Positions 1 to 64,000 of a stretch of 64,000 bases of DNA are shown here, piece by piece. How positions within the stretch are numbered: the first letter of the stretch is position 1; the number at the start of each line of letters is the position of its first letter. A program made the position numbers and the translations under genes. The stretch covers positions 64,001 to 128,000 of the forward strand of contig CAWKNZ010000002.1 in NCBI GenBank assembly GCA_963851265.1, given 5' to 3'. Under the pieces are notes generated by a model. It was not told the DNA's origin, made no database searches, and saw nothing but the letters and a program-made list of their open reading frames with translations. This DNA is from an uncultured Gemmatimonadales bacterium. GTDB taxonomy: Bacteria; Gemmatimonadota; Gemmatimonadetes; Gemmatimonadales; Gemmatimonadaceae.

Positions 1-161
1 CCGCCGGCGGGATGGCCGCCAAGCTCGAAGCGGCACTCGCCGCTCTCGGCGCCGGGGTGATTCGCGTGCGCATCGGCGACATCGCCGCGCTCGCCGGCTC
101 GTCGCCCGGCACCGCCATCGTCGGCACGACGGATGCCCACGCCGTCGCGCCGCCGGGTTGA
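1..161 (+). CDS. argB: Acetylglutamate kinase, 3' end (partial)
   Basis: Frame 3 reads AGGMAAKLEAALAALGAGVIRVRIGD...PGTAIV to TGA at 159-161; GGMxxK is the amino-acid-kinase C-terminal motif; lies directly upstream of argD. Confidence 0.8.
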   Translation, partial: AGGMAAKLEAALAALGAGVIRVRIGDIAALAGSSPGTAIVGTTDAHAVAPPG

Positions 162-213
162 CGGCGTTCTCGCACCACACGCTCGCGTTCCCGCTCGCAC
201 CATCGCTTCAGTC

Positions 214-1512
214 ATGGCCACCGTCGTCGCTCCCGACGTCTCGCACGTCGTCTCCGCTCCGGCTCCCGCCGGGCCCGTTCCGCCGCCCGCCGCCGATCAC
301 CTGCTCGGCACGTACAAGCGCGCGCCCATGCGCCTCGTCCGCGGCGAGGGCGTCACCCTGTGGGACGAGTCCGGCCGCGGCTACCTCGACTTCACGAGCG
401 GCATCGCCGTCAACGCGCTCGGCTACGGCGATCCCGGTCTCGAGCAGGCCATGCGCGACGCGACCGAGAGCGGCCTCGTTCACGTGTCCAACCTCTTCCG
501 CACCGAGCCGGGCGAGCGGTTGGCCGAGTTCCTCGTCTCGCACTCGTTCGCCGCGCGCGCGTTCTTCTGCAATTCGGGCGCGGAGGCCAACGAGGGTGCC
601 TTCAAGTTCGCCCGGCGCTGGGCCCGCACCTTCGTCCCGGCGGGCGCGACCGAGGCCCCTGGCGCGTTCGGTCAGGCCGCCAAGCACGAGATCGTCTCGC
701 TCCGCGGCGCGTTCCACGGACGCACGATGGGCGTGCTCGCCGCCACCGACCGCGTCCAGTACCGCGCACCCTTCCAGCCGCTGGCCGGCGGGGTGAGCAT
801 CGCCGAGCGCGACATCCACGAGTTGGAGCGGGTCGTCGACGCCGAGCGCACCGCAGCCGTGATCGTCGAGCCGGTGCAGGGCGAGGGCGGCGTGCGGGTG
901 GTCGATCCCGGCTTCCTGCGCGAGCTCCGCGCACTCACCACCGAGCGCCAGGTCGCACTCATCTTCGACGAGATCCAGTGCGGGCTCGGTCGCCTCGGGA
1001 CGTTCTTCGCCTACGAGCACGCCGGCGTGACGCCCGACATGGTCACGCTCGCCAAGCCGCTCGCCGGCGGGCTGCCGATGGGCGCGGTCCTCGTCAACGC
1101 AGCAATCGGCGCGGCCATCCAGCCGGGCGACCACGGGACCACCTTCGGCGGCGGCCCGTTCGTGTCGGCCGTCGCGCTTCACGTCGTCGAGCGCATCGCG
1201 GAGCCGGCGTTCCTCGCGCACGTGCGCGCGGTCGGGGACGGGATGGGCGCGGGCCTTCGCGCACTCGGCGAGCGGACCGGCCGCGTCCGCGCGGTGCGCG
1301 GCGCGGGCCTCATGTGGGGCGTCGACACGCACGAGCCCGCGGCCGCCATCGTCGAGCGTGCGCGCACCGCCGGGCTGCTCGTGCTCACCGCCGGCGAGCA
1401 CACGCTCCGGCTGCTCCCGCCGCTCGTGATCTCCGACGCCGACGTCGCGCGCGGACTCGCCATCCTCGAGGACGTGATCGCGGCCGGGAATCCGGCCGGA
1501 GCGGGGGCATGA
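214..1512 (+). CDS. argD: Acetylornithine aminotransferase (class III PLP)
   Basis: YLDFTSGIAVNALG, FCNSGAEANEGA, FHGRT, VEPVQGEGG, FDEIQCGLGR, TLAKPLAGG, HGTTFGG; ATG at 214 chosen over 133 to avoid overlap with argB. Confidence 0.92.
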   Translation: MATVVAPDVSHVVSAPAPAGPVPPPAADHLLGTYKRAPMRLVRGEGVTLWDESGRGYLDFTSGIAVNALGYGDPGLEQAMRDATESGLVHVSNLFRTEPGERLAEFLVSHSFAARAFFCNSGAEANEGAFKFARRWARTFVPAGATEAPGAFGQAAKHEIVSLRGAFHGRTMGVLAATDRVQYRAPFQPLAGGVSIAERDIHELERVVDAERTAAVIVEPVQGEGGVRVVDPGFLRELRALTTERQVALIFDEIQCGLGRLGTFFAYEHAGVTPDMVTLAKPLAGGLPMGAVLVNAAIGAAIQPGDHGTTFGGGPFVSAVALHVVERIAEPAFLAHVRAVGDGMGAGLRALGERTGRVRAVRGAGLMWGVDTHEPAAAIVERARTAGLLVLTAGEHTLRLLPPLVISDADVARGLAILEDVIAAGNPAGAGA

Positions 1513-2033
1513 CCCCGCCGCCCGCCCTCGTCGACTCCTGCGTCGCCCGCACGGCCCGCGTGCGCCGCGCGCACGCGACCGACGCGGCCCAGATCGCCAC
1601 CCTCGTCTCGGAGTGGGCCGCGGAAGGTCTGCTGCTGCCGCGAAGCCTCGCCGCGATCGCGGCGAGGCTCGACGACTACGTGGTCGCCGTCGACGCGGCC
1701 GGGCGCGTCGTCGCCTGCGCCGCCGTGTGCGAGTACGCGCCGTCGCTCGCCGAAATCGTGAGCGTTGCCGTGTCGCGCACCGCGCACGGCGGCGGGCTCG
1801 GGGCGCGCATCGTCGCGGCCGCCGAGCGCCTCGCGCGCGTGCGCGGGCACACCGAAGTGTTCGCGCACACCCGCAACCCGGAGTTCTTCACCGCCATCGG
1901 CTACGAGTGCGTCGACCGCGGTCTGTTTCCCGAGAAGCGCGGCCGCCCGCAGTGCACGTGCGTGCGCCGCGAGTTCCGGCGGACGCGCACGGCGCTCACC
2001 GCGCCGCCCGACGCGGTCCGCTTGGCGGCCTGA
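1509..2033 (+). CDS. GNAT N-acetyltransferase, probable short ArgA-type N-acetylglutamate synthase
   Basis: ATGA overlap with argD; LLPRS, LAEIVSVAV, HGGGLG acetyl-CoA loop, FF..GY, FPEK. Confidence 0.75.
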   Translation: MTPPPALVDSCVARTARVRRAHATDAAQIATLVSEWAAEGLLLPRSLAAIAARLDDYVVAVDAAGRVVACAAVCEYAPSLAEIVSVAVSRTAHGGGLGARIVAAAERLARVRGHTEVFAHTRNPEFFTAIGYECVDRGLFPEKRGRPQCTCVRREFRRTRTALTAPPDAVRLAA

Positions 2034-2035
2034 TC

Positions 2036-2058
2036 GCGGCGGAGCCGGGCTCCGCCGC
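2036..2058 (+). terminator. GC hairpin after arg operon
   Basis: gcggcggagcc-g-ggctccgccgc inverted repeat just after the stop; no U-tract. Confidence 0.4.
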
Positions 2059-2178
2059 CCCGTGAGCACGCGGTCGGATCGCGGGCTCCTTGCGCACGCT
2101 GGTCCATAGTCTGCCAGTTTCCCGGACACATCGCGCAGGCACGACCCACGTCGGTCGTGCCATCCTCGTCCGTCTGCC

Positions 2179-4755
2179 GTGTCCGTCGCCTCCGTCAGCA
2201 CCGCGCTCCACGCCGTCTACTCACCGCCGCTCGTCGTCGCGTCGTTTCTGATCGCGGCCCTCGCGTCGTACACGGCCCTCGACTTCGCGGCACGCGTCAC
2301 GGCGGCTACCCGAATGGCGCGCGCGTGGTGGCTGGCCGGCGGCGCCGTCGCACTCGGCCTCGGCATCTGGGGCATGCACTTCGTCGGCATGCTCGCCGTT
2401 AGGCTCTACGCGTCCAACGGGTCGTCGCTCGCGACGGCGTACGACGTCGCGCGCGTGATCCTCTCCATCGTCGTGGCCGTGGCCGCGGCCGCGCTCGCGC
2501 TCTGGGTCTCGTCGCGCGCGGAAGTCGGGCGCGGTTCGCTCGCCGGAGCCGCACTCGTGATGGGCGTGGGCATCGCCGGCATGCATTACATCGGCATGGC
2601 GTCCATGCGCGTGCCCGGGGCGGCGGACGGCCTGCCGGGCATCACCTACCGCCCCGCGCTCGTCGGACTCGCCTACGCCATCGCGGCCGGCGCGTCGCTC
2701 GTCGCATTGTGGCTCGCGCGGCGCGCCTACCGCGAACGGGGCGCGTTCCTGGTACGGCTCGGGCTCCCCGCCGTGATCATGGGCCTGGCCATCGCCGGCA
2801 TGCACTACACGGGCATGGCCTCCGCCACCTTCCACCCGATCCTGACACCCGCGGCGCTCAACCTCGGTGACGCTGCCGACGTCACACTGGCCGTGGGTGA
2901 CGAACGCATCGCCGGGACGCTCCTCGCCACGCCCGCGCTCGGGGCCGCCGTCACCATCGCGCTGTTTTTCGTGCTCGCGTTCACGCTCATCGGGAGCACC
3001 GCCGGACGGTGGGCGGCTACGGCCCCACTTCCGGACGATCTGCTCGCCGTCCGGTCTGGAACGCCCACCCCACCCCGGCCGACGTCCACGCCCTCGCTCC
3101 CCGGCGACAACCGCCGCAACGACGGTCGTGGCCCGGGCGAGGGATGGCGCGCGTGGCACATGTGGCGCCGCGAGGCCGACGCGCTCGACGCGGGCGGGCC
3201 GTCGCTGCGCACCAAGCTCGCGGCCGGCAGCGCGGCGGCGGGACTCGTGCTCGTCGTCGCGCTCGTCGCGTACTGGGGCTTCGACCAGTTCGAGGAGGCG
3301 TCGAGCTGGCTCGCGCACACCTCGCAGGTGCGCGCCTCGGTCCAGGCGCTCGAGACGGCCGTGTCCGAGGCCGAAGCGTCGGGACGCGCGTACCTCCTGT
3401 ACGGGCGACCGCGCTACGTCGATCAGTACCGGGCCGAGGTCGCCCAGACCGAGCGCCACCTGACGACCGTCCGGCGCCTCACGGCCGACAATCAGCAGCA
3501 GCAGCGGCGCCTCGATCGCATCGACCCACTCTTCACGCGCCGTTTCAGCGTCATCGACTCCCTCATCGCGCTGCGCCAGCGCGGCGGTGCCAACGCCGTC
3601 CTCTCCGTCCTCGCACGGCGCGACAGCCTGTTCGGCGTGACCGACCGCGGCCTCCTGCTCGCCGACTCGCTCCACAGCCTCGTGTCCGAGGTCGACGGCG
3701 CGGAAGCGAAACTGTACGAGCGCCGCAGCGAGCGCCTCGCGACCCGCTCGAACATCGTCACCGTCACCCTCCTCGGCGGCAGCCTCGTCGCCTTCACGCT
3801 CATCCTGCTGATCCTCCAGGCCATCCGGCGCGACGTCGCCGCGCGCGAGGCCGCGCAGTCGCGCGTCCGCGAACAGGGCGAAGCCCTCGCCGTCCAGGCC
3901 GAACAGCTCGAACAGCAGCAGACCGAGCTGAAGCAGCAGGTCCAGGAGCAGCAGGTGATGAACGCGAAGCTGGCCGATGCCAACCACCAGCTCGAACGCA
4001 GCGCGTGGCGCCACGAGCGCCTCATCTACCAACTCGAGCGGAGCAACCAGGACCTCGATCAGTTCGCCTACGTCGCGTCGCACGACCTCAAGGCGCCGCT
4101 GCGCGGCATCGTCAACCTCGCGAGCTGGATCGAGGAGGACCTCGCCCCGGTGATGACCGACGACACGCGCGAGCAGATGCACCTCATGCGCGGACGCGTG
4201 CACCGGATGGAGGCGCTCATCGACGGCATCCTGCAGTACTCGCGCGCCGGCCGCGTCCGCACCGCCCCCGAACCGGTCGACACCGCCGTGCTCGTCGCCG
4301 ACGTCGTCGAGCTGATCGCGCCGCCCGAGGGCACGCAGATCATCGTCGCCGAAAACATGCCGAAGGTACTCGCCGAACGCGTGCCCCTGCAGCAAGTCTT
4401 CATGAACCTGATCGGCAACGCGATGAAGTACGCGCGCCGAGCCGACGCGCCGATGATGGTGCGCGTATCGTGGACCGAGGAGCCGGTCGACCCCGACGCC
4501 CCGCGACTGTATAGGTTCTCCATAGCCGACAACGGGCCCGGCATTGCTCCGCAATACCATGAGCGCGTGTTCGGCATTTTTCAGACGTTGCAGTCGCGTG
4601 ACCAGGTGGAGGGCACGGGCATCGGGCTCTCCGTGGTCAAGAAGATCGTCGAGGGGCAGGGCGGCCGAGTGTGGGTGGAGAGCGCCGAAGGCGAAGGCGC
4701 CACCTTCCACTTCACGTGGCCGGCGGCCCCCGTGTCCACCACCGCCGACGTATGA
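2179..4755 (+). CDS. Sensor histidine kinase MHYT-CHASE3-HisKA-HATPase
   Basis: Three MHYT motifs (MHFVGM, MHYIGM, MHYTGM); CHASE3 (WLAHT..V, EAEASGRAYLL, LTADNQQQQRRL); FAYVASHDLKAPLR, NLIGNAMKY, DNGPGI, GTGIGL. Confidence 0.9.
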   Translation: MSVASVSTALHAVYSPPLVVASFLIAALASYTALDFAARVTAATRMARAWWLAGGAVALGLGIWGMHFVGMLAVRLYASNGSSLATAYDVARVILSIVVAVAAAALALWVSSRAEVGRGSLAGAALVMGVGIAGMHYIGMASMRVPGAADGLPGITYRPALVGLAYAIAAGASLVALWLARRAYRERGAFLVRLGLPAVIMGLAIAGMHYTGMASATFHPILTPAALNLGDAADVTLAVGDERIAGTLLATPALGAAVTIALFFVLAFTLIGSTAGRWAATAPLPDDLLAVRSGTPTPPRPTSTPSLPGDNRRNDGRGPGEGWRAWHMWRREADALDAGGPSLRTKLAAGSAAAGLVLVVALVAYWGFDQFEEASSWLAHTSQVRASVQALETAVSEAEASGRAYLLYGRPRYVDQYRAEVAQTERHLTTVRRLTADNQQQQRRLDRIDPLFTRRFSVIDSLIALRQRGGANAVLSVLARRDSLFGVTDRGLLLADSLHSLVSEVDGAEAKLYERRSERLATRSNIVTVTLLGGSLVAFTLILLILQAIRRDVAAREAAQSRVREQGEALAVQAEQLEQQQTELKQQVQEQQVMNAKLADANHQLERSAWRHERLIYQLERSNQDLDQFAYVASHDLKAPLRGIVNLASWIEEDLAPVMTDDTREQMHLMRGRVHRMEALIDGILQYSRAGRVRTAPEPVDTAVLVADVVELIAPPEGTQIIVAENMPKVLAERVPLQQVFMNLIGNAMKYARRADAPMMVRVSWTEEPVDPDAPRLYRFSIADNGPGIAPQYHERVFGIFQTLQSRDQVEGTGIGLSVVKKIVEGQGGRVWVESAEGEGATFHFTWPAAPVSTTADV

Positions 4756-4762
4756 CGCCCGC

Positions 4763-5215
4763 ATGAGCTCGACTCAGCTTCCGGTCGCCGACGCGACCAC
4801 GCGCGACCGCTGCCTCAACATCCTCCTCGTCGACGACGACGAGGTGGACGTGATGAACGTGAGGCGCGCCTTCACCAAGGCGCACATCACGAACCCGCTG
4901 TTCGTCGTCCATGACGGGCTGCAAGCGCTCGAGAAGCTGCGCGTCAACGATTTCCCGTGCGACCGCCGGCTCGTCCTGCTCGACCTCAACATGCCGCGCA
5001 TGAACGGCATCGAGTTCCTGCGCGAGCTGCGCAAGGACCCCGCCCTGCACGCCACCCCGGTCGTCGTGCTCACCACGAGCGACGACGAGCGCGACAAGGT
5101 CGACGCCTACGACCTGAACGTCGCGGGCTACCTGCTCAAGCCGGTCACCTTCGCGAGCTTCGTCGAGATCATGGCGGCGCTCAACAAGTACTGGACCCTC
5201 GTCGAGATGCCCTGA
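4763..5215 (+). CDS. Single-domain response regulator (Rcp1-like)
   Basis: ILLVDDDEVD, LLDLNMPRMNG, VVLTTS, GYLLKPV, YW near the C-terminus. Confidence 0.9.
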   Translation: MSSTQLPVADATTRDRCLNILLVDDDEVDVMNVRRAFTKAHITNPLFVVHDGLQALEKLRVNDFPCDRRLVLLDLNMPRMNGIEFLRELRKDPALHATPVVVLTTSDDERDKVDAYDLNVAGYLLKPVTFASFVEIMAALNKYWTLVEMP

Positions 5216-5266
5216 GGGGGCCCTCCTGACCACGGTCACCGAATACGGGCCAGCGAGAGCGGACGT

Positions 5267-6609
<1,343 letters not shown>

Positions 6610-6613
<4 letters not shown>

Positions 6614-6633
6614 GTCGCGGTGTAAGTCGCGGT
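6610..6633. repeat. 12-bp tandem duplication spanning the stop codon
   Basis: gtaagtcgcggt twice in direct succession. Confidence 0.7.
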
Positions 6634-6750
6634 CGTGTCCCCGTCGCGTCGGGACAATGCGGTCCGCGACCTGCTAGCAACGCCTTCCCCCGCGGGACGG
6701 TCGCGCTCCCGACGGCGTTCCGTGTCCACCTGACGACGAGAGAGCCACCG

Positions 6751-7098
6751 ATGTTGAACCGCCTCCGAATCCACGCCGCCGTCGTGCTCACGTCGGTCTG
6801 CCTCGCCGGGACCGCCTGTGGTGGCGGTCGCGACACGAGCGCCGGCACGGCCGCGAGCGCGCCGGTCGCTGCGCCGGTCACCACCCCGGCCCCGGCCGCC
6901 GCACCAGTCACCACGGCGCCCACCGCCGTGACGCCCGAACACCACAGCAAGCTCGGCGGCGCCGTCGCCGGCGGCGTCGTCGGCCACATGATCGGCGGGA
7001 AGACGGGGATGCTCGCCGGCGCAGCCGCGGGTGCCATGATCCAGCACCACCGCAACAAAGTCGCGCGACGCGAGGCCGCCGCGGCCGCGAACCCGTGA
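6751..7098 (+). CDS. Small lipoprotein with glycine zipper
   Basis: Signal peptide ending LAGTAC, Ala/Pro/Thr linker, GGAVAGGVVGHMIGG..GMLAGAAAGAMI. Confidence 0.75.
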   Translation: MLNRLRIHAAVVLTSVCLAGTACGGGRDTSAGTAASAPVAAPVTTPAPAAAPVTTAPTAVTPEHHSKLGGAVAGGVVGHMIGGKTGMLAGAAAGAMIQHHRNKVARREAAAAANP

Positions 7099-7142
7099 AC
7101 TGACCAGCGTCGGGCGGCTCGGTACCGCCTGACGCCAGCGAC

Positions 7143-7193
7143 CGGCACAGGAGGGGCACCCGGCACCACGCGCCGGGTACCCCTCCTGTGCCG
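7143..7193. other. 22-bp inverted repeat (one mismatch)
   Basis: cggcacaggaggggcacccggc / gccgggtacccctcctgtgccg with 7-nt loop. Confidence 0.7.
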
Positions 7194-8687
7194 CGCCGCC
7201 CCCGCATCGTGCGGCCGCCCAGCAGCGGGCGGTCGCTGGTTCCGCTCGCCTTCGCGCTGACCGCCGCCGCCGCGGTCGCCAGCGCACGCCGCGTGTTTCC
7301 GTCAGTCACCCCGTCGGCGTCGCACTTCACGCTCGCCGACGGAGTGCGACGCCTGCGTGCCGCCGTCGTCGGCGACGCCCGCGAGCCCGCCGGCGCACCC
7401 GTGCTCGGCGAGTCGCCCGTACGCGCGCGACTCCGGGCGCGCACGTCGCGCCTCGCGCGCCGCACCACTCCGCTCGACGACGCCCGCAGCGCCCCACACA
7501 ACGACGTCGTCGGCGTCCCGTGGTGGGACGAGAACGCCGGCTGGGGCGCGGACGTCGTGCGCTGGGCCGAGCGCACTACCGCGCCACTCACGTCCGAAGC
7601 CGGGGACACCGTGGCCGTCGCGGCGCCAGCGCTCCCCGAGGCCCTCCCGACGGCGTTGCGCGCACGCGGCGTACACTGGAGCGCGCAGGGCGCGGTCACG
7701 CTGCTCGGCGATGGGCGTGCCGTGCTCGAGGCGCCGGGGAGCGCCGCCATCACCGCGGTCACGCCGGTCGGCGTCACGCGCACGCCCCTCATCGTGCGGC
7801 CCGTCGTCCGCGGCCGCCTGTACGCCGCCACCGACGGCGGGCCGGTGTCCGCGCGCATCGTCGTGCGTCGCGGTGCGTGGGCCGACACCACGTGGACCGA
7901 CGCGTCCGGCCGCTTCCGGCTCGGTCTCCCGCCCGACGCGAGCGCCCTCGACGCGGCCGACGTCCACGTGGAGCCGTCGGCGCCCGCCGCGCGCGGCGCG
8001 GTCGCCTACGAGCCGTGCGTACTCCATGCGGTGCCCGCCGCCCGCCTGCACACGTTAGGCGTCGTCGTCCTTCCCGCGCGCTGGACCGTCACGTCGGGCA
8101 GCTATGCCGGCGTCACCGTCCCGGTGCGCGCGACGGCCGCGCGCGGCTACTGGCAGTTCACGCGCGAGCACGGCGCCCCGATCGGCTGGATCCACGACGC
8201 GCCGCACACCGTGGCGTTCGCCCCCGGGTTCGATCCGGTCGACCAGGCGACGTTCTGGAGGGCCGCCCGCGCCGTCGAGGACGCGTGGGGGCGCTCGCTC
8301 TTCGTCCCGTTCACACCGGCCGCGTCCGGCGACTCCGCAGATGCCGACGTCGTCGTACGTCCCGTACCCACCCTGCACGCCGACGGACTCACCACCATCG
8401 GATGGGATGGCGTCGGTACCGTGGGTGGGGCGGCCATAGACTTTCGCATTCCCCGTCCGGGCACGCTGCAGCCGCAGGTCGCCGCCCACGAACTCCTGCA
8501 CGCCCTCGGGTTTGGCCACGCGCGCAACTGGCTTTCGGTGCTCGCGCCGGCCGGCCGCGCGATCGCGCCGGAACCCACGGCCGCCGACGTCGCCTACGGA
8601 CAGCTGTACGAGGGACTCCGCCGCCAGGCCCGCCGTGCCGAGCACGACTACGGCGGCGCCTACGGATGGGACGACGCGGCGCCCTGA
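7188..8687 (+). CDS. Secreted protein with C-terminal zincin-like metallopeptidase motif
   Basis: Hydrophobic N-terminal stretch; HELLHALGFGH (HExxHxxGxxH); start uncertain. Confidence 0.6.
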   Translation: MPRRPRIVRPPSSGRSLVPLAFALTAAAAVASARRVFPSVTPSASHFTLADGVRRLRAAVVGDAREPAGAPVLGESPVRARLRARTSRLARRTTPLDDARSAPHNDVVGVPWWDENAGWGADVVRWAERTTAPLTSEAGDTVAVAAPALPEALPTALRARGVHWSAQGAVTLLGDGRAVLEAPGSAAITAVTPVGVTRTPLIVRPVVRGRLYAATDGGPVSARIVVRRGAWADTTWTDASGRFRLGLPPDASALDAADVHVEPSAPAARGAVAYEPCVLHAVPAARLHTLGVVVLPARWTVTSGSYAGVTVPVRATAARGYWQFTREHGAPIGWIHDAPHTVAFAPGFDPVDQATFWRAARAVEDAWGRSLFVPFTPAASGDSADADVVVRPVPTLHADGLTTIGWDGVGTVGGAAIDFRIPRPGTLQPQVAAHELLHALGFGHARNWLSVLAPAGRAIAPEPTAADVAYGQLYEGLRRQARRAEHDYGGAYGWDDAAP

Positions 8688-8707
8688 GCACGCGCCGCGG
8701 TCTGGCG

Positions 8708-9493
8708 TCACCCGTTGCGCAACAACGCTCCGAGAATCGACCCCGCCACCGACCCTCCGGACGACGCTCCCCCCGCGCGCGTGTTGTCGTCGTCCGCGCC
8801 GGTCCCGCCGTGCAGGTACATCGACTGCAGTCCCACGCGTCCCGGGCCCGTGAACCGGTTGAACGCGAGCGTCCCCGCGCTCGCGAACAGCCCCGTGCTG
8901 AGCCCCTGCGCGACCGTCTCGAGCTGCACCGACGGATCCTTGTAGACCCACCCGCCGGGCTCGACGTCGATCTGCGCGCCCGCGTCGAGCGTCACCTCGA
9001 ACAGGTTGCCGTACCCGTGCAGCCACACGATGCCGCCCCCCGGCTGCTCCGAGGTGAACGTGTCGACGAAGAACCCCGACCCGCCGAACAGCAGGTTGGC
9101 CACGCCCCGCACCCGCCGGAAGGTGTAGTCCACGCCGTTGGTCGCGGCCAGGAACTGGTGCTCGCGCACGTCGAGCGCCTGCCCCGGCGCGAGGTGCATC
9201 GCGATGACGTGCCCGGCCCCGTCGCGGCTGAACCCGATCTCGCCCGGTCCACGCGCCTCGGTCATGAAGATCGGCATCCCCGCCAGCATGCGCGAGAACG
9301 CGCCGCCTAACGGCTTCACCCCCACCTCCACCGAGCGGTTCTTCCAGAGCAGCACGTGGTGCTCGAAATACACGCCCTCCCGCGACAGCTCCACGTGCAG
9401 GACGGGCACGAGTTCGCCCTCGATGTGGTACGTGACGCCGGCGTACGTCTCGTCACGCCGAGCGGTGGGGAGCAGGACGGGGACGATCCGCAT
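8708..9493 (-). CDS. AIM24 family protein
   Basis: YHIEGELVPVL, FEHHVLLWK, GPGEIGFSRD, REHQFLAAT, WLHGYGN, FTGPGRVGLQSM. Confidence 0.8.
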   Translation of the reverse strand: MRIVPVLLPTARRDETYAGVTYHIEGELVPVLHVELSREGVYFEHHVLLWKNRSVEVGVKPLGGAFSRMLAGMPIFMTEARGPGEIGFSRDGAGHVIAMHLAPGQALDVREHQFLAATNGVDYTFRRVRGVANLLFGGSGFFVDTFTSEQPGGGIVWLHGYGNLFEVTLDAGAQIDVEPGGWVYKDPSVQLETVAQGLSTGLFASAGTLAFNRFTGPGRVGLQSMYLHGGTGADDDNTRAGGASSGGSVAGSILGALLRNG

Positions 9494-9537
9494 GAAACCT
9501 CCGGGGTGGGGCGTGGCAGCCGGCGCGAGCCGTGATT

Positions 9538-10503
9538 CTACTGCCGCGACCCCACCCCGGCGAGAGCGTCCGGTGTCGGCCGCGCATCCTCCACTTCGTC
9601 CTCCGACTCGATCTGCGGTGGCGGCGCTGGGAATCCCGCCAGCCACTCCCGCACGCACGCGAAGAACGCCGCGCGGTGCGCCACGCCCGAGAACAGGTGG
9701 TCCGCACGCGAAAACACGCGCGTGGTCACCGCACCGTGCGCCGCCCCGCCGTGCGGCACCGCGCGGCCGAGGACCTCCGCCGTCTGCCGCTCGCTGTTGA
9801 AGATGGAATCGAACGTCCCCGTGAACACGAACAGCAGCCGCGCCCCGCGCCCCAGCACCGCGGCCACGTCCGACCGGAAGCGCGCACGCGTCGGGTACTC
9901 GCGCTGAAACACCGGCTGGCCCGCGCTGGCGTCCCCGGCCGGAGCCGTGCGCGCGAATCGCCGCCGCAGCGAGCGCCACCGCGCGAACCGCTGCCAACGC
10001 TCCAGCTGCAGGTACCGCAGGGTCTGGCGGCGCACGTAGTAGCCGAACGTCGGATACGTGTAGCCGTCGACGAACACCGCGCCCACCACGCGCCGGTCCG
10101 CGACCGCTACCGGGTGCATGCTGTCGACCCCCGAACACAGCCCCACGAGTACCACCTCGCGTATGCCGAACTGTGCCTCCAGCCAGTCCAGCGCCTCACG
10201 CACGTCGGCCGTCGCCTGCTCACTACTCCCCTGCGCCCCGGCCCTGGGCAGACTGTCGCCCAACCCCGAGAGGTCGAAGCGCAGGGCGTACCACCCCATG
10301 GCCGCGGCGGCACGCGCCAGCTCCACGTACAGGCGGAATGGCCCGACGTGGTGGCTCAGTCCGATGTTCGCCATCACCACCGCCCGGCGCGGCGCCGCCA
10401 CGCCGGACACGCCCGCGTCCGCCGGGTGCGAGACCACGCCGACCAGCCCCCGGTGCGAGCCGAACACGACGGCGCGCTCGACCACCGCCGTCGCGTTAGA
10501 CAT
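9538..10503 (-). CDS. Alpha/beta-hydrolase-fold protein, exosortase-system hydrolase-1-like (Cys elbow)
   Basis: ERAVVFG, HHVGPFRLYVELAR, RFDLSGLGDS, elbow GLCSG, late ADHLF; overlaps the upstream gene's stop. Confidence 0.75.
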   Translation of the reverse strand: MSNATAVVERAVVFGSHRGLVGVVSHPADAGVSGVAAPRRAVVMANIGLSHHVGPFRLYVELARAAAAMGWYALRFDLSGLGDSLPRAGAQGSSEQATADVREALDWLEAQFGIREVVLVGLCSGVDSMHPVAVADRRVVGAVFVDGYTYPTFGYYVRRQTLRYLQLERWQRFARWRSLRRRFARTAPAGDASAGQPVFQREYPTRARFRSDVAAVLGRGARLLFVFTGTFDSIFNSERQTAEVLGRAVPHGGAAHGAVTTRVFSRADHLFSGVAHRAAFFACVREWLAGFPAPPPQIESEDEVEDARPTPDALAGVGSRQ

Positions 10504-11320
10504 GGACAGGTCCCTGCGGAACGCGCGTCGCGATGTAGTCGCCGATCGCGCCGGGAATGTGGCGCGCCATGAGCGTATCGCTCTCCCAGTGCCCGCCGCG
10601 TGCGAGCGTCGCGTCCGCGACGTGGCGCACCTCGCACCGCCCGCCGCGCGCACCGAGTGCCGCACCGAGCGCCGCGTACTCCGGGCCTTCGTCCGCGCCA
10701 ATCACGAGCACCCGACCGGGCGCACCGCACCCCTCGGCCATCAGGTCCACGGCGGCGATCTCCGCGCGCATCGCCGGCGTCATCAAAAAGCCGAGTAGTT
10801 CGTCCGCCGCGCGGCGATCGTCTTCGGGGTACCTGCGCTCGCCCAGCCCGGACGCCTGCTCCGCGTCGAGCCCTGCGAGGTACTCCACGCCCCGCGCGAC
10901 CGGGTCCCACAGCACGAGGTCCGAAACGGCGAGACCGGCCGCACACGCGCGTGCCGCGACCACGGCGCCGAGCCGTAGCCCGACGAGCGCCGGCCGCCGC
11001 ACCCCGGCCACGTCTTGCAACTCGCGCGCGGCCATGCGCGTGTCCTCCACCCACCGCGCGAGGCTCCCTTCGTCCGACTCGCCCGCCGAGTCACCCGTTC
11101 CCGCATAGTCGAAACGCAGTACGTGCACCCCGGCGGCCGCGAGTGCGGCCGCCAGGCGCCGGTACGCCCAGTGCGCCTGGCGGTATTCCTGCGGCCCCGG
11201 ATAGCAGAGCACCACGCCGCTCCGGCGCGGTGCTGTGACGCGGGCCGCGATCGCGACCGACGCCGGATGGTACACGCCGAACAGCTGGCGGCCGGTGTCG
11301 CCAAAGAATCGGGGAATCAT
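10496..11320 (-). CDS. Alpha/beta-hydrolase-fold protein, exosortase-system hydrolase-2-like (no nucleophile)
   Basis: LFGVYHP, RRLAAALA, RFDYAGTGDSAG, elbow GLRLG, LVLWDPV. Confidence 0.75.
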   Translation of the reverse strand: MIPRFFGDTGRQLFGVYHPASVAIAARVTAPRRSGVVLCYPGPQEYRQAHWAYRRLAAALAAAGVHVLRFDYAGTGDSAGESDEGSLARWVEDTRMAARELQDVAGVRRPALVGLRLGAVVAARACAAGLAVSDLVLWDPVARGVEYLAGLDAEQASGLGERRYPEDDRRAADELLGFLMTPAMRAEIAAVDLMAEGCGAPGRVLVIGADEGPEYAALGAALGARGGRCEVRHVADATLARGGHWESDTLMARHIPGAIGDYIATRVPQGPVHV

Positions 11321-11357
11321 CTGAAGCTCGGGACGTACCTGGACTGTCGCCCGGCTG

Positions 11358-14300
11358 CTACGGCCCGCCGACCTGCACGTACCGTCCGGGCTCGTTCGGG
11401 TGGGCGACGAACCATGCCGGCGAGCCGTCACGCGCGCGGCCGAGTCGCGCGCCGGGCACGGGCGGCGCGCCGACCGCCGCCGGCGCGGACTCCGCGGGCC
11501 GCGGCGGCAGGAATCCGCCCTCCTGCATCTCGGCCACGGCGCTCGTGAACGCGTCGACCACGAGGCGCAGGTCCTCGGTGCTGTGACTCGCGGTCATGAA
11601 GCAGGGGAACCCGTCGTACACGTGCACGCCGCGGTCGCGCAGCATGTAGAACAGCAGGTCGCCGTGCGGCTGCTCGGCCGTGTAGAACGTCTTCCACACC
11701 GACGCGAAGTGCCGGATCTCGAGCGGCGCGCCCGAGGCGCGGAACATCGCGTTGAGCTCGTCGGCGAGGTCGCGCGTGCGGTCGGCGAGCATGCGCTGCA
11801 ACGCCGGGCCGCGCGCCTTCAGCTCCAGGAGCACGGCCCGCGCGGCCGCGAGCGCGAGCGGGTGGCGCACGAACGTCCCAGCGAAGTACGTCACGCCCAC
11901 CTCGGGCACCGACGCGTCGCCGAACCGCCACGCGCCGCCGTCGAGCGCGTCCATGAACTCGCGCTTGCCCGCGATCACCCCGATCGGCAGCCCCCCGCCG
12001 ACGATTTTGCCGTAGGTCGCGAGGTCGCCGCGGATGCCGAAGTGCTCCTGCGCGCCGCCCGGCGCCGCGCGGAAGCCGGTCACGATTTCGTCCCACACGT
12101 AGACGATCCCCTGCTCCTGCGTGAGCGCGCGCAGTTCGCGCAGGAACTCCGCCGGCTGGAAGTCCGGGCGCCGGCTCTGCACCGGCTCGACGACGACCGC
12201 GGCCAGCTCGTGCGCCCGCTCGCGCAGCACGGCCATCGATTCGGGCGTGCCGTAGTCGAGCACGAGCACGTTGTCCGTCGCCGAGCGCAGGATGCCCGGC
12301 GCGGCCGGCACCGCGCGGTGCGTGCGCGTCCCGCGCACGATCACCTCGTCGTTGATGCCGTGGTACGACCCGCCGAAGATCGCGACCAGGTCGCGCCCGG
12401 TCACCGTGCGCGCGATGCGGATCGCGCCCAACACCGCCTCCGATCCGGTGTTGCAGAACGCCACCCGCTCGGCCCCGGTCACCTCGGCGAAAAGCTCCGC
12501 CACCTCGGCCGCGAGCGGGTGCTGCGGCCCGACCTCGAACCCGAGGTCCAGCTGCCGCTTGACCGCCTCGACCACGAACGGCGCCGACCAGCCGAACAGG
12601 TTGGAGCCGAACCCCGACAGCACGTCCACGTACTCGTTCCCGTCCACGTCCCACATCCGCGACCCCGCCGAGCGCCCGACGACGAGCGGGTAGACGAGCT
12701 CCTTCGTCGCGGGGCGGAAGCCGGTCACGGCGCGGGGGTCGGCCATCCGCGCGCGGTGGGCGTCGGCAAACTGCTTCGACCCGGCCGTGCGCGCCGTGTA
12801 GCGGCGCATGAACGCGTCGAACCGCGACCGCTGGCGCGCGTCGAGGTCCGCGCTCCCCTTCGGCGTGATGCGCGGGGCCGCGCCGAACGCCTTCTTCGCG
12901 TCGTAGAACTCGCGCTGCGGACCGGTGGTGACTAACGGTGCGTCGTCCGCCGCCGGCGTATCCGCCGCCACGGCCGACGCCGGAGCGACCACGTTCGGAG
13001 GAACAACGGTCGGGGCAGCCACGGTCGGGGCAGCTACCGCCGGGGGCGGCGCAACCGGCGCCGGCGCCGCGAGCGCGACGCCTTCGGCCGCGCGGGCAGA
13101 TCCCGAGAGCAGGGCGAGCTGCTGGGTCATCACCCGCAACTGCTGCTCGATCAGCTGCTGCACGGCGTGGCCGCCACCCATCTCGACCAGCATCGGAGCG
13201 GCGACGGTACCAGCCACGGTACCGCCCGCGGAACCGACCACCGTCGGCGGGACCGCGACGGCCGCGGCGCTGGGCACGACCGCCGCCAACTCCGGCGCCG
13301 CCGCCTCCACGTAGTCGGCCTGTTCGGGCGGCATTGCCGCGTCGAGGTGCGCCGCGAGGCGATCGACGGTCGTGTACTCCTCGATCATCTGACGGAACGT
13401 CACCCGCACGCCGAAGCGCTTCGCCACGGCGAGGGAGACCTGCGTGAGTACGAGCGAGTCGATCCCGAGCTCGACGAAGCTCTCGGCCGCGTCGCCCGCG
13501 CCGATCTCGACGCCCGACACGGTTTCGAAAAGCTCGCACACCTGGGAGACGAGGCGGGGAAGACGGGCGGTGTTCGACACGGCAGGGGGAAGCGCGACGC
13601 GCGCAGACGCGTCGAGAGGAGGGGTGACGGACGGAGCAGGCGGTGCAGCGGCCGCGGCACTCGCCCGGGAGGACGAACCCGCAGGGAGCGGTTCCGGGGG
13701 CAGCGGATCCACCCAGTAGCGTTGACGCTCGAAGGGGTAGCACGGCACCGGCACGCGCCGGCGCGCCTCGCCGCGCACCACGCCGTCCCAGTCGGGACGC
13801 ACGCCGCACGTCCACAGCCGACCGAGCGCGGACAGCACGGCCTCGCCCTCCACTGCCGGATCGCCAGCGTCGCCGAGCGAGGCGACGCACGCCTGTGTGG
13901 CGCGGTCGGTGACTTGCTGCCGCGCGAGCGTCGACAGCGTCGCGCGCGGCCCGACTTCAAGCAGCAGCGCCCCGGGCTCCGACCACACCGTCCGCACCGC
14001 GTCGGCAAAGCGCACCGTCTCGCGTAGGTGGCGCGCCCAGTACCGCGGGTCGCACGCCTGCTCCGGCGTGAGCCACGTTCCGGTCACCGACGAGACGATC
14101 GGCGTCGTCGGAGCCGCGAGCGCGACACCACGGACGATGTCGAGGAACGGCGCGACCGCCGGTTCCATCATCGGCGAGTGGAACGCGTGCGACGTATGCA
14201 AGGGGCGGCACGCCACGCCCTCCGCGTCGAGCTCCGCCTGCAGTCGCGCGACGGCCTCGGTCGGCCCGGCCACGACGCACAGCGCGGGGCCGTTCTCCGA

Positions 14301-17300
14301 CGCGATGGCCAGCTCCGCCCCGAGCCGCGGTGCGACGGCCGCCGCGCCCAGGCGCACCGACAGCATGCTTCCCGTCGGGAGCTGTTGCATCATGCGGCCG
14401 CGCTCTGCCACGAGCCGCATGCCATCTTCCGGAGAGAACACGCCGGCGATCGCGGCCGCGACGAACTCGCCCACGGAGTGCCCCACCATCGCCCAGGGCC
14501 GAACGCCCCACGACTGCCACAACTCGGCGAGTGCGTACCCGGTCGCGAAGAGAGCGGGTTGTGTGACGGACGTCTGCCGCAGAACGGCCGCGGTGTCGGG
14601 CCCGTCCGCGAACAGCAGCTCGCGCAGGTCGCGGCCGAGGACCGCCCGCGCGCCCTCTGCGCAGCGGTCGAACGCCGCGCGGTAGACCGGCTCGCCGGCG
14701 TACAGCGCCGCACCCATCCGCGGGTACTGCGCGCCCTGGCCGGGAAACGCGAATACGACGCTCGGCGCCCCCCCGCCCGAGCGGCGCGTGTGCACGCGCC
14801 GCTCGTCGCGCGCGGCGAACGCGTCCGCCGCGTCGGCAGGTGACGACGCGACCACGGCGCGCCGGTGCGCGAACGCGCGCCGCCCCACGCGCAGCGTGTG
14901 CGCCACGTCCGCGAGGCACGCGTCGGGGCGCGCGCGCAGATGCGCCACGAGATCGTCCGTCGCACGCTCCAGCGCCGCCTCCGAACGAGCGGAGAGCACG
15001 AGCAGCTGCGCGCCCCGCGAAGGACCGTCGCTCGGGGGCAGCGGCGCCTCCCCGAGCACGATGTGCGCATTCGTGCCGCCCACCCCGAACGAGCTCACGC
15101 CAGCCATCCGGGGCCGCGCGCCGCGCGCCCACGCACGCGGTTCGGCCTGCACCCGGAACGGACTCCGCTCGAGCGCGAGGTGCGGGTTGGGCGCGGTGTA
15201 GTGCACCGTGCCCGGCAGGCACTCGTGCGCGAGGGCGAGCGCGGTCTTGATCACGCCGGCGGCGCCCGCCGCGACGACCGTGTGCCCCACGTTGCCCTTC
15301 ACCGAGCCGAGCGCGCACGGGCCGGCATCGGCCGGCCGCCCACCGAACACCTGCGAGAGCGCCGCGAACTCGACCGGATCGCCTAACGGCGTCGCCGTGC
15401 CGTGCGCCTCCACGTACGAGATCTCGTGCGGCGAGACGCCCGCGTCCGCGTGCGCCATCGCGACCGCGGCCGCCTGCCCGTCGACGCTCGGCGCCGTGAA
15501 GCTGGCCTTCGCCGCGCCGTCGTTGTTCAGCCCCACGCCGCGGACCACGGCGTGGATCGTGTCGCCGTCGCGCACCGCGTCGCTCAGGCGCTTGAGCGCC
15601 AGCACGGCGGCGCCGTCGCTGAACACCGTGCCCGACGCCGCCGCGTCGAAGGGACGCGTCCGACCGTCCGGCGACAGCATCCCGCCCTCCTGATACAGGT
15701 GGCCGCTGTTGGTCGGCACCGTGAGGGACACGCCGCCCGCGAGGGCGAGGTCGCACTGCCCCGCGCGCAGGCTCATCACGGCCTGGCAGATCGTCACCAG
15801 CGACGTCGAGCACGCGGTGTGGATGCTCAGCGCCGGTCCCGTGAGGCCCAGCCGGTGCGCGGTGCGCGTCGCGACGTAATCCTTCTCGTTGAGCAGCATC
15901 GCGTTGAACGCGCCGAACTGCTCCACCACGTCGGGCCGTCGCGCGAGCACCGTGCTCGCGTACGAGTTGTTGTACACGCCGGCGAACACGCCCACCGGCC
16001 CGTCATGTCGTTCGGGGACGTAGCCGGCGTGCTCGAGCGCGTGCCACGCGAGTTCGAGAAACAGGCGCTGCTGCGGGTCCATGATCTGCGCCTCGCGCGG
16101 CGACAGTCCGAAGAACCCCGCGTCGAACTGGTCGACGTCGCGCAGGGTGCCGCGTGCGGCCACGTACTGCGGATCGGCGCGGAGCCGCGGGTCCACCGCG
16201 GCGTCGAGCTCCGCATCGCTGAAGCGCGAGATCGATTCGACGCCGTCGCGCAGGTTGCGCCAGAACGCGTCCACGTCCGCCGCACCCGGAAACCGAGCCG
16301 CCATCCCGATGATGGCGACGGGCTCGGGCGCGCCGTCCGCCCGGCCGTTCGTGCGGTCGATCCCGCGCGGCGCCACGACCTGCACCGGTGCGTCGCCCGC
16401 GATATGCCCGGCCATCGCGCGCGGCGTGCGATGTTGGAAGAAGTGCGCGATGGGAATGTCGAGGCCCAGCCGCGTCTGCAGCCGCGCGCGCGCGCGCACG
16501 ACGAGCAGCGAGCTCGCCCCGAGGTCGAACACGTTGTCGTCCGGCCCGACGCGAGGAACGCCCAACAGTTCGGCCCACACCTGCGAGATAGCGCCCGCCG
16601 CGTCCTGCTCGGCCGGGGCCACGTGCGCCGGCGTGCCGCCGACATCGGGCGCGGGCAGGGCGCGCACGTCCACCTTACCGTTAGGCGTGAGCGGGAGCAC
16701 GCTCAGCCAGACGAAGGCGCTCGGCACGAGGTACTCCGGCAGCGTCGCCCGGAGCGCCTCGCGGATGGCGCCGTCGGCCGGCCGGGCGGTCGCCTCGGCG
16801 ACCACGTAGGCGACGAGCCGCTTGGGAAGACCCTCCGCGACCGCCCGCGCCACGACCGCCGCGTCGCGCACCCCGGGCACGCGGCGGAGCGAAGTAGCGA
16901 CCTCTTTCGGTTCGATACGGTACCCGCTGATCTTCACCTGGTCGTCCGCCCGACCGACGAACTCCAGCGCGCCGTTCGGCAACGTGCGCACGAGGTCGCC
17001 CGTCCGGTACAGGCGGGCGCCGGCATCGTCCGACCACGCGTCGTGCACGAAGCACTCCGCCGTCAGGTCCGGCCGCCCGAGGTAGCCGAGCGCGACTCCG
17101 GCACCGCCGATGAACAGCTCGCCGGTTTCGCCTGCGGGAACGGAACGCCGCTCGGCGTCCAGCACCCGCAGCGTCGTCTGCCGGATGGCGTACCCGATCG
17201 GCACCGACGTCCACGACTCCGGCACCGGCGACGGAATCGCGTAACAGGCGGCAAACGTCGTCGTCTCGGTCGGCCCGTACCCGTTGATGAGCTGGGTCCC

Positions 17301-18194
17301 GTCGAGCACCTCCTGCGCGCGCCGCACGTGACGCACCGAAAGCGCCTCACCGCCCGTCAGCAGCTGACGAAGGCCGCGGAGCGCGGCGGGCGCCTCGTCG
17401 ACCACCGCGTTGAACAGCCCGGCCGTGAGCCACATCGTCGTCACGCCGTCCTCCGCGATCGCGCACGCGAGCCCTTCCGGGGTCGGCACGCGGTCGCGGT
17501 AGAGCGCGCACGTGCCGCCCGTGAGCAGCGGCCCGAAGATCTCGAACGTGGACGCATCGAACCCGAGCGGCGCGGCGTGTAGCACCGTGTGCGCCGGCCC
17601 GAGTTCGACGTAGTCGACGTCGCACACGAGGCGAACGATCGCCCGGTGCGGTACTTCGACGCCCTTGGGCTCACCCGTCGATCCCGAGGTGAACATCACG
17701 TACGCACGATCGTCCGGCCCCACCGCGGCCGCGGGCCGTTCGGCCGACCTCTCCTCAGGTGCCGCGTACGTCTCCGGCCCGTCGAGTCGTAGAACGGTCC
17801 ACGCCCCCGCCGGAACGCGCTCGGCGTGCGCAGCGTCGGTGATGACGACCGGCGACGCGGTCGCGCGCAGCAGGTGCGCGAGGCGCTCCGCGGGATACGA
17901 CTCCTCGAGCGGAACGTACGCCGCGCCGGCCTTCAGGATCGCGAGCAGCGCGGCCACCATCGCCGGCGTGCGGTCGAGGCACACGCCCACGGCCGCGCCG
18001 CGCCCGACGCCGCGGGCCTGCAGTGCGGCGGCGAGCTGGTTCGCGCGCGCGTCGATCTCGGCGTAGCTCGTGCTGGCACCCGCGTGGCGAACCGCGGCCG
18101 CGTGCGGCGTGCGGGCGACCTGCGCTTCGAACGCGGCGTGCACCGTCGCCGGGCGCGCCATCCCGGCCGGCGTCGTCGTGCGCCGCTCGCTCAC
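11358..18194 (-). CDS. Hybrid NRPS-PKS: A-T-KS-AT-ACP-aminotransferase III
   Basis: A: FTSGSTGEPKG, NGYGPTE, YRTGD, PNGK; T: FDLGASSL; KS: TACSTS, EAHGTAT, NVGH; AT: GHSVG, HAFH (malonyl type); ACP: LGIDSL; AMT: FCNTGSEA, WDEIVTGFR, TYGKIVGGG; no TE; GTG at 18194 overlaps the PPTase stop. Confidence 0.92.
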   Translation of the reverse strand: MSERRTTTPAGMARPATVHAAFEAQVARTPHAAAVRHAGASTSYAEIDARANQLAAALQARGVGRGAAVGVCLDRTPAMVAALLAILKAGAAYVPLEESYPAERLAHLLRATASPVVITDAAHAERVPAGAWTVLRLDGPETYAAPEERSAERPAAAVGPDDRAYVMFTSGSTGEPKGVEVPHRAIVRLVCDVDYVELGPAHTVLHAAPLGFDASTFEIFGPLLTGGTCALYRDRVPTPEGLACAIAEDGVTTMWLTAGLFNAVVDEAPAALRGLRQLLTGGEALSVRHVRRAQEVLDGTQLINGYGPTETTTFAACYAIPSPVPESWTSVPIGYAIRQTTLRVLDAERRSVPAGETGELFIGGAGVALGYLGRPDLTAECFVHDAWSDDAGARLYRTGDLVRTLPNGALEFVGRADDQVKISGYRIEPKEVATSLRRVPGVRDAAVVARAVAEGLPKRLVAYVVAEATARPADGAIREALRATLPEYLVPSAFVWLSVLPLTPNGKVDVRALPAPDVGGTPAHVAPAEQDAAGAISQVWAELLGVPRVGPDDNVFDLGASSLLVVRARARLQTRLGLDIPIAHFFQHRTPRAMAGHIAGDAPVQVVAPRGIDRTNGRADGAPEPVAIIGMAARFPGAADVDAFWRNLRDGVESISRFSDAELDAAVDPRLRADPQYVAARGTLRDVDQFDAGFFGLSPREAQIMDPQQRLFLELAWHALEHAGYVPERHDGPVGVFAGVYNNSYASTVLARRPDVVEQFGAFNAMLLNEKDYVATRTAHRLGLTGPALSIHTACSTSLVTICQAVMSLRAGQCDLALAGGVSLTVPTNSGHLYQEGGMLSPDGRTRPFDAAASGTVFSDGAAVLALKRLSDAVRDGDTIHAVVRGVGLNNDGAAKASFTAPSVDGQAAAVAMAHADAGVSPHEISYVEAHGTATPLGDPVEFAALSQVFGGRPADAGPCALGSVKGNVGHTVVAAGAAGVIKTALALAHECLPGTVHYTAPNPHLALERSPFRVQAEPRAWARGARPRMAGVSSFGVGGTNAHIVLGEAPLPPSDGPSRGAQLLVLSARSEAALERATDDLVAHLRARPDACLADVAHTLRVGRRAFAHRRAVVASSPADAADAFAARDERRVHTRRSGGGAPSVVFAFPGQGAQYPRMGAALYAGEPVYRAAFDRCAEGARAVLGRDLRELLFADGPDTAAVLRQTSVTQPALFATGYALAELWQSWGVRPWAMVGHSVGEFVAAAIAGVFSPEDGMRLVAERGRMMQQLPTGSMLSVRLGAAAVAPRLGAELAIASENGPALCVVAGPTEAVARLQAELDAEGVACRPLHTSHAFHSPMMEPAVAPFLDIVRGVALAAPTTPIVSSVTGTWLTPEQACDPRYWARHLRETVRFADAVRTVWSEPGALLLEVGPRATLSTLARQQVTDRATQACVASLGDAGDPAVEGEAVLSALGRLWTCGVRPDWDGVVRGEARRRVPVPCYPFERQRYWVDPLPPEPLPAGSSSRASAAAAAPPAPSVTPPLDASARVALPPAVSNTARLPRLVSQVCELFETVSGVEIGAGDAAESFVELGIDSLVLTQVSLAVAKRFGVRVTFRQMIEEYTTVDRLAAHLDAAMPPEQADYVEAAAPELAAVVPSAAAVAVPPTVVGSAGGTVAGTVAAPMLVEMGGGHAVQQLIEQQLRVMTQQLALLSGSARAAEGVALAAPAPVAPPPAVAAPTVAAPTVVPPNVVAPASAVAADTPAADDAPLVTTGPQREFYDAKKAFGAAPRITPKGSADLDARQRSRFDAFMRRYTARTAGSKQFADAHRARMADPRAVTGFRPATKELVYPLVVGRSAGSRMWDVDGNEYVDVLSGFGSNLFGWSAPFVVEAVKRQLDLGFEVGPQHPLAAEVAELFAEVTGAERVAFCNTGSEAVLGAIRIARTVTGRDLVAIFGGSYHGINDEVIVRGTRTHRAVPAAPGILRSATDNVLVLDYGTPESMAVLRERAHELAAVVVEPVQSRRPDFQPAEFLRELRALTQEQGIVYVWDEIVTGFRAAPGGAQEHFGIRGDLATYGKIVGGGLPIGVIAGKREFMDALDGGAWRFGDASVPEVGVTYFAGTFVRHPLALAAARAVLLELKARGPALQRMLADRTRDLADELNAMFRASGAPLEIRHFASVWKTFYTAEQPHGDLLFYMLRDRGVHVYDGFPCFMTASHSTEDLRLVVDAFTSAVAEMQEGGFLPPRPAESAPAAVGAPPVPGARLGRARDGSPAWFVAHPNEPGRYVQVGGP

Positions 18195-19030
18195 GACACG
18201 CGCCCCGTCCTGCTCCACCGGTCGACCGCCGGAAGCGCGAGACACGTGTAGACATGGCCGTCCGCGATCGCGAACGCCACGTCGAACACCGCGCCGGCGC
18301 CGAACGTCGCCGAGGCGTCATCCCCGCCGAGGCCGCGCGTGAGGCGCAGGCGAACGGTGCGCGCCACACGGTCGAGTCGCGTGAGCCGGGCGTCGTCGAC
18401 GTCGAAGAACTCGCCGACCAGCGGGCGCAGGCACTTGTAGAGACTCTCTTTCGCCGAGAACCCGACGGTGACGAACTCCGCCCACGAGATCGCGTCGTCG
18501 CGGGCGACGGCATCGGCTTCGGGCAGCGCACTGCGCATGATCTCGTCCGCGTCGCGTTCTGCGAGCACCTGTTCGCAATCCACCCCCAGCCCGCGCCAGC
18601 GCGCCGCCGAACCGACGATCGCGACCGCGCGCGTGGCCGCGTGGGAGATCGAGCCGACCGCACCTGCCGGCCACGCGGGCGCACCGGCGTCGCCGATCGC
18701 GACCGGTACGTCGCCGTTCCACCCGGCCGCATCTAGCGCCAGCGACGCGCAGTAGCGCCCCGCCAGGTATGCAGCGAGTCGGCGCGGCGCAGCCCGCACC
18801 AGCGCGGGTTCGTAGGCGACGACCGACTCGCGACACCCGTCGCCGACAGCGGCGAAGCACACCGCGTGCGCCGACCACCCCCCGCGCCGAACGATCGCGG
18901 GCGCGACGACGTCGCTGACGTGCAACGCGGCATCGTCGCGTCCCGCCATGCGCACGCGCATGCTGCGCGGGTGCACGCCGCGCGCGTGTACCGCGTCGGC
19001 TACGCCCGGGGGCTCGTACAAGGTTCTCAT
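18191..19030 (-). CDS. 4'-phosphopantetheinyl transferase (EntD-like)
   Basis: YLAGRYCA, GAPAWPAGAVGSISH, GLGVDCE, FSAKESLYK; start uncertain. Confidence 0.88.
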   Translation of the reverse strand: MRTLYEPPGVADAVHARGVHPRSMRVRMAGRDDAALHVSDVVAPAIVRRGGWSAHAVCFAAVGDGCRESVVAYEPALVRAAPRRLAAYLAGRYCASLALDAAGWNGDVPVAIGDAGAPAWPAGAVGSISHAATRAVAIVGSAARWRGLGVDCEQVLAERDADEIMRSALPEADAVARDDAISWAEFVTVGFSAKESLYKCLRPLVGEFFDVDDARLTRLDRVARTVRLRLTRGLGGDDASATFGAGAVFDVAFAIADGHVYTCLALPAVDRWSRTGRVS

Positions 19031-19104
19031 TGCGTGCTCATGCGTAGGTGGTGCAACTCGTCGTTCTGCGAGAGATTGGCGCACTTCGCCCATTTCTCGG
19101 ATCT

Positions 19105-20040
19105 ATGAATCGTCTGTCCGCCCGGGGTGCGTTTCTCGGTAGCGTGCTCGTTGCGGGTCTGCTGCTCGCATGGGGCGGCATCCGGATGGCCCGCGCCGCA
19201 GCGAGCGAACTCGCCGACTTCCACCCGACCCGCCGCGCGATCCCACTGCCCACGGACGCCGACGCACTCGCCCTCCGTCCGGTCACGTTCGCGGTACCCG
19301 GCTCGGGGCCGATCCACGGCTGGTACGCGCCGACGCACAACGGCGCGGCCGTCATCCTGCTCCACGGCAGCGGGAGCGACCGCCGCCAGGTGCTCGGCGT
19401 TGCGCGCGCTCTCGTCCAGGGCGGATACGGCACCCTCCTGTTCGACTGGCCGGGGCACGGCGAGAGCGACGGCGTCGTGCGGTACGGCGCGCCGGAGCGC
19501 CGCGCCCTGCAGGTCGCAGTGCGCTACGTCCAGGACCAATCGGGCGTCGCCGAAGACCGGATCGGCGTCTATGGCTTTTCGATCGGTGCATTCATCGCAG
19601 CGCAGGTCGCGGCGGTCGACCGCCGGGTACGCGCCGTCGTCCTCGCGGCGCCCCCCGCCGACGCGGTGCTCTTTACGCGCCACGAGTACGCCGCCGGGGG
19701 CCCAATGGCACAGTGGGGCGCGCTGCTCGGTCTGCGACTCGGCGGAATGCGATTCGACGAGCCTCAGCCGGCCGCGCTGGTGCACCGCATCGCCCCCCGC
19801 CCGCTTCTCGTCGTCACCGGTACGGCCGACCGCACCGTGACGCCCGCGATGGCGCGCGAACTCTACGCCGCCGCGGGCGAGCCGAAGCGGCTGTGGCTCG
19901 TCGCAGGAGCGGGCCACGGCGGGTACGACGCGGTGGCACCGGACTTCGGGGCGGGCATTCGCACGTTCTTCGACGGGGCGCTCGCGCCGACGGCGGGCGC
20001 GGGCGCAGGCGCGCCGCCGACGCCGATCGCCAGTCGTTAG
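19105..20040 (+). CDS. Membrane-anchored or secreted alpha/beta hydrolase
   Basis: N-terminal TM/signal, LLHG, FDWPGHGESDG, GFSIG nucleophile, GTADRTV, GAGHG. Confidence 0.85.
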   Translation: MNRLSARGAFLGSVLVAGLLLAWGGIRMARAAASELADFHPTRRAIPLPTDADALALRPVTFAVPGSGPIHGWYAPTHNGAAVILLHGSGSDRRQVLGVARALVQGGYGTLLFDWPGHGESDGVVRYGAPERRALQVAVRYVQDQSGVAEDRIGVYGFSIGAFIAAQVAAVDRRVRAVVLAAPPADAVLFTRHEYAAGGPMAQWGALLGLRLGGMRFDEPQPAALVHRIAPRPLLVVTGTADRTVTPAMARELYAAAGEPKRLWLVAGAGHGGYDAVAPDFGAGIRTFFDGALAPTAGAGAGAPPTPIASR

Positions 20041-23000
20041 GCGGAACCGCCGAGCATCCGCTTGATGCGCCCGAACACGCCCTCGGACGTCGCGATGGCC
20101 GCGGATGGCTCGCCGCCGCGCGCCGCCGGATGGCCGGCCTGATCGGACGCGTCGATCTCCGCAGCGACCTGCTCTAACGTGCCGAGCAGCACGACGCGCG
20201 GGCTGACGCGTACGCCCCGCTCGCGCGTGACGCGGTCGATGAAACGGAAGCAGAGCAGCGAGTGCCCCCCGAGGTCGAAGAACTTGTCCGTGCTGTGCAG
20301 GCTCGGCGTCCCGAGCAGCTCCCGCCAGAGTGCCGCGACGTACTGCTCGGTTGGCGTGGTGGGGAGTGCCGCGGGTCTCGCCGCCTCCCAAGGTGCCGCG
20401 ATCGCCAGCCGATCCCACTGCGGAGCGCCGTCCGCGCCCCGCGCGAGTCCGTCAACCTCGACGAAGTGCTGCGGGACCGCCGCCTCGGGGAGCACCTCAC
20501 GAACGCGCTGCCTCAACTCGGTTTCGGTGTACCCCGCGCCGCGCGCCGGTACGACGCACGCGATCGGGCGGGGCTCGCCGTACTCGTCGGTGCGCACGGT
20601 GACGGCCGCGTCCGCGACGCCCGTGTGACCGCGGAGCGCCGCGGCGATGGCCTCGAGTCCGAACACCCGCCCGCTGCGGCCCACCCGACCCGGTTCGGGC
20701 GCGAGCACCTCCACGCGCCCATCCGCGGTGCGGCGCGCCCGTTCGCCGCTCCGGAACGCGCGCGCGCCGGAGCGGAGGGGGTCGTCGACGAACCGCGGAT
20801 CGCCTGCGCGCAGCCGTGCCGCCGCCTCCACGGCCGCCCCAGCGACGTGAAGCCACCCGGGCACGCCCGGCGCGACGACCTCGCCGTGCGCGTCCAGCGC
20901 GAACAGACGGGCGCCCGGGAGCGGCGCGCGGGCGATGCCGCTCGCGGCGTGCGGGGCATTGTTAGGAACACCCATCGCGTTCCAACCGCCGGCCGCGGCG
21001 TGACCGAAGATCGCGAGCACACGCGTCGCGAGACGCGAGACGGTCGCGAGCAGCTCCGGCGTCGCGCCGTCGGTCACGAGCGCGGTGAGCCGCGCGTCCC
21101 CGTTCCACCCTGCGACATCCAGCTCGCGCCAGACGTCTGCCGGCGCCGCCACGAACGTCGCGCGGACGTCCTGAAGCCACTCGGCAAGCAGCGACCCGTC
21201 AACGTCGGAGCCGTCCGGCGGGGGCGCGAGCGCCGCGCCACACGCGAGCGGCAGCAGTAACTCCAGCAGCGCCGCGGGCGCCGCGGGCGAGTGCACGGGC
21301 ACGGCAATCGTTGCCTCGCTCACGTCGAGGCGTGCGGAAAGGCCGGCGGCGAGCGCGTCGAGACCCGCGCGCGAGAGTGCGGCCGTCGTCGGACGCCCCG
21401 AGGCGTCGACGTCGTGCAACACGAACGCCACCTCGTCAGCCGCGCCGACGTCCTCACCAGAGGTCAGCAACGTCGCGCCGGTTGTGATCGCATCGAGCGC
21501 GATGCGCGGAACGCTCGTGCCAAGTGCGCGCACGCCGGCCGCGGTCGTGAGCGCGCAGGCGACGCCAGCCGACGCCGCGACCGCGTCGTTGTACGCGGCC
21601 GGGTCGCGGGTGTCGAGCAGCAGCGCGGCGCCGTGCGCAGCGCGCACGCCGAGCATCGCCGCCGCGCGCGACGCGACGTCGTCCGCCAGCACGGCCACGC
21701 GCGCCCCGGCGGCGACTCCGCTAGCCGCGAGCGCCGCACGGACCGCTTCGGCACGCGCGAGCAACTGCCCGTAACTGACCGGGCCGCGCGACGGGTCGTT
21801 CACGGCGATGGCGTCCGGGCGTGCGGTGCCTGCCGCGACGATCGACGCGACGAGCGAACGCGCCGGCTCGTCCGCGCCCTCGACGAGCGCGTCGTCGCCG
21901 ACCGCGGAGCGCAACTCGTCCGTACTGAGCAGCGGCAGCCGCCCGATCGTCTGGTGCGGGTCGTCGAGCACCGACATCAGGAGCGTTCGAAGGTGCGCCA
22001 GGAGTCGTTCGGCCGTCGCGCGCTCGAACAGGTCCGTGCTGAAGTTGAGGACCGCCAGCAATCCCTGCTCCCTGGACATCGTCCACAGCATCAGATCGTT
22101 CGTCGCCGCAGTCTGCGGCATCTGCACCTGCTCGACCCGCAGACCGGCGGCGGCCCGCGGACGCGCGCGCGCGTCCTGCATCGAGAACAACGCCCGCAGC
22201 GCAGGCACCTTCCCGCCCAGCAGCTCGAACGGCATGTCCTGGTGCGCGAACGCGTCGAGCGTGACGTCCCGCACGCGGCCTAACAGCGCGGCGAACGACG
22301 CTGCCGGGTCCACGTCGAACCGCAGCATCACGGTGTTGACGAACGCGCCGACCACCGGCTCCGTCTCGGGCCACGTGCGCGCGCGCACCGGCGTCCCCAC
22401 GAGCAGGTCACGCTGGCCCGAGTACCGATGCAGGAGCGCGTTGTACGCCGAGAGCAGCAGCATGAACAGCGTCGCCCCGTGCGCGTGCGCGAGGGCCGTG
22501 AGTCGGTCCACCTCGGCGTTCGTGAACGCGATGTGCGCGCGCCCGCCGCCGTAGGTCGGCTGCGCGGGCCGCGGCCGGTCGGTCGGCAGCTCGAGCGTCG
22601 GCAGGTCGTCGCCGAGGTGCGCCCGCCACCACGCCACATGCCGCCCCATCTCCGGCGACGTCAGGTACGACTGCTGCCACGCCGCGAAATCGCCGAGCGT
22701 GATCGGAAGTTCGGCCAGCACGGGCGCGCGCCCAACGGTGCGCGCCTCCAACAGTTCGCAGAATTCGGTGATGAAGATGTCGAACGACCAGCCGTCCCAC
22801 ACCAGCCCGTGGCGCACGGTGTAGAGCAGGTGCTCGCCCGGCGCGAGCGTGATGAGCGCCGCGCGGAGGAGTGGCGCGACGGCCAAGTCGAACGGCGTGG
22901 CACCTTGCTCCTCGACGTAGGCGGTGACCGCCGCATCGCGTTCGGCCGGGTCGAGATCCGAGAAGTCCAGCCGCACCAGGCCGATCCGCGCGTCCGGCTC

Positions 23001-26000
23001 GACGACCTGAACGGGGACGCCGTCCGCCAACTCGAAGCGCGTCCGGAGCTGATCGTGCCGTTGCGCGAAGTCGTCGAGCGCACCCTCCACGGCGCCGGCG
23101 TCGACGTCACCGGTCAGTTGCCACGCGGCGGCGTGCACGTGCGTCGCCGCAGTCGCCGGGTCGAGCTCCTCCAGGCGCCAGATCCGGTGCTGCAACGCCG
23201 TGAGCGGCGCGCGCGTGCGGGTCGGGTCGTGCGGGATGGTCGATGCTCGGGCCGAGCCCGTTCCAATCGAGCCTTGCGTCTCGCCCGTCTCCCGCGCGAC
23301 CAGCGCCGCGAACCGCTCGACCGTCGGCGCTTCGAAAATGCGCCGGTAGGCCAACTCTACGCCGTGGTCACGCCGCAAGCGTCCGAGCACCTGCGCGGCC
23401 ATGAGCGAATGTCCCCCGAGCTGGAAGAAGTCGTCGTGCGCGCCGACCCGTCCCACGCGCAGCGCCTCGGCCCACAGCTCCGCGACGAGGCGCTCGGCCG
23501 GTGTGCGGGGTTCCACGAACGCGGTCCCGGACGCGGGCGTGTGTGCGGCCGCGAACCCTCGCGGCTCGGGGAGCGCCGCGCGGTCGACCTTGCCACTCGG
23601 CGTGAGCGGCAGGGCCGGCAGCACGACGAACGTCTGCGGGATCATGTAGTCCGGGAGTGCCGCCCGAAGGTGGGCGCGCAGCTCCTGTTCGTTAGGCACC
23701 ATCGCCGCCGCGACCACGTACGCCACGAGGCGCCGGTCGTCGGGCCGGTCCTCGCGCACCACGACGACACACGCACCCACGCCCGGGCACTCGCCGAGGC
23801 GGGTTTCGATCTCGCCGAGTTCGATCCGGTAACCGCGCAGCTTGACCTGATGGTCGTTGCGGCCGAGGCACTCGAGCGTGCCGTCGCCCAGCCGGCGGAC
23901 GACGTCTCCCGTTCGGTACATGCGGGCGCCCGGCTCGCCCGCGAACGGGTCCGCGAGGAACCGCTCCGCCGTGAGCTCCGGGCGGCGCAGGTAGCCGTTC
24001 GACACGCCCGTGCCGCCGATGAAGAGCTCGCCGCGCACGCCGACCGGAACCGGCTGCATCCGCGCGTCGAGCACGTACGCGCGCGTGTTCGCGATCGGGC
24101 CGCCGATCAACACGCGGGCGACCGGCGACTGCACGCGCCAGAACGTCGACCAGACCGTCGTTTCGGTCGGACCGTAGCCGTTCCACACCTCGCCAGCTCG
24201 CGCACAGAGCGCGTCGCCCAGATCCCGGGGCATTGCCTCGCCCGTGCAGATCACACGCAGGTGTGACCCGCCTTCCCACCCCGCGGCGAGCAGGAGTCGG
24301 TAGGTGGCCGGCGTCGCGTCGATGAACGTGACGCGTTCGCGCTCGACCAGGGCGCGAAGTTGGACGCCGTCGGCCGCGACCTCTCGTGAGGCGAGCACGA
24401 CGCGCGCACCGACGGTCAGCGGCAGGATCGTCTCGGACACCGCGATGTCGAACGACAGCGTCGTGATCGCGAGTACGACGTCGCCCGCGGTCATGCCTGG
24501 CGTCTGCTGCACGGACAGCAGCAGGTTGACCACCGCGCGGTGCGGCACGACCACGCCCTTGGGACGGCCGGTGGAGCCGGAGGTGTAGATGACGTACGCC
24601 GGCCCGTCCGGCTCGGGCTCGTCCGAGTCGACGTGCGCCGCGAACGGCTCGGTCGAGAGCGCGGCGATCGACGGCGCGTCGGCGCCGTCGATCGACACGA
24701 CCGGGACGTCGGGGCGCGCGGCCGTGAGCGGCGTGTCGGCGCGCACCGACTCTTGGGTGAGGAGCAGTGCGATCTGGGCGTCGTCCGCGGCGTGCGTGAG
24801 CCGGTCGACCGGGTGGCCCGGGTCGAGCGGCACGTACGCGCCGCCGGCCTTGAGCACGGCAAGCACGGCGACGAACAGTTCCGCCGTGCGCTCGAGGCAG
24901 AGGCCGACGAACGCGCCGCGCCGGACGCCGCGCGCGCGCAGGTGGCGCGCGAGCCGGTTCGCGCGCGCGTCGAGTTCGCCGTACGTGAGCGCGCGGACGC
25001 CGTCGTCGATCGCGACTGCGTTAGGCGTACGCGCCGCCTGCGCCTCGACGAGCGGGTGCACGAGCGGGCACTCGGGGAGGGCCAGCGCCGGCCCGGCCGC
25101 GGCCGATTCGTGCGCGGTCGTGAGCGGGAGCGACCCGACCGTCACATCGGCCGCTCCGTCCGCGTCGGCGACGCCCTCGAGCAGGCGTTCGTACGCCGCG
25201 AGCCATGCGCGCACGGTCTCGGCATCGTAGAGCGCGGTGTTGTACTGGCACTCGAGCGTGACCGCGCCGTCCAGCTCGACCGCGTTGACGAACAGGTCGA
25301 AGTTCTCGCTCGAGCGCGGGACCGCGTGCAGCGTCGCCGACATTCCCGCGAATGGCATCGCCGCCGCGGTGATGCCCTTGTCGACGTTGAACGCGACCGA
25401 GACGAGCGGCGGGCGGCCGGGGTCGCGCGCGAGCGGCAGGCGCGCGAGCAGGCTGCCGAGCGTCACCGACTGGTGTTCCTGCGCGTCGAGCATCTGCCGC
25501 CGCACGTGGGCGAGCGCGTCGCGCACCGGCGCGTCGCTCGTTAGGCGCAGCCGCACGGGGAGCATGCTCACGAGGTGGCCGACCAGCCGCGGCATGCCGC
25601 AGGCGGGCTGCCCCGCGGTGGGCACGCCGATCACGAGGTCGTCGCCTCCCCCCAGCCGGTGCAGGAGCATGCCGAACGCGCCAAACAGCGTCGCGAACTG
25701 GCTCGCCCCCGCACGCGCGCCGGCGCGCGTCGCGCGCCGCACGAGGTCCGCGCCGAGCACGTAGTCCACGCGCGCGGCCGCGTACTGGCGAGTCGCGGGG
25801 CGGGGGTGGTCCGTAGGCAGGTCGAGGACGGGCGCGCCCTGCGCGAACTGGTCCAGCCAGTACCGCTCGGCCGCATCGACCGCGGCGAGCGCGTCCGGGT
25901 CTGCCGCGGCACCGGCGTAGGCCGCGAACGAATCGGCCGGCGGAAGGTCCAGCGGCCGGCCGGCTCGGCGCGCGGTGTACGCCGCCGCGAGCTCGGGGAC

Positions 26001-26516
26001 GATCACGCCGAACGACCAGCCGTCGCACACGATGTGGTGGGCCGAGATGACTAACGCGTGCTCGTCCGGCTCGAATCGCGCGAGGTCGAATCGCACGAGC
26101 GGACCCTGCAGCAGGTCGAACGGTTCTGCCACGACCCGTGAGCGCAGTGCCTGCCACGCGGCGTCACGTGCGGCGGCCGGCAGCGGATGCCAGTCGTGGC
26201 GCACGACGGGCACGTCGGCCGGCGCCTCCGCGATCGCGACGACGGTCCCGTCGGCCGAGAATGTCGCGCGAAGTGCCTCGTGGCGCGCGACCACGTCCGC
26301 CACGGCGCCGACGAGTGCATCCACGTCGAGCATACCACGCAGGCGCACTTCGACCGCCTCGTTGAACGCGAGCGACGCTTCCGTCCCCATCCACGTCGCC
26401 GCCCAGATCTCGCGCTGCGCGGCCGTGGACGGCACGGCGCTGGCGAGTGCGGGGCCGGCGAACGGGTCGAAGTCGTCGGTCGGGGAGAAGCTGGTCGGGG
26501 CGATGGCGGTAGTCAC
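20037..26516 (-). CDS. NRPS: C-A-T-C*-A(degenerate)-T, no TE
   Basis: C1 HHIVCDG; A1 YTSGSTGRPKG, YGPTE, YRTGD, PSGK; T1 FFQLGGHSL; C2 HGLVWDG; A2 lacks core motifs; T2 FFDLGGHSL; AAGGA upstream of GTG 26516. Confidence 0.9.
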   Translation of the reverse strand: MTTAIAPTSFSPTDDFDPFAGPALASAVPSTAAQREIWAATWMGTEASLAFNEAVEVRLRGMLDVDALVGAVADVVARHEALRATFSADGTVVAIAEAPADVPVVRHDWHPLPAAARDAAWQALRSRVVAEPFDLLQGPLVRFDLARFEPDEHALVISAHHIVCDGWSFGVIVPELAAAYTARRAGRPLDLPPADSFAAYAGAAADPDALAAVDAAERYWLDQFAQGAPVLDLPTDHPRPATRQYAAARVDYVLGADLVRRATRAGARAGASQFATLFGAFGMLLHRLGGGDDLVIGVPTAGQPACGMPRLVGHLVSMLPVRLRLTSDAPVRDALAHVRRQMLDAQEHQSVTLGSLLARLPLARDPGRPPLVSVAFNVDKGITAAAMPFAGMSATLHAVPRSSENFDLFVNAVELDGAVTLECQYNTALYDAETVRAWLAAYERLLEGVADADGAADVTVGSLPLTTAHESAAAGPALALPECPLVHPLVEAQAARTPNAVAIDDGVRALTYGELDARANRLARHLRARGVRRGAFVGLCLERTAELFVAVLAVLKAGGAYVPLDPGHPVDRLTHAADDAQIALLLTQESVRADTPLTAARPDVPVVSIDGADAPSIAALSTEPFAAHVDSDEPEPDGPAYVIYTSGSTGRPKGVVVPHRAVVNLLLSVQQTPGMTAGDVVLAITTLSFDIAVSETILPLTVGARVVLASREVAADGVQLRALVERERVTFIDATPATYRLLLAAGWEGGSHLRVICTGEAMPRDLGDALCARAGEVWNGYGPTETTVWSTFWRVQSPVARVLIGGPIANTRAYVLDARMQPVPVGVRGELFIGGTGVSNGYLRRPELTAERFLADPFAGEPGARMYRTGDVVRRLGDGTLECLGRNDHQVKLRGYRIELGEIETRLGECPGVGACVVVVREDRPDDRRLVAYVVAAAMVPNEQELRAHLRAALPDYMIPQTFVVLPALPLTPSGKVDRAALPEPRGFAAAHTPASGTAFVEPRTPAERLVAELWAEALRVGRVGAHDDFFQLGGHSLMAAQVLGRLRRDHGVELAYRRIFEAPTVERFAALVARETGETQGSIGTGSARASTIPHDPTRTRAPLTALQHRIWRLEELDPATAATHVHAAAWQLTGDVDAGAVEGALDDFAQRHDQLRTRFELADGVPVQVVEPDARIGLVRLDFSDLDPAERDAAVTAYVEEQGATPFDLAVAPLLRAALITLAPGEHLLYTVRHGLVWDGWSFDIFITEFCELLEARTVGRAPVLAELPITLGDFAAWQQSYLTSPEMGRHVAWWRAHLGDDLPTLELPTDRPRPAQPTYGGGRAHIAFTNAEVDRLTALAHAHGATLFMLLLSAYNALLHRYSGQRDLLVGTPVRARTWPETEPVVGAFVNTVMLRFDVDPAASFAALLGRVRDVTLDAFAHQDMPFELLGGKVPALRALFSMQDARARPRAAAGLRVEQVQMPQTAATNDLMLWTMSREQGLLAVLNFSTDLFERATAERLLAHLRTLLMSVLDDPHQTIGRLPLLSTDELRSAVGDDALVEGADEPARSLVASIVAAGTARPDAIAVNDPSRGPVSYGQLLARAEAVRAALAASGVAAGARVAVLADDVASRAAAMLGVRAAHGAALLLDTRDPAAYNDAVAASAGVACALTTAAGVRALGTSVPRIALDAITTGATLLTSGEDVGAADEVAFVLHDVDASGRPTTAALSRAGLDALAAGLSARLDVSEATIAVPVHSPAAPAALLELLLPLACGAALAPPPDGSDVDGSLLAEWLQDVRATFVAAPADVWRELDVAGWNGDARLTALVTDGATPELLATVSRLATRVLAIFGHAAAGGWNAMGVPNNAPHAASGIARAPLPGARLFALDAHGEVVAPGVPGWLHVAGAAVEAAARLRAGDPRFVDDPLRSGARAFRSGERARRTADGRVEVLAPEPGRVGRSGRVFGLEAIAAALRGHTGVADAAVTVRTDEYGEPRPIACVVPARGAGYTETELRQRVREVLPEAAVPQHFVEVDGLARGADGAPQWDRLAIAAPWEAARPAALPTTPTEQYVAALWRELLGTPSLHSTDKFFDLGGHSLLCFRFIDRVTRERGVRVSPRVVLLGTLEQVAAEIDASDQAGHPAARGGEPSAAIATSEGVFGRIKRMLGGSA

Positions 26517-26539
26517 GAGCGTTCCTTGAAGGCGGCGAA

Positions 26540-27457
26540 TCAGCGAATCGGGACGTGGCACACCCGTTCACGTCGCGGGCGGAGCAGCATTGTGAGTACG
26601 ATGAGCACGAACTTCGGATCCTGAACCAGGTAGCGCCGCCAGAGGCGGCGTGGCTCCTGGCCGAGCCGGTACGCCCACTCCAGTCCCGCGCGCGACATCC
26701 ACGCGGGCGACCGGCGGAGCGCACCGGCGAGGAAGTCGAGGCTCGCGCCGACACCGACGGCGACCACCGGGCCCATGGCGGGCAGCGCTCGGGCGATGAA
26801 CAGCTCCTGCTTCGGCGCGCCGAGGCCGACGAAGAGGAGGTCGGGCCGGGCCGCGCGGATGCGCGCGATCACGGGCGCGTCGGCCGCGTGGTCGGGTTCA
26901 CACGAGATGCGCGCGTCGTCGGTGCCGACGACGTTCACGCCGTGGTCGTCGCGCAGCCGGCGCGCGGCCTCGACCGCGCTGCCCGGGCCTCCGCCCAACA
27001 CGTACACGCGCCAGCCGCGCTGGGCGGCGCGCTGCGCCATCGGCAGCAGCATGTCGGAGCCCGAGAGCTTCTCCGGAACGGCGGGGCGCAGCAGGCGCGA
27101 GGCCCAGACGAGCGGGACGCCGTCGGTCAGACTGAGGCTCGCGCCGGCGTAGGCGGCGCGGAACCCGGCGTCGTGCTCCGCCATGACGACGTGGTCGACG
27201 TTCGGCGTGAACACCGAGCCGCCCTCCCCGCGCGCGACGAGGGCGTCGAGGGCGTCGAGGGCCTGGCCGCGTGTGAGCACGTCAACCCAGAGGTGACCCA
27301 TGCGCAGCCGCGCGCGCGTGGGGGCGGGCGCCGGCGGCGCGTAAACCGGTGACCCGTCGACGGCCGCCGCGTACGCGGGCGTCGCACGGGGCGAGCGCGT
27401 GCGGACCGCGGGGATGTAGTCGGTGGGGGTCGGCGCGGGCGCCGCGGTCGTGCTCAT
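26540..27457 (-). CDS. WecB/TagA/CpsF glycosyltransferase
   Basis: FTPNVDH, DGVPLVWAS, LSGSD, FVGLGAPKQE, GLEWAYRL.QEPRRLWRRY. Confidence 0.92.
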   Translation of the reverse strand: MSTTAAPAPTPTDYIPAVRTRSPRATPAYAAAVDGSPVYAPPAPAPTRARLRMGHLWVDVLTRGQALDALDALVARGEGGSVFTPNVDHVVMAEHDAGFRAAYAGASLSLTDGVPLVWASRLLRPAVPEKLSGSDMLLPMAQRAAQRGWRVYVLGGGPGSAVEAARRLRDDHGVNVVGTDDARISCEPDHAADAPVIARIRAARPDLLFVGLGAPKQELFIARALPAMGPVVAVGVGASLDFLAGALRRSPAWMSRAGLEWAYRLGQEPRRLWRRYLVQDPKFVLIVLTMLLRPRRERVCHVPIR

Positions 27458-27933
27458 CGGTCGCGCACGGTGATGCTGCCGACGAAGTGCGGATGACCGA
27501 CGGCCGCCACCGTGCGGCGTGCGTCGCCCACGACGCCCGTGCCGAGTGGGACGACGAGCAGGGCCGCGTCGGCCGCGCGTGCGAGCGGGATGGCCGGGGC
27601 CCGCACGAGGGGCGACGCGAGGACGACGAGTACGCGCGCGCCGGCCGCCGCGCGTCCGCCGACGGCGCCGATCACCTGCTGCACGTCTTCTGGCGCGGCG
27701 TGCTCCGCATCGATCACCTCGACCGGGGTCGCCTGGTACGCGCGCGCGGCGCCGGCGAGGCGTTCGGCCAGCGGCCACGCCGACGTGCCGGGATCGGCCG
27801 GAACGAGGGCGAGTGAGCCCCAGCCGTGCTGTTCGAGCGTGAACCAGAGATGCGCCCACTCCCCGGCGTCGACGGTGGACGTGCCGGCGTCGACGGTGCC
27901 TGATGCGCGGGGGTGCGGTTCGATCGACATCAT
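27454..27933 (-). CDS. Stand-alone BY-kinase-like pseudokinase (Wze-like)
   Basis: SLALVPADPG where Walker A would lie (no GKS/T), VLVVLASP in place of Walker B, LARAADAALLVV; ATGA overlaps on both sides. Confidence 0.6.
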   Translation of the reverse strand: MMSIEPHPRASGTVDAGTSTVDAGEWAHLWFTLEQHGWGSLALVPADPGTSAWPLAERLAGAARAYQATPVEVIDAEHAAPEDVQQVIGAVGGRAAAGARVLVVLASPLVRAPAIPLARAADAALLVVPLGTGVVGDARRTVAAVGHPHFVGSITVRDR

Positions 27934-29192
27934 GGGTGACGGAGTGCAGAGGGATGCGACGGACGCGGGGCGGCGCCCTCCGCGGCGGGTGCGATCGGGA
28001 CGGCGGCCTGCGGCGCGCGCGCGGTGCGCACCCACGCATCGCCGCGCGTGCGCGGGCGTAGCGCGACGGCGAGTTTCCACGCCGCGTACGCCGGCCCCCA
28101 CGCGAGGTCGAGCACCACACGTGGGCCGTGGCCGGCGAGCGCCGCCCCGCGCGCGACGTACGCCGCGAGACAGACGAGCGCCGCCCCCCACGGGGCAACG
28201 CCCACCACGCCGGCCCACCCGGACCAGGCGGCTACGGCCGCCGTCACGGTCCCGAGGAGCGCGACCGCGCCGAGCGTGGTCAGCGGTGGCACGAGCAGGT
28301 CGGCGGCGAGGTCGAGCGGCACGCGGTCCTTGCGCACCCACGTCGCCCGGACGAGTGTCGGCACGAGGCGGCGGACCAGGTCGGCCCTGCCGTTTTCCCA
28401 GCGTTCCCGCTGCGTCTGGGCGGCCTCCGCCGTGACTGGCATCTCGCCGAGTACGGTGGCTTCGGGGACGTACGCGACGCGCACGCCGGCCGCGCCGAGG
28501 GCGACGCCGTATTCGACGTCCTCGACGCGCGAGAACGCCTGGTGCGGATGCCGGCGGAGCGTATTCATGCTGAAGCCCATGCCGTTTCCCCGCAGTCCGC
28601 ACGAGAGCCCGAGCCGCTCGCGTCCGAGCGAGCGGGTGGTGTGGTAGCAGGCGAAGGCGACGGCCATGAGCCGCGTCCGCCACGAGGCGTCGGCGTTGCG
28701 CACACCGTACTCCGCCTGGACCGACGCCTCGCCCGCGCCGAAGCGGGCGGCGAACGCGCGCAGCAGGTTGGGCGAGACCACCGTGTCGGCGTCGACCACC
28801 ACGACCGCGTCGGCGACGCCGTCGGCGATCGACACGCCGTAGGCATGGGCCAGCGCGTAGCCCTTGCCGCGCCGCGCCGCGTCGTGCCGATCGAGGACGA
28901 GTGCGCCGGCCGCGCGCGCCCGAGCCGCGGTGTCGTCGGTGCAGTTGTCGGCGACGACCAGCACGCGGTACCGCTCGCGCGGGTAGTCGAGCGCGAGCAG
29001 GCTACTGACGGTCGCGCCGATACCCTGCGCCTCGTCGTGCGCGGGAACGATCACGTCGAAGCGCACGCGATCGTTTGGTGCGGGCGGCGTGACGTCGCGT
29101 GCGGCGGCCGCGAGCATCGCGAGGTAGCCCGACGCGGCCAGCACGGGAGTGCCTGCGACTGCGAGCGCGACGTTCACGAAGGCGGGCGTCAT
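27930..29192 (-). CDS. Membrane GT2 glycosyltransferase
   Basis: VIVPAHDE, ADNCTDDT, GKGYAL, VVDAD, GNGM, VEDVE, QRERW, C-terminal TMs. Confidence 0.9.
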   Translation of the reverse strand: MTPAFVNVALAVAGTPVLAASGYLAMLAAAARDVTPPAPNDRVRFDVIVPAHDEAQGIGATVSSLLALDYPRERYRVLVVADNCTDDTAARARAAGALVLDRHDAARRGKGYALAHAYGVSIADGVADAVVVVDADTVVSPNLLRAFAARFGAGEASVQAEYGVRNADASWRTRLMAVAFACYHTTRSLGRERLGLSCGLRGNGMGFSMNTLRRHPHQAFSRVEDVEYGVALGAAGVRVAYVPEATVLGEMPVTAEAAQTQRERWENGRADLVRRLVPTLVRATWVRKDRVPLDLAADLLVPPLTTLGAVALLGTVTAAVAAWSGWAGVVGVAPWGAALVCLAAYVARGAALAGHGPRVVLDLAWGPAYAAWKLAVALRPRTRGDAWVRTARAPQAAVPIAPAAEGAAPRPSHPSALRHP

Positions 29193-30766
29193 GCAGCCCC
29201 CCGCGCGCGCGGCGCCGACGCGCCAAAGAGGCGCGTGCGCTGGGGCCACGCGCCGGTGCTCACCGCGAGCTGGCCCGAGGCGGCGAGCGCCACCGCGAGC
29301 ATCCCCTGTGTGGTCCACGACTGCGTGCCCATGTCGGCCCACGCCTGAATGAGGAACGCGACGAACGTGGCGAGCGCGCCGTACGCGACCGCCCGGTCGA
29401 GCGGCGACGCCGCGAACGCGCGGGCGCGGGCCGCGAGGAACACGCCGGTGGCGATCGGGAGCCAGAGCAGGGTGAAGCCCAAGAGCCCGCCGATGCTCCA
29501 CATCCACAGCACGCTGTTGTGCGCGATGTAGCGGTACTGCGGGAAGTACTTGGAAATGTCGTCCGCGTGGACGACCTCGACGTACTCGTGCCCCCACCCC
29601 GACCCGACGAGCGGGTTGCGCCGGAGCGTCGTGAGAAGGTTGTAGTTTTCGATGTCGCGCGTCTGGCTGGACGCGTCCTTTTGCGTCGCCACCGACATCA
29701 GCTTGGCGGCCGGCGCGAACAGCGATCCGGTGCGGTTGCGGCCGACGGCGACGTACAGGCCGACCACCGGGAGCGCGGCTAGCCCGGCGAGGGTGACGGA
29801 GCGCCGCGCGCGCCGCGGCAGGGTCGCGTAGAACATCACGGCCGCGCCGAGGAGCGTGACGTAGGCGGTGCGGCGGTTGTTGATGACGAGCCCGAACAGC
29901 GTCCACGCCGTGAGTGCGCCGGCGACGATGTAATGCCTGACGCTCGGCCGGTAGTAGGCCGCCGCGAGCCAGACGGCGAGCGAGACCACGAAGAGCACCG
30001 AGTCCGCGTGACTCGTGACCGTGGCCGGCACGATCCCGAGCGGGCGGGCGACGCGGAAGTAGTAGTAAGCGCCGATGAGGATCTTGGTGCACGACACCGC
30101 GGCCGCGATGCCGGCGAAGAGCGCCGCGTCACGCGCGCCGCGCATGGTCGCGCAGAGCAGCATCGCGAGCACCGGCATCCAGAGCAGCTGCCGGAACTGC
30201 CACAGCGATTGGCGCACGTCGCCGCCCCGTGCGACGCCCCACAGCTCCATCGCGAGCACCGCGGCGACGTTCAGGACGAGGGTGAGGACGAGCGGGCGCG
30301 CCGCCGGCACACGGCCCGCCGCGTCGGTGCGGTCGCCGGCGAGGGCGCGCACCGCGGCCAGCGCGACCAGCACCAACGCGAGCAACTCGAGACCCGAGAC
30401 GCGCGCCGCCTCCACGCCGACCAGCTTGTTGAGGTTCTCGACGAGGAGGAGCTGGAGCGGGTAGACCGGCGAGTGCCAGACCTCCGTGTCGTTAGGCAAG
30501 CGGCTCGGCGTGACGTCGGCCAGCATGGCGAGGGCGAGCGCGGCGAACAGCGGAACGCGCACGGGGAGCGTCGCCACCGCGTACGCGGCGGTGACGAGCA
30601 GGGCCGGAACCGCCGCGAGCAGCGGGTTCGCCGTCGTGAGCAGCACACCCGCGGACACGGCCACCGTGCCGCCCACGACGGCGACCAACACGTGATCGGC
30701 GCCCTCGCGGGGCGCCGACCAACGTCGGGGGGTGACGTCCCCGACGTACGCGGGGGCAGCGCTCAC
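29189..30766 (-). CDS. wzy: Wzy polymerase / O-antigen ligase family
   Basis: Many TM helices, NNRRTAY, R..EN...NPLVGSGWG, HNSVLW; GTGA overlap with the co-polymerase. Confidence 0.75.
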   Translation of the reverse strand: MSAAPAYVGDVTPRRWSAPREGADHVLVAVVGGTVAVSAGVLLTTANPLLAAVPALLVTAAYAVATLPVRVPLFAALALAMLADVTPSRLPNDTEVWHSPVYPLQLLLVENLNKLVGVEAARVSGLELLALVLVALAAVRALAGDRTDAAGRVPAARPLVLTLVLNVAAVLAMELWGVARGGDVRQSLWQFRQLLWMPVLAMLLCATMRGARDAALFAGIAAAVSCTKILIGAYYYFRVARPLGIVPATVTSHADSVLFVVSLAVWLAAAYYRPSVRHYIVAGALTAWTLFGLVINNRRTAYVTLLGAAVMFYATLPRRARRSVTLAGLAALPVVGLYVAVGRNRTGSLFAPAAKLMSVATQKDASSQTRDIENYNLLTTLRRNPLVGSGWGHEYVEVVHADDISKYFPQYRYIAHNSVLWMWSIGGLLGFTLLWLPIATGVFLAARARAFAASPLDRAVAYGALATFVAFLIQAWADMGTQSWTTQGMLAVALAASGQLAVSTGAWPQRTRLFGASAPRARGAA

Positions 30767-32331
30767 GGTCGGGGCGCCTCGCCGAGCACCGGCAGTCCGA
30801 CGAGCCGCGACACCTGCCACGCCTCGACGAGGCGCCCGCCGACGAGGTCCGCGGCGACGGCCGCGAACGCCGCGAGCAGGGCGGCGACGGCGAACCCGCC
30901 GACCAGGACGAGCGGTACGTTAGGCCGCGCGAGGTGCGTCGGGAGCTGCGCGGGCGTGATGACGGTATACCGGTACTTGAACGCCGCCTTGGCCGTTTCG
31001 AGTTCGATGCGCGCGGCCTCGAGCCGGTCGAGGAGGTCCTCGTAGTCGGCGACGGCGATCTTGAGGCGCGAGCGGGCGTACGTCAGCCGCGGGTCCTCGA
31101 GCGTGTCCACGGGCGCGGCAAGGCGCGCGAGGGCCGTGGTGGCGATGCTCGCCTCGGCCCCGGCGGGGCTCTGTACTGCGTCGGCGGCCGAGCCGCCGAC
31201 GGCGGCGACCTGCGACGCGAGCTGCCGTTCGGTGGCGCGGTGTACGGCTAGTTCGGGCGGCTCGGCGGCCAGCGCGGCGAGCGCCTGTTGGGTGTTCACC
31301 ACGTCGGGGTGCGCGGCGCCGTGCGTGAGGCGCAACTCGGCGAGGTGCGCCTTCAGGGCGCTGGCGCGCTGCGCGCGGTCGGATTCGGCGCTCGCGATGG
31401 TAGCGCGCTCGACGGCGAGGTCGCGCGAGAGGGCGGCGGCCGCCGGGTCGCTCCGGCGCCGCGACACTCCGCCCCACGCGGCCGGAGCCACGCGGACGAC
31501 CGGCGCGTGCGCGGCGGTCGGCGTCAGCTGTTTGACCTGCGAGAGCGCCGTGTCGATCTGCGCGTGCGCCTCGGCCACGTGTGACTCGAGGATCCCGATG
31601 CTCTCGCCGATGAGCGACTGCTCGGAGGCGTGCCGGGCTTCGAGGAAGTTGCGCTGCGCGGCCTGCACCAGCTGCAGCGCGAGGGCCGGGTCGGGGAAGT
31701 GCACGCCGATGCGGACGGTGCCCTCGTCCGTGGTCACCCAGAGCTGGTGCTCCAGGTACCCGACGATTTCCTTGCGGCGCTCGTCGGCCGGCATTTTTAC
31801 ACCAAGCGCTTCTTTTACGGCGTCCTTGATCCGCCCGGCGGGTGACCGCAGGCGCGGCCACGCCTGCTCCAGGCCGACCTCCCGCACGAGCGCGACGAGG
31901 TTGGCCTGGTTCAGTACCGCCTCGGCGGCCATGCGCGTCGGCGCGTCCGATTCGGCGGGCACGGCGCGGCGCGGATTGCCGAGCGCGGGCATCACGAAGT
32001 TGCGCTGCGCGAGGATGCTGGTTTCGACGTCGTACTGGCGCGGCGTGAGGCCGGCCGCGAGCACGGCGGCGGCCGAGACAGCGCCGAAGGCGCCCCACGC
32101 GAGCCGACGCCGGCGGCGCAGCGCGCGCCACGGGAATCCGAGCATCGCGCGGAGTTGGCCGACGTCGACCACCGGCGGTTCGGCGGCCTCGGGCTCCGGC
32201 CAGAACACGTCGGCCGAGGTGCGGCGGTGGACAACGGTCGACCCGCGTTGGGCGGGCGAATTGAAGGCGGGCGCCGGCGGCGTGTAGCTGGACGCGACGG
32301 AGCGCGCGGTGGCGCGTGGGAGGGACAGCAT
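30763..32331 (-). CDS. Polysaccharide co-polymerase (Wzz/GumC-like, no fused kinase)
   Basis: TM1 followed by PRQY, coiled periplasmic region with HPDV, YTVITPAQLP, TM2, LGLPVLG-like end. Confidence 0.8.
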   Translation of the reverse strand: MLSLPRATARSVASSYTPPAPAFNSPAQRGSTVVHRRTSADVFWPEPEAAEPPVVDVGQLRAMLGFPWRALRRRRRLAWGAFGAVSAAAVLAAGLTPRQYDVETSILAQRNFVMPALGNPRRAVPAESDAPTRMAAEAVLNQANLVALVREVGLEQAWPRLRSPAGRIKDAVKEALGVKMPADERRKEIVGYLEHQLWVTTDEGTVRIGVHFPDPALALQLVQAAQRNFLEARHASEQSLIGESIGILESHVAEAHAQIDTALSQVKQLTPTAAHAPVVRVAPAAWGGVSRRRSDPAAAALSRDLAVERATIASAESDRAQRASALKAHLAELRLTHGAAHPDVVNTQQALAALAAEPPELAVHRATERQLASQVAAVGGSAADAVQSPAGAEASIATTALARLAAPVDTLEDPRLTYARSRLKIAVADYEDLLDRLEAARIELETAKAAFKYRYTVITPAQLPTHLARPNVPLVLVGGFAVAALLAAFAAVAADLVGGRLVEAWQVSRLVGLPVLGEAPRP

Positions 32332-32366
32332 GGACGGGCCGGAAGGCGGCGGAAGGCGCGGGGCGC

Positions 32367-32537
32367 TCACCCGAGGTGGGGGAGCACGAAGAGGACGGCG
32401 ACGAGGTACGCCGCGTACGACGCGGCGACCCACGAGACCGCACGCCGGAGCGCGCGCGCCGGCGACGGGTGGCGTGCTGCGCGCATCGGGAGTACGACGG
32501 TGGCGACGAGCACCGAGATGAGCAGCAGCTTCCCCAC
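32367..32537 (-). CDS. 56-aa two-TM membrane protein (not in ORF track)
   Basis: Manual translation MGKLLLISVLVATVVLPMRAARHPSPARALRRAVSWVAASYAAYLVAVLFVLPHLG; GTG 5 nt after the OPX stop. Confidence 0.7.
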   Translation of the reverse strand: MGKLLLISVLVATVVLPMRAARHPSPARALRRAVSWVAASYAAYLVAVLFVLPHLG

Positions 32538-32542
32538 GGGCG

Positions 32543-33199
32543 TTACTCCGCGACGACGACGTCGCCGTCGCGCAGGCGGAACGACGCGGCCCGCGGCGAG
32601 CCGCCCGTGATGGCGCCGAAGGTGAAGCGGATGCGCACCGGCTCGGGCGCGCGACGCATGACGTAGATCCGGTCCGCGTGGGCGAATTCAGTCAGGCCGC
32701 CGGCGTTTGCGAGCGCTTCGGCAATCCCGCTCCCCTCGGTGAGGGCGAACGAGCCGGCGCGGACGACCTTGCCGAGGACGCTCACCGACACCGGCCGGCT
32801 CTCGTCGAGGGCGACGCTCACGCGCGGGGTGAGGACGAGGTTGGCCTGCCGCAGGCGCTGCTCGATATCGCCGGCCACCTGCGGCGGCGTGCGGCCGGCC
32901 ACGGGTACGTCGTTGAGCAGCGGGACGGTGATGCGGCCGTCGGCGCGGACCCGCGCGCGGGTCGAGATCTTGTCGTTGTCCCACACCTGAACGGCGAGCA
33001 TGTCGCCGGGTGAGACGACGTACTCGGCGGCGGCCGCGGGTGGCGCGTACTGGTCGGACCAGACGTAGCGGGGCGCCGACGCACACGCGCCCGCGGACGA
33101 CAGGCCGAACAGGAAGAAGGCGAGGCGGAAGAGGACGCGTCCGCGGCGCGAGACGGGCGGGATCATGGCGAACGACGGGTGAGGATCGTGAGGTGTCAC
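32543..33199 (-). CDS. Short OPX/Wza-like polysaccharide export lipoprotein
   Basis: Lipobox AGAC, YVVSPGD, VRADGRITVPLL, VSVLGKV, ALANAGG, ends LRDGDVVVAE without an OM-spanning helix. Confidence 0.88.
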   Translation of the reverse strand: MTPHDPHPSFAMIPPVSRRGRVLFRLAFFLFGLSSAGACASAPRYVWSDQYAPPAAAAEYVVSPGDMLAVQVWDNDKISTRARVRADGRITVPLLNDVPVAGRTPPQVAGDIEQRLRQANLVLTPRVSVALDESRPVSVSVLGKVVRAGSFALTEGSGIAEALANAGGLTEFAHADRIYVMRRAPEPVRIRFTFGAITGGSPRAASFRLRDGDVVVAE

Positions 33200-33212
33200 G
33201 GGGCGGGTGTTG

Positions 33213-34427
33213 TCACCACGCGCCGGTGTAGCCGGCGGTAACGCCGATGTTCTGCGAGCGGACGGTCGGGTCCTGCGTGCGGCTGCGGCGCGAGGCGCCC
33301 GCGCCGGCCCAGAACCCGGCGGCGATCGGGCGGCGCACGTCGGCGAACGAGGCGTTGGTCACGGTGCGGGGGCCGGGGCTCGTCGGCACGCGGCTCCAAG
33401 CCTGCAGAACGCCGAGGCGGACGAGCATGCCGCCGGGGGCGACGCGGCTGTACGCCGCCTCGGCCTGGTCGGTGGCGAGCACCTCGCCGACGCCGAGCAG
33501 CGGGGTGACGTCGCGCACGACGCGGACGGTCCACGCGGCGCCTAACGCTGACGCGCCGAGCTCCGCGCTGCCCGCCGGTGCGAGCGTCGGGGCGCGCCCG
33601 GGCGTGGTGTACGCGCCCGCGCCGGCGCGCAGGCGCAGCTGCGCGGCGCCGAACACGCGCGCGTCCCAGCCGAGCGCGGCCGATTCGGCGCTCAGCACGC
33701 TACCGCCCGTCTGTGTGCGGTGGCCCTCGAGCGTGACGCTCACGGCGGTGGCGCTCGCGAGCTGGCGCACGACGCTCAGCCGAGCGCGCGCGCTCGTACC
33801 GCTCGCGAGCGCGCTCGCGTCGTAGCGGATGCGGTCCAAACCCGCGTCGGCCGTGACCGTCGTCAGCTCGGTCGTGCGGTACGCGGCCGTGGCCTGCGCC
33901 GTGTAGGTGCGGGAGAGCGAGAGTGGCAGGAGGGGGAGCACGCCGCTCGCCGCGGCGGGCGCGCCCGGCGCGGGCCCGCCGGCGTCCGGGGCGTCGGTCG
34001 CCGCGGACCCGGTCGCGAAGCCCGAGCCCGCGGCGACGTCGCGCGACAGGCTGGTGCGCGCGGCGGCGCCCGCCCGCACGTCGAGCCGTGGCGTTAGGCG
34101 TGCGTCGGCGGCCGCCGACGCGCCGTACGTCGAGCGCGAGAGGTCGGGCGCGCCCTGAAACCGCTGCAGCTCGCCGTCCGCGGTCGCGGTGACGACCGCG
34201 CGGGCCGACCGGCGGGCGAGGGAGACTCCGACGCGCGCGCGCGATAGGACGTCGGCGCTGTCCGCGGCCGACTGGAAGCGCGGATTGCTGACGACCCCGG
34301 TCTCGCCCTCGGCCGTGAGGCCGACGCCGAGCGCGCGCGGCTGCGCCGCCGCGCGGGCGCCGGGTACGCCCGCGGCGAGCACGCCGGCGGCGACGGCGCG
34401 CGCGCCTGCGCGCGGCAAGGCGCGCAC
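33213..34427 (-). CDS. Outer-membrane beta-barrel protein, probable OPX partner
   Basis: Signal peptide, alternating amphipathic strands, C-terminal Trp (GVTAGYTGAW); directly upstream of the short OPX. Confidence 0.65.
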   Translation of the reverse strand: MRALPRAGARAVAAGVLAAGVPGARAAAQPRALGVGLTAEGETGVVSNPRFQSAADSADVLSRARVGVSLARRSARAVVTATADGELQRFQGAPDLSRSTYGASAAADARLTPRLDVRAGAAARTSLSRDVAAGSGFATGSAATDAPDAGGPAPGAPAAASGVLPLLPLSLSRTYTAQATAAYRTTELTTVTADAGLDRIRYDASALASGTSARARLSVVRQLASATAVSVTLEGHRTQTGGSVLSAESAALGWDARVFGAAQLRLRAGAGAYTTPGRAPTLAPAGSAELGASALGAAWTVRVVRDVTPLLGVGEVLATDQAEAAYSRVAPGGMLVRLGVLQAWSRVPTSPGPRTVTNASFADVRRPIAAGFWAGAGASRRSRTQDPTVRSQNIGVTAGYTGAW

Positions 34428-34428
34428 G

Positions 34429-36279
34429 TCAACGACCCTCGGCAGCGCCGGCGCTCGCGCGGGGCGCGGACGGCAGCGGCGGGCGGCCGGAGCCGGCGTC
34501 CTGGCGGACCGCCGCCTGGGGGCGCGTCGCCGTACCGCCGGAGGGCGTGTGCCCGCGCACGCCGGGCAGGATGCGCTCCAGCGCGGTCGGGTACTTGCCG
34601 CCGAACGTCAGGATCGTCGCCGCGAGGATCCGGAAGTCCACCGCGGCCGAGGCGTGGCGCACGTAGAGCAGGTCGTAGTGGATCCACTGGTGGAAGTCGC
34701 CGGTGCTGCGGTCCCGGCGGCACACCTGCCACAGTCCGGTGATGCCGGGGCGCACGGACAGGCGTCCGTGGCGCCACGGGATGCAGATCTGGTTCTCGCG
34801 GAACGGCGACGGGCGCGGGCCGACGAAGCTCATCTCGCCGCGCACGACGTTCCAGAGCTGTGGCAGCTCGTCGACGTTGAGCCGGCGCAACCAGGAGCCG
34901 ACGCGCGTCACGCGCGGGTCGCGGTCCATCTTGAACTGCGGGCCGTCCAGCTGCTGCGCGGCGGCGAGCGCCTTCTGCAGGGCGTCGGCGTCGGGCCGCA
35001 TGCTGCGGAACTTCCAGCAGCGGAACGCGACGCCGTCACGCCCTTCGCGCCGGTCGCCGTAGAAGATCGGGAAGCCCGAGTCGAGCGCGACGAGCACCGC
35101 GCACACGAGCATGACCGGCGAGAGGAGTACGAGGGCGGCGAGCGCCAGCACGGGTTCGACGGCCGTCTTGACCCGCGGGTAGGATGACGCGCGCGCCGGT
35201 GCGGACGGCGCCGGCGTGCCGCCGCGCGTCTCGCGCCGCTGTCCCTGCCCGCTCGGCACGAAGCCGCGCCCCGACTCGTCGCTGGCGACCACGCGGTGGC
35301 GCACCGTGGCGCCGCTCGCGACGCGGGCGCCGTCGGTGAGCAGGCACTGGGCGATGGTGGCGCCGCTCTCGACGTGCGCCCCGCGCGCGAGCAGCGCCGG
35401 GCCGACGACGAGCGCGCCTGCCTCGACGTGCACGTCGGCGGCGACCACCACCGGCCCGACGAAGCGCGCCGACGGATCGATGTGAACGCCACCGCCGACG
35501 ACGAGCGGGCCTTCGGTGACGCCGGCGACGTCGGACGTGCCGTCGCGACGCGGGGCGCCGCGACGCTCACCCCGCGCGTCGTCGACGAGCTGCACGATCC
35601 GTCGTTCGGCGAGTGCGAGCGCGCCGGCTTCGTCGCTCAGGTCGACGAGGCGGCCGTGGTAGGTCACGTCCTGGCTCGGCACGCCCTGCGCGGCGAGCGA
35701 CGCGCGCACCGCGGTGAGCGACGTCCACTCGGCGTCGCCGGCGACGAGCACGCAGGAGACCGGGACGCACGATGCGACGATGCCCGCGGGGAACGGCCAG
35801 GTGACGGGCTCGAAGTAGCGCTGCACGCGCCGGAGGCGGCCGTCGACGCCGGGCTGCACGAATTCCTTCGCGCCTAACGGAGCGGTTTCGAAGGCGAGCA
35901 GGTGCCGCAGCATGCGCGAGTCGCGCACGCGCGCCTCGACGAGCGGTCGCAGGTCGATGCCGTCGAGCGGGTAGCAGTCGGCCGCGACGATGAGCAGCGT
36001 GTCGGACGGGTCGAAGCGCGACAGCGGGTCGCGGAAGACCTCCGCGCCGACGACCGCGGCCAGTTGGGGCGCGGTGCGGCGCACCGCGGCGAGGTACCGC
36101 GGGCCCGCGTCGAAGCGCGGGAGCAGCAGCGGGGCGTGCTGCGTCACGTCGGACACGCGTTCCATGACTTCCTCAAGCACGGTGCCCGTGCCCGTCGGAA
36201 GCAGGAGGAGTGACGAGGCGCGATCGCCTTCGCCCACGTAGGGGAGACGCGCGTCGAGCAGGAGCGGGATGATGCGCAC
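34429..36279 (-). CDS. Priming sugar-phosphate transferase fused to nucleotidyltransferase-like and LbH domains
   Basis: C-terminal [51 protein letters not shown]; hexapeptide repeats in the middle. Confidence 0.85.
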
Positions 36280-36293
36280 GGTCGGGCTGGTCC

Positions 36294-37439
36294 TCAGCCG
36301 GTGACGCGGCCGGGCACGAGCGGCCCCGGAAAGAGCGTGAAGTCGCGCGGGGCGCGCACCTGATCGCGGTCGTGCGTGGCGTGCTCGGGCGTCGTGAGGG
36401 CGTCGGTGGGCTGCACCGTCGCATCGACCACCTCGACGACGCTCATGAGGCGTTCGCCGGGCGCGATGACGACCGCGTGCGCGAGGAGCGACGCGTCAAC
36501 GAGAGCGCCCGCCCCGACGCAGCACCGCTCCCAGACGGTCGAGCGCGCCACGACGGCGCCGGCCTCGACGGTCGAGCGCGCGCCGATGCTGACCGGGCCG
36601 ACGATGACGGCGTCGGGCCCGACGGACGCGCCCGGTCCGATGATCACGGGGCCGATGAGGCGTGCGCTCGGATCGACCGTGGCCGTCGGGTGGCGGAGTC
36701 CGTCACCGACCGGCACGTAATCGCGGAAGTCGACGCGTTGCGCCGCGGTGGCGATGAGCCAGCCGCTGACCGCGGCGTAGCTGGCGTAATCGAGGACGCG
36801 CGGCGAGAGGCCGCGCATCTCGTGGACGTGCACGCGCTCGCCGGCGGCGTAGAGGCGTTCGAGGAGCCCCTGCTTGATGTCCTGGAAGCCGAGCGCCGGG
36901 ACGCTCTCGAGCACGTGACGCTCGAACACGTAGATGCCGCCCGGCGCGCCGCGGCGGGGCGCACCCACGGCCGCTCGCCGCCGGTCGACTTCGACCACCG
37001 TCGTCGCGGCCGCGCCGGTGCGCCAGTGGGTGGCGAGGAGCGCGGCGAGATCGATCGACGGAATCATCGCACCCTCGACCAACACGTACGTGCTCGCGGG
37101 CGTCAGTTCGGCGGCGTCGCGCGCGCAGCCGGCGGGCCCACGCGGCTGGGTGTCGACGTGGTACGAGAGTGCCATCCCGAGTGCGGCGCCGTGGCCGAGT
37201 GCTTGCTCGACCATCGGGGTCGAGCTGTTGGCGCAGATGGTCGCCGCGGAAACGCCGCCGTCGCGCAACCAGGCGAGCGGGTACGTGATGAGGGGGCGTT
37301 GCGCGACGGGGAGCAGTGGGCCGCGCAGCAGGCGTTCGAACGCGCCCTCACCCCAGTAGTAGGACCCGGCGAGCACGACGCCGTGGACCGATCGCGCCTC
37401 GAACGGCGCATCGGATGCGGGGTGGTGGTCGGTGGTCAC
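36294..37439 (-). CDS. NDP-sugar pyrophosphorylase-like protein with LbH domain (degenerate motif)
   Basis: GVVLAGS, PLLPVAQRPLI, PRGPAGC, GIYVF, LbH C-terminus; lacks GGxGTRL. Confidence 0.75.
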   Translation of the reverse strand: MTTDHHPASDAPFEARSVHGVVLAGSYYWGEGAFERLLRGPLLPVAQRPLITYPLAWLRDGGVSAATICANSSTPMVEQALGHGAALGMALSYHVDTQPRGPAGCARDAAELTPASTYVLVEGAMIPSIDLAALLATHWRTGAAATTVVEVDRRRAAVGAPRRGAPGGIYVFERHVLESVPALGFQDIKQGLLERLYAAGERVHVHEMRGLSPRVLDYASYAAVSGWLIATAAQRVDFRDYVPVGDGLRHPTATVDPSARLIGPVIIGPGASVGPDAVIVGPVSIGARSTVEAGAVVARSTVWERCCVGAGALVDASLLAHAVVIAPGERLMSVVEVVDATVQPTDALTTPEHATHDRDQVRAPRDFTLFPGPLVPGRVTG

Positions 37440-37863
37440 GGCGCGTGGGCGGAAGGAGGGGAGAGGGCGGCGGGGTACATCGGGGAGGGTCGGCGCGAGC
37501 GGGCCGGGAGGTGAGCAACGGCGCCAGCTCGTCGGTGAAGCATTCCTCGCACGTCGCGTCGAAATAGCGGGCCGACGACGCCGGCACGGGGCGGCTGCCC
37601 AACGCGCATGATGCGGGTCGAGCCACTCGCCCGCGTTTCTGGCGAGCAGCGGGGCGTTGCAGGCGATCGCCTCGTGCTAGGCGAACCCCGCGGGGCCCGA
37701 GCCCGCACACGTGAAGGACGCCCCGCGCACGGGCGGGCAACGCGCGTCGTCGGGCGAGGGCACTGCGGCGGACTACGCGCCGTCGGCGGCGTCACCGAAG
37801 ACGGGCGTGGAGACTACGCGGGAGATCCCACGCGTGGCCTCGTCATCGGCCGCGGCGGACGCG

Positions 37864-39576
37864 TCAGATGTGCACGGCCTCCGCACTGGCGCGCCGCGGA
37901 CGAACCGTGACCGCGGCGGCGGCGACCACGCTGAGCGGCGGGGCGGAGCGCATGAGCACCGCATTCGCCGAGACCTTCGTTCCGCGCCCGACCGTGATGG
38001 GCCCGAGGAGCGCGGCGCCTGGCCCCACGTGGACGTCGGCTTCGAGTGCGGGGGCGCCGATGCCGTGTCCGTCGGGGTGCATGCTTTCGCCGAGGGTGAC
38101 GTGTTGGAACAGGATGCAGCCCGGTCCGACGCGCGCGCCGTGACCGATGACGAGGCCGGTGCCGTGGACGAGCACGACGCCGGGCGCGAGGTCCGCATCC
38201 CAATGCAGCTCAGCGCCGTAGACGTGGCGGATGAGTCGCGAGGCGATCTTGGCGGGTAGCATCAGGCCGAGTGCCCGCAGCAGGCGCATGGCGCGGTAGG
38301 CGGCCATCATCTGCAGGCCGATGCGCTGGACGAGGTCGGAGAGGAGACCGGTCGACCTGACCTCGCTCGCCGCGCCGTCGTGCGAGACGGACCGGTACTT
38401 GACGTCGGTTCGGTGCAGCGCTTCGTGATCGGCGCACGTGTCGGCGACGCACTTGAGCACGCGGCCGAGTGGCGGGAGCGCGTCGTCGCGCACCGCGTTG
38501 AGGTACCGGCGCAGTCCGCTGCAGGCTGCGCGTCGGCTGCCCGCGCCGGCGCGCACGCCGGCGAAGTACTGCAGGCCGTAGGCGAGGGTCACCGCCGCGA
38601 GCGCGAGGCGCTCGGCGCCGAGAGTGGCGAGCGCGGTCGCGACGCCGGCGATCGCCCAGGCGAGCGGGCGGGCGACTGCCGGCGCCAGCGCCGCGAGGAG
38701 CATCAGCGGGCGCGAGACCGGGTTGACGGCGAAGAGGAACCGCCACGGGTTGGTGTCGGGGCGTCCGCCGTGCTTGGTCGAGACGCGCAGGTCGGCGGCA
38801 CCGTAGGCCGCCGAGCGCCGCATCCACTTCGCGAGGCTCGTGTGGTCGGACGCGTGCCAGCCCACGGCGGCGTCGCTCAGCACGATCTCGGCGCCGGCGC
38901 GGTCGAGCCGCATCCCGAGCTCCGCGTCTTCCGACAGACGGAGCGAACGGTCGAAGCCGCCGACCGCTTCATACGCCGCTCGACGCATCGACACGTTGCC
39001 GGTGTAGACGTTGCTCCCCACCGGACGTTGCACGCCCCGCGCGACGTCCGCCGCGAGCCGATCGAGCGTGGCGAGGTGGAAGCGCTCGAACAGCGGGAGT
39101 GGCGTGTCGGGCTCGGGGCGCAGGCGTCCGAGCACCACGCGGCCGGGTCCGGGCGTGGGGAAGTCGTCGTGCGCGGCGCCGTGCGCCTCGGCGTGCGCTT
39201 CGAGGAAGTCGCGTCCGATGCGAACGTCGTCGTCGACGATCACGAGGAGCGTGCCGCGGGCGAGGGTGGCGGCGTGGTGCCGCGCGGCGCCCGGACCGGC
39301 GTTAGGCTGCGCCACGACGCGCAGGCGGTACGGTACGCCGTCCGGCGCGAGGAGCGGCGCGAGCGCGTCGCGTACCGGGGGAGTCGATCCGTCGTCGACG
39401 ACGATCACCTCGAAGCGGTCGGGCGCGAGCGTCTGTTCGGCGAGCTGGGCGAGCAGCCGCGCGACCGAGCGGGGCCGGTTGTACGTGGCGACGATCACGC
39501 TCACGAGGTACGCGTCGGTCGCGACCGCCGGCTCGGCCGGCTCGGCGAGCCGCACGGGCTGCAGCACGGCGCTCAT
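37864..39576 (-). CDS. GT2 glycosyltransferase fused to serine-acetyltransferase-like LbH domain
   Basis: SVIVATYNR, VVDDGS, IVDDD, GGFD, SEDAELG; C-terminal GAELH, VHGTGLVIG, QHVTLG, GPITVG. Confidence 0.85.
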   Translation of the reverse strand: MSAVLQPVRLAEPAEPAVATDAYLVSVIVATYNRPRSVARLLAQLAEQTLAPDRFEVIVVDDGSTPPVRDALAPLLAPDGVPYRLRVVAQPNAGPGAARHHAATLARGTLLVIVDDDVRIGRDFLEAHAEAHGAAHDDFPTPGPGRVVLGRLRPEPDTPLPLFERFHLATLDRLAADVARGVQRPVGSNVYTGNVSMRRAAYEAVGGFDRSLRLSEDAELGMRLDRAGAEIVLSDAAVGWHASDHTSLAKWMRRSAAYGAADLRVSTKHGGRPDTNPWRFLFAVNPVSRPLMLLAALAPAVARPLAWAIAGVATALATLGAERLALAAVTLAYGLQYFAGVRAGAGSRRAACSGLRRYLNAVRDDALPPLGRVLKCVADTCADHEALHRTDVKYRSVSHDGAASEVRSTGLLSDLVQRIGLQMMAAYRAMRLLRALGLMLPAKIASRLIRHVYGAELHWDADLAPGVVLVHGTGLVIGHGARVGPGCILFQHVTLGESMHPDGHGIGAPALEADVHVGPGAALLGPITVGRGTKVSANAVLMRSAPPLSVVAAAAVTVRPRRASAEAVHI

Positions 39577-40310
39577 GCGACGCTCCGCACGCGCGGGGCC
39601 GAGGTCACAACGTGCACGAGGTCGCGCACGCAGCGTGCTCGTGCGACGTCGGAGGGGTGCAACTCGACGCCGAACGCCTCTTCGAGGGCCAGCAGCACGT
39701 GCGCGCTTCCGTCGGCGTCCCAGCCGCGGACGGCTGCACACGCGGCGTCGAGGTGCGGCGGGGCGACGAGCCCGAAGGCGCGGGCGACGATCGTCGGTAC
39801 TACGACCGCGGCATCGGGGTCGAGTGGGCGTGCGGGCACGCCGCCGATCCGCGCGCCGTCCGGAACGGTGCCGCGCACCACGCTGCCCGGCGCCACGCGC
39901 ACGCCGGCGCCGATCACGGCGCCGCGCAGGACCGTCACGTTAGCGCCGATGGTGGCGCCGTCGCCGATGACGATCGGGGTACATTCAGGGCGCGCGTGGA
40001 AGTCGTCGGCGACGTGGAAATCGGTGTCGAGAATCATCGAGAACGGGCCGACGACGACGTCGTGGCCGATGCGCACGTGTGCGTGGGCGGTGATGCCGAC
40101 GCCGTGGTCTATGGTGACGCGGTCGCCGATCTCGAGCGAGGCCCCCGGGCCGGTGACGAGGTGGGTCGGGACGGGCGTCGCATTGAGCACGAAGGCGTGC
40201 CCGATGGTGATGCGTCCGAGGTTCTCGACCGCGGGGCGGCCGCGGACGCGCGCGCCGCGACCGACGCGCTCACAGGTCGCGAACAGCGACGACGGCAGGT
40301 GTGCGCTCAT
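39573..40310 (-). CDS. LbH acyltransferase with C-terminal ACP-like domain
   Basis: ILDTDFH, PIVIGDG, GGVPAR; tail GWDADG..LLALEEAFGVEL. Confidence 0.75.
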   Translation of the reverse strand: MSAHLPSSLFATCERVGRGARVRGRPAVENLGRITIGHAFVLNATPVPTHLVTGPGASLEIGDRVTIDHGVGITAHAHVRIGHDVVVGPFSMILDTDFHVADDFHARPECTPIVIGDGATIGANVTVLRGAVIGAGVRVAPGSVVRGTVPDGARIGGVPARPLDPDAAVVVPTIVARAFGLVAPPHLDAACAAVRGWDADGSAHVLLALEEAFGVELHPSDVARARCVRDLVHVVTSAPRVRSVA

Positions 40311-42070
40311 CGGACGATTTCGAGGATCGGGGATTCATCGACGGTGTCGGTCGGTTCGGTCTCGGCGGCCGCGTCGGGCGCGTCGAAGCAGTGCAGCGCG
40401 GCGAGGGCCTGCGGATAGCGGAGCCGGTCGGCCGGCCAGTCGGGGACGAGCACGTCGGGAAGCGCGTCGCGGACGCGCGCGCGTTCGGCCGGATCGGCAT
40501 CGACGAACACGACGTGCTGGAGCGCGATGCCGAGCTCGGAGGCGAGGTCGGCGACGTGTCGCACCTTGTCGCCGCCCATGCGTCGCGCGGCGAAGTCGGT
40601 GTCCCGCAGCAGGACGTCGGGCTGTTGGCGGAGCATGTCGAACACGACGGATTCGGCGTCGCTGCTCGCGAGGGCGAGCACGACGCCGCGGCGTGCGAGC
40701 CGGCGGACGGCTCGTTGGAAGTCGGCGAGCGCGGCGCGCTCGGTCGCGTGCGCGCCCGCGTGTTGGGCATCGCGCGCGGCATCAGGGCGGCCGTGATTCC
40801 ACCAGGTGTGGTCGAGGCCGAGCACGAGCAGGGTGCGCGCGTGTCCGAGGGCGCCGCGCACGGTAGCCTTGATGTCGCATGCCGCCGCCGCGACGGCGTT
40901 GGGAGGCAAGGCGACGGCGCCGAGGTACCACGCGCGGGCGGCGCGGTCGTCGATCCCGGCGGCGGCCCGCCAGCGGGTCGCGTCGAGAACGAACACGTTC
41001 GGCATCTCCGCCGCGCGTTCCATGAGTCGAGCGTTCATGCGGGTGGTCATCCACGCGTTGCCGCCCGGTCGCGCGTCGCGCATACCGAGGCCGCGGTCGC
41101 CGGCGGCGAGGGACCAGGTGGGGGCGATGACGACGCGGAAGCGTGTGGCGCCGGCCTCGATCGCGTCGCAGAAGGCGTCGACGTCGGCGAGGATCTCCTC
41201 GTCGGTGACCGGGGCGCCGTCGAGGGCACGGGCGAACGCCGGCGACACCTGGTCGGGGCGCGTCCAGACGACGGCGAAATCGGCGTGTTGCGCGTCTGGG
41301 AGGGCAGGCAAGAGCGGCGCCCGCAGGTCGAGGGGCGCGGCGACGGCGACCATCGCCGGGGCGTCGGTCGAATCGGCGAGACGCGCGACGAGCTCGCGCG
41401 TCGCGAAGTCCGAGACCACGACGCCGCGCGGCGTGGAGCCCGCGGGCGCGTCGGCGCGCGAGTGCCTAGCGGCCGGCGGCGCTCCGCCCGGCGCGCGTAT
41501 CGGGCGGAGCACGCGGGCCGGCACGCCGCCGGCGAGCACGCCGGGCGGTATCTCGCCCTCGACGACGCTGCCCGCGGCGATCGTGGAGCCGGCGCCAATG
41601 CGCGCGCCGGGGCGAAGCGTGACCCGGCCGGCGAGCCACACGCCGTCGCCGACGACGATCGGCTCGGCGGCGTCGTCGGGGCGCTCGGCGTCGCTCACGA
41701 CGCAGTAGGGCCCGATGTTCACGCCGTCACCGATGGTCACCGAGGACGTGGCGACGAGGAGTGAGCCGAAGTTGAGGAGGAGTTTGTTGCCGATGCGCAG
41801 GGTGGCGCCCGGGCCGGCGGCGAGTTCGCAGGGGGCCGGGCCCGCGTTGATCACGAGATCGTCGCCGATGGTGATCGATCCCTCGTTGCGGACCACCGGA
41901 CGCCCCAACACGCGCGGGCGGGCGCCGACGCGGTCACACGCGCGCAGGCGGTGCGGGGCGAGAGCGGAGGCGGCGATGTAGCGCCGGCCCTTCGCGATGC
42001 GTGCCCCGACGGGGAGGTCGCGGTCGCGGGCGAGGCTGCGCGCGATCTTCTGGAGGAGGGGGGGCTTCAT
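40307..42070 (-). CDS. LbH acyltransferase fused to a truncated, degenerate FkbH-like domain
   Basis: N-terminal LbH (GGVPAR); FkbH-like LVLGLDHTWW, RGVVLALAS, VFVDADPAER..VRDALPDV. Confidence 0.75.
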   Translation of the reverse strand: MKPPLLQKIARSLARDRDLPVGARIAKGRRYIAASALAPHRLRACDRVGARPRVLGRPVVRNEGSITIGDDLVINAGPAPCELAAGPGATLRIGNKLLLNFGSLLVATSSVTIGDGVNIGPYCVVSDAERPDDAAEPIVVGDGVWLAGRVTLRPGARIGAGSTIAAGSVVEGEIPPGVLAGGVPARVLRPIRAPGGAPPAARHSRADAPAGSTPRGVVVSDFATRELVARLADSTDAPAMVAVAAPLDLRAPLLPALPDAQHADFAVVWTRPDQVSPAFARALDGAPVTDEEILADVDAFCDAIEAGATRFRVVIAPTWSLAAGDRGLGMRDARPGGNAWMTTRMNARLMERAAEMPNVFVLDATRWRAAAGIDDRAARAWYLGAVALPPNAVAAAACDIKATVRGALGHARTLLVLGLDHTWWNHGRPDAARDAQHAGAHATERAALADFQRAVRRLARRGVVLALASSDAESVVFDMLRQQPDVLLRDTDFAARRMGGDKVRHVADLASELGIALQHVVFVDADPAERARVRDALPDVLVPDWPADRLRYPQALAALHCFDAPDAAAETEPTDTVDESPILEIVR

Positions 42071-42095
42071 GCGGCGGGTGGCTGGGGGCGGTGCG

Positions 42096-43628
42096 TCAGG
42101 CGGTGGCGACGCCGGCGCGCCGGCCGGCGCCGAGCGCGCCCTGAGCGAAGCCCCGGAGCTCGCGCGGGTTCACGGCGCCCGTGGCGACGACGCCTGCGGC
42201 GTAGACGATGGCGTCGGCAGCTAGGCGCCAGACGCCCGTTGGCGCGAGGAAGTGGTCGGCGACGAGGACGGCGGCGCAGACGCCCGCGGTCTTGGCGAGG
42301 ACGACGGCGAGGCGGCGGTCGACGCCGCGGCGGCCGATGAGCCAGGCCATCATGCCGGCGGCGTAGAGTTCTGTGAGGACGAGCGCGGCGCCCGCGCCGA
42401 CGCCGGCGCCGCCCGGGCCTAACGCGCGCAAGCCGTGCGGCACGAGCCACAGGTTGAGCAGCGGCGAGAGCAGCATGCCGGACATCGACACCCAGCTCAC
42501 GGCCCAGCCGCGCTCGAGGCGGACGAGGACGCTCGCGCTCACCATGGCCGCGTACGTGAGCACGAACGTCGGCGCGAGCAAGCGGAGGCTCATCGCCGCG
42601 GGGGCGAAGGCGCGGCCGAACGCCAGCGCGACGATGGGGTCTGCGGCGACGTAGAGGCCGAGCGACGCCGGGATCGCGAGCGAGAGGATCATCTCCATCG
42701 ACCGGCGCGTGACCAGCATGAGCTCGTCCTCGGAGCGGGCGGCCGCGCGCGAGGTGAGTGGGAGGAGGACCCAGCCGATGAGCGGCGACAGCAGCAGCGA
42801 CATGCCGGCGAGCGTGCCCGCCGCGCCGTACCATCCGACCTCGGTGTCGTTGGTGAGGAACGACATGATGCTGACGTCGACCTTGCAGTAGATCGTCTGC
42901 GCGACGCTGGCCGTGAAGAACGGCAGGCTGGCGCGGATGACGGCGAGCGAGGCGGCGGTGTCGATGCGGAAGCGGAGGCCGACGTGGCGCCGGGAGAGGA
43001 TGGCGAGGGCGGCGGCCTTGAGCGCCTCGGAGGCGAGCATGGCGACGGCGACGCCGATCACGCCCTGGCCGAACGCGAGCGCGACGGCGATGCCGATGCC
43101 CCACACGACCTTTGACGCGACGTTCCAGACGGAGAGGCCGTCGACTTGGCCGACCGCCTGCAGCATCGCCGCGTAAATCGCGTTGAGGTTGAAAATGACT
43201 TGGGCGACGCCGAGCACGACGACGAGGCGGAGCACGTCGTGCGGCTTGCCGGCGACGCCGAGCGCGGCGACGCCCGCGACGAGCACGATGGCGCTGAGCG
43301 CGAGTCGGAGGACGAAGGTGCCCCCGAAGAAGTCGTTCGCGTGCTCGCTGCGGGTGGCGAGTTCCTTCCGGACGTAGGTGTCGAGCCCGAGGCTCGCGGC
43401 GATGAAGATCGTCGACGTGAACGCGTCGGCGAACTGAAAGCCGCCGAAGGCCGCGGGGCCGAGGTGGCGCGGGAGGGCGATGCGGACGAGCAGGCCGACG
43501 GCCCAGGTGCCGACGAGCGATCCGCCGAGTTTGGCCGCGTCGCGCATGGCTCGCCACACGTCGCCGCGCAACTCGCCGCGGTCACGGGGGATCGCGGGCG
43601 CGGCGGCCAGGGTCGGGCCGTAGATCAT
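42096..43628 (-). CDS. wzx: Wzx flippase
   Basis: About 12-14 TMs, LPRHLGP..FG, IYCKVDVSIM, VGWYGAA. Confidence 0.85.
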   Translation of the reverse strand: MIYGPTLAAAPAIPRDRGELRGDVWRAMRDAAKLGGSLVGTWAVGLLVRIALPRHLGPAAFGGFQFADAFTSTIFIAASLGLDTYVRKELATRSEHANDFFGGTFVLRLALSAIVLVAGVAALGVAGKPHDVLRLVVVLGVAQVIFNLNAIYAAMLQAVGQVDGLSVWNVASKVVWGIGIAVALAFGQGVIGVAVAMLASEALKAAALAILSRRHVGLRFRIDTAASLAVIRASLPFFTASVAQTIYCKVDVSIMSFLTNDTEVGWYGAAGTLAGMSLLLSPLIGWVLLPLTSRAAARSEDELMLVTRRSMEMILSLAIPASLGLYVAADPIVALAFGRAFAPAAMSLRLLAPTFVLTYAAMVSASVLVRLERGWAVSWVSMSGMLLSPLLNLWLVPHGLRALGPGGAGVGAGAALVLTELYAAGMMAWLIGRRGVDRRLAVVLAKTAGVCAAVLVADHFLAPTGVWRLAADAIVYAAGVVATGAVNPRELRGFAQGALGAGRRAGVATA

Positions 43629-43876
43629 GTGCGGGGCTACTCGGCGCGGTGTGAGGGGTGATCCGCGGGGGAGATGGGCGGATCGGAGGGGATGGGTGGC
43701 GCGCGGCAGCGGCCCGGGGTGCGGGCGCAGTGCCGTGTTCGCGCGACCCTGGGGAGTGTCGGACGGGTGCGCGGCGGAGTTCAGCGGCACGGCGGCGGGG
43801 CACAAACGACGAGCCGCCGGCGCGAGCATGCTCGCGCCGGCGGCTTCAGGTGGGGCGTGGCTGAAAGACGCCTCGA

Positions 43877-45589
43877 TCAGTACAGGGTCTGGCCGTTACC
43901 GAGGAGGCCGACCTGACAGTCGACGGAACTGTTGAGGCACTGCGTCACGATCGTGCGCATGGTGTTCGTGTCCCAGCCGAGCATCCAGTCGGCGTGGGCG
44001 GAGTAGCCGCCCGGGAGGGCGGTGCTGTACATGTCGGAACTCAGGCGCCACCGGGCAGGGACAGAGCCGGGGAGCACGGGAAAGTCGAAGTGCTCGGTGA
44101 TCTCGGGGAGGGGAACCGGGTGGTCGGCGGGGCACGTGCTCCGGCCCTGCGTGTTCGAGTAGTTGGGGAAGGCCATGTGGCTCTTGTGGTCCGGCGCGTC
44201 GAGGTTGCGGCCGTCCCAGCACTGTGGGAAGATGACCGTCAGGCGCACCGCGTCGCCCACGCCGCACTGCGGGATGCTGCCGGTCGCGTTGTTGCCGTTC
44301 GCGCTGACGCAGCTCCACGAGATGCCGTAGGGCTGATCGCTCGTGCTGGCCGCGCGCATGTTGCCGGCGATGATGCGCAGCCCTTGCGGGAAGGGTTGGA
44401 TCGCGGTCGGGTTCATGTCGTACCCGGTCTTGTAGTAGACGACGGCGAGGTCGGGCACCTGAGCGGTGCTCGTCGCGGGGTCGACGACGGCGGGCATCCA
44501 GTACGCGGAGCGGTTGAGCGTTCCGCCGAGGCAGGTGCCGTTGCCCGAGGTGCTGAGCGAGGCCGCGGTGGACGCGGCGCTCACTCCGGTGTTGCCGAAA
44601 AACATGTGCAGGTGGGAGGCTCCGGCCTGCCCGGGGAAGACGATCGGATCGTCGAAGGCGAACTTGGTCATCCCGCACGTGGTGCGGAACGCGCCTTCCC
44701 CGGGGATGTAGCTCGGCGCCTCGGTCGTCGCCGTCGTCTGCGGGCCGGAGGCGCCCGGGGAGCCGAGCGGGACGGTGATCGTCGTGCCGAGCCCGTTCAT
44801 GCCGGCCATCGGGTTGGCCAGCGTCGTCGTCTGCATGGGGCCGTAGTCGCAGTGGAGCGGCTGGCCGGGCGCGGGGTTCTGGCCGCCGAAGGCGTACGTG
44901 GCGCAGGGGACGCCGTGGTAGGCGGTCTGCTGCACGTAGGGTCCGTTAGGCCCACCGAGGCGCACCGCCCGCAGCCCCATGAAGTCGCACGCGTACCCCG
45001 CGGTGGCGCACTGCGTCCACGCGGTGGTGGCGGGGGGCGCCGGGGTCGGCGGGGGTGTGGGGGCTACGGGCTGCAGCGTCCAGCGCTGATTGGGGCCGGC
45101 GTAGCACGTCCAGAGCTGGACGCGCGCACCCGGGGTGGTCGAGAAGTTCTCGACGTCGACGCACTTGCCGGCGATGCCGACGATGGTACCCGCGTTCGTG
45201 ATCGTCCACTTCTGGTTGGAACCGCCGTGGCAGTTCCACATCAGGACAGTTTCGCCGTTCAGACCCGTGCCGCCGTCGGCGTCCATGCAGAACGCGCCGT
45301 TGTAGAGCGACAGCTCGCCCCTCGCGGTGACCGTGAAACGCTGGTTGGCCGCTCCGCTGCAGACGGCGGTGACGAGGATCGTGCCCGCGGTCTGGCCGGT
45401 GCCGTTGACGCTGGCGCACAGGGTGGGAGCGAGCGCGCTGACGAGGGACACCGTGGTGCCGGCGACTGGCGCCGCGTCGGTGATGGTCTGCGTCGTCAGC
45501 GGCTTCGGCGCGGTGGGGGCGATCGCGTCGCTGCAGGCGCCGGCGACGAGCCACGCGACGACGCCCACGAGGTAGCGCAAGGATCGCAT
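43877..45589 (-). CDS. Lipoprotein: ricin-B lectin + Cys-rich module + DUF1996
   Basis: Lipobox VAGAC; NQRF/NQKW/NQRW repeats; DDPIVFPG, HLHMFFGN, NRSAYW, FPQCWDG, HADW. Confidence 0.8.
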   Translation of the reverse strand: MRSLRYLVGVVAWLVAGACSDAIAPTAPKPLTTQTITDAAPVAGTTVSLVSALAPTLCASVNGTGQTAGTILVTAVCSGAANQRFTVTARGELSLYNGAFCMDADGGTGLNGETVLMWNCHGGSNQKWTITNAGTIVGIAGKCVDVENFSTTPGARVQLWTCYAGPNQRWTLQPVAPTPPPTPAPPATTAWTQCATAGYACDFMGLRAVRLGGPNGPYVQQTAYHGVPCATYAFGGQNPAPGQPLHCDYGPMQTTTLANPMAGMNGLGTTITVPLGSPGASGPQTTATTEAPSYIPGEGAFRTTCGMTKFAFDDPIVFPGQAGASHLHMFFGNTGVSAASTAASLSTSGNGTCLGGTLNRSAYWMPAVVDPATSTAQVPDLAVVYYKTGYDMNPTAIQPFPQGLRIIAGNMRAASTSDQPYGISWSCVSANGNNATGSIPQCGVGDAVRLTVIFPQCWDGRNLDAPDHKSHMAFPNYSNTQGRSTCPADHPVPLPEITEHFDFPVLPGSVPARWRLSSDMYSTALPGGYSAHADWMLGWDTNTMRTIVTQCLNSSVDCQVGLLGNGQTLY

Positions 45590-45630
45590 CAGAGGGACGG
45601 GGGAGGTGACTGGCAGGCGGTGCGCGGACG

Positions 45631-47112
45631 TCACGGCGCGACGGCGGTGTACGTGGCGCGGAGGATGGGGTCCTGCTGTCCGCTCGCGGCGTTGGGCACG
45701 TGCCCCTCGCCGAGGGTCCAGACGATCGCGCCGCCGAGCCCTTGCGCGGCGACGTAGGCACCCTTCTCGCCCGCGGACTGCGGGTTTTCGTAGGAGACGA
45801 AGGTGCACTGCTGCGGGCCGGCGGCGGCCGCGAAGCTGAGGTAGCCCATGCGGGCGGTCGCGTCCCAGTGGTAGGCCGCGGCGCTGTAGTACTGGCCGAC
45901 GATGTTGGCGTAGCTCATCGCGTTGTCGCTGGCGACGACGTCGGCGCCGGCGGTGAGCGTCTGGAGCGGGGCCGTCACGCCGCGCCAGCAAGAGCCGTAG
46001 GTGCCGATGCCCACGCCGAGCTTGGTCGCGGGGACGCCGGCGGCGCGGTACGCCGCGATCGTGCTCGAGACGGAACTCGGGTGGTCGGAGCCCTCGCCGT
46101 AGAGGGCGGCGGAGTGCCAGGACACCCATCCGTTCCAGTTACCGGCCATCTCGTAGGACATGACGTTCATCTGGTCGACGAGCGGGGCGAGCTGGGCGTA
46201 CCAGGTGTCGGCGCCGAAGTTGGCGTTGACCCAGCCGACCGGTGCGGTGAGGAGCAGGCCCGGACGTGCCGTGCGCAGGTCGCGGAGAAACTGGAGGAGC
46301 TGGGGCTTGTCGCTGTCGTTGAGCGGCTCCCAGTCGACGTCGAGCCCGTCGTAGCGGAGCGAGTCGAGGGTGCGGAGCAGGTTGCCGACGAACGCCGCGC
46401 GGTAGCTGTCGGAGGTCGCGCTCACGAGGCTGTCGTGGTAGCCGGCGCCGCCGAGCATGAGGATGGCCTTGCGCCCCGCGGCGTGTGCGCGCGTCGACAG
46501 GTTGCGGGCCATGATCGGCCCGTTGGTGTTGTCGAGGTAGAAGTCGGTGGTGACGCCGCCGGTGCTGGTCGCCTGGACGGCGCCGAGCACGACGTGTGTC
46601 ATGTACGTGAAGTCGACGCTCGTCTCGGGGTACGCCGAACGCTGGTAGCCGGCGTAGTAGCCGGTGACCCAGTGCCCCTGCCCGGCCGCGACCGGCGCCG
46701 TCGGGGTGACGGCTGGCGAGGGTTGTGAAGCGGGGCCGGTGCCCGCGGCGTTTCGGGCGACGACGGTGAAGGTGTACGCGGTGCCGTTGGTGAGCCCGGT
46801 GACGGTCGCGGTGGTGGTCGGAGCGCTCACCGTGGTGGTGGCGCCGCCCGGGGCGGCCGTGACCGTGTAGCTGACGATCGAGCTACCGCCGGAGCTGGAC
46901 GGTGCCTTCCACGACGCGGTGGCCCGCGCGTTGCCGGCCGCGGCACTGACGGTGAGCGGTGCCGACGGGACGGCGGCGCGCTGCCTCGAATCGAGGGGCG
47001 CGGCGGCGGATGCCGTGCGGGGGGCCGTCGCGTCGGGCGAGCAGGCGGTAAGCGCCGCGAGGGCCAGGGGCACCGGGGTGCCGAGGGCGCGGCGGATCGT
47101 TTGACACTTCAA
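45631..47112 (-). CDS. Lipoprotein: Fn3 + GH18 chitinase-like hydrolase
   Basis: Lipobox LTAC, Fn3 (GLTNGTAYTFTVVARN), DGLDVDWE catalytic motif, MSYE, GGAIVW; GGAG upstream of TTG 47112. Confidence 0.88.
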   Translation of the reverse strand: MKCQTIRRALGTPVPLALAALTACSPDATAPRTASAAAPLDSRQRAAVPSAPLTVSAAAGNARATASWKAPSSSGGSSIVSYTVTAAPGGATTTVSAPTTTATVTGLTNGTAYTFTVVARNAAGTGPASQPSPAVTPTAPVAAGQGHWVTGYYAGYQRSAYPETSVDFTYMTHVVLGAVQATSTGGVTTDFYLDNTNGPIMARNLSTRAHAAGRKAILMLGGAGYHDSLVSATSDSYRAAFVGNLLRTLDSLRYDGLDVDWEPLNDSDKPQLLQFLRDLRTARPGLLLTAPVGWVNANFGADTWYAQLAPLVDQMNVMSYEMAGNWNGWVSWHSAALYGEGSDHPSSVSSTIAAYRAAGVPATKLGVGIGTYGSCWRGVTAPLQTLTAGADVVASDNAMSYANIVGQYYSAAAYHWDATARMGYLSFAAAAGPQQCTFVSYENPQSAGEKGAYVAAQGLGGAIVWTLGEGHVPNAASGQQDPILRATYTAVAP

Positions 47113-47365
47113 CGCGGGACTCCGTAGGGCGGGGCGTGGGCGCGCGGGCGTACGAAGCGCGCCTGCGTCAGTGGACGCGGGCGCGACTCTTGGCCATGGA
47201 AACGGCGCGGCCATCGAACCGGCGGGAATGCGGGGGTCGCCGGCGCGCCGAGGCACGGCGCGGCGAGTTACGGCGCGGCGTATGCGCACCTCCGACCCGG
47301 CGCGCGGGTCGGTGGGCGCCTCCGACAGCTTCAGGACGAGAGCTAAGCGGAATGGCCGAGTACGG

Positions 47366-47381
47366 AGTGACTCCTGTCACA
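47366..47381. promoter_or_regulatory. CRP/FNR-family-like box
   Basis: AGTGA-ctcctg-TCACA, 9/10 match to TGTGA-N6-TCACA, in an AT-richer gap upstream of the GH18 gene. Confidence 0.4.
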
Positions 47382-47442
47382 CACGGCTGCCTATTCGCGA
47401 ATATTGACAACGTGTAGCAATTTCGCTGCGCGCCGCGTGCCG

Positions 47443-49173
47443 TTATGGCGTCAGGACGACGGTGCTGACGCTGAGCGCCGGCATCGCGTAGTCGAAGGCG
47501 TTGCCCGGCGCGAGCGCGAGGTCGGGGGCGCGCGCGGGGGCGGGTCCGGCGGCCGTGAGCGTGTAGACGCGGGCGGTGCGCAGCGCCGCGGTGTGGGCGA
47601 CGACGACGTGCGCGGTCTGGGCGGTGCGCCGCTTGTTGATGGCGACGAGGACGACGCGGCCGCGCGCGTCGAGGCTCGCGTAGACCGACGCGGCCGCGGC
47701 GTCGCTCGTCGTGGCGCCGACGCCGGTGTCGCCGAAGCGGCCGCCCGCGCCGTCGTAGTTGAGGAACATGCGGAACGCGGCGAAGGCGTAGGCATAGGCC
47801 ACCGCGCCGCGGCCGGCGTAGGGCGGGGCCCACGCGTTGGCCTGCGGCCAGAGCGCGGCCGCGTAGACGCCCTCGCGGCCGAAGATGCCTAACACATCGG
47901 CCTGTGCGACGCCGCCGGACACGTCGCCCGCGCGGCCGTAGTAGTACTCGCTGACCGCGAGGCGGGTGTCGGGGTAGTGCGCGGCGACGGCGTCGCGCAG
48001 GCGCGGCAGGAGCCGCACGGGCCCGCCCGTGACGTCCGATACCCAGCTGTGCTCGTCGTAGGTGGGGTCCCAGAGTGAGCGCGGCGCCTGCACCCGCGCC
48101 TCGACGGCGGCGGAGTCCTGTGGGGCGTTGTCGTTGGTGATGGGGCCGCCGCGCGTGCCGGCGGCGGGGTACCAGTGCACGTCGAGCACGTCGAGCAGGC
48201 GGCGCCCCTCCGCCGACTCGGCCGCGCGCAGGCGGTCGAGGTAGACGTCGACGAAGGCGTGCGCGCGCCAGTTGCCGTACACCGGGTCGTCGGCGGGGTA
48301 GCGACCGAGGGTGAGCACGCCCGTGTACGTGGCGAGCGCGGGGCCGAAGACGAGGGCGTCGGGCGCGGCGCGCTTGACCGCGCGGGCGAAGGCGATGGTG
48401 GTGTCGGCGAACGCGTCGTAGGTCTGGAGGCGGGGCGCCGCGGGGTCGTCGCCGCGGTCGCTCTCGATCTCCTTGTGCGTCGCGTGCCAGGAGTCGGGCT
48501 CGTTGTCGAGCGAGAACATGAGGCGCCGCGTGGTGTCGCCGGTCGCGCCGGGGAAGGTGCGGGTGGCCCAGCGCACGAACTCGTCCTGGTAGACCGGCGC
48601 ACCCGGGCCGGCTGTCGCGGACGTGGCGCCGTCGCGCGTGGGGGCGTTGCGCCGGAAGTGGGCGGCGAGGCGGGCGTCGCGCCCGGCGTCGCTCGTGCCG
48701 ACGTCGCAGTTGCACGCATCGCCGGCGACGTATGGCAGCATCGGAATCGTGGCGAGGAACGCGGCGCCGCGGGCGAATGCCCCGGCCGCGCGCACGCGCA
48801 CCGCCTCGCCGGGGACGGTGCTGGCGCTGAGGTACTGATCGTTGTGGAAGTGGTAGTCGTTGCCGGCGTTGGAATAGTTGGTTTGCCAGTTGTACGCGGA
48901 AAGGCGATTGCCGCCCATGCGGTCGAAGGTGGCCTCGGCGGGCGGGAGGGTGCCGGCCCACGCGGCGGAGTCGCCGGCCGCGTTCACGCCGTAGATGAGG
49001 CGTGAGATGGCGTGCCGCTCGGCGGTGTTCACGCGGAAGGTGAGCGGCGCCTGCGCGCCATCCGGCGGGGTCGTGCCGGGCGCGGTGGGCCGCGGCGCGT
49101 CGGCGCAGGTGACGACGGCGACGGCGGCGCAGAGGGCGGCGTAGGAGGCCAACGCGGAGGAAACAGTGGGCAC
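47443..49173 (-). CDS. Glycoside hydrolase family 44 (secreted or lipoprotein)
   Basis: ISRLIYGVN, GGNR..YNW..N.SNAGND, LDNEP, RLLDVLDVHWYP, RSLWDPTY, SEY, QADVLGIFG; start uncertain. Confidence 0.85.
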   Translation of the reverse strand: MPTVSSALASYAALCAAVAVVTCADAPRPTAPGTTPPDGAQAPLTFRVNTAERHAISRLIYGVNAAGDSAAWAGTLPPAEATFDRMGGNRLSAYNWQTNYSNAGNDYHFHNDQYLSASTVPGEAVRVRAAGAFARGAAFLATIPMLPYVAGDACNCDVGTSDAGRDARLAAHFRRNAPTRDGATSATAGPGAPVYQDEFVRWATRTFPGATGDTTRRLMFSLDNEPDSWHATHKEIESDRGDDPAAPRLQTYDAFADTTIAFARAVKRAAPDALVFGPALATYTGVLTLGRYPADDPVYGNWRAHAFVDVYLDRLRAAESAEGRRLLDVLDVHWYPAAGTRGGPITNDNAPQDSAAVEARVQAPRSLWDPTYDEHSWVSDVTGGPVRLLPRLRDAVAAHYPDTRLAVSEYYYGRAGDVSGGVAQADVLGIFGREGVYAAALWPQANAWAPPYAGRGAVAYAYAFAAFRMFLNYDGAGGRFGDTGVGATTSDAAAASVYASLDARGRVVLVAINKRRTAQTAHVVVAHTAALRTARVYTLTAAGPAPARAPDLALAPGNAFDYAMPALSVSTVVLTP

Positions 49174-49252
49174 GGGGGCGGCGGACGGGGAGCGGCTGGA
49201 TGGAGCGCGTTGCGGGTTGCGCGGTCGTTGGGCGTGCGTCTGGTGCGTACGT

Positions 49253-50053
49253 ATGAGCCATCTTCGCATTCGCACCGCCGCCGAGCGCTTCGCGCCTGCC
49301 GGCGCGATTCTGCGCCGCCGCTACGAGCGTCGGTTTCGCACCGTCGGGGGCGTCGGCGCGCTCTGCGGCGTGTACGACTCGTTCGCCGAGGCGGCTGACG
49401 CCGCGCCGGCTGGGGCGGCACTCGGGTACGACCACGCCGGCGCGGCGGTGCTGTATCGCGACCGACTCGACGAGATCGTGCCCAAGGACTATCCGGCGCT
49501 GTTCTGGTTACGCGACGCGATCGCCGGCGCCGGTTCGGTGTTCGACCTCGGCGGGCACGTCGGGCTCTCGTTCTACGCATTCCGCCGCTACCTGGCGTAT
49601 CCGCCGGGGCTGCGGTGGACCGTGTGCGACGTGCCCGCGGTGGTGGCCGAGGGGGCGAAGCTCGCGAGCGAGCGGGGCGAGGCGGCGCTCGGGTTCACGA
49701 CGGAGCCGGGAGCGATGTCGGGCGCGGACGTGCTGCTCGCCGCCGGGTCGTTGCAGTACATCGAGCGGCCGGTGGACGCCCTGATTGCCGGGCTCGATCG
49801 GCCGCCACGCCACGTGATCATCAACCAGATGCCGACGCACGCGACGCGCGAGTTCGTCACGCTCCAGAACATCGGCGTGGCGTTCTGCCCGTACCGGGTG
49901 GCCCGGGCGGGCGCGGTGCCCGAGGCGTTGGGCCGGCTGGGGTACGAGCTGGTGGACCGGTGGGACGATCCGTCGCGGCGCGTGGCGCTGCCGTACCATC
50001 CCGAGGCGTCACCGGTGTCCTACTCGGGGTTCTACCTGCGGCGGCGGGGCTAA
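49253..50053 (+). CDS. Putative SAM methyltransferase (LIC12133/TIGR04325-like)
   Basis: GVYDSFAEA, GYD, DYPALFWL, VFDLGGHVG, WTVCDVP, GSLQYI, VTLQNIG. Confidence 0.75.
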   Translation: MSHLRIRTAAERFAPAGAILRRRYERRFRTVGGVGALCGVYDSFAEAADAAPAGAALGYDHAGAAVLYRDRLDEIVPKDYPALFWLRDAIAGAGSVFDLGGHVGLSFYAFRRYLAYPPGLRWTVCDVPAVVAEGAKLASERGEAALGFTTEPGAMSGADVLLAAGSLQYIERPVDALIAGLDRPPRHVIINQMPTHATREFVTLQNIGVAFCPYRVARAGAVPEALGRLGYELVDRWDDPSRRVALPYHPEASPVSYSGFYLRRRG

Positions 50054-50091
50054 CGGTTCCGCGTTAGTGGTTGCACGCTAACGTTCGCCCC

Positions 50092-51144
50092 ATGCAGCTG
50101 ACCTTTCGCTGGTTCGGGGCGGGCGACCCGGTGCGCCTGGAGTACATCCGGCAGATCCCGGGAGTGGCGGGGATCGTGAGCGCGTTGCACGACGTGCCGG
50201 TGGGCGAGGCGTGGGCCGCCGGTGCGGTGGCGCGGCTGCGTGACACGGTCGAGGCGGCCGGGCTCCGGCTCGCGGTGGTCGAGAGCATCCCGGTGCACGA
50301 GGACATCAAGCTCGGGCGGCCGACGCGGGACCGACTGATCGACCGGTGGTGCGAGAGTGTCGCGGCGGTGGGGGCGGCCGGGGTGCCGGTGGTGTGCTAC
50401 AACTTCATGCCCGTGTTCGACTGGACGCGGACGGAGCTGGCGCGGCCGGACGCGGACGGATCGACGGCACTCGCGTACGACGACCGGGCGGTGGCGCGGA
50501 TCGACCTGTCGCGCGGGACGGGGGACCTGCCGGGGTGGGGGGCGGCGTACACGGCGGACGAGCTCGCGGCGCTGCTGGCGGCGTACCGCCTCGTGCCGGC
50601 GGAGCGGCTGTGGGAGCACCTCGCGTATTTCCTGGAGCGGGCGGTGCCCGCGGCGGCCGCCGCCGGGGTGCGCCTGGCGATCCACCCGGACGACCCGCCG
50701 TGGCCGATCTTCGGGCTGCCGCGGGTGGTGACGAGCGGCGCGGCGCTGGAGCGGGTGACGCGGCTGGTGGACCACCCCGCGAACGGGGTCACGTTCTGCA
50801 CCGGCTCGTTAGGCGCGAACCCGGCGGACGACCTGCCCGCGGTGGTGCGGCGGCTCGGGGCGCGGGTGCACTTCGCGCACTGCCGGAACGTGGCGGTCGG
50901 CGGCGGGCCCGAACCGGGCGCGCGGGCCTTCCGCGAATGTCCGCACCCGTCGGCGTACGGGCGGGTGGACATGCTGGCCGTGCTGCGGGCGCTGCACGCG
51001 GTGGGGTTCGCCGGCCCGGCGCGCCCCGACCACGGGCGGATGATCTGGGGCGAGTCGGGGCGGCCGGGGTACGGGCTCTACGACCGAGCGTTAGGCGCGG
51101 CGTACCTGAACGGCCTGTGGGAGGCGGTGGCGCGGCCCGCGTAG
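50092..51144 (+). CDS. uxuA: Mannonate dehydratase
   Basis: FRWFG, ESIPVHEDIK, CYNFMPVFDWTRT, IHPDDPP, FCTGSLG, RPDHG, GYGLYDRALG. Confidence 0.95.
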   Translation: MQLTFRWFGAGDPVRLEYIRQIPGVAGIVSALHDVPVGEAWAAGAVARLRDTVEAAGLRLAVVESIPVHEDIKLGRPTRDRLIDRWCESVAAVGAAGVPVVCYNFMPVFDWTRTELARPDADGSTALAYDDRAVARIDLSRGTGDLPGWGAAYTADELAALLAAYRLVPAERLWEHLAYFLERAVPAAAAAGVRLAIHPDDPPWPIFGLPRVVTSGAALERVTRLVDHPANGVTFCTGSLGANPADDLPAVVRRLGARVHFAHCRNVAVGGGPEPGARAFRECPHPSAYGRVDMLAVLRALHAVGFAGPARPDHGRMIWGESGRPGYGLYDRALGAAYLNGLWEAVARPA

Positions 51145-51161
51145 GCGGGCCGCGCCACCGC
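51124..51161. terminator. 17-bp perfect hairpin between convergent genes
   Basis: gcggtggcgcggcccgc-gtag-gcgggccgcgccaccgc; the uxuA stop sits in the loop. Confidence 0.55.
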
Positions 51162-51169
51162 GTGCCGGG

Positions 51170-51991
51170 TCAGGCGCGGCGGCGCCGGCGTGCGGCGGCC
51201 CCGGCGCCGAGGAGCCCGGCGGCGACGAGCGCGACGGACGTCGGCTCGGGGGTGACGGTCGCGGCGGGCTCGAGGACGTCGAGGACGTCGAGGTTGCTCC
51301 TGCCGAATCGTCCGGCGAGCTGCGGGCCGGTCGTGAAGGTGCCGGTGAAGTTCAGCCCCTGCAGACCCTGCTGCTCGAGCGTGTACAGCACTGCCTGGAA
51401 TGGCAGGCCGACGAACGTCGAGGCGATGGTTCCGAAGAAGGGAGACGAGACGCCGCCCGGGCCGGAGACGGTGCCGAAGAGGTCGAACCCCGCGGTCGAG
51501 TTGACTGACCCGTCCGGATTGGACGAGAGGTTCTTGACGTAGAATGGCGAGACGCCCGCGTTGATCTGGGGCTGGCCCTGGACCGACTGATACGGGGTGC
51601 AGGTCGCGCCGACGGTCATCGTCATCGTCGTGTCGTAGCACGCGTCCTGGCCGTAGCGCCCGGACGGCAGGCCGAGGAGGGTGAACTTGTAAGCGCCGTA
51701 CTGGACGAAGTTCGGGATGAACTCCGGGCCGTTGCCGACGCGGACGTCGGAGATCTTGTTCGGCCGGACGTTGCCGGCGGTGTTGAACGACGCGAACGTG
51801 CCGGTGTTGCCCGACGGGGACGCGACGACCTGCTTGGTGAAGTCGAGCATGACGCCGCCGAGCCCGATGTCGGTCGCGTCGGCGGTGCCGGTGAAGGTGA
51901 ACGTGCTGCCCGGGGCGATCTGCGCCGCGGCGGCAGCGGCGGACGTGGCGAGCGCGGCCAACGCCGCGCCCAAGACGAACGAACTACGCAT
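51170..51991 (-). CDS. PEP-CTERM sorting domain protein
   Basis: Signal peptide; C-terminal TPEPTSVALVAAGLLGAGAAARRRRRA. Confidence 0.9.
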   Translation of the reverse strand: MRSSFVLGAALAALATSAAAAAAQIAPGSTFTFTGTADATDIGLGGVMLDFTKQVVASPSGNTGTFASFNTAGNVRPNKISDVRVGNGPEFIPNFVQYGAYKFTLLGLPSGRYGQDACYDTTMTMTVGATCTPYQSVQGQPQINAGVSPFYVKNLSSNPDGSVNSTAGFDLFGTVSGPGGVSSPFFGTIASTFVGLPFQAVLYTLEQQGLQGLNFTGTFTTGPQLAGRFGRSNLDVLDVLEPAATVTPEPTSVALVAAGLLGAGAAARRRRRA

Positions 51992-52117
51992 GCTGATGGG
52001 TGTCGCGCGGGAACCGCCGGGGCAACGCCTAACGCGCTCCGCGGCTGCGCCCGGGCGCGCGCGAACGACCGGGTCGTAGCAGGGTAGCCGCGCGCCCCCC
52101 GGTGCGCCAGCGATACC

Positions 52118-52147
52118 GCCTAACGTAGCGCGCGCGCTACGTTAGGC
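52118..52147. repeat. Perfect 30-bp palindrome made of two inverted GCCTAACG octamers
   Basis: gcctaacgtagcgcgcgcgctacgttaggc equals its own reverse complement. Confidence 0.9.
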
Positions 52148-52207
52148 TCGGGGCGCCACGGCCGATTCCGCGTCGTGCATGACGCCTCCGTCACCCGCCG
52201 CGCGGGC

Positions 52208-54319
52208 TCAGCCGCGCAGCTCGGGGCGGTCGCGGAAATGGTCGAGCGCCTCGGGGTTGGCGAGCGCGCCGACGTTCCGGACCTGACGGCCGTGTATGGC
52301 GTCGCGCGCCGCGATCTCGCTCAACTTGCCGTTGCGCGTGCGCGGCAGGTCGGGGACGGCGAGGATCACGCGCGGCACGTGGTGCGCCGTGAGCCGCTCG
52401 CGGATGCGCGCGCGGACCGCGTCGCCTAACGCGCGCGTCATCGCGGTGCCGTCGGCGAGGCGGACGAAGAGCACGAGCCGCGACGTGCGCCCCGCGCCCG
52501 CGCCGAGCTGCTGCTCGACCGCGAGCGCCTCGACGACGCCCGGCACCTGCTCGGCCTGGCGGTACAGCTCCGCCGTGCCGATCCGCACCCCGCCGGGGTT
52601 GAGCGTCGCGTCGCTGCGGCCGTGGATGACGAGGCCGCGCTGCACGGTCCCGTCGGGCAGCGCGTGCGCGGTCGACTCCGCCCAGTCGCCGTGCCGCCAC
52701 ACGCCCGGGATCTGCTCGAAGTAGGCGGCGCGGTAGCGGGCGCCGTCGGGGTCGTTCCAGAACGCGACCGGCATGCTCGGGAACGGGCGCGTGCAGACCA
52801 GCTCGCCGGGCGCGCCGGGCGGAAGCGGGCGTCCGGCGTCGTCGGCCACGCCCACGGCCATGCCGAGCCCGAAGCACTGCAGCTCGCCGCGCCAGACGGG
52901 GAGGGCGGGCGCGCCGAGCGCGAAGCACGACACGATGTCGGTACCGCCGCTGATGCTCGACACGCGAACGCCGGGTTTGATACGTTCGGATACGAAATCG
53001 TAGCTCTCGGGCGCGAGCGGGCTGCCGGTGGAGAGCACGGCCCGGAGCGCGCCGAGCGCGTGCGTCGCACGCGGTTCGGCCCCCGCCTGCTCGAGCAGGG
53101 CGAGGTAGCGCGCGCTGGTCCCGAACACCGCGACGCGTTCGGCGGCCGCCATGTCCCAGAGGACCTCGGGGCCGGGGTGGGTCGGGTGGCCGTCGTAGAG
53201 CACGAGCGTGCACCCGAGGGCGAGGGCGCTCACGCTCCAGTTCCACATCATCCAGCCGAGGGTCGTGTAGTAGAAAAGCCGGTCGCCCGCGCGCAGGTCG
53301 GTGTGCAGGGCGAGCTCCTTCACGTGCTGGAGGAGCGTGCCGCCGGCCGAGTGCACGATGCCCTTGGGGAGTCCCGTCGTCCCCGACGAGTAGAGCACCG
53401 CCAGCGGGTGTGCGAACGGAAGGCGCGCGTAGGCGGGGGGGGCGCCTGCGTGCGGCGCGAGGTACGCGGCCCACGGCGTCGCCCTCCCCCCCGGACCGTC
53501 CGCGAGCGGACCGAGATCGTCGGCGGCCGGACCCCCGCTCGCGGCGGCGCCGCCGACGCCGGCGACGACCACGACGCGGCGCGCAGAGGGAAGGCGCGCG
53601 ACGATCTCGGCGGCGCGCGGCCGGGCGTCATGCCAGCGCCCCGCAAATTCGAACCCACACGTTACGAATAGTACGCTCGGCGCGGTCTGCCCGAAGCGGT
53701 CGACGACGCCGTCGGCGCCGAAGTCGGGCGAGCACGACGACCACACCGCGCCGATGCTCGCCGCGGCGAGCATCGCGACGACGCCCTCACAGGCGTTGGG
53801 CAGGTAGCCCGCGACGCGGTCGCCGGGTGCGACGCCGTCGGCGCGGAGCGCCGCGGCGAGCGCGGCGACGTCGGCGCGGAGTTCGCTCCAGGTGCGGCCG
53901 TCGGCGCGCCCGCGTTCGGTCCACGCGACGAGGGCCGGCGCGTCGTCGGGCACGTCGGGGCGGGGGCGGAGCAGGTTCTCGGCGTAGTTGAGGCGTGCGC
54001 CGACGAACCAGCGCGGGCCGCCGGGGTCGGCGGGCGGGACGATGCGTCCGTCGCCGGCGAGCACGACGTCCCACGCCCGTCCGTCGGGGGTGGTGTCGGC
54101 GACGATGTCGGCGTACGCCCAGAGCGCGGTCCAGAACTCGGCCGGCTCGGCGACGGACCAGGCGTGCAGGCGTTCGTAGTCGCGTGCGTCGAGGGCGGCC
54201 AGCGCGGGGACGCGCGCGCGCACCGCGCGAACGAATGCGGCGAGGTTGGACGCCTGCGCGTCGGCGTCGGTGGGGACCCAGACGGGCGCGGACGGGGCGG
54301 GGACGGCGGGATCGGACAT
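52208..54319 (-). CDS. Acetoacetyl-CoA synthetase
   Basis: LNYAENLL, WSSCSPDFG, YSSGTTGLPK, GWMMWNW, SISGGTD, GRSDATLNPGGVRIG, NPEAL. Confidence 0.92.
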   Translation of the reverse strand: MSDPAVPAPSAPVWVPTDADAQASNLAAFVRAVRARVPALAALDARDYERLHAWSVAEPAEFWTALWAYADIVADTTPDGRAWDVVLAGDGRIVPPADPGGPRWFVGARLNYAENLLRPRPDVPDDAPALVAWTERGRADGRTWSELRADVAALAAALRADGVAPGDRVAGYLPNACEGVVAMLAAASIGAVWSSCSPDFGADGVVDRFGQTAPSVLFVTCGFEFAGRWHDARPRAAEIVARLPSARRVVVVAGVGGAAASGGPAADDLGPLADGPGGRATPWAAYLAPHAGAPPAYARLPFAHPLAVLYSSGTTGLPKGIVHSAGGTLLQHVKELALHTDLRAGDRLFYYTTLGWMMWNWSVSALALGCTLVLYDGHPTHPGPEVLWDMAAAERVAVFGTSARYLALLEQAGAEPRATHALGALRAVLSTGSPLAPESYDFVSERIKPGVRVSSISGGTDIVSCFALGAPALPVWRGELQCFGLGMAVGVADDAGRPLPPGAPGELVCTRPFPSMPVAFWNDPDGARYRAAYFEQIPGVWRHGDWAESTAHALPDGTVQRGLVIHGRSDATLNPGGVRIGTAELYRQAEQVPGVVEALAVEQQLGAGAGRTSRLVLFVRLADGTAMTRALGDAVRARIRERLTAHHVPRVILAVPDLPRTRNGKLSEIAARDAIHGRQVRNVGALANPEALDHFRDRPELRG

Positions 54320-54548
54320 GGACTCGCGGGCGGGCGGGCCGGGGAGGCTGACCCGGCGCCGAGGTGGCGCAATGTACCGCTCGCCTGGTGGAGCGTCGCC
54401 ACCCTGGCGCCCCGATCCTGGATCGCGCGGCCGACGACAGTGCCGACGTGAGGGTGGCGCGATCTTGCTGCGCGTCACACATTGGCGCGGCCGCAGTCGC
54501 AGCGGGCCGGCCACGGACACCCGACCCCTTGAGGGCCGATGACCGACT

Positions 54549-54587
54549 TGATGCCCGTGGGTGATGCCCATGGGTGATGCCCATGGG
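54549..54587. repeat. Three tandem 13-bp repeats in a divergent intergenic region
   Basis: tgatgcccgtggg tgatgcccatggg tgatgcccatggg. Confidence 0.85.
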
Positions 54588-54709
54588 CGGGTGGGACGGG
54601 GCGCGCGGGATTCGCCGGCGCGTGCGCCGCGGCGTCGCACACGGCAGCTCGACGTGGTGATGCCGACCCGGCGAGAACAGCAGCCGGCCCACGCCTCATC
54701 CGACCGTCC

Positions 54710-57055
54710 ATGACGACGCCCATCGCCCGCGAGACCCCGGCCGCCCTCGACACGTTCCTGCGCGACTACCGCGCGGTGCTGGCGCGCGTTGGGCGGCTCG
54801 GCACGCGTGCCGGGCTCACGGCGGCGGCGGCGGTCCGGGCGCTCGCGGGGGCGCCGTTCACGTTACCGGATGCGTTGCGGCAGGCCGGGCCCGATGGGCC
54901 CAGCGTCGGTGGCGCGCTGGAGGCGCTCGCGGCGCGGCGCGCCACGCTCGGCGCGGCACCGTGGGAGGTCGAGCGGGCGGTCATTGAAGCCCTTGCAGCC
55001 GAGTTCGCGTCGGCGTCTGCCGTGCCGCCCGCCGCACCGCTTGCGGAGCTGTCCGCCGCGCAGCCTGGGGTGCGATCGGACGAGTTGTTCGAGCCGCCGC
55101 ACCCACCGCCGCCTGCGATCCGCCGGCAGACCCGGTCGGTCGAGCCGCCGCCGCGGCCCCTCTCGGACGGATTGGCGGGGGCGGCCGCGGACGGCGGTGC
55201 GTGGATGGACGTCTTCGATAGCTTCGGCGCCGGCGACGAGCTTGCGGCGGAACCCGTTCCGGCGCGCGGACCGGGGTTGCTCGGGGACGACGCCGCGCCG
55301 CCCGCGCCCGTCCCGCCGCCGCCCCCTGCGGCGGTCCCCGGGGCTGCGCCGGCGCCGAGCGTGGCCGCGGACGCGCCGTCACGGTGGTTCAACGCCGAGT
55401 TCGAGGACCAGCCGGCGGACGCGCCGTTTCGCGTGGGCACCTCCTACGCGCTCGCCTTCGGCGTGGGCACCGCGCGGACGACCGCGTTAGGCGGTAGCGC
55501 GCCCGTGGTCGAGGCCGTGCTCTTTCCGGACGGCGTCGACGAGTTGGAACTGACCGTCGAACTCGCGAGCGACGACTTCCGGATCCCTCAGCCGACGCGC
55601 CCGCTGCGTCTGCCGCGCGCGGGCGCGTCGCGTGGAAAGGCGCGCTTCGACGTCGAGCCGCTGCACGACGGCCCGTGCGCCCTCGTCGCGACGGTGCACA
55701 ACCACGGCAATTTCGTGCAGCGGATCGAGCTCACCGTCACGGCGGTCGGCGCGGCGGCCGTCGCCCCCGCCGCGCCCCTGGCGCCCGCCGCAGCGGTCAC
55801 CGTCGCCGCGGTCGGACGCGCCGCGGGCTCGAGCGCGGCGCTCAGGCCGCGGAACGTGAGCCTCACGCTCACCCCCACCGCCGACGGCTACGACTGTATC
55901 GTCGTCGGCGCGGTGTCGGCGCGCGCGCGGCTGCGCGTCACCCCGGTGCTGCTGGCCGCGGCGGTCGAGGCGGCGCGGCAGGCGATGACGCGGGTCGTGA
56001 TGCTGCGGGACGACGCGGGGCGGAACGTCTTCCAGGACGGCATCGACATCCCCGTCGCGCAGAGCGAGGTGGCGGACCGCATCCTCGCCCGCGCCGGGGC
56101 GCGGCTGTTCCAGCAGCTGTTCGAGGGCCCGGGGGCCGGCCCCGACTCGCTCGGCGTCGCCGACTACCTGCGGCGTCAGACGCGCGACCCGGCCGTGCGC
56201 CTCACGCTGCAGGTGGTGGCGGAGGGTGCGCCGGTGCCGTGGGCGATGCTCTACGTCGGCGACGCGCCCGACGAGGCCGCCGGCGCGCTGCCGGCGCCCG
56301 ACCGGACGTGCTTCCTCGGGCTGCGCCACGTGATCGAGCAGATCCCGCTGCAGAACACGCTCGCGGTGGCCGACGCCTCGATCGCGAGCGACCGGCCGGG
56401 GCTCGCGGTCAGCGTCAACGTGAACAGCGGCATCGACGCGCAGTTTGGCGTGTCGGTGGTGGCCGACCAGCAGCGGTTCTGGAGCACCACGGCCGCGGCG
56501 TGCGCGCAGCTCCGGCTCACGTCACGCAGCACGCGCGACCAGCTCATGCGAGCGCTCGCGAACGCGGGCACGGACGATCAGATCCTGTACTTCTACGGCC
56601 ACGCGCAGAGCACGGGCGTGGGAGCCGCGGGCGGGCCCGACGCGTCGGCGCTCGTGCTGAGCGACGCGCGCGTGACGCTCGGCGATCTCTACCTCGACGC
56701 GCCGACACGGGTGCCGCTCGCCGGCAGCCCGCTCGTCTTTCTCAACGCCTGCGAATCGGCGGAGCTGTCGCCGACGTTTTACGACGGATTCGTGCCCTAC
56801 TTCATGGCGAAGGGGGCGCGGGGCGTGATCGGCACCGAGTGCCGCACGCCGGCGCTGTTCGCGGCCGAGTGGGCGCGGCGCTTCTTCGAGCGCTTCCTGG
56901 CCGGGGAATCGGTGGGCGATGCGGTCCTCGCGCTCCGCCAGGAGTTCCGCGAGCGGCACGGCAACCCGCTCGGCCTGCTGTACGCGGTGCACTGCGACAG
57001 TGATACCCAGGTCGCGCCCGCGCTCCCCGTGCCGGCGCCGCCTGGCGCAGCCTAA
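54710..57055 (+). CDS. CHAT (caspase-like) domain protein
   Basis: C-terminal ILYFYGHA and VFLNACES His/Cys dyad, GARGVIGTE, NPLGLLY; Pro-rich linker and beta-rich middle domain. Confidence 0.82.
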   Translation: MTTPIARETPAALDTFLRDYRAVLARVGRLGTRAGLTAAAAVRALAGAPFTLPDALRQAGPDGPSVGGALEALAARRATLGAAPWEVERAVIEALAAEFASASAVPPAAPLAELSAAQPGVRSDELFEPPHPPPPAIRRQTRSVEPPPRPLSDGLAGAAADGGAWMDVFDSFGAGDELAAEPVPARGPGLLGDDAAPPAPVPPPPPAAVPGAAPAPSVAADAPSRWFNAEFEDQPADAPFRVGTSYALAFGVGTARTTALGGSAPVVEAVLFPDGVDELELTVELASDDFRIPQPTRPLRLPRAGASRGKARFDVEPLHDGPCALVATVHNHGNFVQRIELTVTAVGAAAVAPAAPLAPAAAVTVAAVGRAAGSSAALRPRNVSLTLTPTADGYDCIVVGAVSARARLRVTPVLLAAAVEAARQAMTRVVMLRDDAGRNVFQDGIDIPVAQSEVADRILARAGARLFQQLFEGPGAGPDSLGVADYLRRQTRDPAVRLTLQVVAEGAPVPWAMLYVGDAPDEAAGALPAPDRTCFLGLRHVIEQIPLQNTLAVADASIASDRPGLAVSVNVNSGIDAQFGVSVVADQQRFWSTTAAACAQLRLTSRSTRDQLMRALANAGTDDQILYFYGHAQSTGVGAAGGPDASALVLSDARVTLGDLYLDAPTRVPLAGSPLVFLNACESAELSPTFYDGFVPYFMAKGARGVIGTECRTPALFAAEWARRFFERFLAGESVGDAVLALRQEFRERHGNPLGLLYAVHCDSDTQVAPALPVPAPPGAA

Positions 57056-57080
57056 CGCCACCCTCTCTGCGAGCGCTCCC

Positions 57081-58469
57081 GTGCCCCTTCGCACCGTGCC
57101 CGGCACCGACGCCGAGTACTTCCTCGTCTGCTACGACGCCGACGGCGTCGAGCGCCCCGAGCCCGACGGGTCGCGGCTGAGCGACGCCGTGCGCGCGCGG
57201 GTCGCGGCGGGTGGCGTGACCGACGTGTTCTTCACGAGCCACGGGTGGAAGGGCGACGTTCCGGGCGCGATCGCGCAGTATGACGCGTGGGTGGGGGCGA
57301 CGGTCGCGCTCGAGGCCGATCGCGCGCGCGCGCGGCAGCGCCGCCCGGGGTTTTCCGCGCTCGTCGTCGGCGTGCACTGGCCGAGTTTGCCGTGGGGGGA
57401 CGAGACACCGGACGCGTCGGGCTCACCGGGCCTGTTATCGGCGGATGCGGCGGGCGTTCGGGGCGGGGAAACAGTGGACGCGTACGCGGAGCGCATTGCC
57501 GACACGCCGGCAGCGCGCGCTGCGTTGGCGGCGATCTTCGCCGCGGCCGACCGCGGGGTCGGCCCAGCGCCGGACGGCTCGCTGCCGGCCGACGTGCGCG
57601 CGGCGTACGGGACGCTGTTCGCCGAGTCGGGCCTGGGGACCGCGGGGCGGGACGTGGGGGGCGGCGCGCCGCCGGGCGCCGACCAGGACGCGTTCGACCC
57701 CGAGGCGATGATCCGCGAGTTGCAGGCGGCGCCGCCGATGGCAGCCACCGGCGCGCCGATGCTGCTCGGGGATGGTTTCTTCGATCGCCTGCGTGACCTG
57801 TTGCTGACGCCGGTGCGCCAGCTCTCGTTCTGGAAGATGAAGGACCGGGCGCACGTGGTGGGCGAGTCGGGGGCGCACGCGTTGCTCGCCGCGCTCGAGC
57901 GGGCGGCGCCGGCGTCGACGCGCTTCCACCTGATGGGGCACAGCTTCGGGTGCATCGTCGTGACCGCGGCCGTGGCGGGTCCGCCGGGCGGGCCGGGGCT
58001 GCCGCGACCGGTCCACTCGCTCTTCCTCGTGCAGGGGGCGCTGTCGCTCTGGGCCTACACGCCCGACGTACCGTACGCGCCCGGGACGCCGGGGTACTTC
58101 GCGCGGATCGTGGCCGAGGGGCTGGTCGCGGGACCCATCGTGACGACGCGCTCGACGTTCGACACGGCGGTCGGCCGCTTCTACCCGTTAGGCGCGCGGG
58201 CGCGGGGGGACGTGGTCCTCGCCGACGACCTGCCCAAGTACGGCGGCGTCGGCGCGTTCGGCATCCGCGGGCTGGACGGGGTGGCCGAGGACCTGCCGAT
58301 GCAGGGGGCGGCGTACCCGTACGCATTCGGCGCGGGGCGGATCTACAACCTCGAGGCGAGTGGGGTGATCCGGGCGATGGACGGGCTGTCGGGGGCGCAC
58401 AGCGACATCGCGCACCCGGAGGTGGCGCACGCGTTCTGGGCGGGGGTGTTGGCGGACGAGGGAGGGTGA
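57081..58469 (+). CDS. Alpha/beta hydrolase
   Basis: FTSHGW, GVHWPS, SFWKMKDRA, HLMGHSFG, LVQGA, GAHSDI. Confidence 0.8.
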   Translation: MPLRTVPGTDAEYFLVCYDADGVERPEPDGSRLSDAVRARVAAGGVTDVFFTSHGWKGDVPGAIAQYDAWVGATVALEADRARARQRRPGFSALVVGVHWPSLPWGDETPDASGSPGLLSADAAGVRGGETVDAYAERIADTPAARAALAAIFAAADRGVGPAPDGSLPADVRAAYGTLFAESGLGTAGRDVGGGAPPGADQDAFDPEAMIRELQAAPPMAATGAPMLLGDGFFDRLRDLLLTPVRQLSFWKMKDRAHVVGESGAHALLAALERAAPASTRFHLMGHSFGCIVVTAAVAGPPGGPGLPRPVHSLFLVQGALSLWAYTPDVPYAPGTPGYFARIVAEGLVAGPIVTTRSTFDTAVGRFYPLGARARGDVVLADDLPKYGGVGAFGIRGLDGVAEDLPMQGAAYPYAFGAGRIYNLEASGVIRAMDGLSGAHSDIAHPEVAHAFWAGVLADEGG

Positions 58470-58591
58470 ACGTCGGCCGCGGGCGGCGCGGGCCGGTCGG
58501 CAACGACGGCCATTTCGGACGAGCGGTCGGGGCTCGGGGTGCACGCTGCGGGCGCCCGGTGGGCGCCCGGCGGGCGCCCGTGACTGCGCCG

Positions 58592-58731
58592 CGGTGGACC
58601 GCCTTCCTGCGCCCGCGAACCGGCAGGAGGACGGTGGTGCGCCAGGCGGTCGCGAGCGCCGGCTGCGCCGAGGGGAGGTCGGGATCGAGCGGGTCGTGGA
58701 GGATCAGCGCGGGAGTTGCGAGCGCGTCGGC
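58592..58731 (-). pseudogene. Possible remnant of an alpha/beta hydrolase C-terminus
   Basis: ADALATPALILHDPLDPDLP..ALATAW..VLLPVRG resembles P(A/V)LxxHDxxD..LAxAW; no start or N-terminal part. Confidence 0.3.
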
Positions 58732-58773
58732 AGCGGATGCCGGTTTGGTGCCCAGGGCTGGTCGCCGGTACGC

Positions 58774-58810
58774 ACGAGAGGCCGCCGGCAAGCCGGCGGC
58801 CTCTCGTTTT
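58774..58810 (+). terminator. Rho-independent terminator, possibly bidirectional
   Basis: acgagaggccgccggc-aa-gccggcggcctctcgt followed by ttt; lies between the hydrolase gene and the tRNA 3' end. Confidence 0.75.
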
Positions 58811-58838
58811 CGGGTCGAATATGGATCGGTTGCGCGAG

Positions 58839-58911
<73 letters not shown>

Positions 58912-59185
58912 GGTTCCGGCAACAGAATAGCCAAATCGCCGCCTACCCGGCAAGCGGTTGCCGGACCGCGCCTCCGCATGATTACCGCTCGCGCGGACGC
59001 CGCCGTCGCGCGACGCGTTGCCGCGATGCGACCCCGGCCGTAACGACCAACCTCGCGCGGGCGACCAGCCAACGTCGGCGCCCCCGCGCACACGCCGAGT
59101 GCGCTCCCGCAGGCCGGACCCCGCACCAGCAGCGCCGGTGTTCGGACGATCGCGCCGAAGTCGCCGAAGCGCGTGCCTGACGCCT

Positions 59186-59617
59186 CTACCGCCGCGCCGC
59201 GCTCGTTGGCGGCACCACCGCCGGCAGCTCCGCCCCTACGCGCGCCGTGATGATCGACTTGATCCCGCCACGCACCGCGAAATCGCCCACCACCTCCATC
59301 GCCTTCGGCTCCACCGCCGCCGCGAGGTCGTCGAGGATCCGGTTCACGGCCCGTTCGTAGAACACCCCGTCGTTCCGGAAACTCCACAAATACAGCTTGA
59401 GCGACTTCAGCTCCACGCACTTCGCGGCCGGCACGTAGCGGATGTGGATCGTCGCGAAGTCCGGCGCGCCCCCTTCGAGCGCGCGGAGGTCGGTCGCGTC
59501 GCCCTCGATTCCGCCGAGTGGGCAGAGCGACGTGAACTCGGGGCACTCCATCCGGACGTCGTAGTCGCGGTCGGGGTAGGGGTTGGCGAACGTCTCGAGC
59601 AGTTCAGGCTTCGGCAT
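59186..59617 (-). CDS. queF: NADPH-dependent preQ0 reductase (short type)
   Basis: LETFANP, PEFTSLCP, PDFA, VELKSLKLY, RGGI. Confidence 0.92.
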   Translation of the reverse strand: MPKPELLETFANPYPDRDYDVRMECPEFTSLCPLGGIEGDATDLRALEGGAPDFATIHIRYVPAAKCVELKSLKLYLWSFRNDGVFYERAVNRILDDLAAAVEPKAMEVVGDFAVRGGIKSIITARVGAELPAVVPPTSAARR

Positions 59618-59698
59618 GGTGGAGATGATACGAAGCCCCGCGGCTTGGCCGCGGGGCGAAAGTCGAACCGTCCGGTTGACGCACCGGCGGAGCGGCGC

Positions 59699-61030
59699 CT
59701 ACTGGCCGCGCAGCTTCTTCGCGGTCTCGTCGAGAAGCTGCCGCTCCTCCCCGGTGAGGCTGTCGATCCCGCTCGCGGAAATCTTGTCGAGCAGGTGGTC
59801 GAGCGTCTCGGCGCGCGCGGCCGGCGTACTGCCGCCGGCCGCTCCGACCGCCCCCGCCGCCGGGGTCGCCACACGACGCGGCGGGCGCGGCGGCACCGCA
59901 CTCGGCGGGCCGCCGGTCGACGGCAGCAAATTGCTCCCCGGCGTACCCGACCCCGGCACGCCGCCGCCGGATACCCCCCCGCCCGGCGCGCCCGCACCCG
60001 GCGCGCCCGCACCCGGGACGCCCGTACCCGGGACGCCCGTACCCGGCGTGCCCGAACCCGGACCGACGACGCCCGGCCCACCCGTGCGGGGCGTCGCGCC
60101 CGGCGGCAGGGTGGCAGGCGGCGTAGACGGCGGCACCTGCCCACTCGGCGGAGCCACATCGGCGGGCGGGGTCGCCGGCCCGCGTGGCGCGCCTGGCCGG
60201 GGCGCGGGCGGGCGGGCCGTGAGCGCGCGGCTCTGCTCCACCGCCTGGTCCGCGGCACTCCCACGCTCGCGCACCTGCCCGTCGCGGCCGCGTACGTCGC
60301 GGTCGCGCGGCGCACTCCGCGGCACCGCGCGCGGCAGACCGTCCACGATGTCCGGGGCGGGGGCGACGCGCTGGCGCAGCCGGTCGACGTCGGGCGCGGC
60401 GGGGCGGAACAGCCACAGCGCGGCGAACACGAACCCGCCGAGGTGCGCCAGGTGCGCCGTGCCGCCCATCCCCGCGCCGGCCGTCACGTCAAGCACTCCC
60501 ATCACCAGATTGATCACGGCCAGAAACGCGACCAGCCACCACACCTTCATCGGCACCACACCGAAGAACAGCGCCTCGTCGTCCGGCCAGCGGAGCGCGT
60601 ACGCGAGCAGCACGCCGAAGATCGCCGCCGACGCGCCCACGAGCACCGACGGACCGCGCGTGAAGACCGCGTGCGCCGCCGCGCCGCCGAAGCCGCACCA
60701 GAGGTAGAAGGCGGTGAACGCCTTGGTCCCCCACGCGCGCTCCAGCCGCGGCCCAAACACCCAGAGTGTGTACAGGTTCAGCGCCAGGTGCCAGAAGCCG
60801 GCGTGCACGAACATGTACGTGACCGCCGTCCACCACGCGCCCGTCGTGGCGACGGTTCCGCCCGCGAAGCCCAGGAGTTCGGGCAGGTCGTGCTGCACCG
60901 TGGCCTGGAGAAACGCGACCGCGACGTTGGCCACGACGAGCCAGAGCACGGCGGGCGGCACCGCCGAACCTGAGCGGGGCAGCCCGGCATCCTCGCCGGT
61001 CGGGTCGTAGGGCGTGACGTAGGACGACAT
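59699..61030 (-). CDS. Rhomboid protease with Pro/Gly linker and C-terminal helical domain
   Basis: TYMFVHAGFWHLALN, GASAA, AHLAHLGG; tail LDHLLDKISASGIDSLTGEER. Confidence 0.9.
   Translation of the reverse strand: MSSYVTPYDPTGEDAGLPRSGSAVPPAVLWLVVANVAVAFLQATVQHDLPELLGFAGGTVATTGAWWTAVTYMFVHAGFWHLALNLYTLWVFGPRLERAWGTKAFTAFYLWCGFGGAAAHAVFTRGPSVLVGASAAIFGVLLAYALRWPDDEALFFGVVPMKVWWLVAFLAVINLVMGVLDVTAGAGMGGTAHLAHLGGFVFAALWLFRPAAPDVDRLRQRVAPAPDIVDGLPRAVPRSAPRDRDVRGRDGQVRERGSAADQAVEQSRALTARPPAPRPGAPRGPATPPADVAPPSGQVPPSTPPATLPPGATPRTGGPGVVGPGSGTPGTGVPGTGVPGAGAPGAGAPGGGVSGGGVPGSGTPGSNLLPSTGGPPSAVPPRPPRRVATPAAGAVGAAGGSTPAARAETLDHLLDKISASGIDSLTGEERQLLDETAKKLRGQ
59982..60060. repeat. 15-nt coding tandem repeat (PG-x-G-x pentapeptides)
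   Basis: cccggcgcgcccgca x2, cccgggacgcccgta x2 and a variant, encoding GTPGTGVPGTGVPGAGAPGAGAPG. Confidence 0.75.
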
Positions 61031-61092
61031 CTGGAAACCGGGCGGCAGAAACGGCGCGCGGACGCGCCACGTGGGCGGGCGTGGGCCCCGAG

Positions 61093-62187
61093 TCAGAAAC
61101 CCCGGGTCGGGACGGCAGTTCCGAGGGCGGCCGGCACCCGGTCGGGCGCGCCGGCGAGCCGCACGATTTCTTCACACAACGCAGCAAAGTCGATTCCCGC
61201 CGCCGCGGCGCCCTGCGGCAGCAGGCTCAACTCCGTCATGCCGGGAAGCGTGTTCGCCTCCAGACAATAGCCAACCTGCTCCGCGTCGAGGCGGAAGTCC
61301 ACACGGGCGTAGCCACGCAGCCCGAGCGCGTCAAAGGCGAGCCGCGCCTGCCGCTGCAACTCCGCGGCGACCGCGGGGGGCAGATCGGCCACGCGCTCCT
61401 CGGTCATCCCCGCGGTGTACTTGCACTCGTAATCGTAGATCTCGTGCGAGGGCAGGATCTCGATCACTGGAAGCGCGCGGTCGCCGAGCATCCCCACCGT
61501 GAGCTCGCGTCCGGCGACGAACCGCTCGACCATGACCTCGTCGTCGTACCGCGCCGCCAACTCGACCGCCGGCCAGAGCGCCCCGGCCTCGCGGACGACG
61601 GTCAGTGCCACGCTCGACCCCTGCTTGCTCGGCTTGACGATTACCGGCAGGCCGAGCGCGCCGAGCGCCTCGTCGGCGAAGCGATCGCGTTCGTCCGCGT
61701 CGGCGGCGAGCGGCGCCATGCGCCAGTCCGCCGTGCCCACGCCCGCGGCGCGGAAGACGAGCTTGGAACGGTGCTTGTCCATCGCGAGCGCGCTGCCGAG
61801 GTGCCCGCTCCCCGTGTAGCGCACCCCGGCGAGCTCGAGCAGCGCCTGCAGCGTGCCGTCCTCGCCCTGTCCGCCGTGCAGGGCCAGCAGTACCACGTCG
61901 GCGTCCCGCACCGCGGGCCACGTGGCGAGCGCGGGCGGGATCCCGGCTCCCGTGCCACGGCCGAGCGCTTCGAGCGCCTCCAGCGACGGCGGGTGCGTGC
62001 CGACCCCGGCCGCGAGCAACGCCCGCTCGTCGTCGGCCGAGAGCACGCCCTCGGTCGCCACGGCCGCGGGGTCGACGCACGTCACCGCGTGCCCGCGCGA
62101 CCGCAACGCGCCCGCGATGCGCAGCCCCGAGGCGAGCGAAACGTCGCGCTCGGCGGAGTATCCGCCGAGGAGGACGGCGATGTTCAT
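61093..62187 (-). CDS. ddl: D-alanine--D-alanine ligase
   Basis: LLGGYSAERDVSL, LHGGQGEDG, AMDK, VKP..QGSS, YDYECKY, RVDF, LEANTLPGMT. Confidence 0.95.
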   Translation of the reverse strand: MNIAVLLGGYSAERDVSLASGLRIAGALRSRGHAVTCVDPAAVATEGVLSADDERALLAAGVGTHPPSLEALEALGRGTGAGIPPALATWPAVRDADVVLLALHGGQGEDGTLQALLELAGVRYTGSGHLGSALAMDKHRSKLVFRAAGVGTADWRMAPLAADADERDRFADEALGALGLPVIVKPSKQGSSVALTVVREAGALWPAVELAARYDDEVMVERFVAGRELTVGMLGDRALPVIEILPSHEIYDYECKYTAGMTEERVADLPPAVAAELQRQARLAFDALGLRGYARVDFRLDAEQVGYCLEANTLPGMTELSLLPQGAAAAGIDFAALCEEIVRLAGAPDRVPAALGTAVPTRGF

Positions 62188-62252
62188 GACGTGCGGAAGA
62201 GGTCGAAAAGGTGGAACGGAGAAACGGCGACGTCCCGAGCGCAATTTCCGGT

Positions 62253-63716
62253 TCAGCGCGCCATCAGAAACTGCAGCATGTCCCCGCGCGTGACGATCCC
62301 GGCCACGTGCCCCCCCTCGGCGACGAGCAGCGCCGGCGTCGTCTTCGAAAGCAACTTGGTGACCGCGTCCGCCGGCTCCTCCGCCCCGACCACCGGGAAC
62401 GGCTCGTCCATCACCTCGCCGACCGTGGCGTCGAGGAACCGCGTGCTCTCGAGCGAACGCGTGGTGAGGAACTGCTCGGTCACGCTCCCCACGCACTGCT
62501 CGCCGTCCATGACGGGCAGCTGCGACACGTCGTGGAGCCGCATGAGGCCTAACGCCTGCCGCACGAGCGCGCCCGGCGCGGTGGCGACGAGCTGCGACGG
62601 CGCGGTGCCGTCCCCCTGCGCCTTGCCCGCGACCAGGGCGCCGAGGGTGACGCGGTCCGGCTCGAGCAGCTGGTTCTCGCGCATCCACTCGTCGTTGTAG
62701 AGCTTCGAGAGGTAGCGCTCGCCCGTGTCGCAGAGGAACGTCACGACGCACGCGTTGGGGTCGTCGAGCCGCCGCGCGAGCTGCAGCGCGGCGTGCGCGA
62801 TGAGCCCCGCCGACCCGCCCACGAACAGCCCCTCCTCGCGCGTGAGCCGGCGCGCCGCGGCGAAGGCGTCGCGGTCGCTCACCGTCACGTAGTCGTCGAG
62901 CACCGCGAGGTCGAGCGTCGCGGGCAGCTTGTCCTGCCCGATCCCCTCGACCTTGAACGGCGCCGGCTCGCCGGCGGGCGCGCGCGGGTCCTTCCGCTGC
63001 CGCCAGAGCGAGGCGAGGATCGACCCCACCGGGTCGGCGGCGATCATCTGGATGTCGGGGTTCCGCTCCTTCAGATAGCGCCCGACGCCGGAGAGCGTGC
63101 CGCCCGTGCCCGCCGCGGCGACGAAGTGGGTGATGCGCCCGCCGGTCTGCTCCCAGAGCTCGGGGCCCGTGGTGGCGTAGTGCGCGTCGGGGTTCGCCTG
63201 GTTGTCGAACTGCCCCGCGAGCACCGCCCCCGGCGTCTCCTTCGCGATGCGCTTGGCCATCATCACGTAGTTGTCCGGGTGGTCCGGCGGCACGGCGGTC
63301 GGCGTGATGATCACCTCGGCGCCGAACGCCTTCAGCAGGCGCACCTTTTCCTGCGACATCTTGTCGGGCATCGTGAAGATGCACTTGTAGCCCTTCATCG
63401 CCGCCGCGATGGCGAGCCCGACGCCGGTGTTGCCGCTGGTCCCCTCGACGATGGTCCCGCCCGGCTTGAGCGCACCGGCCCGCTCGGCGGCCTCGACGAT
63501 CGGCAGGCCGATGCGGTCCTTGACCGAGCCGCCCGGGTTGAAGAACTCCGCCTTGCCGTAGAGCGGCGTGCGGGTGCTCCGCCCGTACCGCGCGAGCCGG
63601 ATGAGCGGCGTCCAGCCGATCGTCTCGAGGACCGAGGCGTAGGGCAGGCGGTGCCGCGGCTGTTCAGCCGCGTGTGGGTCCGTCAGCGTGTCGACGGGAG
63701 AGAGCAGGGTGGCCAT
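62253..63716 (-). CDS. cbs: Cystathionine beta-synthase with CBS domains
   Basis: NPGGSVKDRI, EGTSGNTG, GTGGT, VEGIG, CDTGERYLSK, C-terminal CBS pair. Confidence 0.9.
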   Translation of the reverse strand: MATLLSPVDTLTDPHAAEQPRHRLPYASVLETIGWTPLIRLARYGRSTRTPLYGKAEFFNPGGSVKDRIGLPIVEAAERAGALKPGGTIVEGTSGNTGVGLAIAAAMKGYKCIFTMPDKMSQEKVRLLKAFGAEVIITPTAVPPDHPDNYVMMAKRIAKETPGAVLAGQFDNQANPDAHYATTGPELWEQTGGRITHFVAAAGTGGTLSGVGRYLKERNPDIQMIAADPVGSILASLWRQRKDPRAPAGEPAPFKVEGIGQDKLPATLDLAVLDDYVTVSDRDAFAAARRLTREEGLFVGGSAGLIAHAALQLARRLDDPNACVVTFLCDTGERYLSKLYNDEWMRENQLLEPDRVTLGALVAGKAQGDGTAPSQLVATAPGALVRQALGLMRLHDVSQLPVMDGEQCVGSVTEQFLTTRSLESTRFLDATVGEVMDEPFPVVGAEEPADAVTKLLSKTTPALLVAEGGHVAGIVTRGDMLQFLMAR

Positions 63717-63729
63717 GAACGGATGCGAA

Positions 63730-64000
63730 TCACTCGTGAGAACTCACCCCGCCGGGCGCGGAACGTCCGGCGGGGTGTCGAAAGTGGACGGGGAAGAGCA
63801 GTGGCGCGGCAACGGGACGCCCGTCGTGACGGGCCGGCGTGAACTCCAGCCGCACGCTTCCGGCCACCGCCGCCGAATCCAGAAGACGTGCGCCCGACGA
63901 CTCCGCCACGCGCGTGCTCTCGGGGTGGACGCGCCCGGCCGAGTCGACCCAGAGACGGAGCGTGACGTTGCCCTCGACCCGCCGGGCGTAGAGCGCGCCG
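63730..64000 (-). CDS. TonB C-terminal domain protein (partial)
   Basis: Manual translation ALYARRVEGNVTLRLWVDSAGRV...SSG..LLDSAAV...LEFTPARHDGRPV...PVHF, TGA at 63730-63732. Confidence 0.75.
   Translation of the reverse strand, partial: GALYARRVEGNVTLRLWVDSAGRVHPESTRVAESSGARLLDSAAVAGSVRLEFTPARHDGRPVAAPLLFPVHFRHPAGRSAPGGVSSHE

Follow-up and report, generated by a model that had tools for sequence, protein, structure and literature searches.

A dispersed word, YGTTAGGC, is confirmed as a real feature of the genome studied here (G000, a soil bacterium; 12 contigs, 94% complete; relatives are coded G001 onward), where it is written through genes against the host's codon habits. No description of this word was found in the literature, and our analysis adds that its copies exclude one another, lie within a halo of raised GC content, show no replichore polarity, are carried by phages, share their spelling with the integron attC core and are absent from the methylome of a word-rich strain. 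Halo and exclusion together suggest a putative protein that recognizes the word as marking DNA for exchange or repair.

A dispersed word written against codon habit

Within the window, the whole 64-kb stretch of DNA that was analysed, the octamer GCCTAACG/CGTTAGGC has 27 exact copies, all at the 27 starts listed in a preliminary description and none elsewhere. That description had claimed over-representation against about 2 copies expected at 74% GC, and the claim holds: in dinucleotide-shuffled sequence the mean is 1.06 and the maximum 4. Genome-wide, 1,396 octamers are spread over all 12 contigs at 0.27–0.41/kb, the 7-bp core GTTAGGC occurs 1,762 times, and the GTTAGGC word ranks first at k = 6–10 against an order-3 model. 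When synonymous codons are resampled, coding DNA is expected to hold 31 cores, and 1,281 are observed (41-fold); among the 21 one-off variants of the core, GTTGGGC reaches 2.6-fold and no other exceeds 1.6-fold under the same null. Equal enrichment of other TTA-containing octamers had been named as grounds for refutation, but the next TAA-containing 7-mer has only 213 copies, so this test does not refute the word.

The unit of the word is the core plus a preferred 5′ pyrimidine (C in 79%, T in 14%), with no flanking signal beyond 7–8 bp. Because either pyrimidine may precede the core, two further window copies can be recognized, at 22278 and 47887, beyond the starts listed earlier. The copies are as follows.

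2397..62554, no strand: dispersed word YGTTAGGC, window copies 27 with C and 2 with T
2397..2404, minus: copy, VR (GTT-AGG codons)
8053..8060, minus: copy, T-L-G (TTA GGC)
9305..9312, plus: copy, P-L-G
15381..15388, plus: copy, P-L-G
16679..16686, minus: copy, T-P-N (CCT AAC)
20035..20042, minus: copy forming the stop codons of two convergent genes, TAG of the plus-strand gene (end 20040) and TAA of the minus-strand gene (end 20037)
22278..22285, plus: T variant (GCCTAACA), L-L-G, outside the earlier list
23690..23697, minus: copy, V-P-N
25019..25026, minus: copy, T-P-N
25539..25546, minus: copy, R-L-T (CTA ACG)
30490..30497, minus: copy, L-P-N
30918..30925, minus: copy, R-P-N
33540..33547, plus: copy, A-L-G
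34092..34099, minus: copy, R-L-T
35872..35879, plus: copy, P-L-G
39300..39307, minus: copy, Q-P-N
42417..42424, plus: copy, A-L-G
44944..44951, minus: copy, G-P-N
47887..47894, plus: T variant (GCCTAACA), V-L-G, outside the earlier list
50807..50814, minus: copy, S-L-G
51089..51096, minus: copy, A-L-G
52027..52034, plus: copy, intergenic
52118..52147, no strand: inverted pair, intergenic (52118 plus, 52140 minus), hairpin possible; about five such close pairs genome-wide
52424..52431, plus: copy, A-L-G
55485..55492, minus: copy, A-L-G
57050..57057, plus: copy that makes up the final codon plus TAA stop of a plus-strand gene (end 57055)
58186..58193, minus: copy, P-L-G
62547..62554, plus: copy, A-L-G

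The forced codons reported earlier (LG, PN, LT and VR, on both strands) lie in the frames described, and the proposal that the force acts on DNA rather than protein is borne out. We define an opening as a position where the word can be written by synonymous codon choice, scored as filled or empty; in G000 both orientations are filled, with rates at the best openings of 17% for LG and 22% for PN, and tripeptide counts there are hardly shifted (0.97–1.33-fold). Spacers are used too, as are stop codons (123 GCC-TAA-C and 83 GT-TAG-GC). The rare codon TTA is the word's main codon, and 995 of the genome's 1,278 TTA codons fall inside it.

Conservation in relatives, a check proposed in the preliminary description, reveals sites kept beyond synonymous divergence: in congeners with four-fold identity of about 0.6–0.65, 20/44, 17/28, 23/30 and 17/27 G000 sites are retained, and across 24 non-independent pairs at 84–99% identity 56 sites are common and 22 unique. 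Site flanks are slightly less divergent (four-fold differences 0.339 vs 0.396; transitions 0.040 vs 0.048). The same spelling recurs patchily over three families, with sister clades lacking the word entirely, and in 7–40 kb samples from six word-poor genomes no other dialect word was prominent. High CCTAAC counts in G215, G204 and G115 are due to the lower GC of the 20–40 kb samples and not to the word. The cultured Gemmatirosa kalamazoonensis is word-rich, with 892 and 806 copies on two megaplasmids; three tailed-phage contigs carry the word at host density, and temperate phages have 0.9–1.2/kb, placing it on chromosome, megaplasmids and temperate phages alike. One soil sequencing run yielded a small share of words, on fragmentary contigs.

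Mutual exclusion and a GC halo

Copies exclude each other over about 250 bp. Only 20 of 637 G000 openings less than 200 bp from a site are filled (3%), compared with about 21% beyond 300 bp, and the effect is seen in all three orientations; close GCCTAAC..GTTAGGC pairs within genes are depleted (3 vs 18 expected at ≤300 bp). On the G. kalamazoonensis plasmids 38/421 openings are filled vs 203/641 beyond 500 bp.

Copies are also surrounded by a deficit of third-position A/T (AT3), which in G000 stands at 3.5% at 8–50 bp from a site vs 8.4% at 3–5 kb; around empty openings it is flat at about 6.8%. The halo is specific to Y-preceded copies, and CGTTGGGC has none. It is present within genes and symmetric on both sides of the site (gene-fixed-effect fit in G000, B = −0.70 ± 0.03, scale 200–300 bp), is independent of codon optimality, and halves A and T alike. 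S-to-W transitions (0.0126 vs 0.0373) and transversions (0.0106 vs 0.0235) are both reduced, and C<>G divergence near sites is unchanged. AGG/CGG and ATA/ATC show no drop close to sites in G000, implying that the halo is mostly transitions and that repair would fit too. Lineage contrasts give the deeper halo to the site-holding lineage in 7 of 8 cases, and two whole phages point in the same direction with too few codons. Elsewhere the halo is significant in three of seven other samples and weak in G012, which is denser in the word (B −0.16); within genes it is not significant in samples of G001, G002 and G003 (B −0.05 to −0.06), nor in 600 kb of G. kalamazoonensis plasmids (−0.07 ± 0.06), though exclusion holds there. 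The preliminary description had missed halo, exclusion and attC identity.

An exchange tag as the best reading

By analogy, the best reading is that YGTTAGGC is a double-stranded tag like the DUS and USS, whose putative reader makes the tagged allele the donor in short-tract, GC-biased homologous recombination; we give this a probability of about 0.45. The reader would prefer tagged DNA as donor and in its simplest form would sit on the competence pilus as an uptake receptor, on the model of DUS/USS. A new copy would then drive itself only if its short DNA piece held no copy yet, which would produce exclusion, and DNA beside a copy would be recombined more often, such that GC-biased heteroduplex repair could strip synonymous A/T over a few hundred bases and leave the halo, which in turn would penalise a second, A/T-rich copy. 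The PRDM9 motif is a self-eroding recombination hot spot; as the present motif accumulates instead, the tagged allele would be the donor. Bacterial GC-biased gene conversion (gBGC) with the same codon-optimality-independent pattern is described in one account (PMC4450053), and in another, Neisseria DUS spacing is reported to match the conversion-tract length (PMC2397512).

G000 encodes ComEC and ComEA (both intact), PilB/T/C, minor pilins, DprA and ComM (DprA, ComM and PilB/T/C labelled by motif or eye). Word-poor relatives are no less well supplied with competence genes (ComEC in 40/41, ComEA-type in 40/41 and a minor pilin in 37/41 genomes), and a profile search for the reader in 41 genomes, covering seven of about 3,700 proteins or families (IntI, ComEC, one minor pilin, HhH/ComEA proteins, tyrosine recombinases, UDG and the conserved Eco57I-like methylase), found none that separates word-rich from word-poor.

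A more specific and rather doubtful proposal is a receptor, present in some Gemmatimonadales, that is matched to the attC end (YGTTAGGC) and may at first have served cassette uptake; molecular drive would then spread the word over chromosome, megaplasmids and prophages, the copies being donor-favoured, GC-biased conversion hot spots. Gain of such a receptor by separate lineages would account for the recurrence of a single spelling and for its match to both attC ends. In V. cholerae, transformation is described as feeding cassettes to chromosomal integrons (PMC12614218).

Alternative explanations

The main rival to the exchange tag, possible but on balance unlikely, is an intracellular anti-mutator or protection tag, in which a cytoplasmic protein would bind the word and protect about ±250 bp, by shielding or repair, from C:G to T:A change. 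Copies would be selected until its reach was covered, leaving a nearby second copy useless; a halo of mostly transitions with AGG/CGG and ATA/ATC flat, the unaltered C<>G divergence, flanks that are no more divergent, and a strand-neutral word on all three replicon types are each consistent with this, and a rough estimate (selection about 1e-8, Ne 1e8–1e9) makes it feasible. However, improved MutS/L repair would push composition toward A/T, not G/C, the halo has no 5′-context specificity, and UDG-family copy number does not distinguish word-rich from word-poor genomes. The weak halo of the denser G012 and its lack of detection on the G. kalamazoonensis plasmids also argue against such a tag, and phages would seem unlikely to be under selection for it.

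We consider it improbable that the word is a site of nucleoid or chromosome architecture whose footprint, or the limit on its looping, spans about 250 bp, the halo being a by-product or the correlate of a third factor such as mosaic segment history. Spacing is even in all orientations, density peaks between convergent genes (1.46/kb) and falls to its lowest value between divergent genes (0.24/kb), and regional GC3 co-varies with site density (rho 0.47 over 224 windows), all of which would suit such a site. Against it, occupancy at ter/dif is ordinary and the word is absent from sister clades. G000 does have a 45-kb site-free stretch holding mnmG, parA, parB and mnmE (C1:182,876-227,962; labelled by eye), but exclusion around ParB or the origin is no rule, with parB-region density normal in G012, G223, G227 and G228 and dipping partially at most in G001 and G004. 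The word was also rejected as a XerD/dif arm, which reads TTATGTAAAC instead.

Methylation-directed drive like that of HIP1, in which marking by a methyltransferase would bias mismatch repair at the word, was among the analogues first suggested and is now quite improbable. GCCTAAC has what we take to be the form of type IIG targets (non-palindromic, penultimate A), an order-wide conserved Eco57I-like N6-methylase with intact motifs adjoins an SNF2 helicase in 38/41 genomes, and HIP1 also has a GC halo on Nostoc plasmid alpha (B −0.21 ± 0.04). Yet that methylase does not differ between rich and poor genomes, with no discriminating column, HIP1 shows no exclusion, and the SMRT methylome of word-rich G. 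kalamazoonensis contains only RGATCY, ATGCAC and CCAGN7TCA, m5C not being excluded there (PMC3974934); G000 itself, at 94% completeness, has no match to a C5-methylase (PF00145).

Very improbable, too, is a role for the word as a scattered attC R-box (consensus GTTRRRY/RYYYAAC) that is written or read by the integron integrase itself. In relatives, attC hairpins have the word as their R′ end, G000's own attC sites (nine candidates) end in it too, its favoured 5′ bases mirror the R′ and R′′ ends, and G012 tolerates Y at the last base. But IntI matches occur in 10/14 word-rich vs 19/26 word-poor relatives, the G000 intI is interrupted, and CGTTGGGC ends two G000 attC sites yet lacks a halo; in one preprint, IntI genomic targets are reported to need only GWT (bioRxiv 10.1101/2022.09.11.507474). 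An attC site is a paired R′′-L′′...L′-R′ hairpin of about 55–150 bp, and the integron regions scanned hold only about nine attC-like hairpins.

Finally, a polar signal for end resection or translocation like Chi or KOPS, another early suggestion, would suit a non-palindromic word of about the right length that is carried by temperate phages in a genome with an AddA-like helicase (labelled by motif), but is largely refuted by the absence of replichore polarity, a check proposed at the outset that found no strand bias in G000 (leading vs lagging occupancy on dif-containing contig C2, LG 188/1139 vs 109/637 and PN 30/126 vs 37/195), and by the symmetric halo.

Implications

To our knowledge, self-tags for DNA exchange occur in only two bacterial families; as an exchange tag, YGTTAGGC would add a third, from an abundant soil phylum and independently switched. 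The cultured, sequenced carrier G. kalamazoonensis KBS708, with word-free sister clades as controls, offers a natural test system, and the centred halo (200–300 bp scale) a rare fine-scale test of the long-standing question of whether recombination or repair raises bacterial GC. Identity with the attC end could tie self-recognition to gene-cassette capture, and were the attC-receptor proposal true, each copy would be the converse of the PRDM9 motif, which erodes itself, and the copies a base-pair-scale map of bacterial gBGC.

Comparison with known systems

Among the analogues named at first, the DUS of Neisseriaceae and USS of Pasteurellaceae are closest, with several features differing. Like them, the word is short and non-palindromic, with thousands of perfect copies on both strands, without replichore bias, spaced more evenly than random, conserved beyond synonymous divergence, borne by temperate phages (phage HP1 has 17 USS in 32 kb) and found in hosts with competence machinery. 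Unlike them, it is shorter (7–8 bp, no flanking signal), forms few inverted terminator pairs, uses rare codons, in contrast to DUS/USS (PMC2817400), without doubling tripeptides, and keeps one spelling patchily over three families rather than dialects of whole families; its flanks are slightly less divergent, whereas those of DUS are given as slightly more so in the account cited above (PMC2397512).

HIP1 (GCGATCGC) is likewise highly iterated within genes and conserved, with a GC halo, but the word is non-palindromic, is missing from its cultured carrier's published SMRT methylome and shows short-range exclusion, which HIP1 lacks in the 408-kb plasmid tested. Chi and KOPS share over-representation, non-palindromic form and a length of 7–8 bp, but the word lacks replichore polarity and has a symmetric halo. 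The attC R′/R′′ boxes have the same spelling, including C or T before G, in arrays of G027, G025 and G000 and at 28/80 viral loci; unlike attC, genome copies are single, without partner box or hairpin, inside ordinary genes, stricter in spelling and do not track IntI. The local, codon-optimality-independent loss of A/T centred on the motif resembles gBGC at recombination hot spots as outlined in PMC4450053, and unlike hot spots of the PRDM9 type, this motif accumulates and does not erode.

Abundance and coding context

All 27 octamers that the preliminary description listed in the window are exact and form the complete set, against 1.06 in shuffles. The window is part of contig C2 in the source genome (G000; 4.6 Mb, 73% GC), in which GCCTAACG occurs 1,396 times and GCCTAAC 1,762 times, with copies on 12/12 contigs. 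Proteins related to one encoded in the window carry Gemmatimonadaceae or Gemmatimonadota names, and the source is accordingly placed, as probable, in that family. The enrichment persists in a codon-aware test: across the 3,694 genes from our own gene caller the core GTTAGGC was seen 1,281 times, with 31 expected under synonymous resampling, and 995 of the 1,278 TTA codons in the genome lie inside the word. Immediately 5' of the core, C stands in 79% of copies and T in 14%, and apart from this base the 25 flanking bases scanned carry no signal above codon periodicity. Among 21 one-off variants compared, only GTTGGGC is clearly enriched (2.6x).

The earlier proposal that pressure acts on the DNA and not on the protein holds. 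Among the best openings (places where synonymous codons could spell it), 17% of those for Leu-Gly and 22% of those for Pro-Asn hold the word, so both orientations to transcription are in use; the word also furnishes stop codons (TAA, n=123; TAG, n=83) and little alters tripeptide counts. The window copy at 20035 is the stop for both members of a convergent gene pair. A replichore strand-bias check, which had been suggested, was run on C2 with dif located and found no leading/lagging preference. Comparison with relatives, also suggested, finds that congeners keep many of the sites (20/44, 17/28, 23/30 and 17/27), while other sites turn over.

Two other features of the window are:
11,358-26,516, NRPS-like (~2,280 aa) and PKS-like (~2,160 aa) large genes in an exopolysaccharide-like cluster, labelled by eye
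58,839-58,911, minus strand, tRNA gene, the sole Rfam match in the window

Elsewhere in the genome, 45 kb around mnmG/parA/parB/mnmE (C1:182,876-227,962) are free of the word and lower in GC3 (~0.90), with dnaA ~185 kb distant on C1; a word-free zone round parA/parB is not a rule, as four relatives have no such gap. C2:800,000-1,830,000 has a strong convergent gene-strand bias centred on dif near 1,368,950, toward which both 16S genes are directed; such a pattern in Gemmatimonadota has reportedly been treated in a paper.

Mutual exclusion and local GC content

Copies avoid one another. With sites redistributed over synonymous openings as the null, 117 neighbours less than 300 bp apart were expected in G000 and 31 were seen, the deficit being present in the direct and both inverted arrangements. 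Openings are filled at rates of 20/637 when another site lies within 200 bp, 36/323 when it lies at 200-300 bp and ~21% at 300-3,000 bp, with exclusion stronger at Leu-Gly (12/539 filled) than at Pro-Asn openings (6/64). The effect was replicated in 600 kb of plasmid sequence from Gemmatirosa kalamazoonensis (38/421 filled within 200 bp vs 203/641 beyond 500 bp), and in the denser relative G012 its reach is shorter, ~100-150 bp.

Each copy also sits in a halo of reduced third-position A/T. Leaving out the bases of the word itself, this measure climbs from 3.5% at 8-50 bp through 5.7% (300-400 bp) and 7.3% (1-1.5 kb) to 8.4% at a distance of 3-5 kb, and is flat at ~6.8% around empty openings. 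The halo is symmetric, is seen with CGTTAGGC and TGTTAGGC, is weaker where A precedes the core, and is absent at GGTTAGGC and at eight control word sets. A gene fixed-effects fit in G000 gave B = -0.70 +/- 0.03 with a best scale of 200-300 bp. Nearly all A/T-ending codons drop ~2-3-fold near sites, whether or not their partner is preferred, while the C/G balance is almost unmoved; transitions drop more than transversions, and AGG/CGG and ATA/ATC show no drop. The lineage holding the site has the deeper halo in 7/8 contrasts between lineages, and the halo is deepest where the site is shared. Within genes it is significant in 3/7 samples other than G000, namely G004 (-1.15 +/- 0.17), G012 (-0.16 +/- 0.05) and the pooled named and unnamed rich loci (-0.23 +/- 0.06); no significant effect emerged in G001, G002, G003 or G. 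kalamazoonensis (-0.07 +/- 0.06). A mosaic history of segments may lie behind the association; because a 1% local change in GC is unlikely to yield a seven-fold change in occupancy, we infer that the site causes the shift.

Distribution among relatives and phages

Octamer density divides 40 relatives into 14 at 37-1,250 per Mb and 26, including the unpublished G011, below 20 per Mb. In a phylum sample of 200 genomes (four unpublished), CCTAAC exceeded half its reversed control in seven, all within the order, and in none of the 62 from outside it; in 40 kb of one of the seven (G215) the word was not among the top words. The 80 named loci comprise 12 rich and 68 nearly empty ones, with empty sister clades next to the rich clades, and a second gene tree (31 genomes) again interleaves rich and poor, with uneven support. 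In the type strain G. kalamazoonensis the two megaplasmids carry 892 and 806 copies.

Four viral scans covered 138 loci, read together with their flanks, of which 110 reached 8 kb or more. Among the 138, the word is dispersed at 0.9-1.2/kb in three tailed-phage contigs. The two of these three that are complete encode integrases, and one carries a RadC 64% identical to that of G000. In one scan, attC-like GCCTAAC..GTTAGGC pairs occurred in 28/80 IMG/VR loci (e.g. L224, L234, L238, L248, L249 and L260), several with arrays of 4-6 pairs at ~350-bp pitch, possibly representing arrays of gene cassettes carried within phage-like contigs.

Candidate readers

A profile search found that 0/7 candidate genes or families track the word. 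Three relatives (G012, G018 and G010; L201, L202 and L203) encode secreted proteins in which several ComEA-like helix-hairpin-helix units stand in tandem, for which there is no match among G000 predicted proteins.

The integron integrase IntI is an unlikely reader, since it is present in 10/14 rich vs 19/26 poor relatives and its genomic targets need only GWT (10.1101/2022.09.11.507474). A more speculative, attC-linked reading would build on the common spelling of the word and attC ends: two word-poor relatives, G027 and G025, confine the word almost entirely to attC hairpin ends, as CGTTAGGC and GCCTAACA, and G000 has attC sites of the same kind with its intI interrupted. The R'' end is GCCTAACG in 6/7 G000 candidates of the GCCTAAC type and GCCTAACA in 23/29 pairs of the G027 and G025 arrays, as if the drive were also reshaping attC ends. 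The G000 loci are:
C6:1-6,100 (L026), integron, intI interrupted by a serine-recombinase element
C10:188,900-215,000, cassette array with many toxin-antitoxin-like genes, assigned by eye

Methylation, raised earlier as a possible function, appears unlikely. 5-Methylcytosine is poorly visible to SMRT sequencing, and a C5-methylase match sought in G000 was not found. The published SMRT methylome of word-rich G. kalamazoonensis lists only RGATCY, ATGCAC and CCAGN7TCA (PMC3974934). An order-wide Eco57I-like N6-methylase adjoining an SNF2 helicase does not differ between rich and poor genomes; its presence in 38/41 genomes of the order, with a tree that clusters them by family, suggests a conserved core enzyme. 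In G000 it lies at:
C7:579,717-585,511 (L194), SNF2 helicase and 1,141-aa N6-methylase, motifs intact

Proposed mechanism and comparison with known systems

Our leading, still tentative reading, at a probability of roughly 45%, is that the word is a tag making its own allele the donor in recombination: the tagged allele would donate short tracts, and the resulting heteroduplex would be repaired with a GC bias. In its favour, the spacing of DUS, the Neisseria uptake sequence, is linked to conversion tracts (PMC2397512), GC-biased gene conversion in bacteria is codon-independent (PMC4450053), USS, the Pasteurellaceae counterpart, is found in a temperate phage as the word is in tailed-phage contigs encoding integrases, and the competence genes of G000 are intact. 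An intracellular repair or protection tag, the main rival and in our view less likely, would accord with the transition bias of the halo and with the slightly lower divergence of site flanks.

In the mostly open-access literature covered, we found nothing on over-represented oligonucleotides or uptake sequences in Gemmatimonadota, the spelling of the word appeared only in unrelated contexts, and on uptake sequences with GC-biased conversion there was nothing beyond one general treatment. The analogy to DUS and USS drawn in the preliminary description stands in part: the word behaves like them, but it lacks some of their features and a role in uptake would be by analogy, so we call it DUS/USS-like without assigning it to that class. 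The cyanobacterial word HIP1, on Nostoc PCC 7120 plasmid alpha (L216, L414-L431), differs from it in having no exclusion; third-position A/T there falls from 0.73 to 0.63 toward HIP1 (within-gene B -0.21 +/- 0.04), and a GC halo is thus shared by both words.

Follow-up and report, generated by a model that had tools for sequence, protein, structure and literature searches.

Two megasynthases sit inside a Myxococcus-like Wzx/Wzy exopolysaccharide locus in the DNA analysed here (the window, a stretch of 64,000 nucleotides from an uncultured Gemmatimonadales bacterium), and on balance we take them to form an optional cassette for the synthesis of a diamino acyl-peptide, predicted to derive from valine, that would be transferred to the repeat unit of the polysaccharide as its putative acceptor. 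That the synthases are embedded in such a locus had been proposed in a preliminary description made from the sequence alone, and is borne out by gene content and by Pfam and NCBIfam searches, as is its list of glycan genes (Wzx, Wzy, priming transferase, OPX, barrel, PCP and glycosyltransferases).

The polysaccharide genes all lie on the minus strand. They begin with a Wzx flippase (42096–43628; PF01943, NF041871), a protein with LbH and FkbH-like parts (40307–42070), an LbH acyltransferase with a carrier domain (39573–40310) and an EpsD-like GT2 fused to a CysE/EpsC-like acetyltransferase (37864–39576; NF041875 at 354 bits, cut-off 370, and NF041874). An NTP-transferase-like LbH protein (36294–37439; PF00483, weak) and the priming phosphoglycosyl transferase follow, the latter carrying N-terminal NTP-transferase-like and LbH parts (34429–36279; PF02397). 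Export is represented by an EpsX-like outer-membrane beta-barrel (33213–34427), which has no Pfam or NCBIfam match and was assigned by a feature search (0.98 to a PF28089 cluster), a short EpsY-like OPX protein (32543–33166; PF02563, NF041843), and an EpsV-like co-polymerase (PCP) without a kinase domain (30763–32331; NF041864 at 288 bits, cut-off 800); between the last two lies a hydrophobic ORF of 56 amino acids (32367–32537), conserved in the related loci L092, L095 and L104 by tblastn. The run ends with the Wzy polymerase (29189–30766; PF04932, NF041870), an EpsU-like GT2 (27930–29192; NF041865 at 436 bits, cut-off 700), a small protein, possibly an EcpK-type pseudokinase (27454–27933), and an EpsA-like WecG/TagA/CpsF glycosyltransferase (26540–27457; PF03808; NF041872 at 284 bits, cut-off 500). 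The small protein has a P-loop-like fold without the Walker A lysine, no BY-kinase was among the matches listed, and the hhalign probability was 1.7%. Nine genes have myxobacterial Eps models as their best NCBIfam matches, all below cut-off. The locus thus shares Wzx, Wzy, the priming transferase, short OPX plus barrel and a kinase-less PCP with the EPS pathway of Myxococcus xanthus, which comprises EpsZ, Wzx, Wzy, EpsV, EcpK, EpsY and EpsX (PMC12004946); among the four papers listed, term searches for an assembly line gave 0 occurrences of either term. Beyond 9538–43628, an EpsB-like GH44 glycoside hydrolase (47443–49152, minus strand) travels with this locus type, and a TIGR04325 methyltransferase (49253–50053, plus strand; 207 bits, cut-off 80) is a recurring accessory of the hybrid synthase, with homologues in 18 other fetched loci. 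The host is a soil-type bacterium. A promoter and terminator scan gave no signal exceeding shuffled sequences.

The NRPS (26516–20037, minus strand) directly follows the glycan genes. As previously described, its GTG start lies 23 nt past the WecG/TagA-family stop at 26540, with an AAGGA element ahead of the GTG, and four-base start/stop overlaps run through the PCP, Wzy, GT2, small P-loop and WecG genes and recur between the PPTase and the hybrid. The proposed run from NRPS through PPTase and hybrid to two hydrolases is correct in order; it is broken by about 1.07 kb, because a plus-strand gene for a Ser-type alpha/beta-hydrolase with a hydrophobic N-terminus (19105–20040; Pfam) sits between the NRPS and the PPTase, convergent with the NRPS. 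Homologues of this hydrolase adjoin related synthases in L091 (partial), L094, L153, L183, L191 and L198, and it is a recurring yet dispensable accessory; as a release enzyme it was set aside, since L097 lacks the gene. The EntD-type phosphopantetheinyl transferase (18191–18961, minus strand) has an uncertain start, the longest ORF reaching 19093.

The hybrid (11358–18194, minus strand; its start could be 18218) has by Pfam the order A-T-KS-AT-ACP-AMT, with catalytic motifs present throughout KS-AT-ACP-AMT on inspection. Its A domain exceeds the TIGR01733 cut-off and is of the amino-acid adenylation type. Its pocket code corresponds to one listed for Val in PMC9113097, and valine loading is predicted on that basis. 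Of 64 starter pockets, 33 are Pro-like and 20 Val-like. The C domain that follows AMT is on a separate gene here and is fused to the hybrid in L044 and G1028.

Pfam and motif inspection give the NRPS the order C-A-T-C-A-T. Module 1 has intact catalytic motifs and an A pocket that is unusual here and Gly-type in most homologues. In module 2, C2 carries Gly in place of the second His and A2 has lost its A3 and A10 motifs; T2 retains its Ser. Judged by these motifs, module 2 is a non-working elongation module, so that the earlier proposal of elongation by the NRPS stands for one module only in this genus. C2 is conserved to the same degree as C1 in three same-genus genomes. The assembly line as a whole is under purifying selection, as judged by dN/dS values of 0.05–0.46 across all its domains and the hydrolase pair.

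A KS-AT-ACP-AMT module that hands over to a C domain is known from mycosubtilin MycA and microcystin McyE, where it makes a beta-amino acyl unit; the known examples are released lipopeptides. The present line shares this architecture and its catalytic residues. It differs from MycA and McyE, which use fatty-acyl or polyketide starters, in its amino-acid starter, its single working NRPS module, its lack of a thioesterase and its glycan context. By analogy, the hybrid would extend valine with malonate and then transaminate it to give an ACP-bound unit predicted to be 3,4-diamino-5-methylhexanoyl; C1 would condense this unit onto an amino acid held on T1, the NRPS probably adding one amino acid, and the chain would be handed to T2 via the His-less C2. 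One point of established chemistry counts against this reading: the 4-amino-3-oxo thioester, if free, could undergo cyclisation and thereby come off the line.

How, then, would the chain leave T2? As first noted, neither the NRPS nor the hybrid contains a thioesterase or reductase match in Pfam. The line is instead followed by two minus-strand genes, h2 (10496–11320) and h1 (9538–10503). The h1 protein has an alpha/beta-hydrolase fold (structure model pLDDT 81.7) with a Cys nucleophile elbow, G-x-C123-S-G, together with D146 and D268-H269; in alignment columns of 25 sequences the Cys-His-Asp set is invariant. The h2 protein is a pseudo-hydrolase with Arg116 at the elbow, an Arg kept in 21 of 21 sequences and then in 146 of 150 of a larger set. 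Structure searches returned generic esterase folds only, with no solved close relative of either protein. The complex of h1 with h2 was predicted with a score of 0.85 (best of three controls, 0.00), on a scale whose mark is attained by 116 of 157 solved complexes and by 2 of 215 mismatched pairs; its runs share at least 83% of contacts, with partner pLDDT of at least 77. The two proteins are predicted by modelling to bind each other, and are proposed to act as one enzyme, with h1 as the putative acyltransferase subunit and h2 as the partner on which the carrier domain would dock. Fusion of h2 to the NRPS C-terminus, in the position of a thioesterase, is seen in 5 of 80 loci, and h2-h1 and A-T-h2 fusions also occur. 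Because neither protein has a strong hydrophobic segment, a cytoplasmic acceptor is indicated: with T2 docked on h2, h1 may accept the chain on Cys123 and, before the Wzx flip, hand it on to a nucleotide sugar or an undecaprenyl-linked repeat unit, at a hydroxyl or an amine. The window contains no deacetylase or sugar aminotransferase that could supply an amine acceptor. For a thioesterase that might act in trans from elsewhere in the genome, PF00975 gave one marginal match over cut-off, on a different contig.

The distribution of the pair supports this role. Among 50 genomes with the hybrid, a sample in which kin are not independent and kinship inflates the tallies, 25 have a carrier-ended and 22 a thioesterase-ended NRPS (21 of the latter being Bacteroidota), and an h1-type Cys protein accompanies all 25 of the former and none of the 22. 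The rule also holds inside Pseudoxanthomonas (L051) and, in fetched DNA of a further phylum (that of G876), for four carrier-ended lines with the pair and three thioesterase-ended lines without it. As the thioesterase domains in L018, L019 and L051 are real, the rule concerns the terminal domain and not any thioesterase.

The closest described families are the exosortase-A-associated hydrolases 1 and 2 (TIGR03100 and TIGR03101), catalogued as hypothetical, which share the order carrier-h2-h1, the Cys elbow of h1, the Arg elbow of h2 and a polysaccharide context; in nine fetched loci above the TIGR03100 cut-off, a small carrier-like ORF precedes h2 in all nine and clear glycan genes are present in seven. 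Unlike members of these families, h1 and h2 fall far below the curated cut-offs (65.2 bits against 168.45 and 72.4 against 202.75), are fed by a multimodular NRPS/PKS and not by a stand-alone ligase and carrier, and lie outside an exosortase A locus.

The main rival, which we consider unlikely though of some weight, holds that the pair is a plain release enzyme and that a free small molecule, for instance a lactam or a diamino acid dipeptide, works as a signal or within the matrix, adjacency to the polysaccharide genes serving co-regulation. The best structural matches of h1 are indeed esterases, with the thioesterase DcsB at similar Z. Against release, no small-molecule exporter was found in the window, in agreement with the earlier description: Wzx and OPX/barrel are the only transporters among 41 called ORFs (30 checked by Pfam scan, 11 by eye). 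Where pair and synthase are apart, moreover, the pair follows glycan export genes, as in L155 and in Rhodanobacter L099, where OPX-PCP-kinase-barrel directly precede it and the aminotransferase domain is about 22 kb away. Loci with a stand-alone carrier and the pair are mostly glycan loci and too simple for a complex metabolite. The cross-phylum synteny check suggested for the locus largely supports the glycan link for the thioesterase-less form: a priming transferase lies within 35 kb in 20 of 25 carrier-ended genomes (0.55 expected) and in 29 of all 50 (about 1.8 expected). The thioesterase-ended homologues, 14 of 22 of which lack one within 35 kb (against 5 of 25 thioesterase-less ones), speak for release, as do several pair-ended lines without glycan neighbours: in three Variovorax genomes and in Piscinibacter, line and pair are retained with no priming transferase nearby, the fetched flanks of G092, G094 and G096 showed no polymer cluster, and only 3 of 9 hybrid loci in the phylum of G876 lie in clear polymer clusters. 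For Bacteroidota, the distance to OPX Pfam matches is uninformative because their loci use TolC-like genes. Of 34 h1 loci fetched irrespective of the hybrid, 17 bear any glycan label, compared with 29 of 224 own-genome windows; L165, L169–L171, L173 and L181–L183 bear none. The same line is hosted by three export types (Myxococcus-like, XrtA-like and Bacteroidota TolC/PCP), which, together with the variable starter pocket, is what one would expect if the line makes a surface decoration that varies.

It seems to us improbable that the acyl-peptide is transferred to a different acceptor in the envelope, be it a lipid, the glycan of a PEP-CTERM protein or a second biosynthetic product, or that it serves as a bifunctional linker anchoring the polymer or cross-linking it. 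Two amines and one carboxyl group are indeed predicted for the unit, XrtA-type loci are frequent among the hosts, the genome has an exosortase and a PEP-CTERM gene (51170–51991; Pfam scan), and L181 and L182, where the pair sits midway through an NRPS/PKS cluster, suggest non-sugar acceptors; however, the exosortase is about 400 kb distant (G000:C2:530762), and the strongest neighbour signal is that of priming transferase, OPX and Wzx. That the synthase has no link to the polysaccharide and is a passenger, either decaying or inserted recently, is very improbable. Parts of the locus are degenerate, namely module 2 and the FkbH/carrier module, which has decayed here: the carrier Ser is lost, and the FkbH-like protein lacks its catalytic motif and C-terminal part (TIGR01686 at 53 bits, 275 in L092; dN/dS about 0.53). 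The polysaccharide locus also occurs without the synthase, as in the phylum of G876, where 6 of 7 EpsV-like genomes gave no hybrid match, and in the related G737 locus, which has at the same place a PPTase (44% identical to the one here), an intact FkbH and a carrier. The synthase is conserved, however: besides the low dN/dS, the same gene arrangement is kept in three of four same-genus genomes, and it recurs across several bacterial phyla.

Finally, we would like to place transfer to the polysaccharide in the context of known glycan acylation. Dlt D-alanylation and mycobacterial Pks13/PapA also transfer acyl groups to glycans or sugars. In the Caulobacter HfsK/HfsH system, too, an activated acyl group is moved onto a glycan, or is proposed to be (PMC5362036). 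The enzymes of these systems are of the GNAT, MBOAT, thioesterase or PapA kind, and no Cys/Arg hydrolase-fold pair or aminotransferase-containing hybrid line is known from any of them; Pfam and NCBIfam gave no match to a Dlt-type MBOAT membrane acyltransferase among the locus proteins. A link to the Leptothrix/Sphaerotilus sheath thiopeptidoglycan found no support in a literature search, and PMC13390465 and PMC9867689 have no bearing on the cluster. Term searches found neither TIGR03100/TIGR03101 in the PEP-CTERM paper (PMC1569441) nor these genes in a study of Variovorax swarming mutants (PMC3283707), and searches of main texts, covering few subscription journals, yielded no study of the cluster, the hybrid family, or the h2 family or pair. 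Both families are large, that of h2 being the larger (7066 of 8000 scored hybrid candidates at E≤1e-50; 4641 h2 clusters of 50% identity at E≤1e-30), yet apparently undescribed; a metagenome scan with h1 found one locus.

More broadly, and tentatively, thiotemplated biosynthesis may have in the Cys/Arg heterodimer a general terminal acyltransferase, so far undescribed, that takes the place of the thioesterase and connects the surface glycans of many phyla with NRPS/PKS lines, with stand-alone sets of ligase and carrier, and with amino acid:carrier protein ligases. In the present locus it would place a vicinal-diamino acyl-peptide on an exopolysaccharide, giving an apparently unreported class of peptide-polyketide-decorated glycan. 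If so, it would account for a large family of orphan clusters without a free metabolite. If the product goes onto the polysaccharide, metabolite screens would miss it, NRPS/PKS engineering would gain a new chain-transfer chemistry, and the cationic peptide decoration could alter biofilm-matrix adhesion, flocculation or phage recognition. Type strains of Pseudoxanthomonas and Rhodanobacter are among the cultured hosts of the line, which makes these ideas directly testable.

The Wzx/Wzy exopolysaccharide locus occupies positions 43628 down to 26540 of the window, which spans 64001-128000 of contig C2 and has a GC content of about 74% and 41 ORFs according to a codon-model gene caller, and its top NCBIfam matches are myxobacterial exopolysaccharide (Eps) models, every one of them below cut-off. 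As the preliminary description held, the NRPS starts 23 nt past the WecG-family stop, and a domain search of the NRPS and the A-T-KS-AT-ACP-AMT hybrid found no thioesterase or reductase in either. The PPTase, the hybrid and two hydrolase-fold genes do follow the NRPS as described, but a plus-strand Ser hydrolase that had escaped mention (19105-20040) intervenes; past the NRPS, the order is Ser hydrolase, EntD-type PPTase, hybrid, h2 and h1. A search of the genome found C domains and type I KS only in the NRPS and the hybrid, whose closest named homologue among the matches listed is labelled Gemmatirosa sp. Within the locus, two adjacent proteins at 34429-37439 carry degenerate NTP-transferase and LbH parts, in one case joined to the priming transferase, and are kept in the genome G737; a conserved hydrophobic 56-aa ORF (32367-32537), present too in L092, L095 and L104, sits between the export protein OPX and the co-polymerase. 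Directly upstream of Wzx, 43877-47112 encodes a secreted-looking ricin-lectin and DUF1996 protein (DUF1996 recurs in L096) and an Fn3-GH18 protein. Further out lie a PEP-CTERM protein (51170-51991), with an exosortase about 400 kb off on the same contig, and a CHAT-domain protein, after which comes an unannotated protein of 457 aa bearing a hydrolase-like motif (54710-58469). The genome has a second polysaccharide locus with priming transferase, OPX and a WecG-like gene (C10, about 64000-72000).

What would this assembly line make? Motif inspection shows the hybrid's KS, AT and aminotransferase motifs to be intact, the AT motif being one that we take to be malonyl-type. Its starter pocket has a code given as Val in PMC9113097. 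The pockets of 64 starter domains, a set that includes the window and same-genus copies and in which one genome occurs twice, are Pro-like in 33 cases and Val-like in 20. Of 76 first NRPS A domains, 43 show a code that is presumably Gly-type; that of the window is unusual. Module 2 of the NRPS is degenerate all through this genus, with the second His of C2 replaced by Gly and the A3 and A10 motifs missing from A2, as comparison with LgrA confirmed. C2 nonetheless matches C1 in conservation (74-83% identity across three relatives), T2 retains its Ser, dN/dS is 0.05-0.46 over the assembly line and the h1/h2 pair, and other genomes fill this position with either a complete module or a C-T unit lacking A, which together suggest a hand-over role for the degenerate module.

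The line ends at h1 and h2, paralogues (hhalign 99%) distantly related to the exosortase-A-associated hydrolases TIGR03100 and TIGR03101. Cys123, Asp146 and Asp268-His269 of h1 are invariant in 25 sequences; the elbow Arg of h2 is found in 21/21 sequences and in 146/150 of a larger set. Fusions of h2 to h1 are common, and 5 of 80 loci have h2 joined to the NRPS at the place where a thioesterase would stand. In L013 (17909-19590), h1 is spread over two frames, by frameshift or assembly error. Structure prediction supports binding of h1 to h2: the modelled complex scores 0.85, a value reached by 116 of 157 solved complexes and 2 of 215 mismatched pairs, versus 0.00 for the best of three controls, with at least 83% of contacts agreeing between runs and partner pLDDT of at least 77. 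No similar complex was found among the solved structures searched.

A scan with one genome per species gave at least 599 stretches, the best 80 of which come from Gemmatimonadota, Xanthomonadales, Betaproteobacteria, Bacteroidota, Planctomycetota, Bdellovibrionota and Deltaproteobacteria; genome-wide searches cover 50 of these loci, mostly longer ones. The unpublished genome G011 enters a single tally and supports no other claim. Where the NRPS ends in a carrier, h1 is present in 25/25 genomes (within 35 kb in 24/25) and a priming transferase lies within 35 kb in 20/25 (0.55 expected); where it ends in a thioesterase, h1 is found in 0/22 and a priming transferase within 35 kb in 8/22 (1.14 expected), tallies inflated by relatedness, as 21 of these 22 genomes are Bacteroidota. 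One of three genomes without an adjacent NRPS has the priming transferase. Among the carrier-ended genomes, one carries a thioesterase at an internal position and another encodes one in a gene of its own; read by hand, 15/25 have OPX within 45 kb, and seven of the remaining ten loci are near contig ends. The terminal-domain rule also holds for L051 of Pseudoxanthomonas and for seven loci from a further phylum, that of G876. Loci of Pseudoxanthomonas and Mucilaginibacter contain additional thioesterase-ended NRPS genes that adjoin Wzx or are flanked by glycosyltransferases (L101:10589-14482, L117:4980-8732, L114:6158-8818).

Outside the hybrid context, TIGR03100 scores above cut-off in 14/151 genomes of one class; in the nine loci fetched, a small carrier-like ORF, judged by eye from a D-S motif, precedes h2 in 9/9, and 7/9 have clear glycan genes. 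The h1 profile matches 12/401 and 18/251 genomes of two phyla. In 34 fetched loci, three of them from G067/G073 outside the even samples and several cut by contig ends, the pair stands directly behind a carrier-ended ORF in 19; 17/34 have at least one glycan label versus 29/224 windows of our genome, a single-genome control with labels derived partly from the window. By these tallies, the pair is almost invariably linked to carrier proteins; its link to glycans is frequent but not constant. The h2/h1 pair also closes a different orphan line, one that carries formyltransferase and luciferase-like monooxygenase domains and has glycosyltransferases as neighbours (L149, L164, L167, L168, L174). 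The NRPS/PKS clusters of L181 and L182 contain h2/h1 in their middle, together with a type II thioesterase, and PKS genes follow downstream; here the pair may join two chains. Fused h2-h1 pairs belong to clusters that encode an amino acid:carrier protein ligase, for which the model NF005479 scored above cut-off in 3/3 tested. In L158, L161 and L177 (also L159, L162, L186), these clusters further include a carrier gene and genes of acyl-CoA dehydrogenase-like, DUF1839 and GH2-like type.

The polysaccharide locus can do without the synthase: in G737 it comes with a PPTase, an intact FkbH and a carrier that keeps its Ser, and searches of this genome found no synthase or h1 match. In our window, the LbH-FkbH and LbH-carrier genes at 39573-42070, a second carrier-based module probably for glyceryl transfer, have lost the catalytic Asp motif, the C-terminal part and the carrier Ser, all intact in L092, L095 and G737 (L189). 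FkbH and carrier are both kept in two same-genus genomes. We infer that one carrier-based decoration may be giving way to another. In our phylum, the co-polymerase orthologue occurs in 2/251 genomes and the aminotransferase domain in 5/251; G073 and G1068 combined Myxococcus-like glycan genes with the hybrid independently. The phylum of G876 has the hybrid in 9/201 genomes, an EpsV-like gene in 7/201 and both in one, with 3/9 hybrid loci in clear polymer clusters.

On balance, we lean towards glycan decoration: the hybrid would make a 3,4-diamino acyl unit from valine, which would be coupled to one amino acid and moved by the h2/h1 heterodimer, in the cytoplasm, onto the repeat unit or a nucleotide sugar. 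A free metabolite as the product is a weaker but serious contender; transfer of the acyl group to another envelope acceptor is unlikely, and that the synthase is a mere passenger is very improbable.

The Dlt and mycobacterial cases are precedents, in principle, for acyl groups on glycans. Acyl decoration is also put forward, as a proposal, for HfsK in PMC5362036. The newest part of the system is the predicted terminal enzyme, the h2/h1 pair, of which the literature searched gave no description. The fused h2-h1 clusters provide a lead on the role of amino acid:carrier protein ligases.
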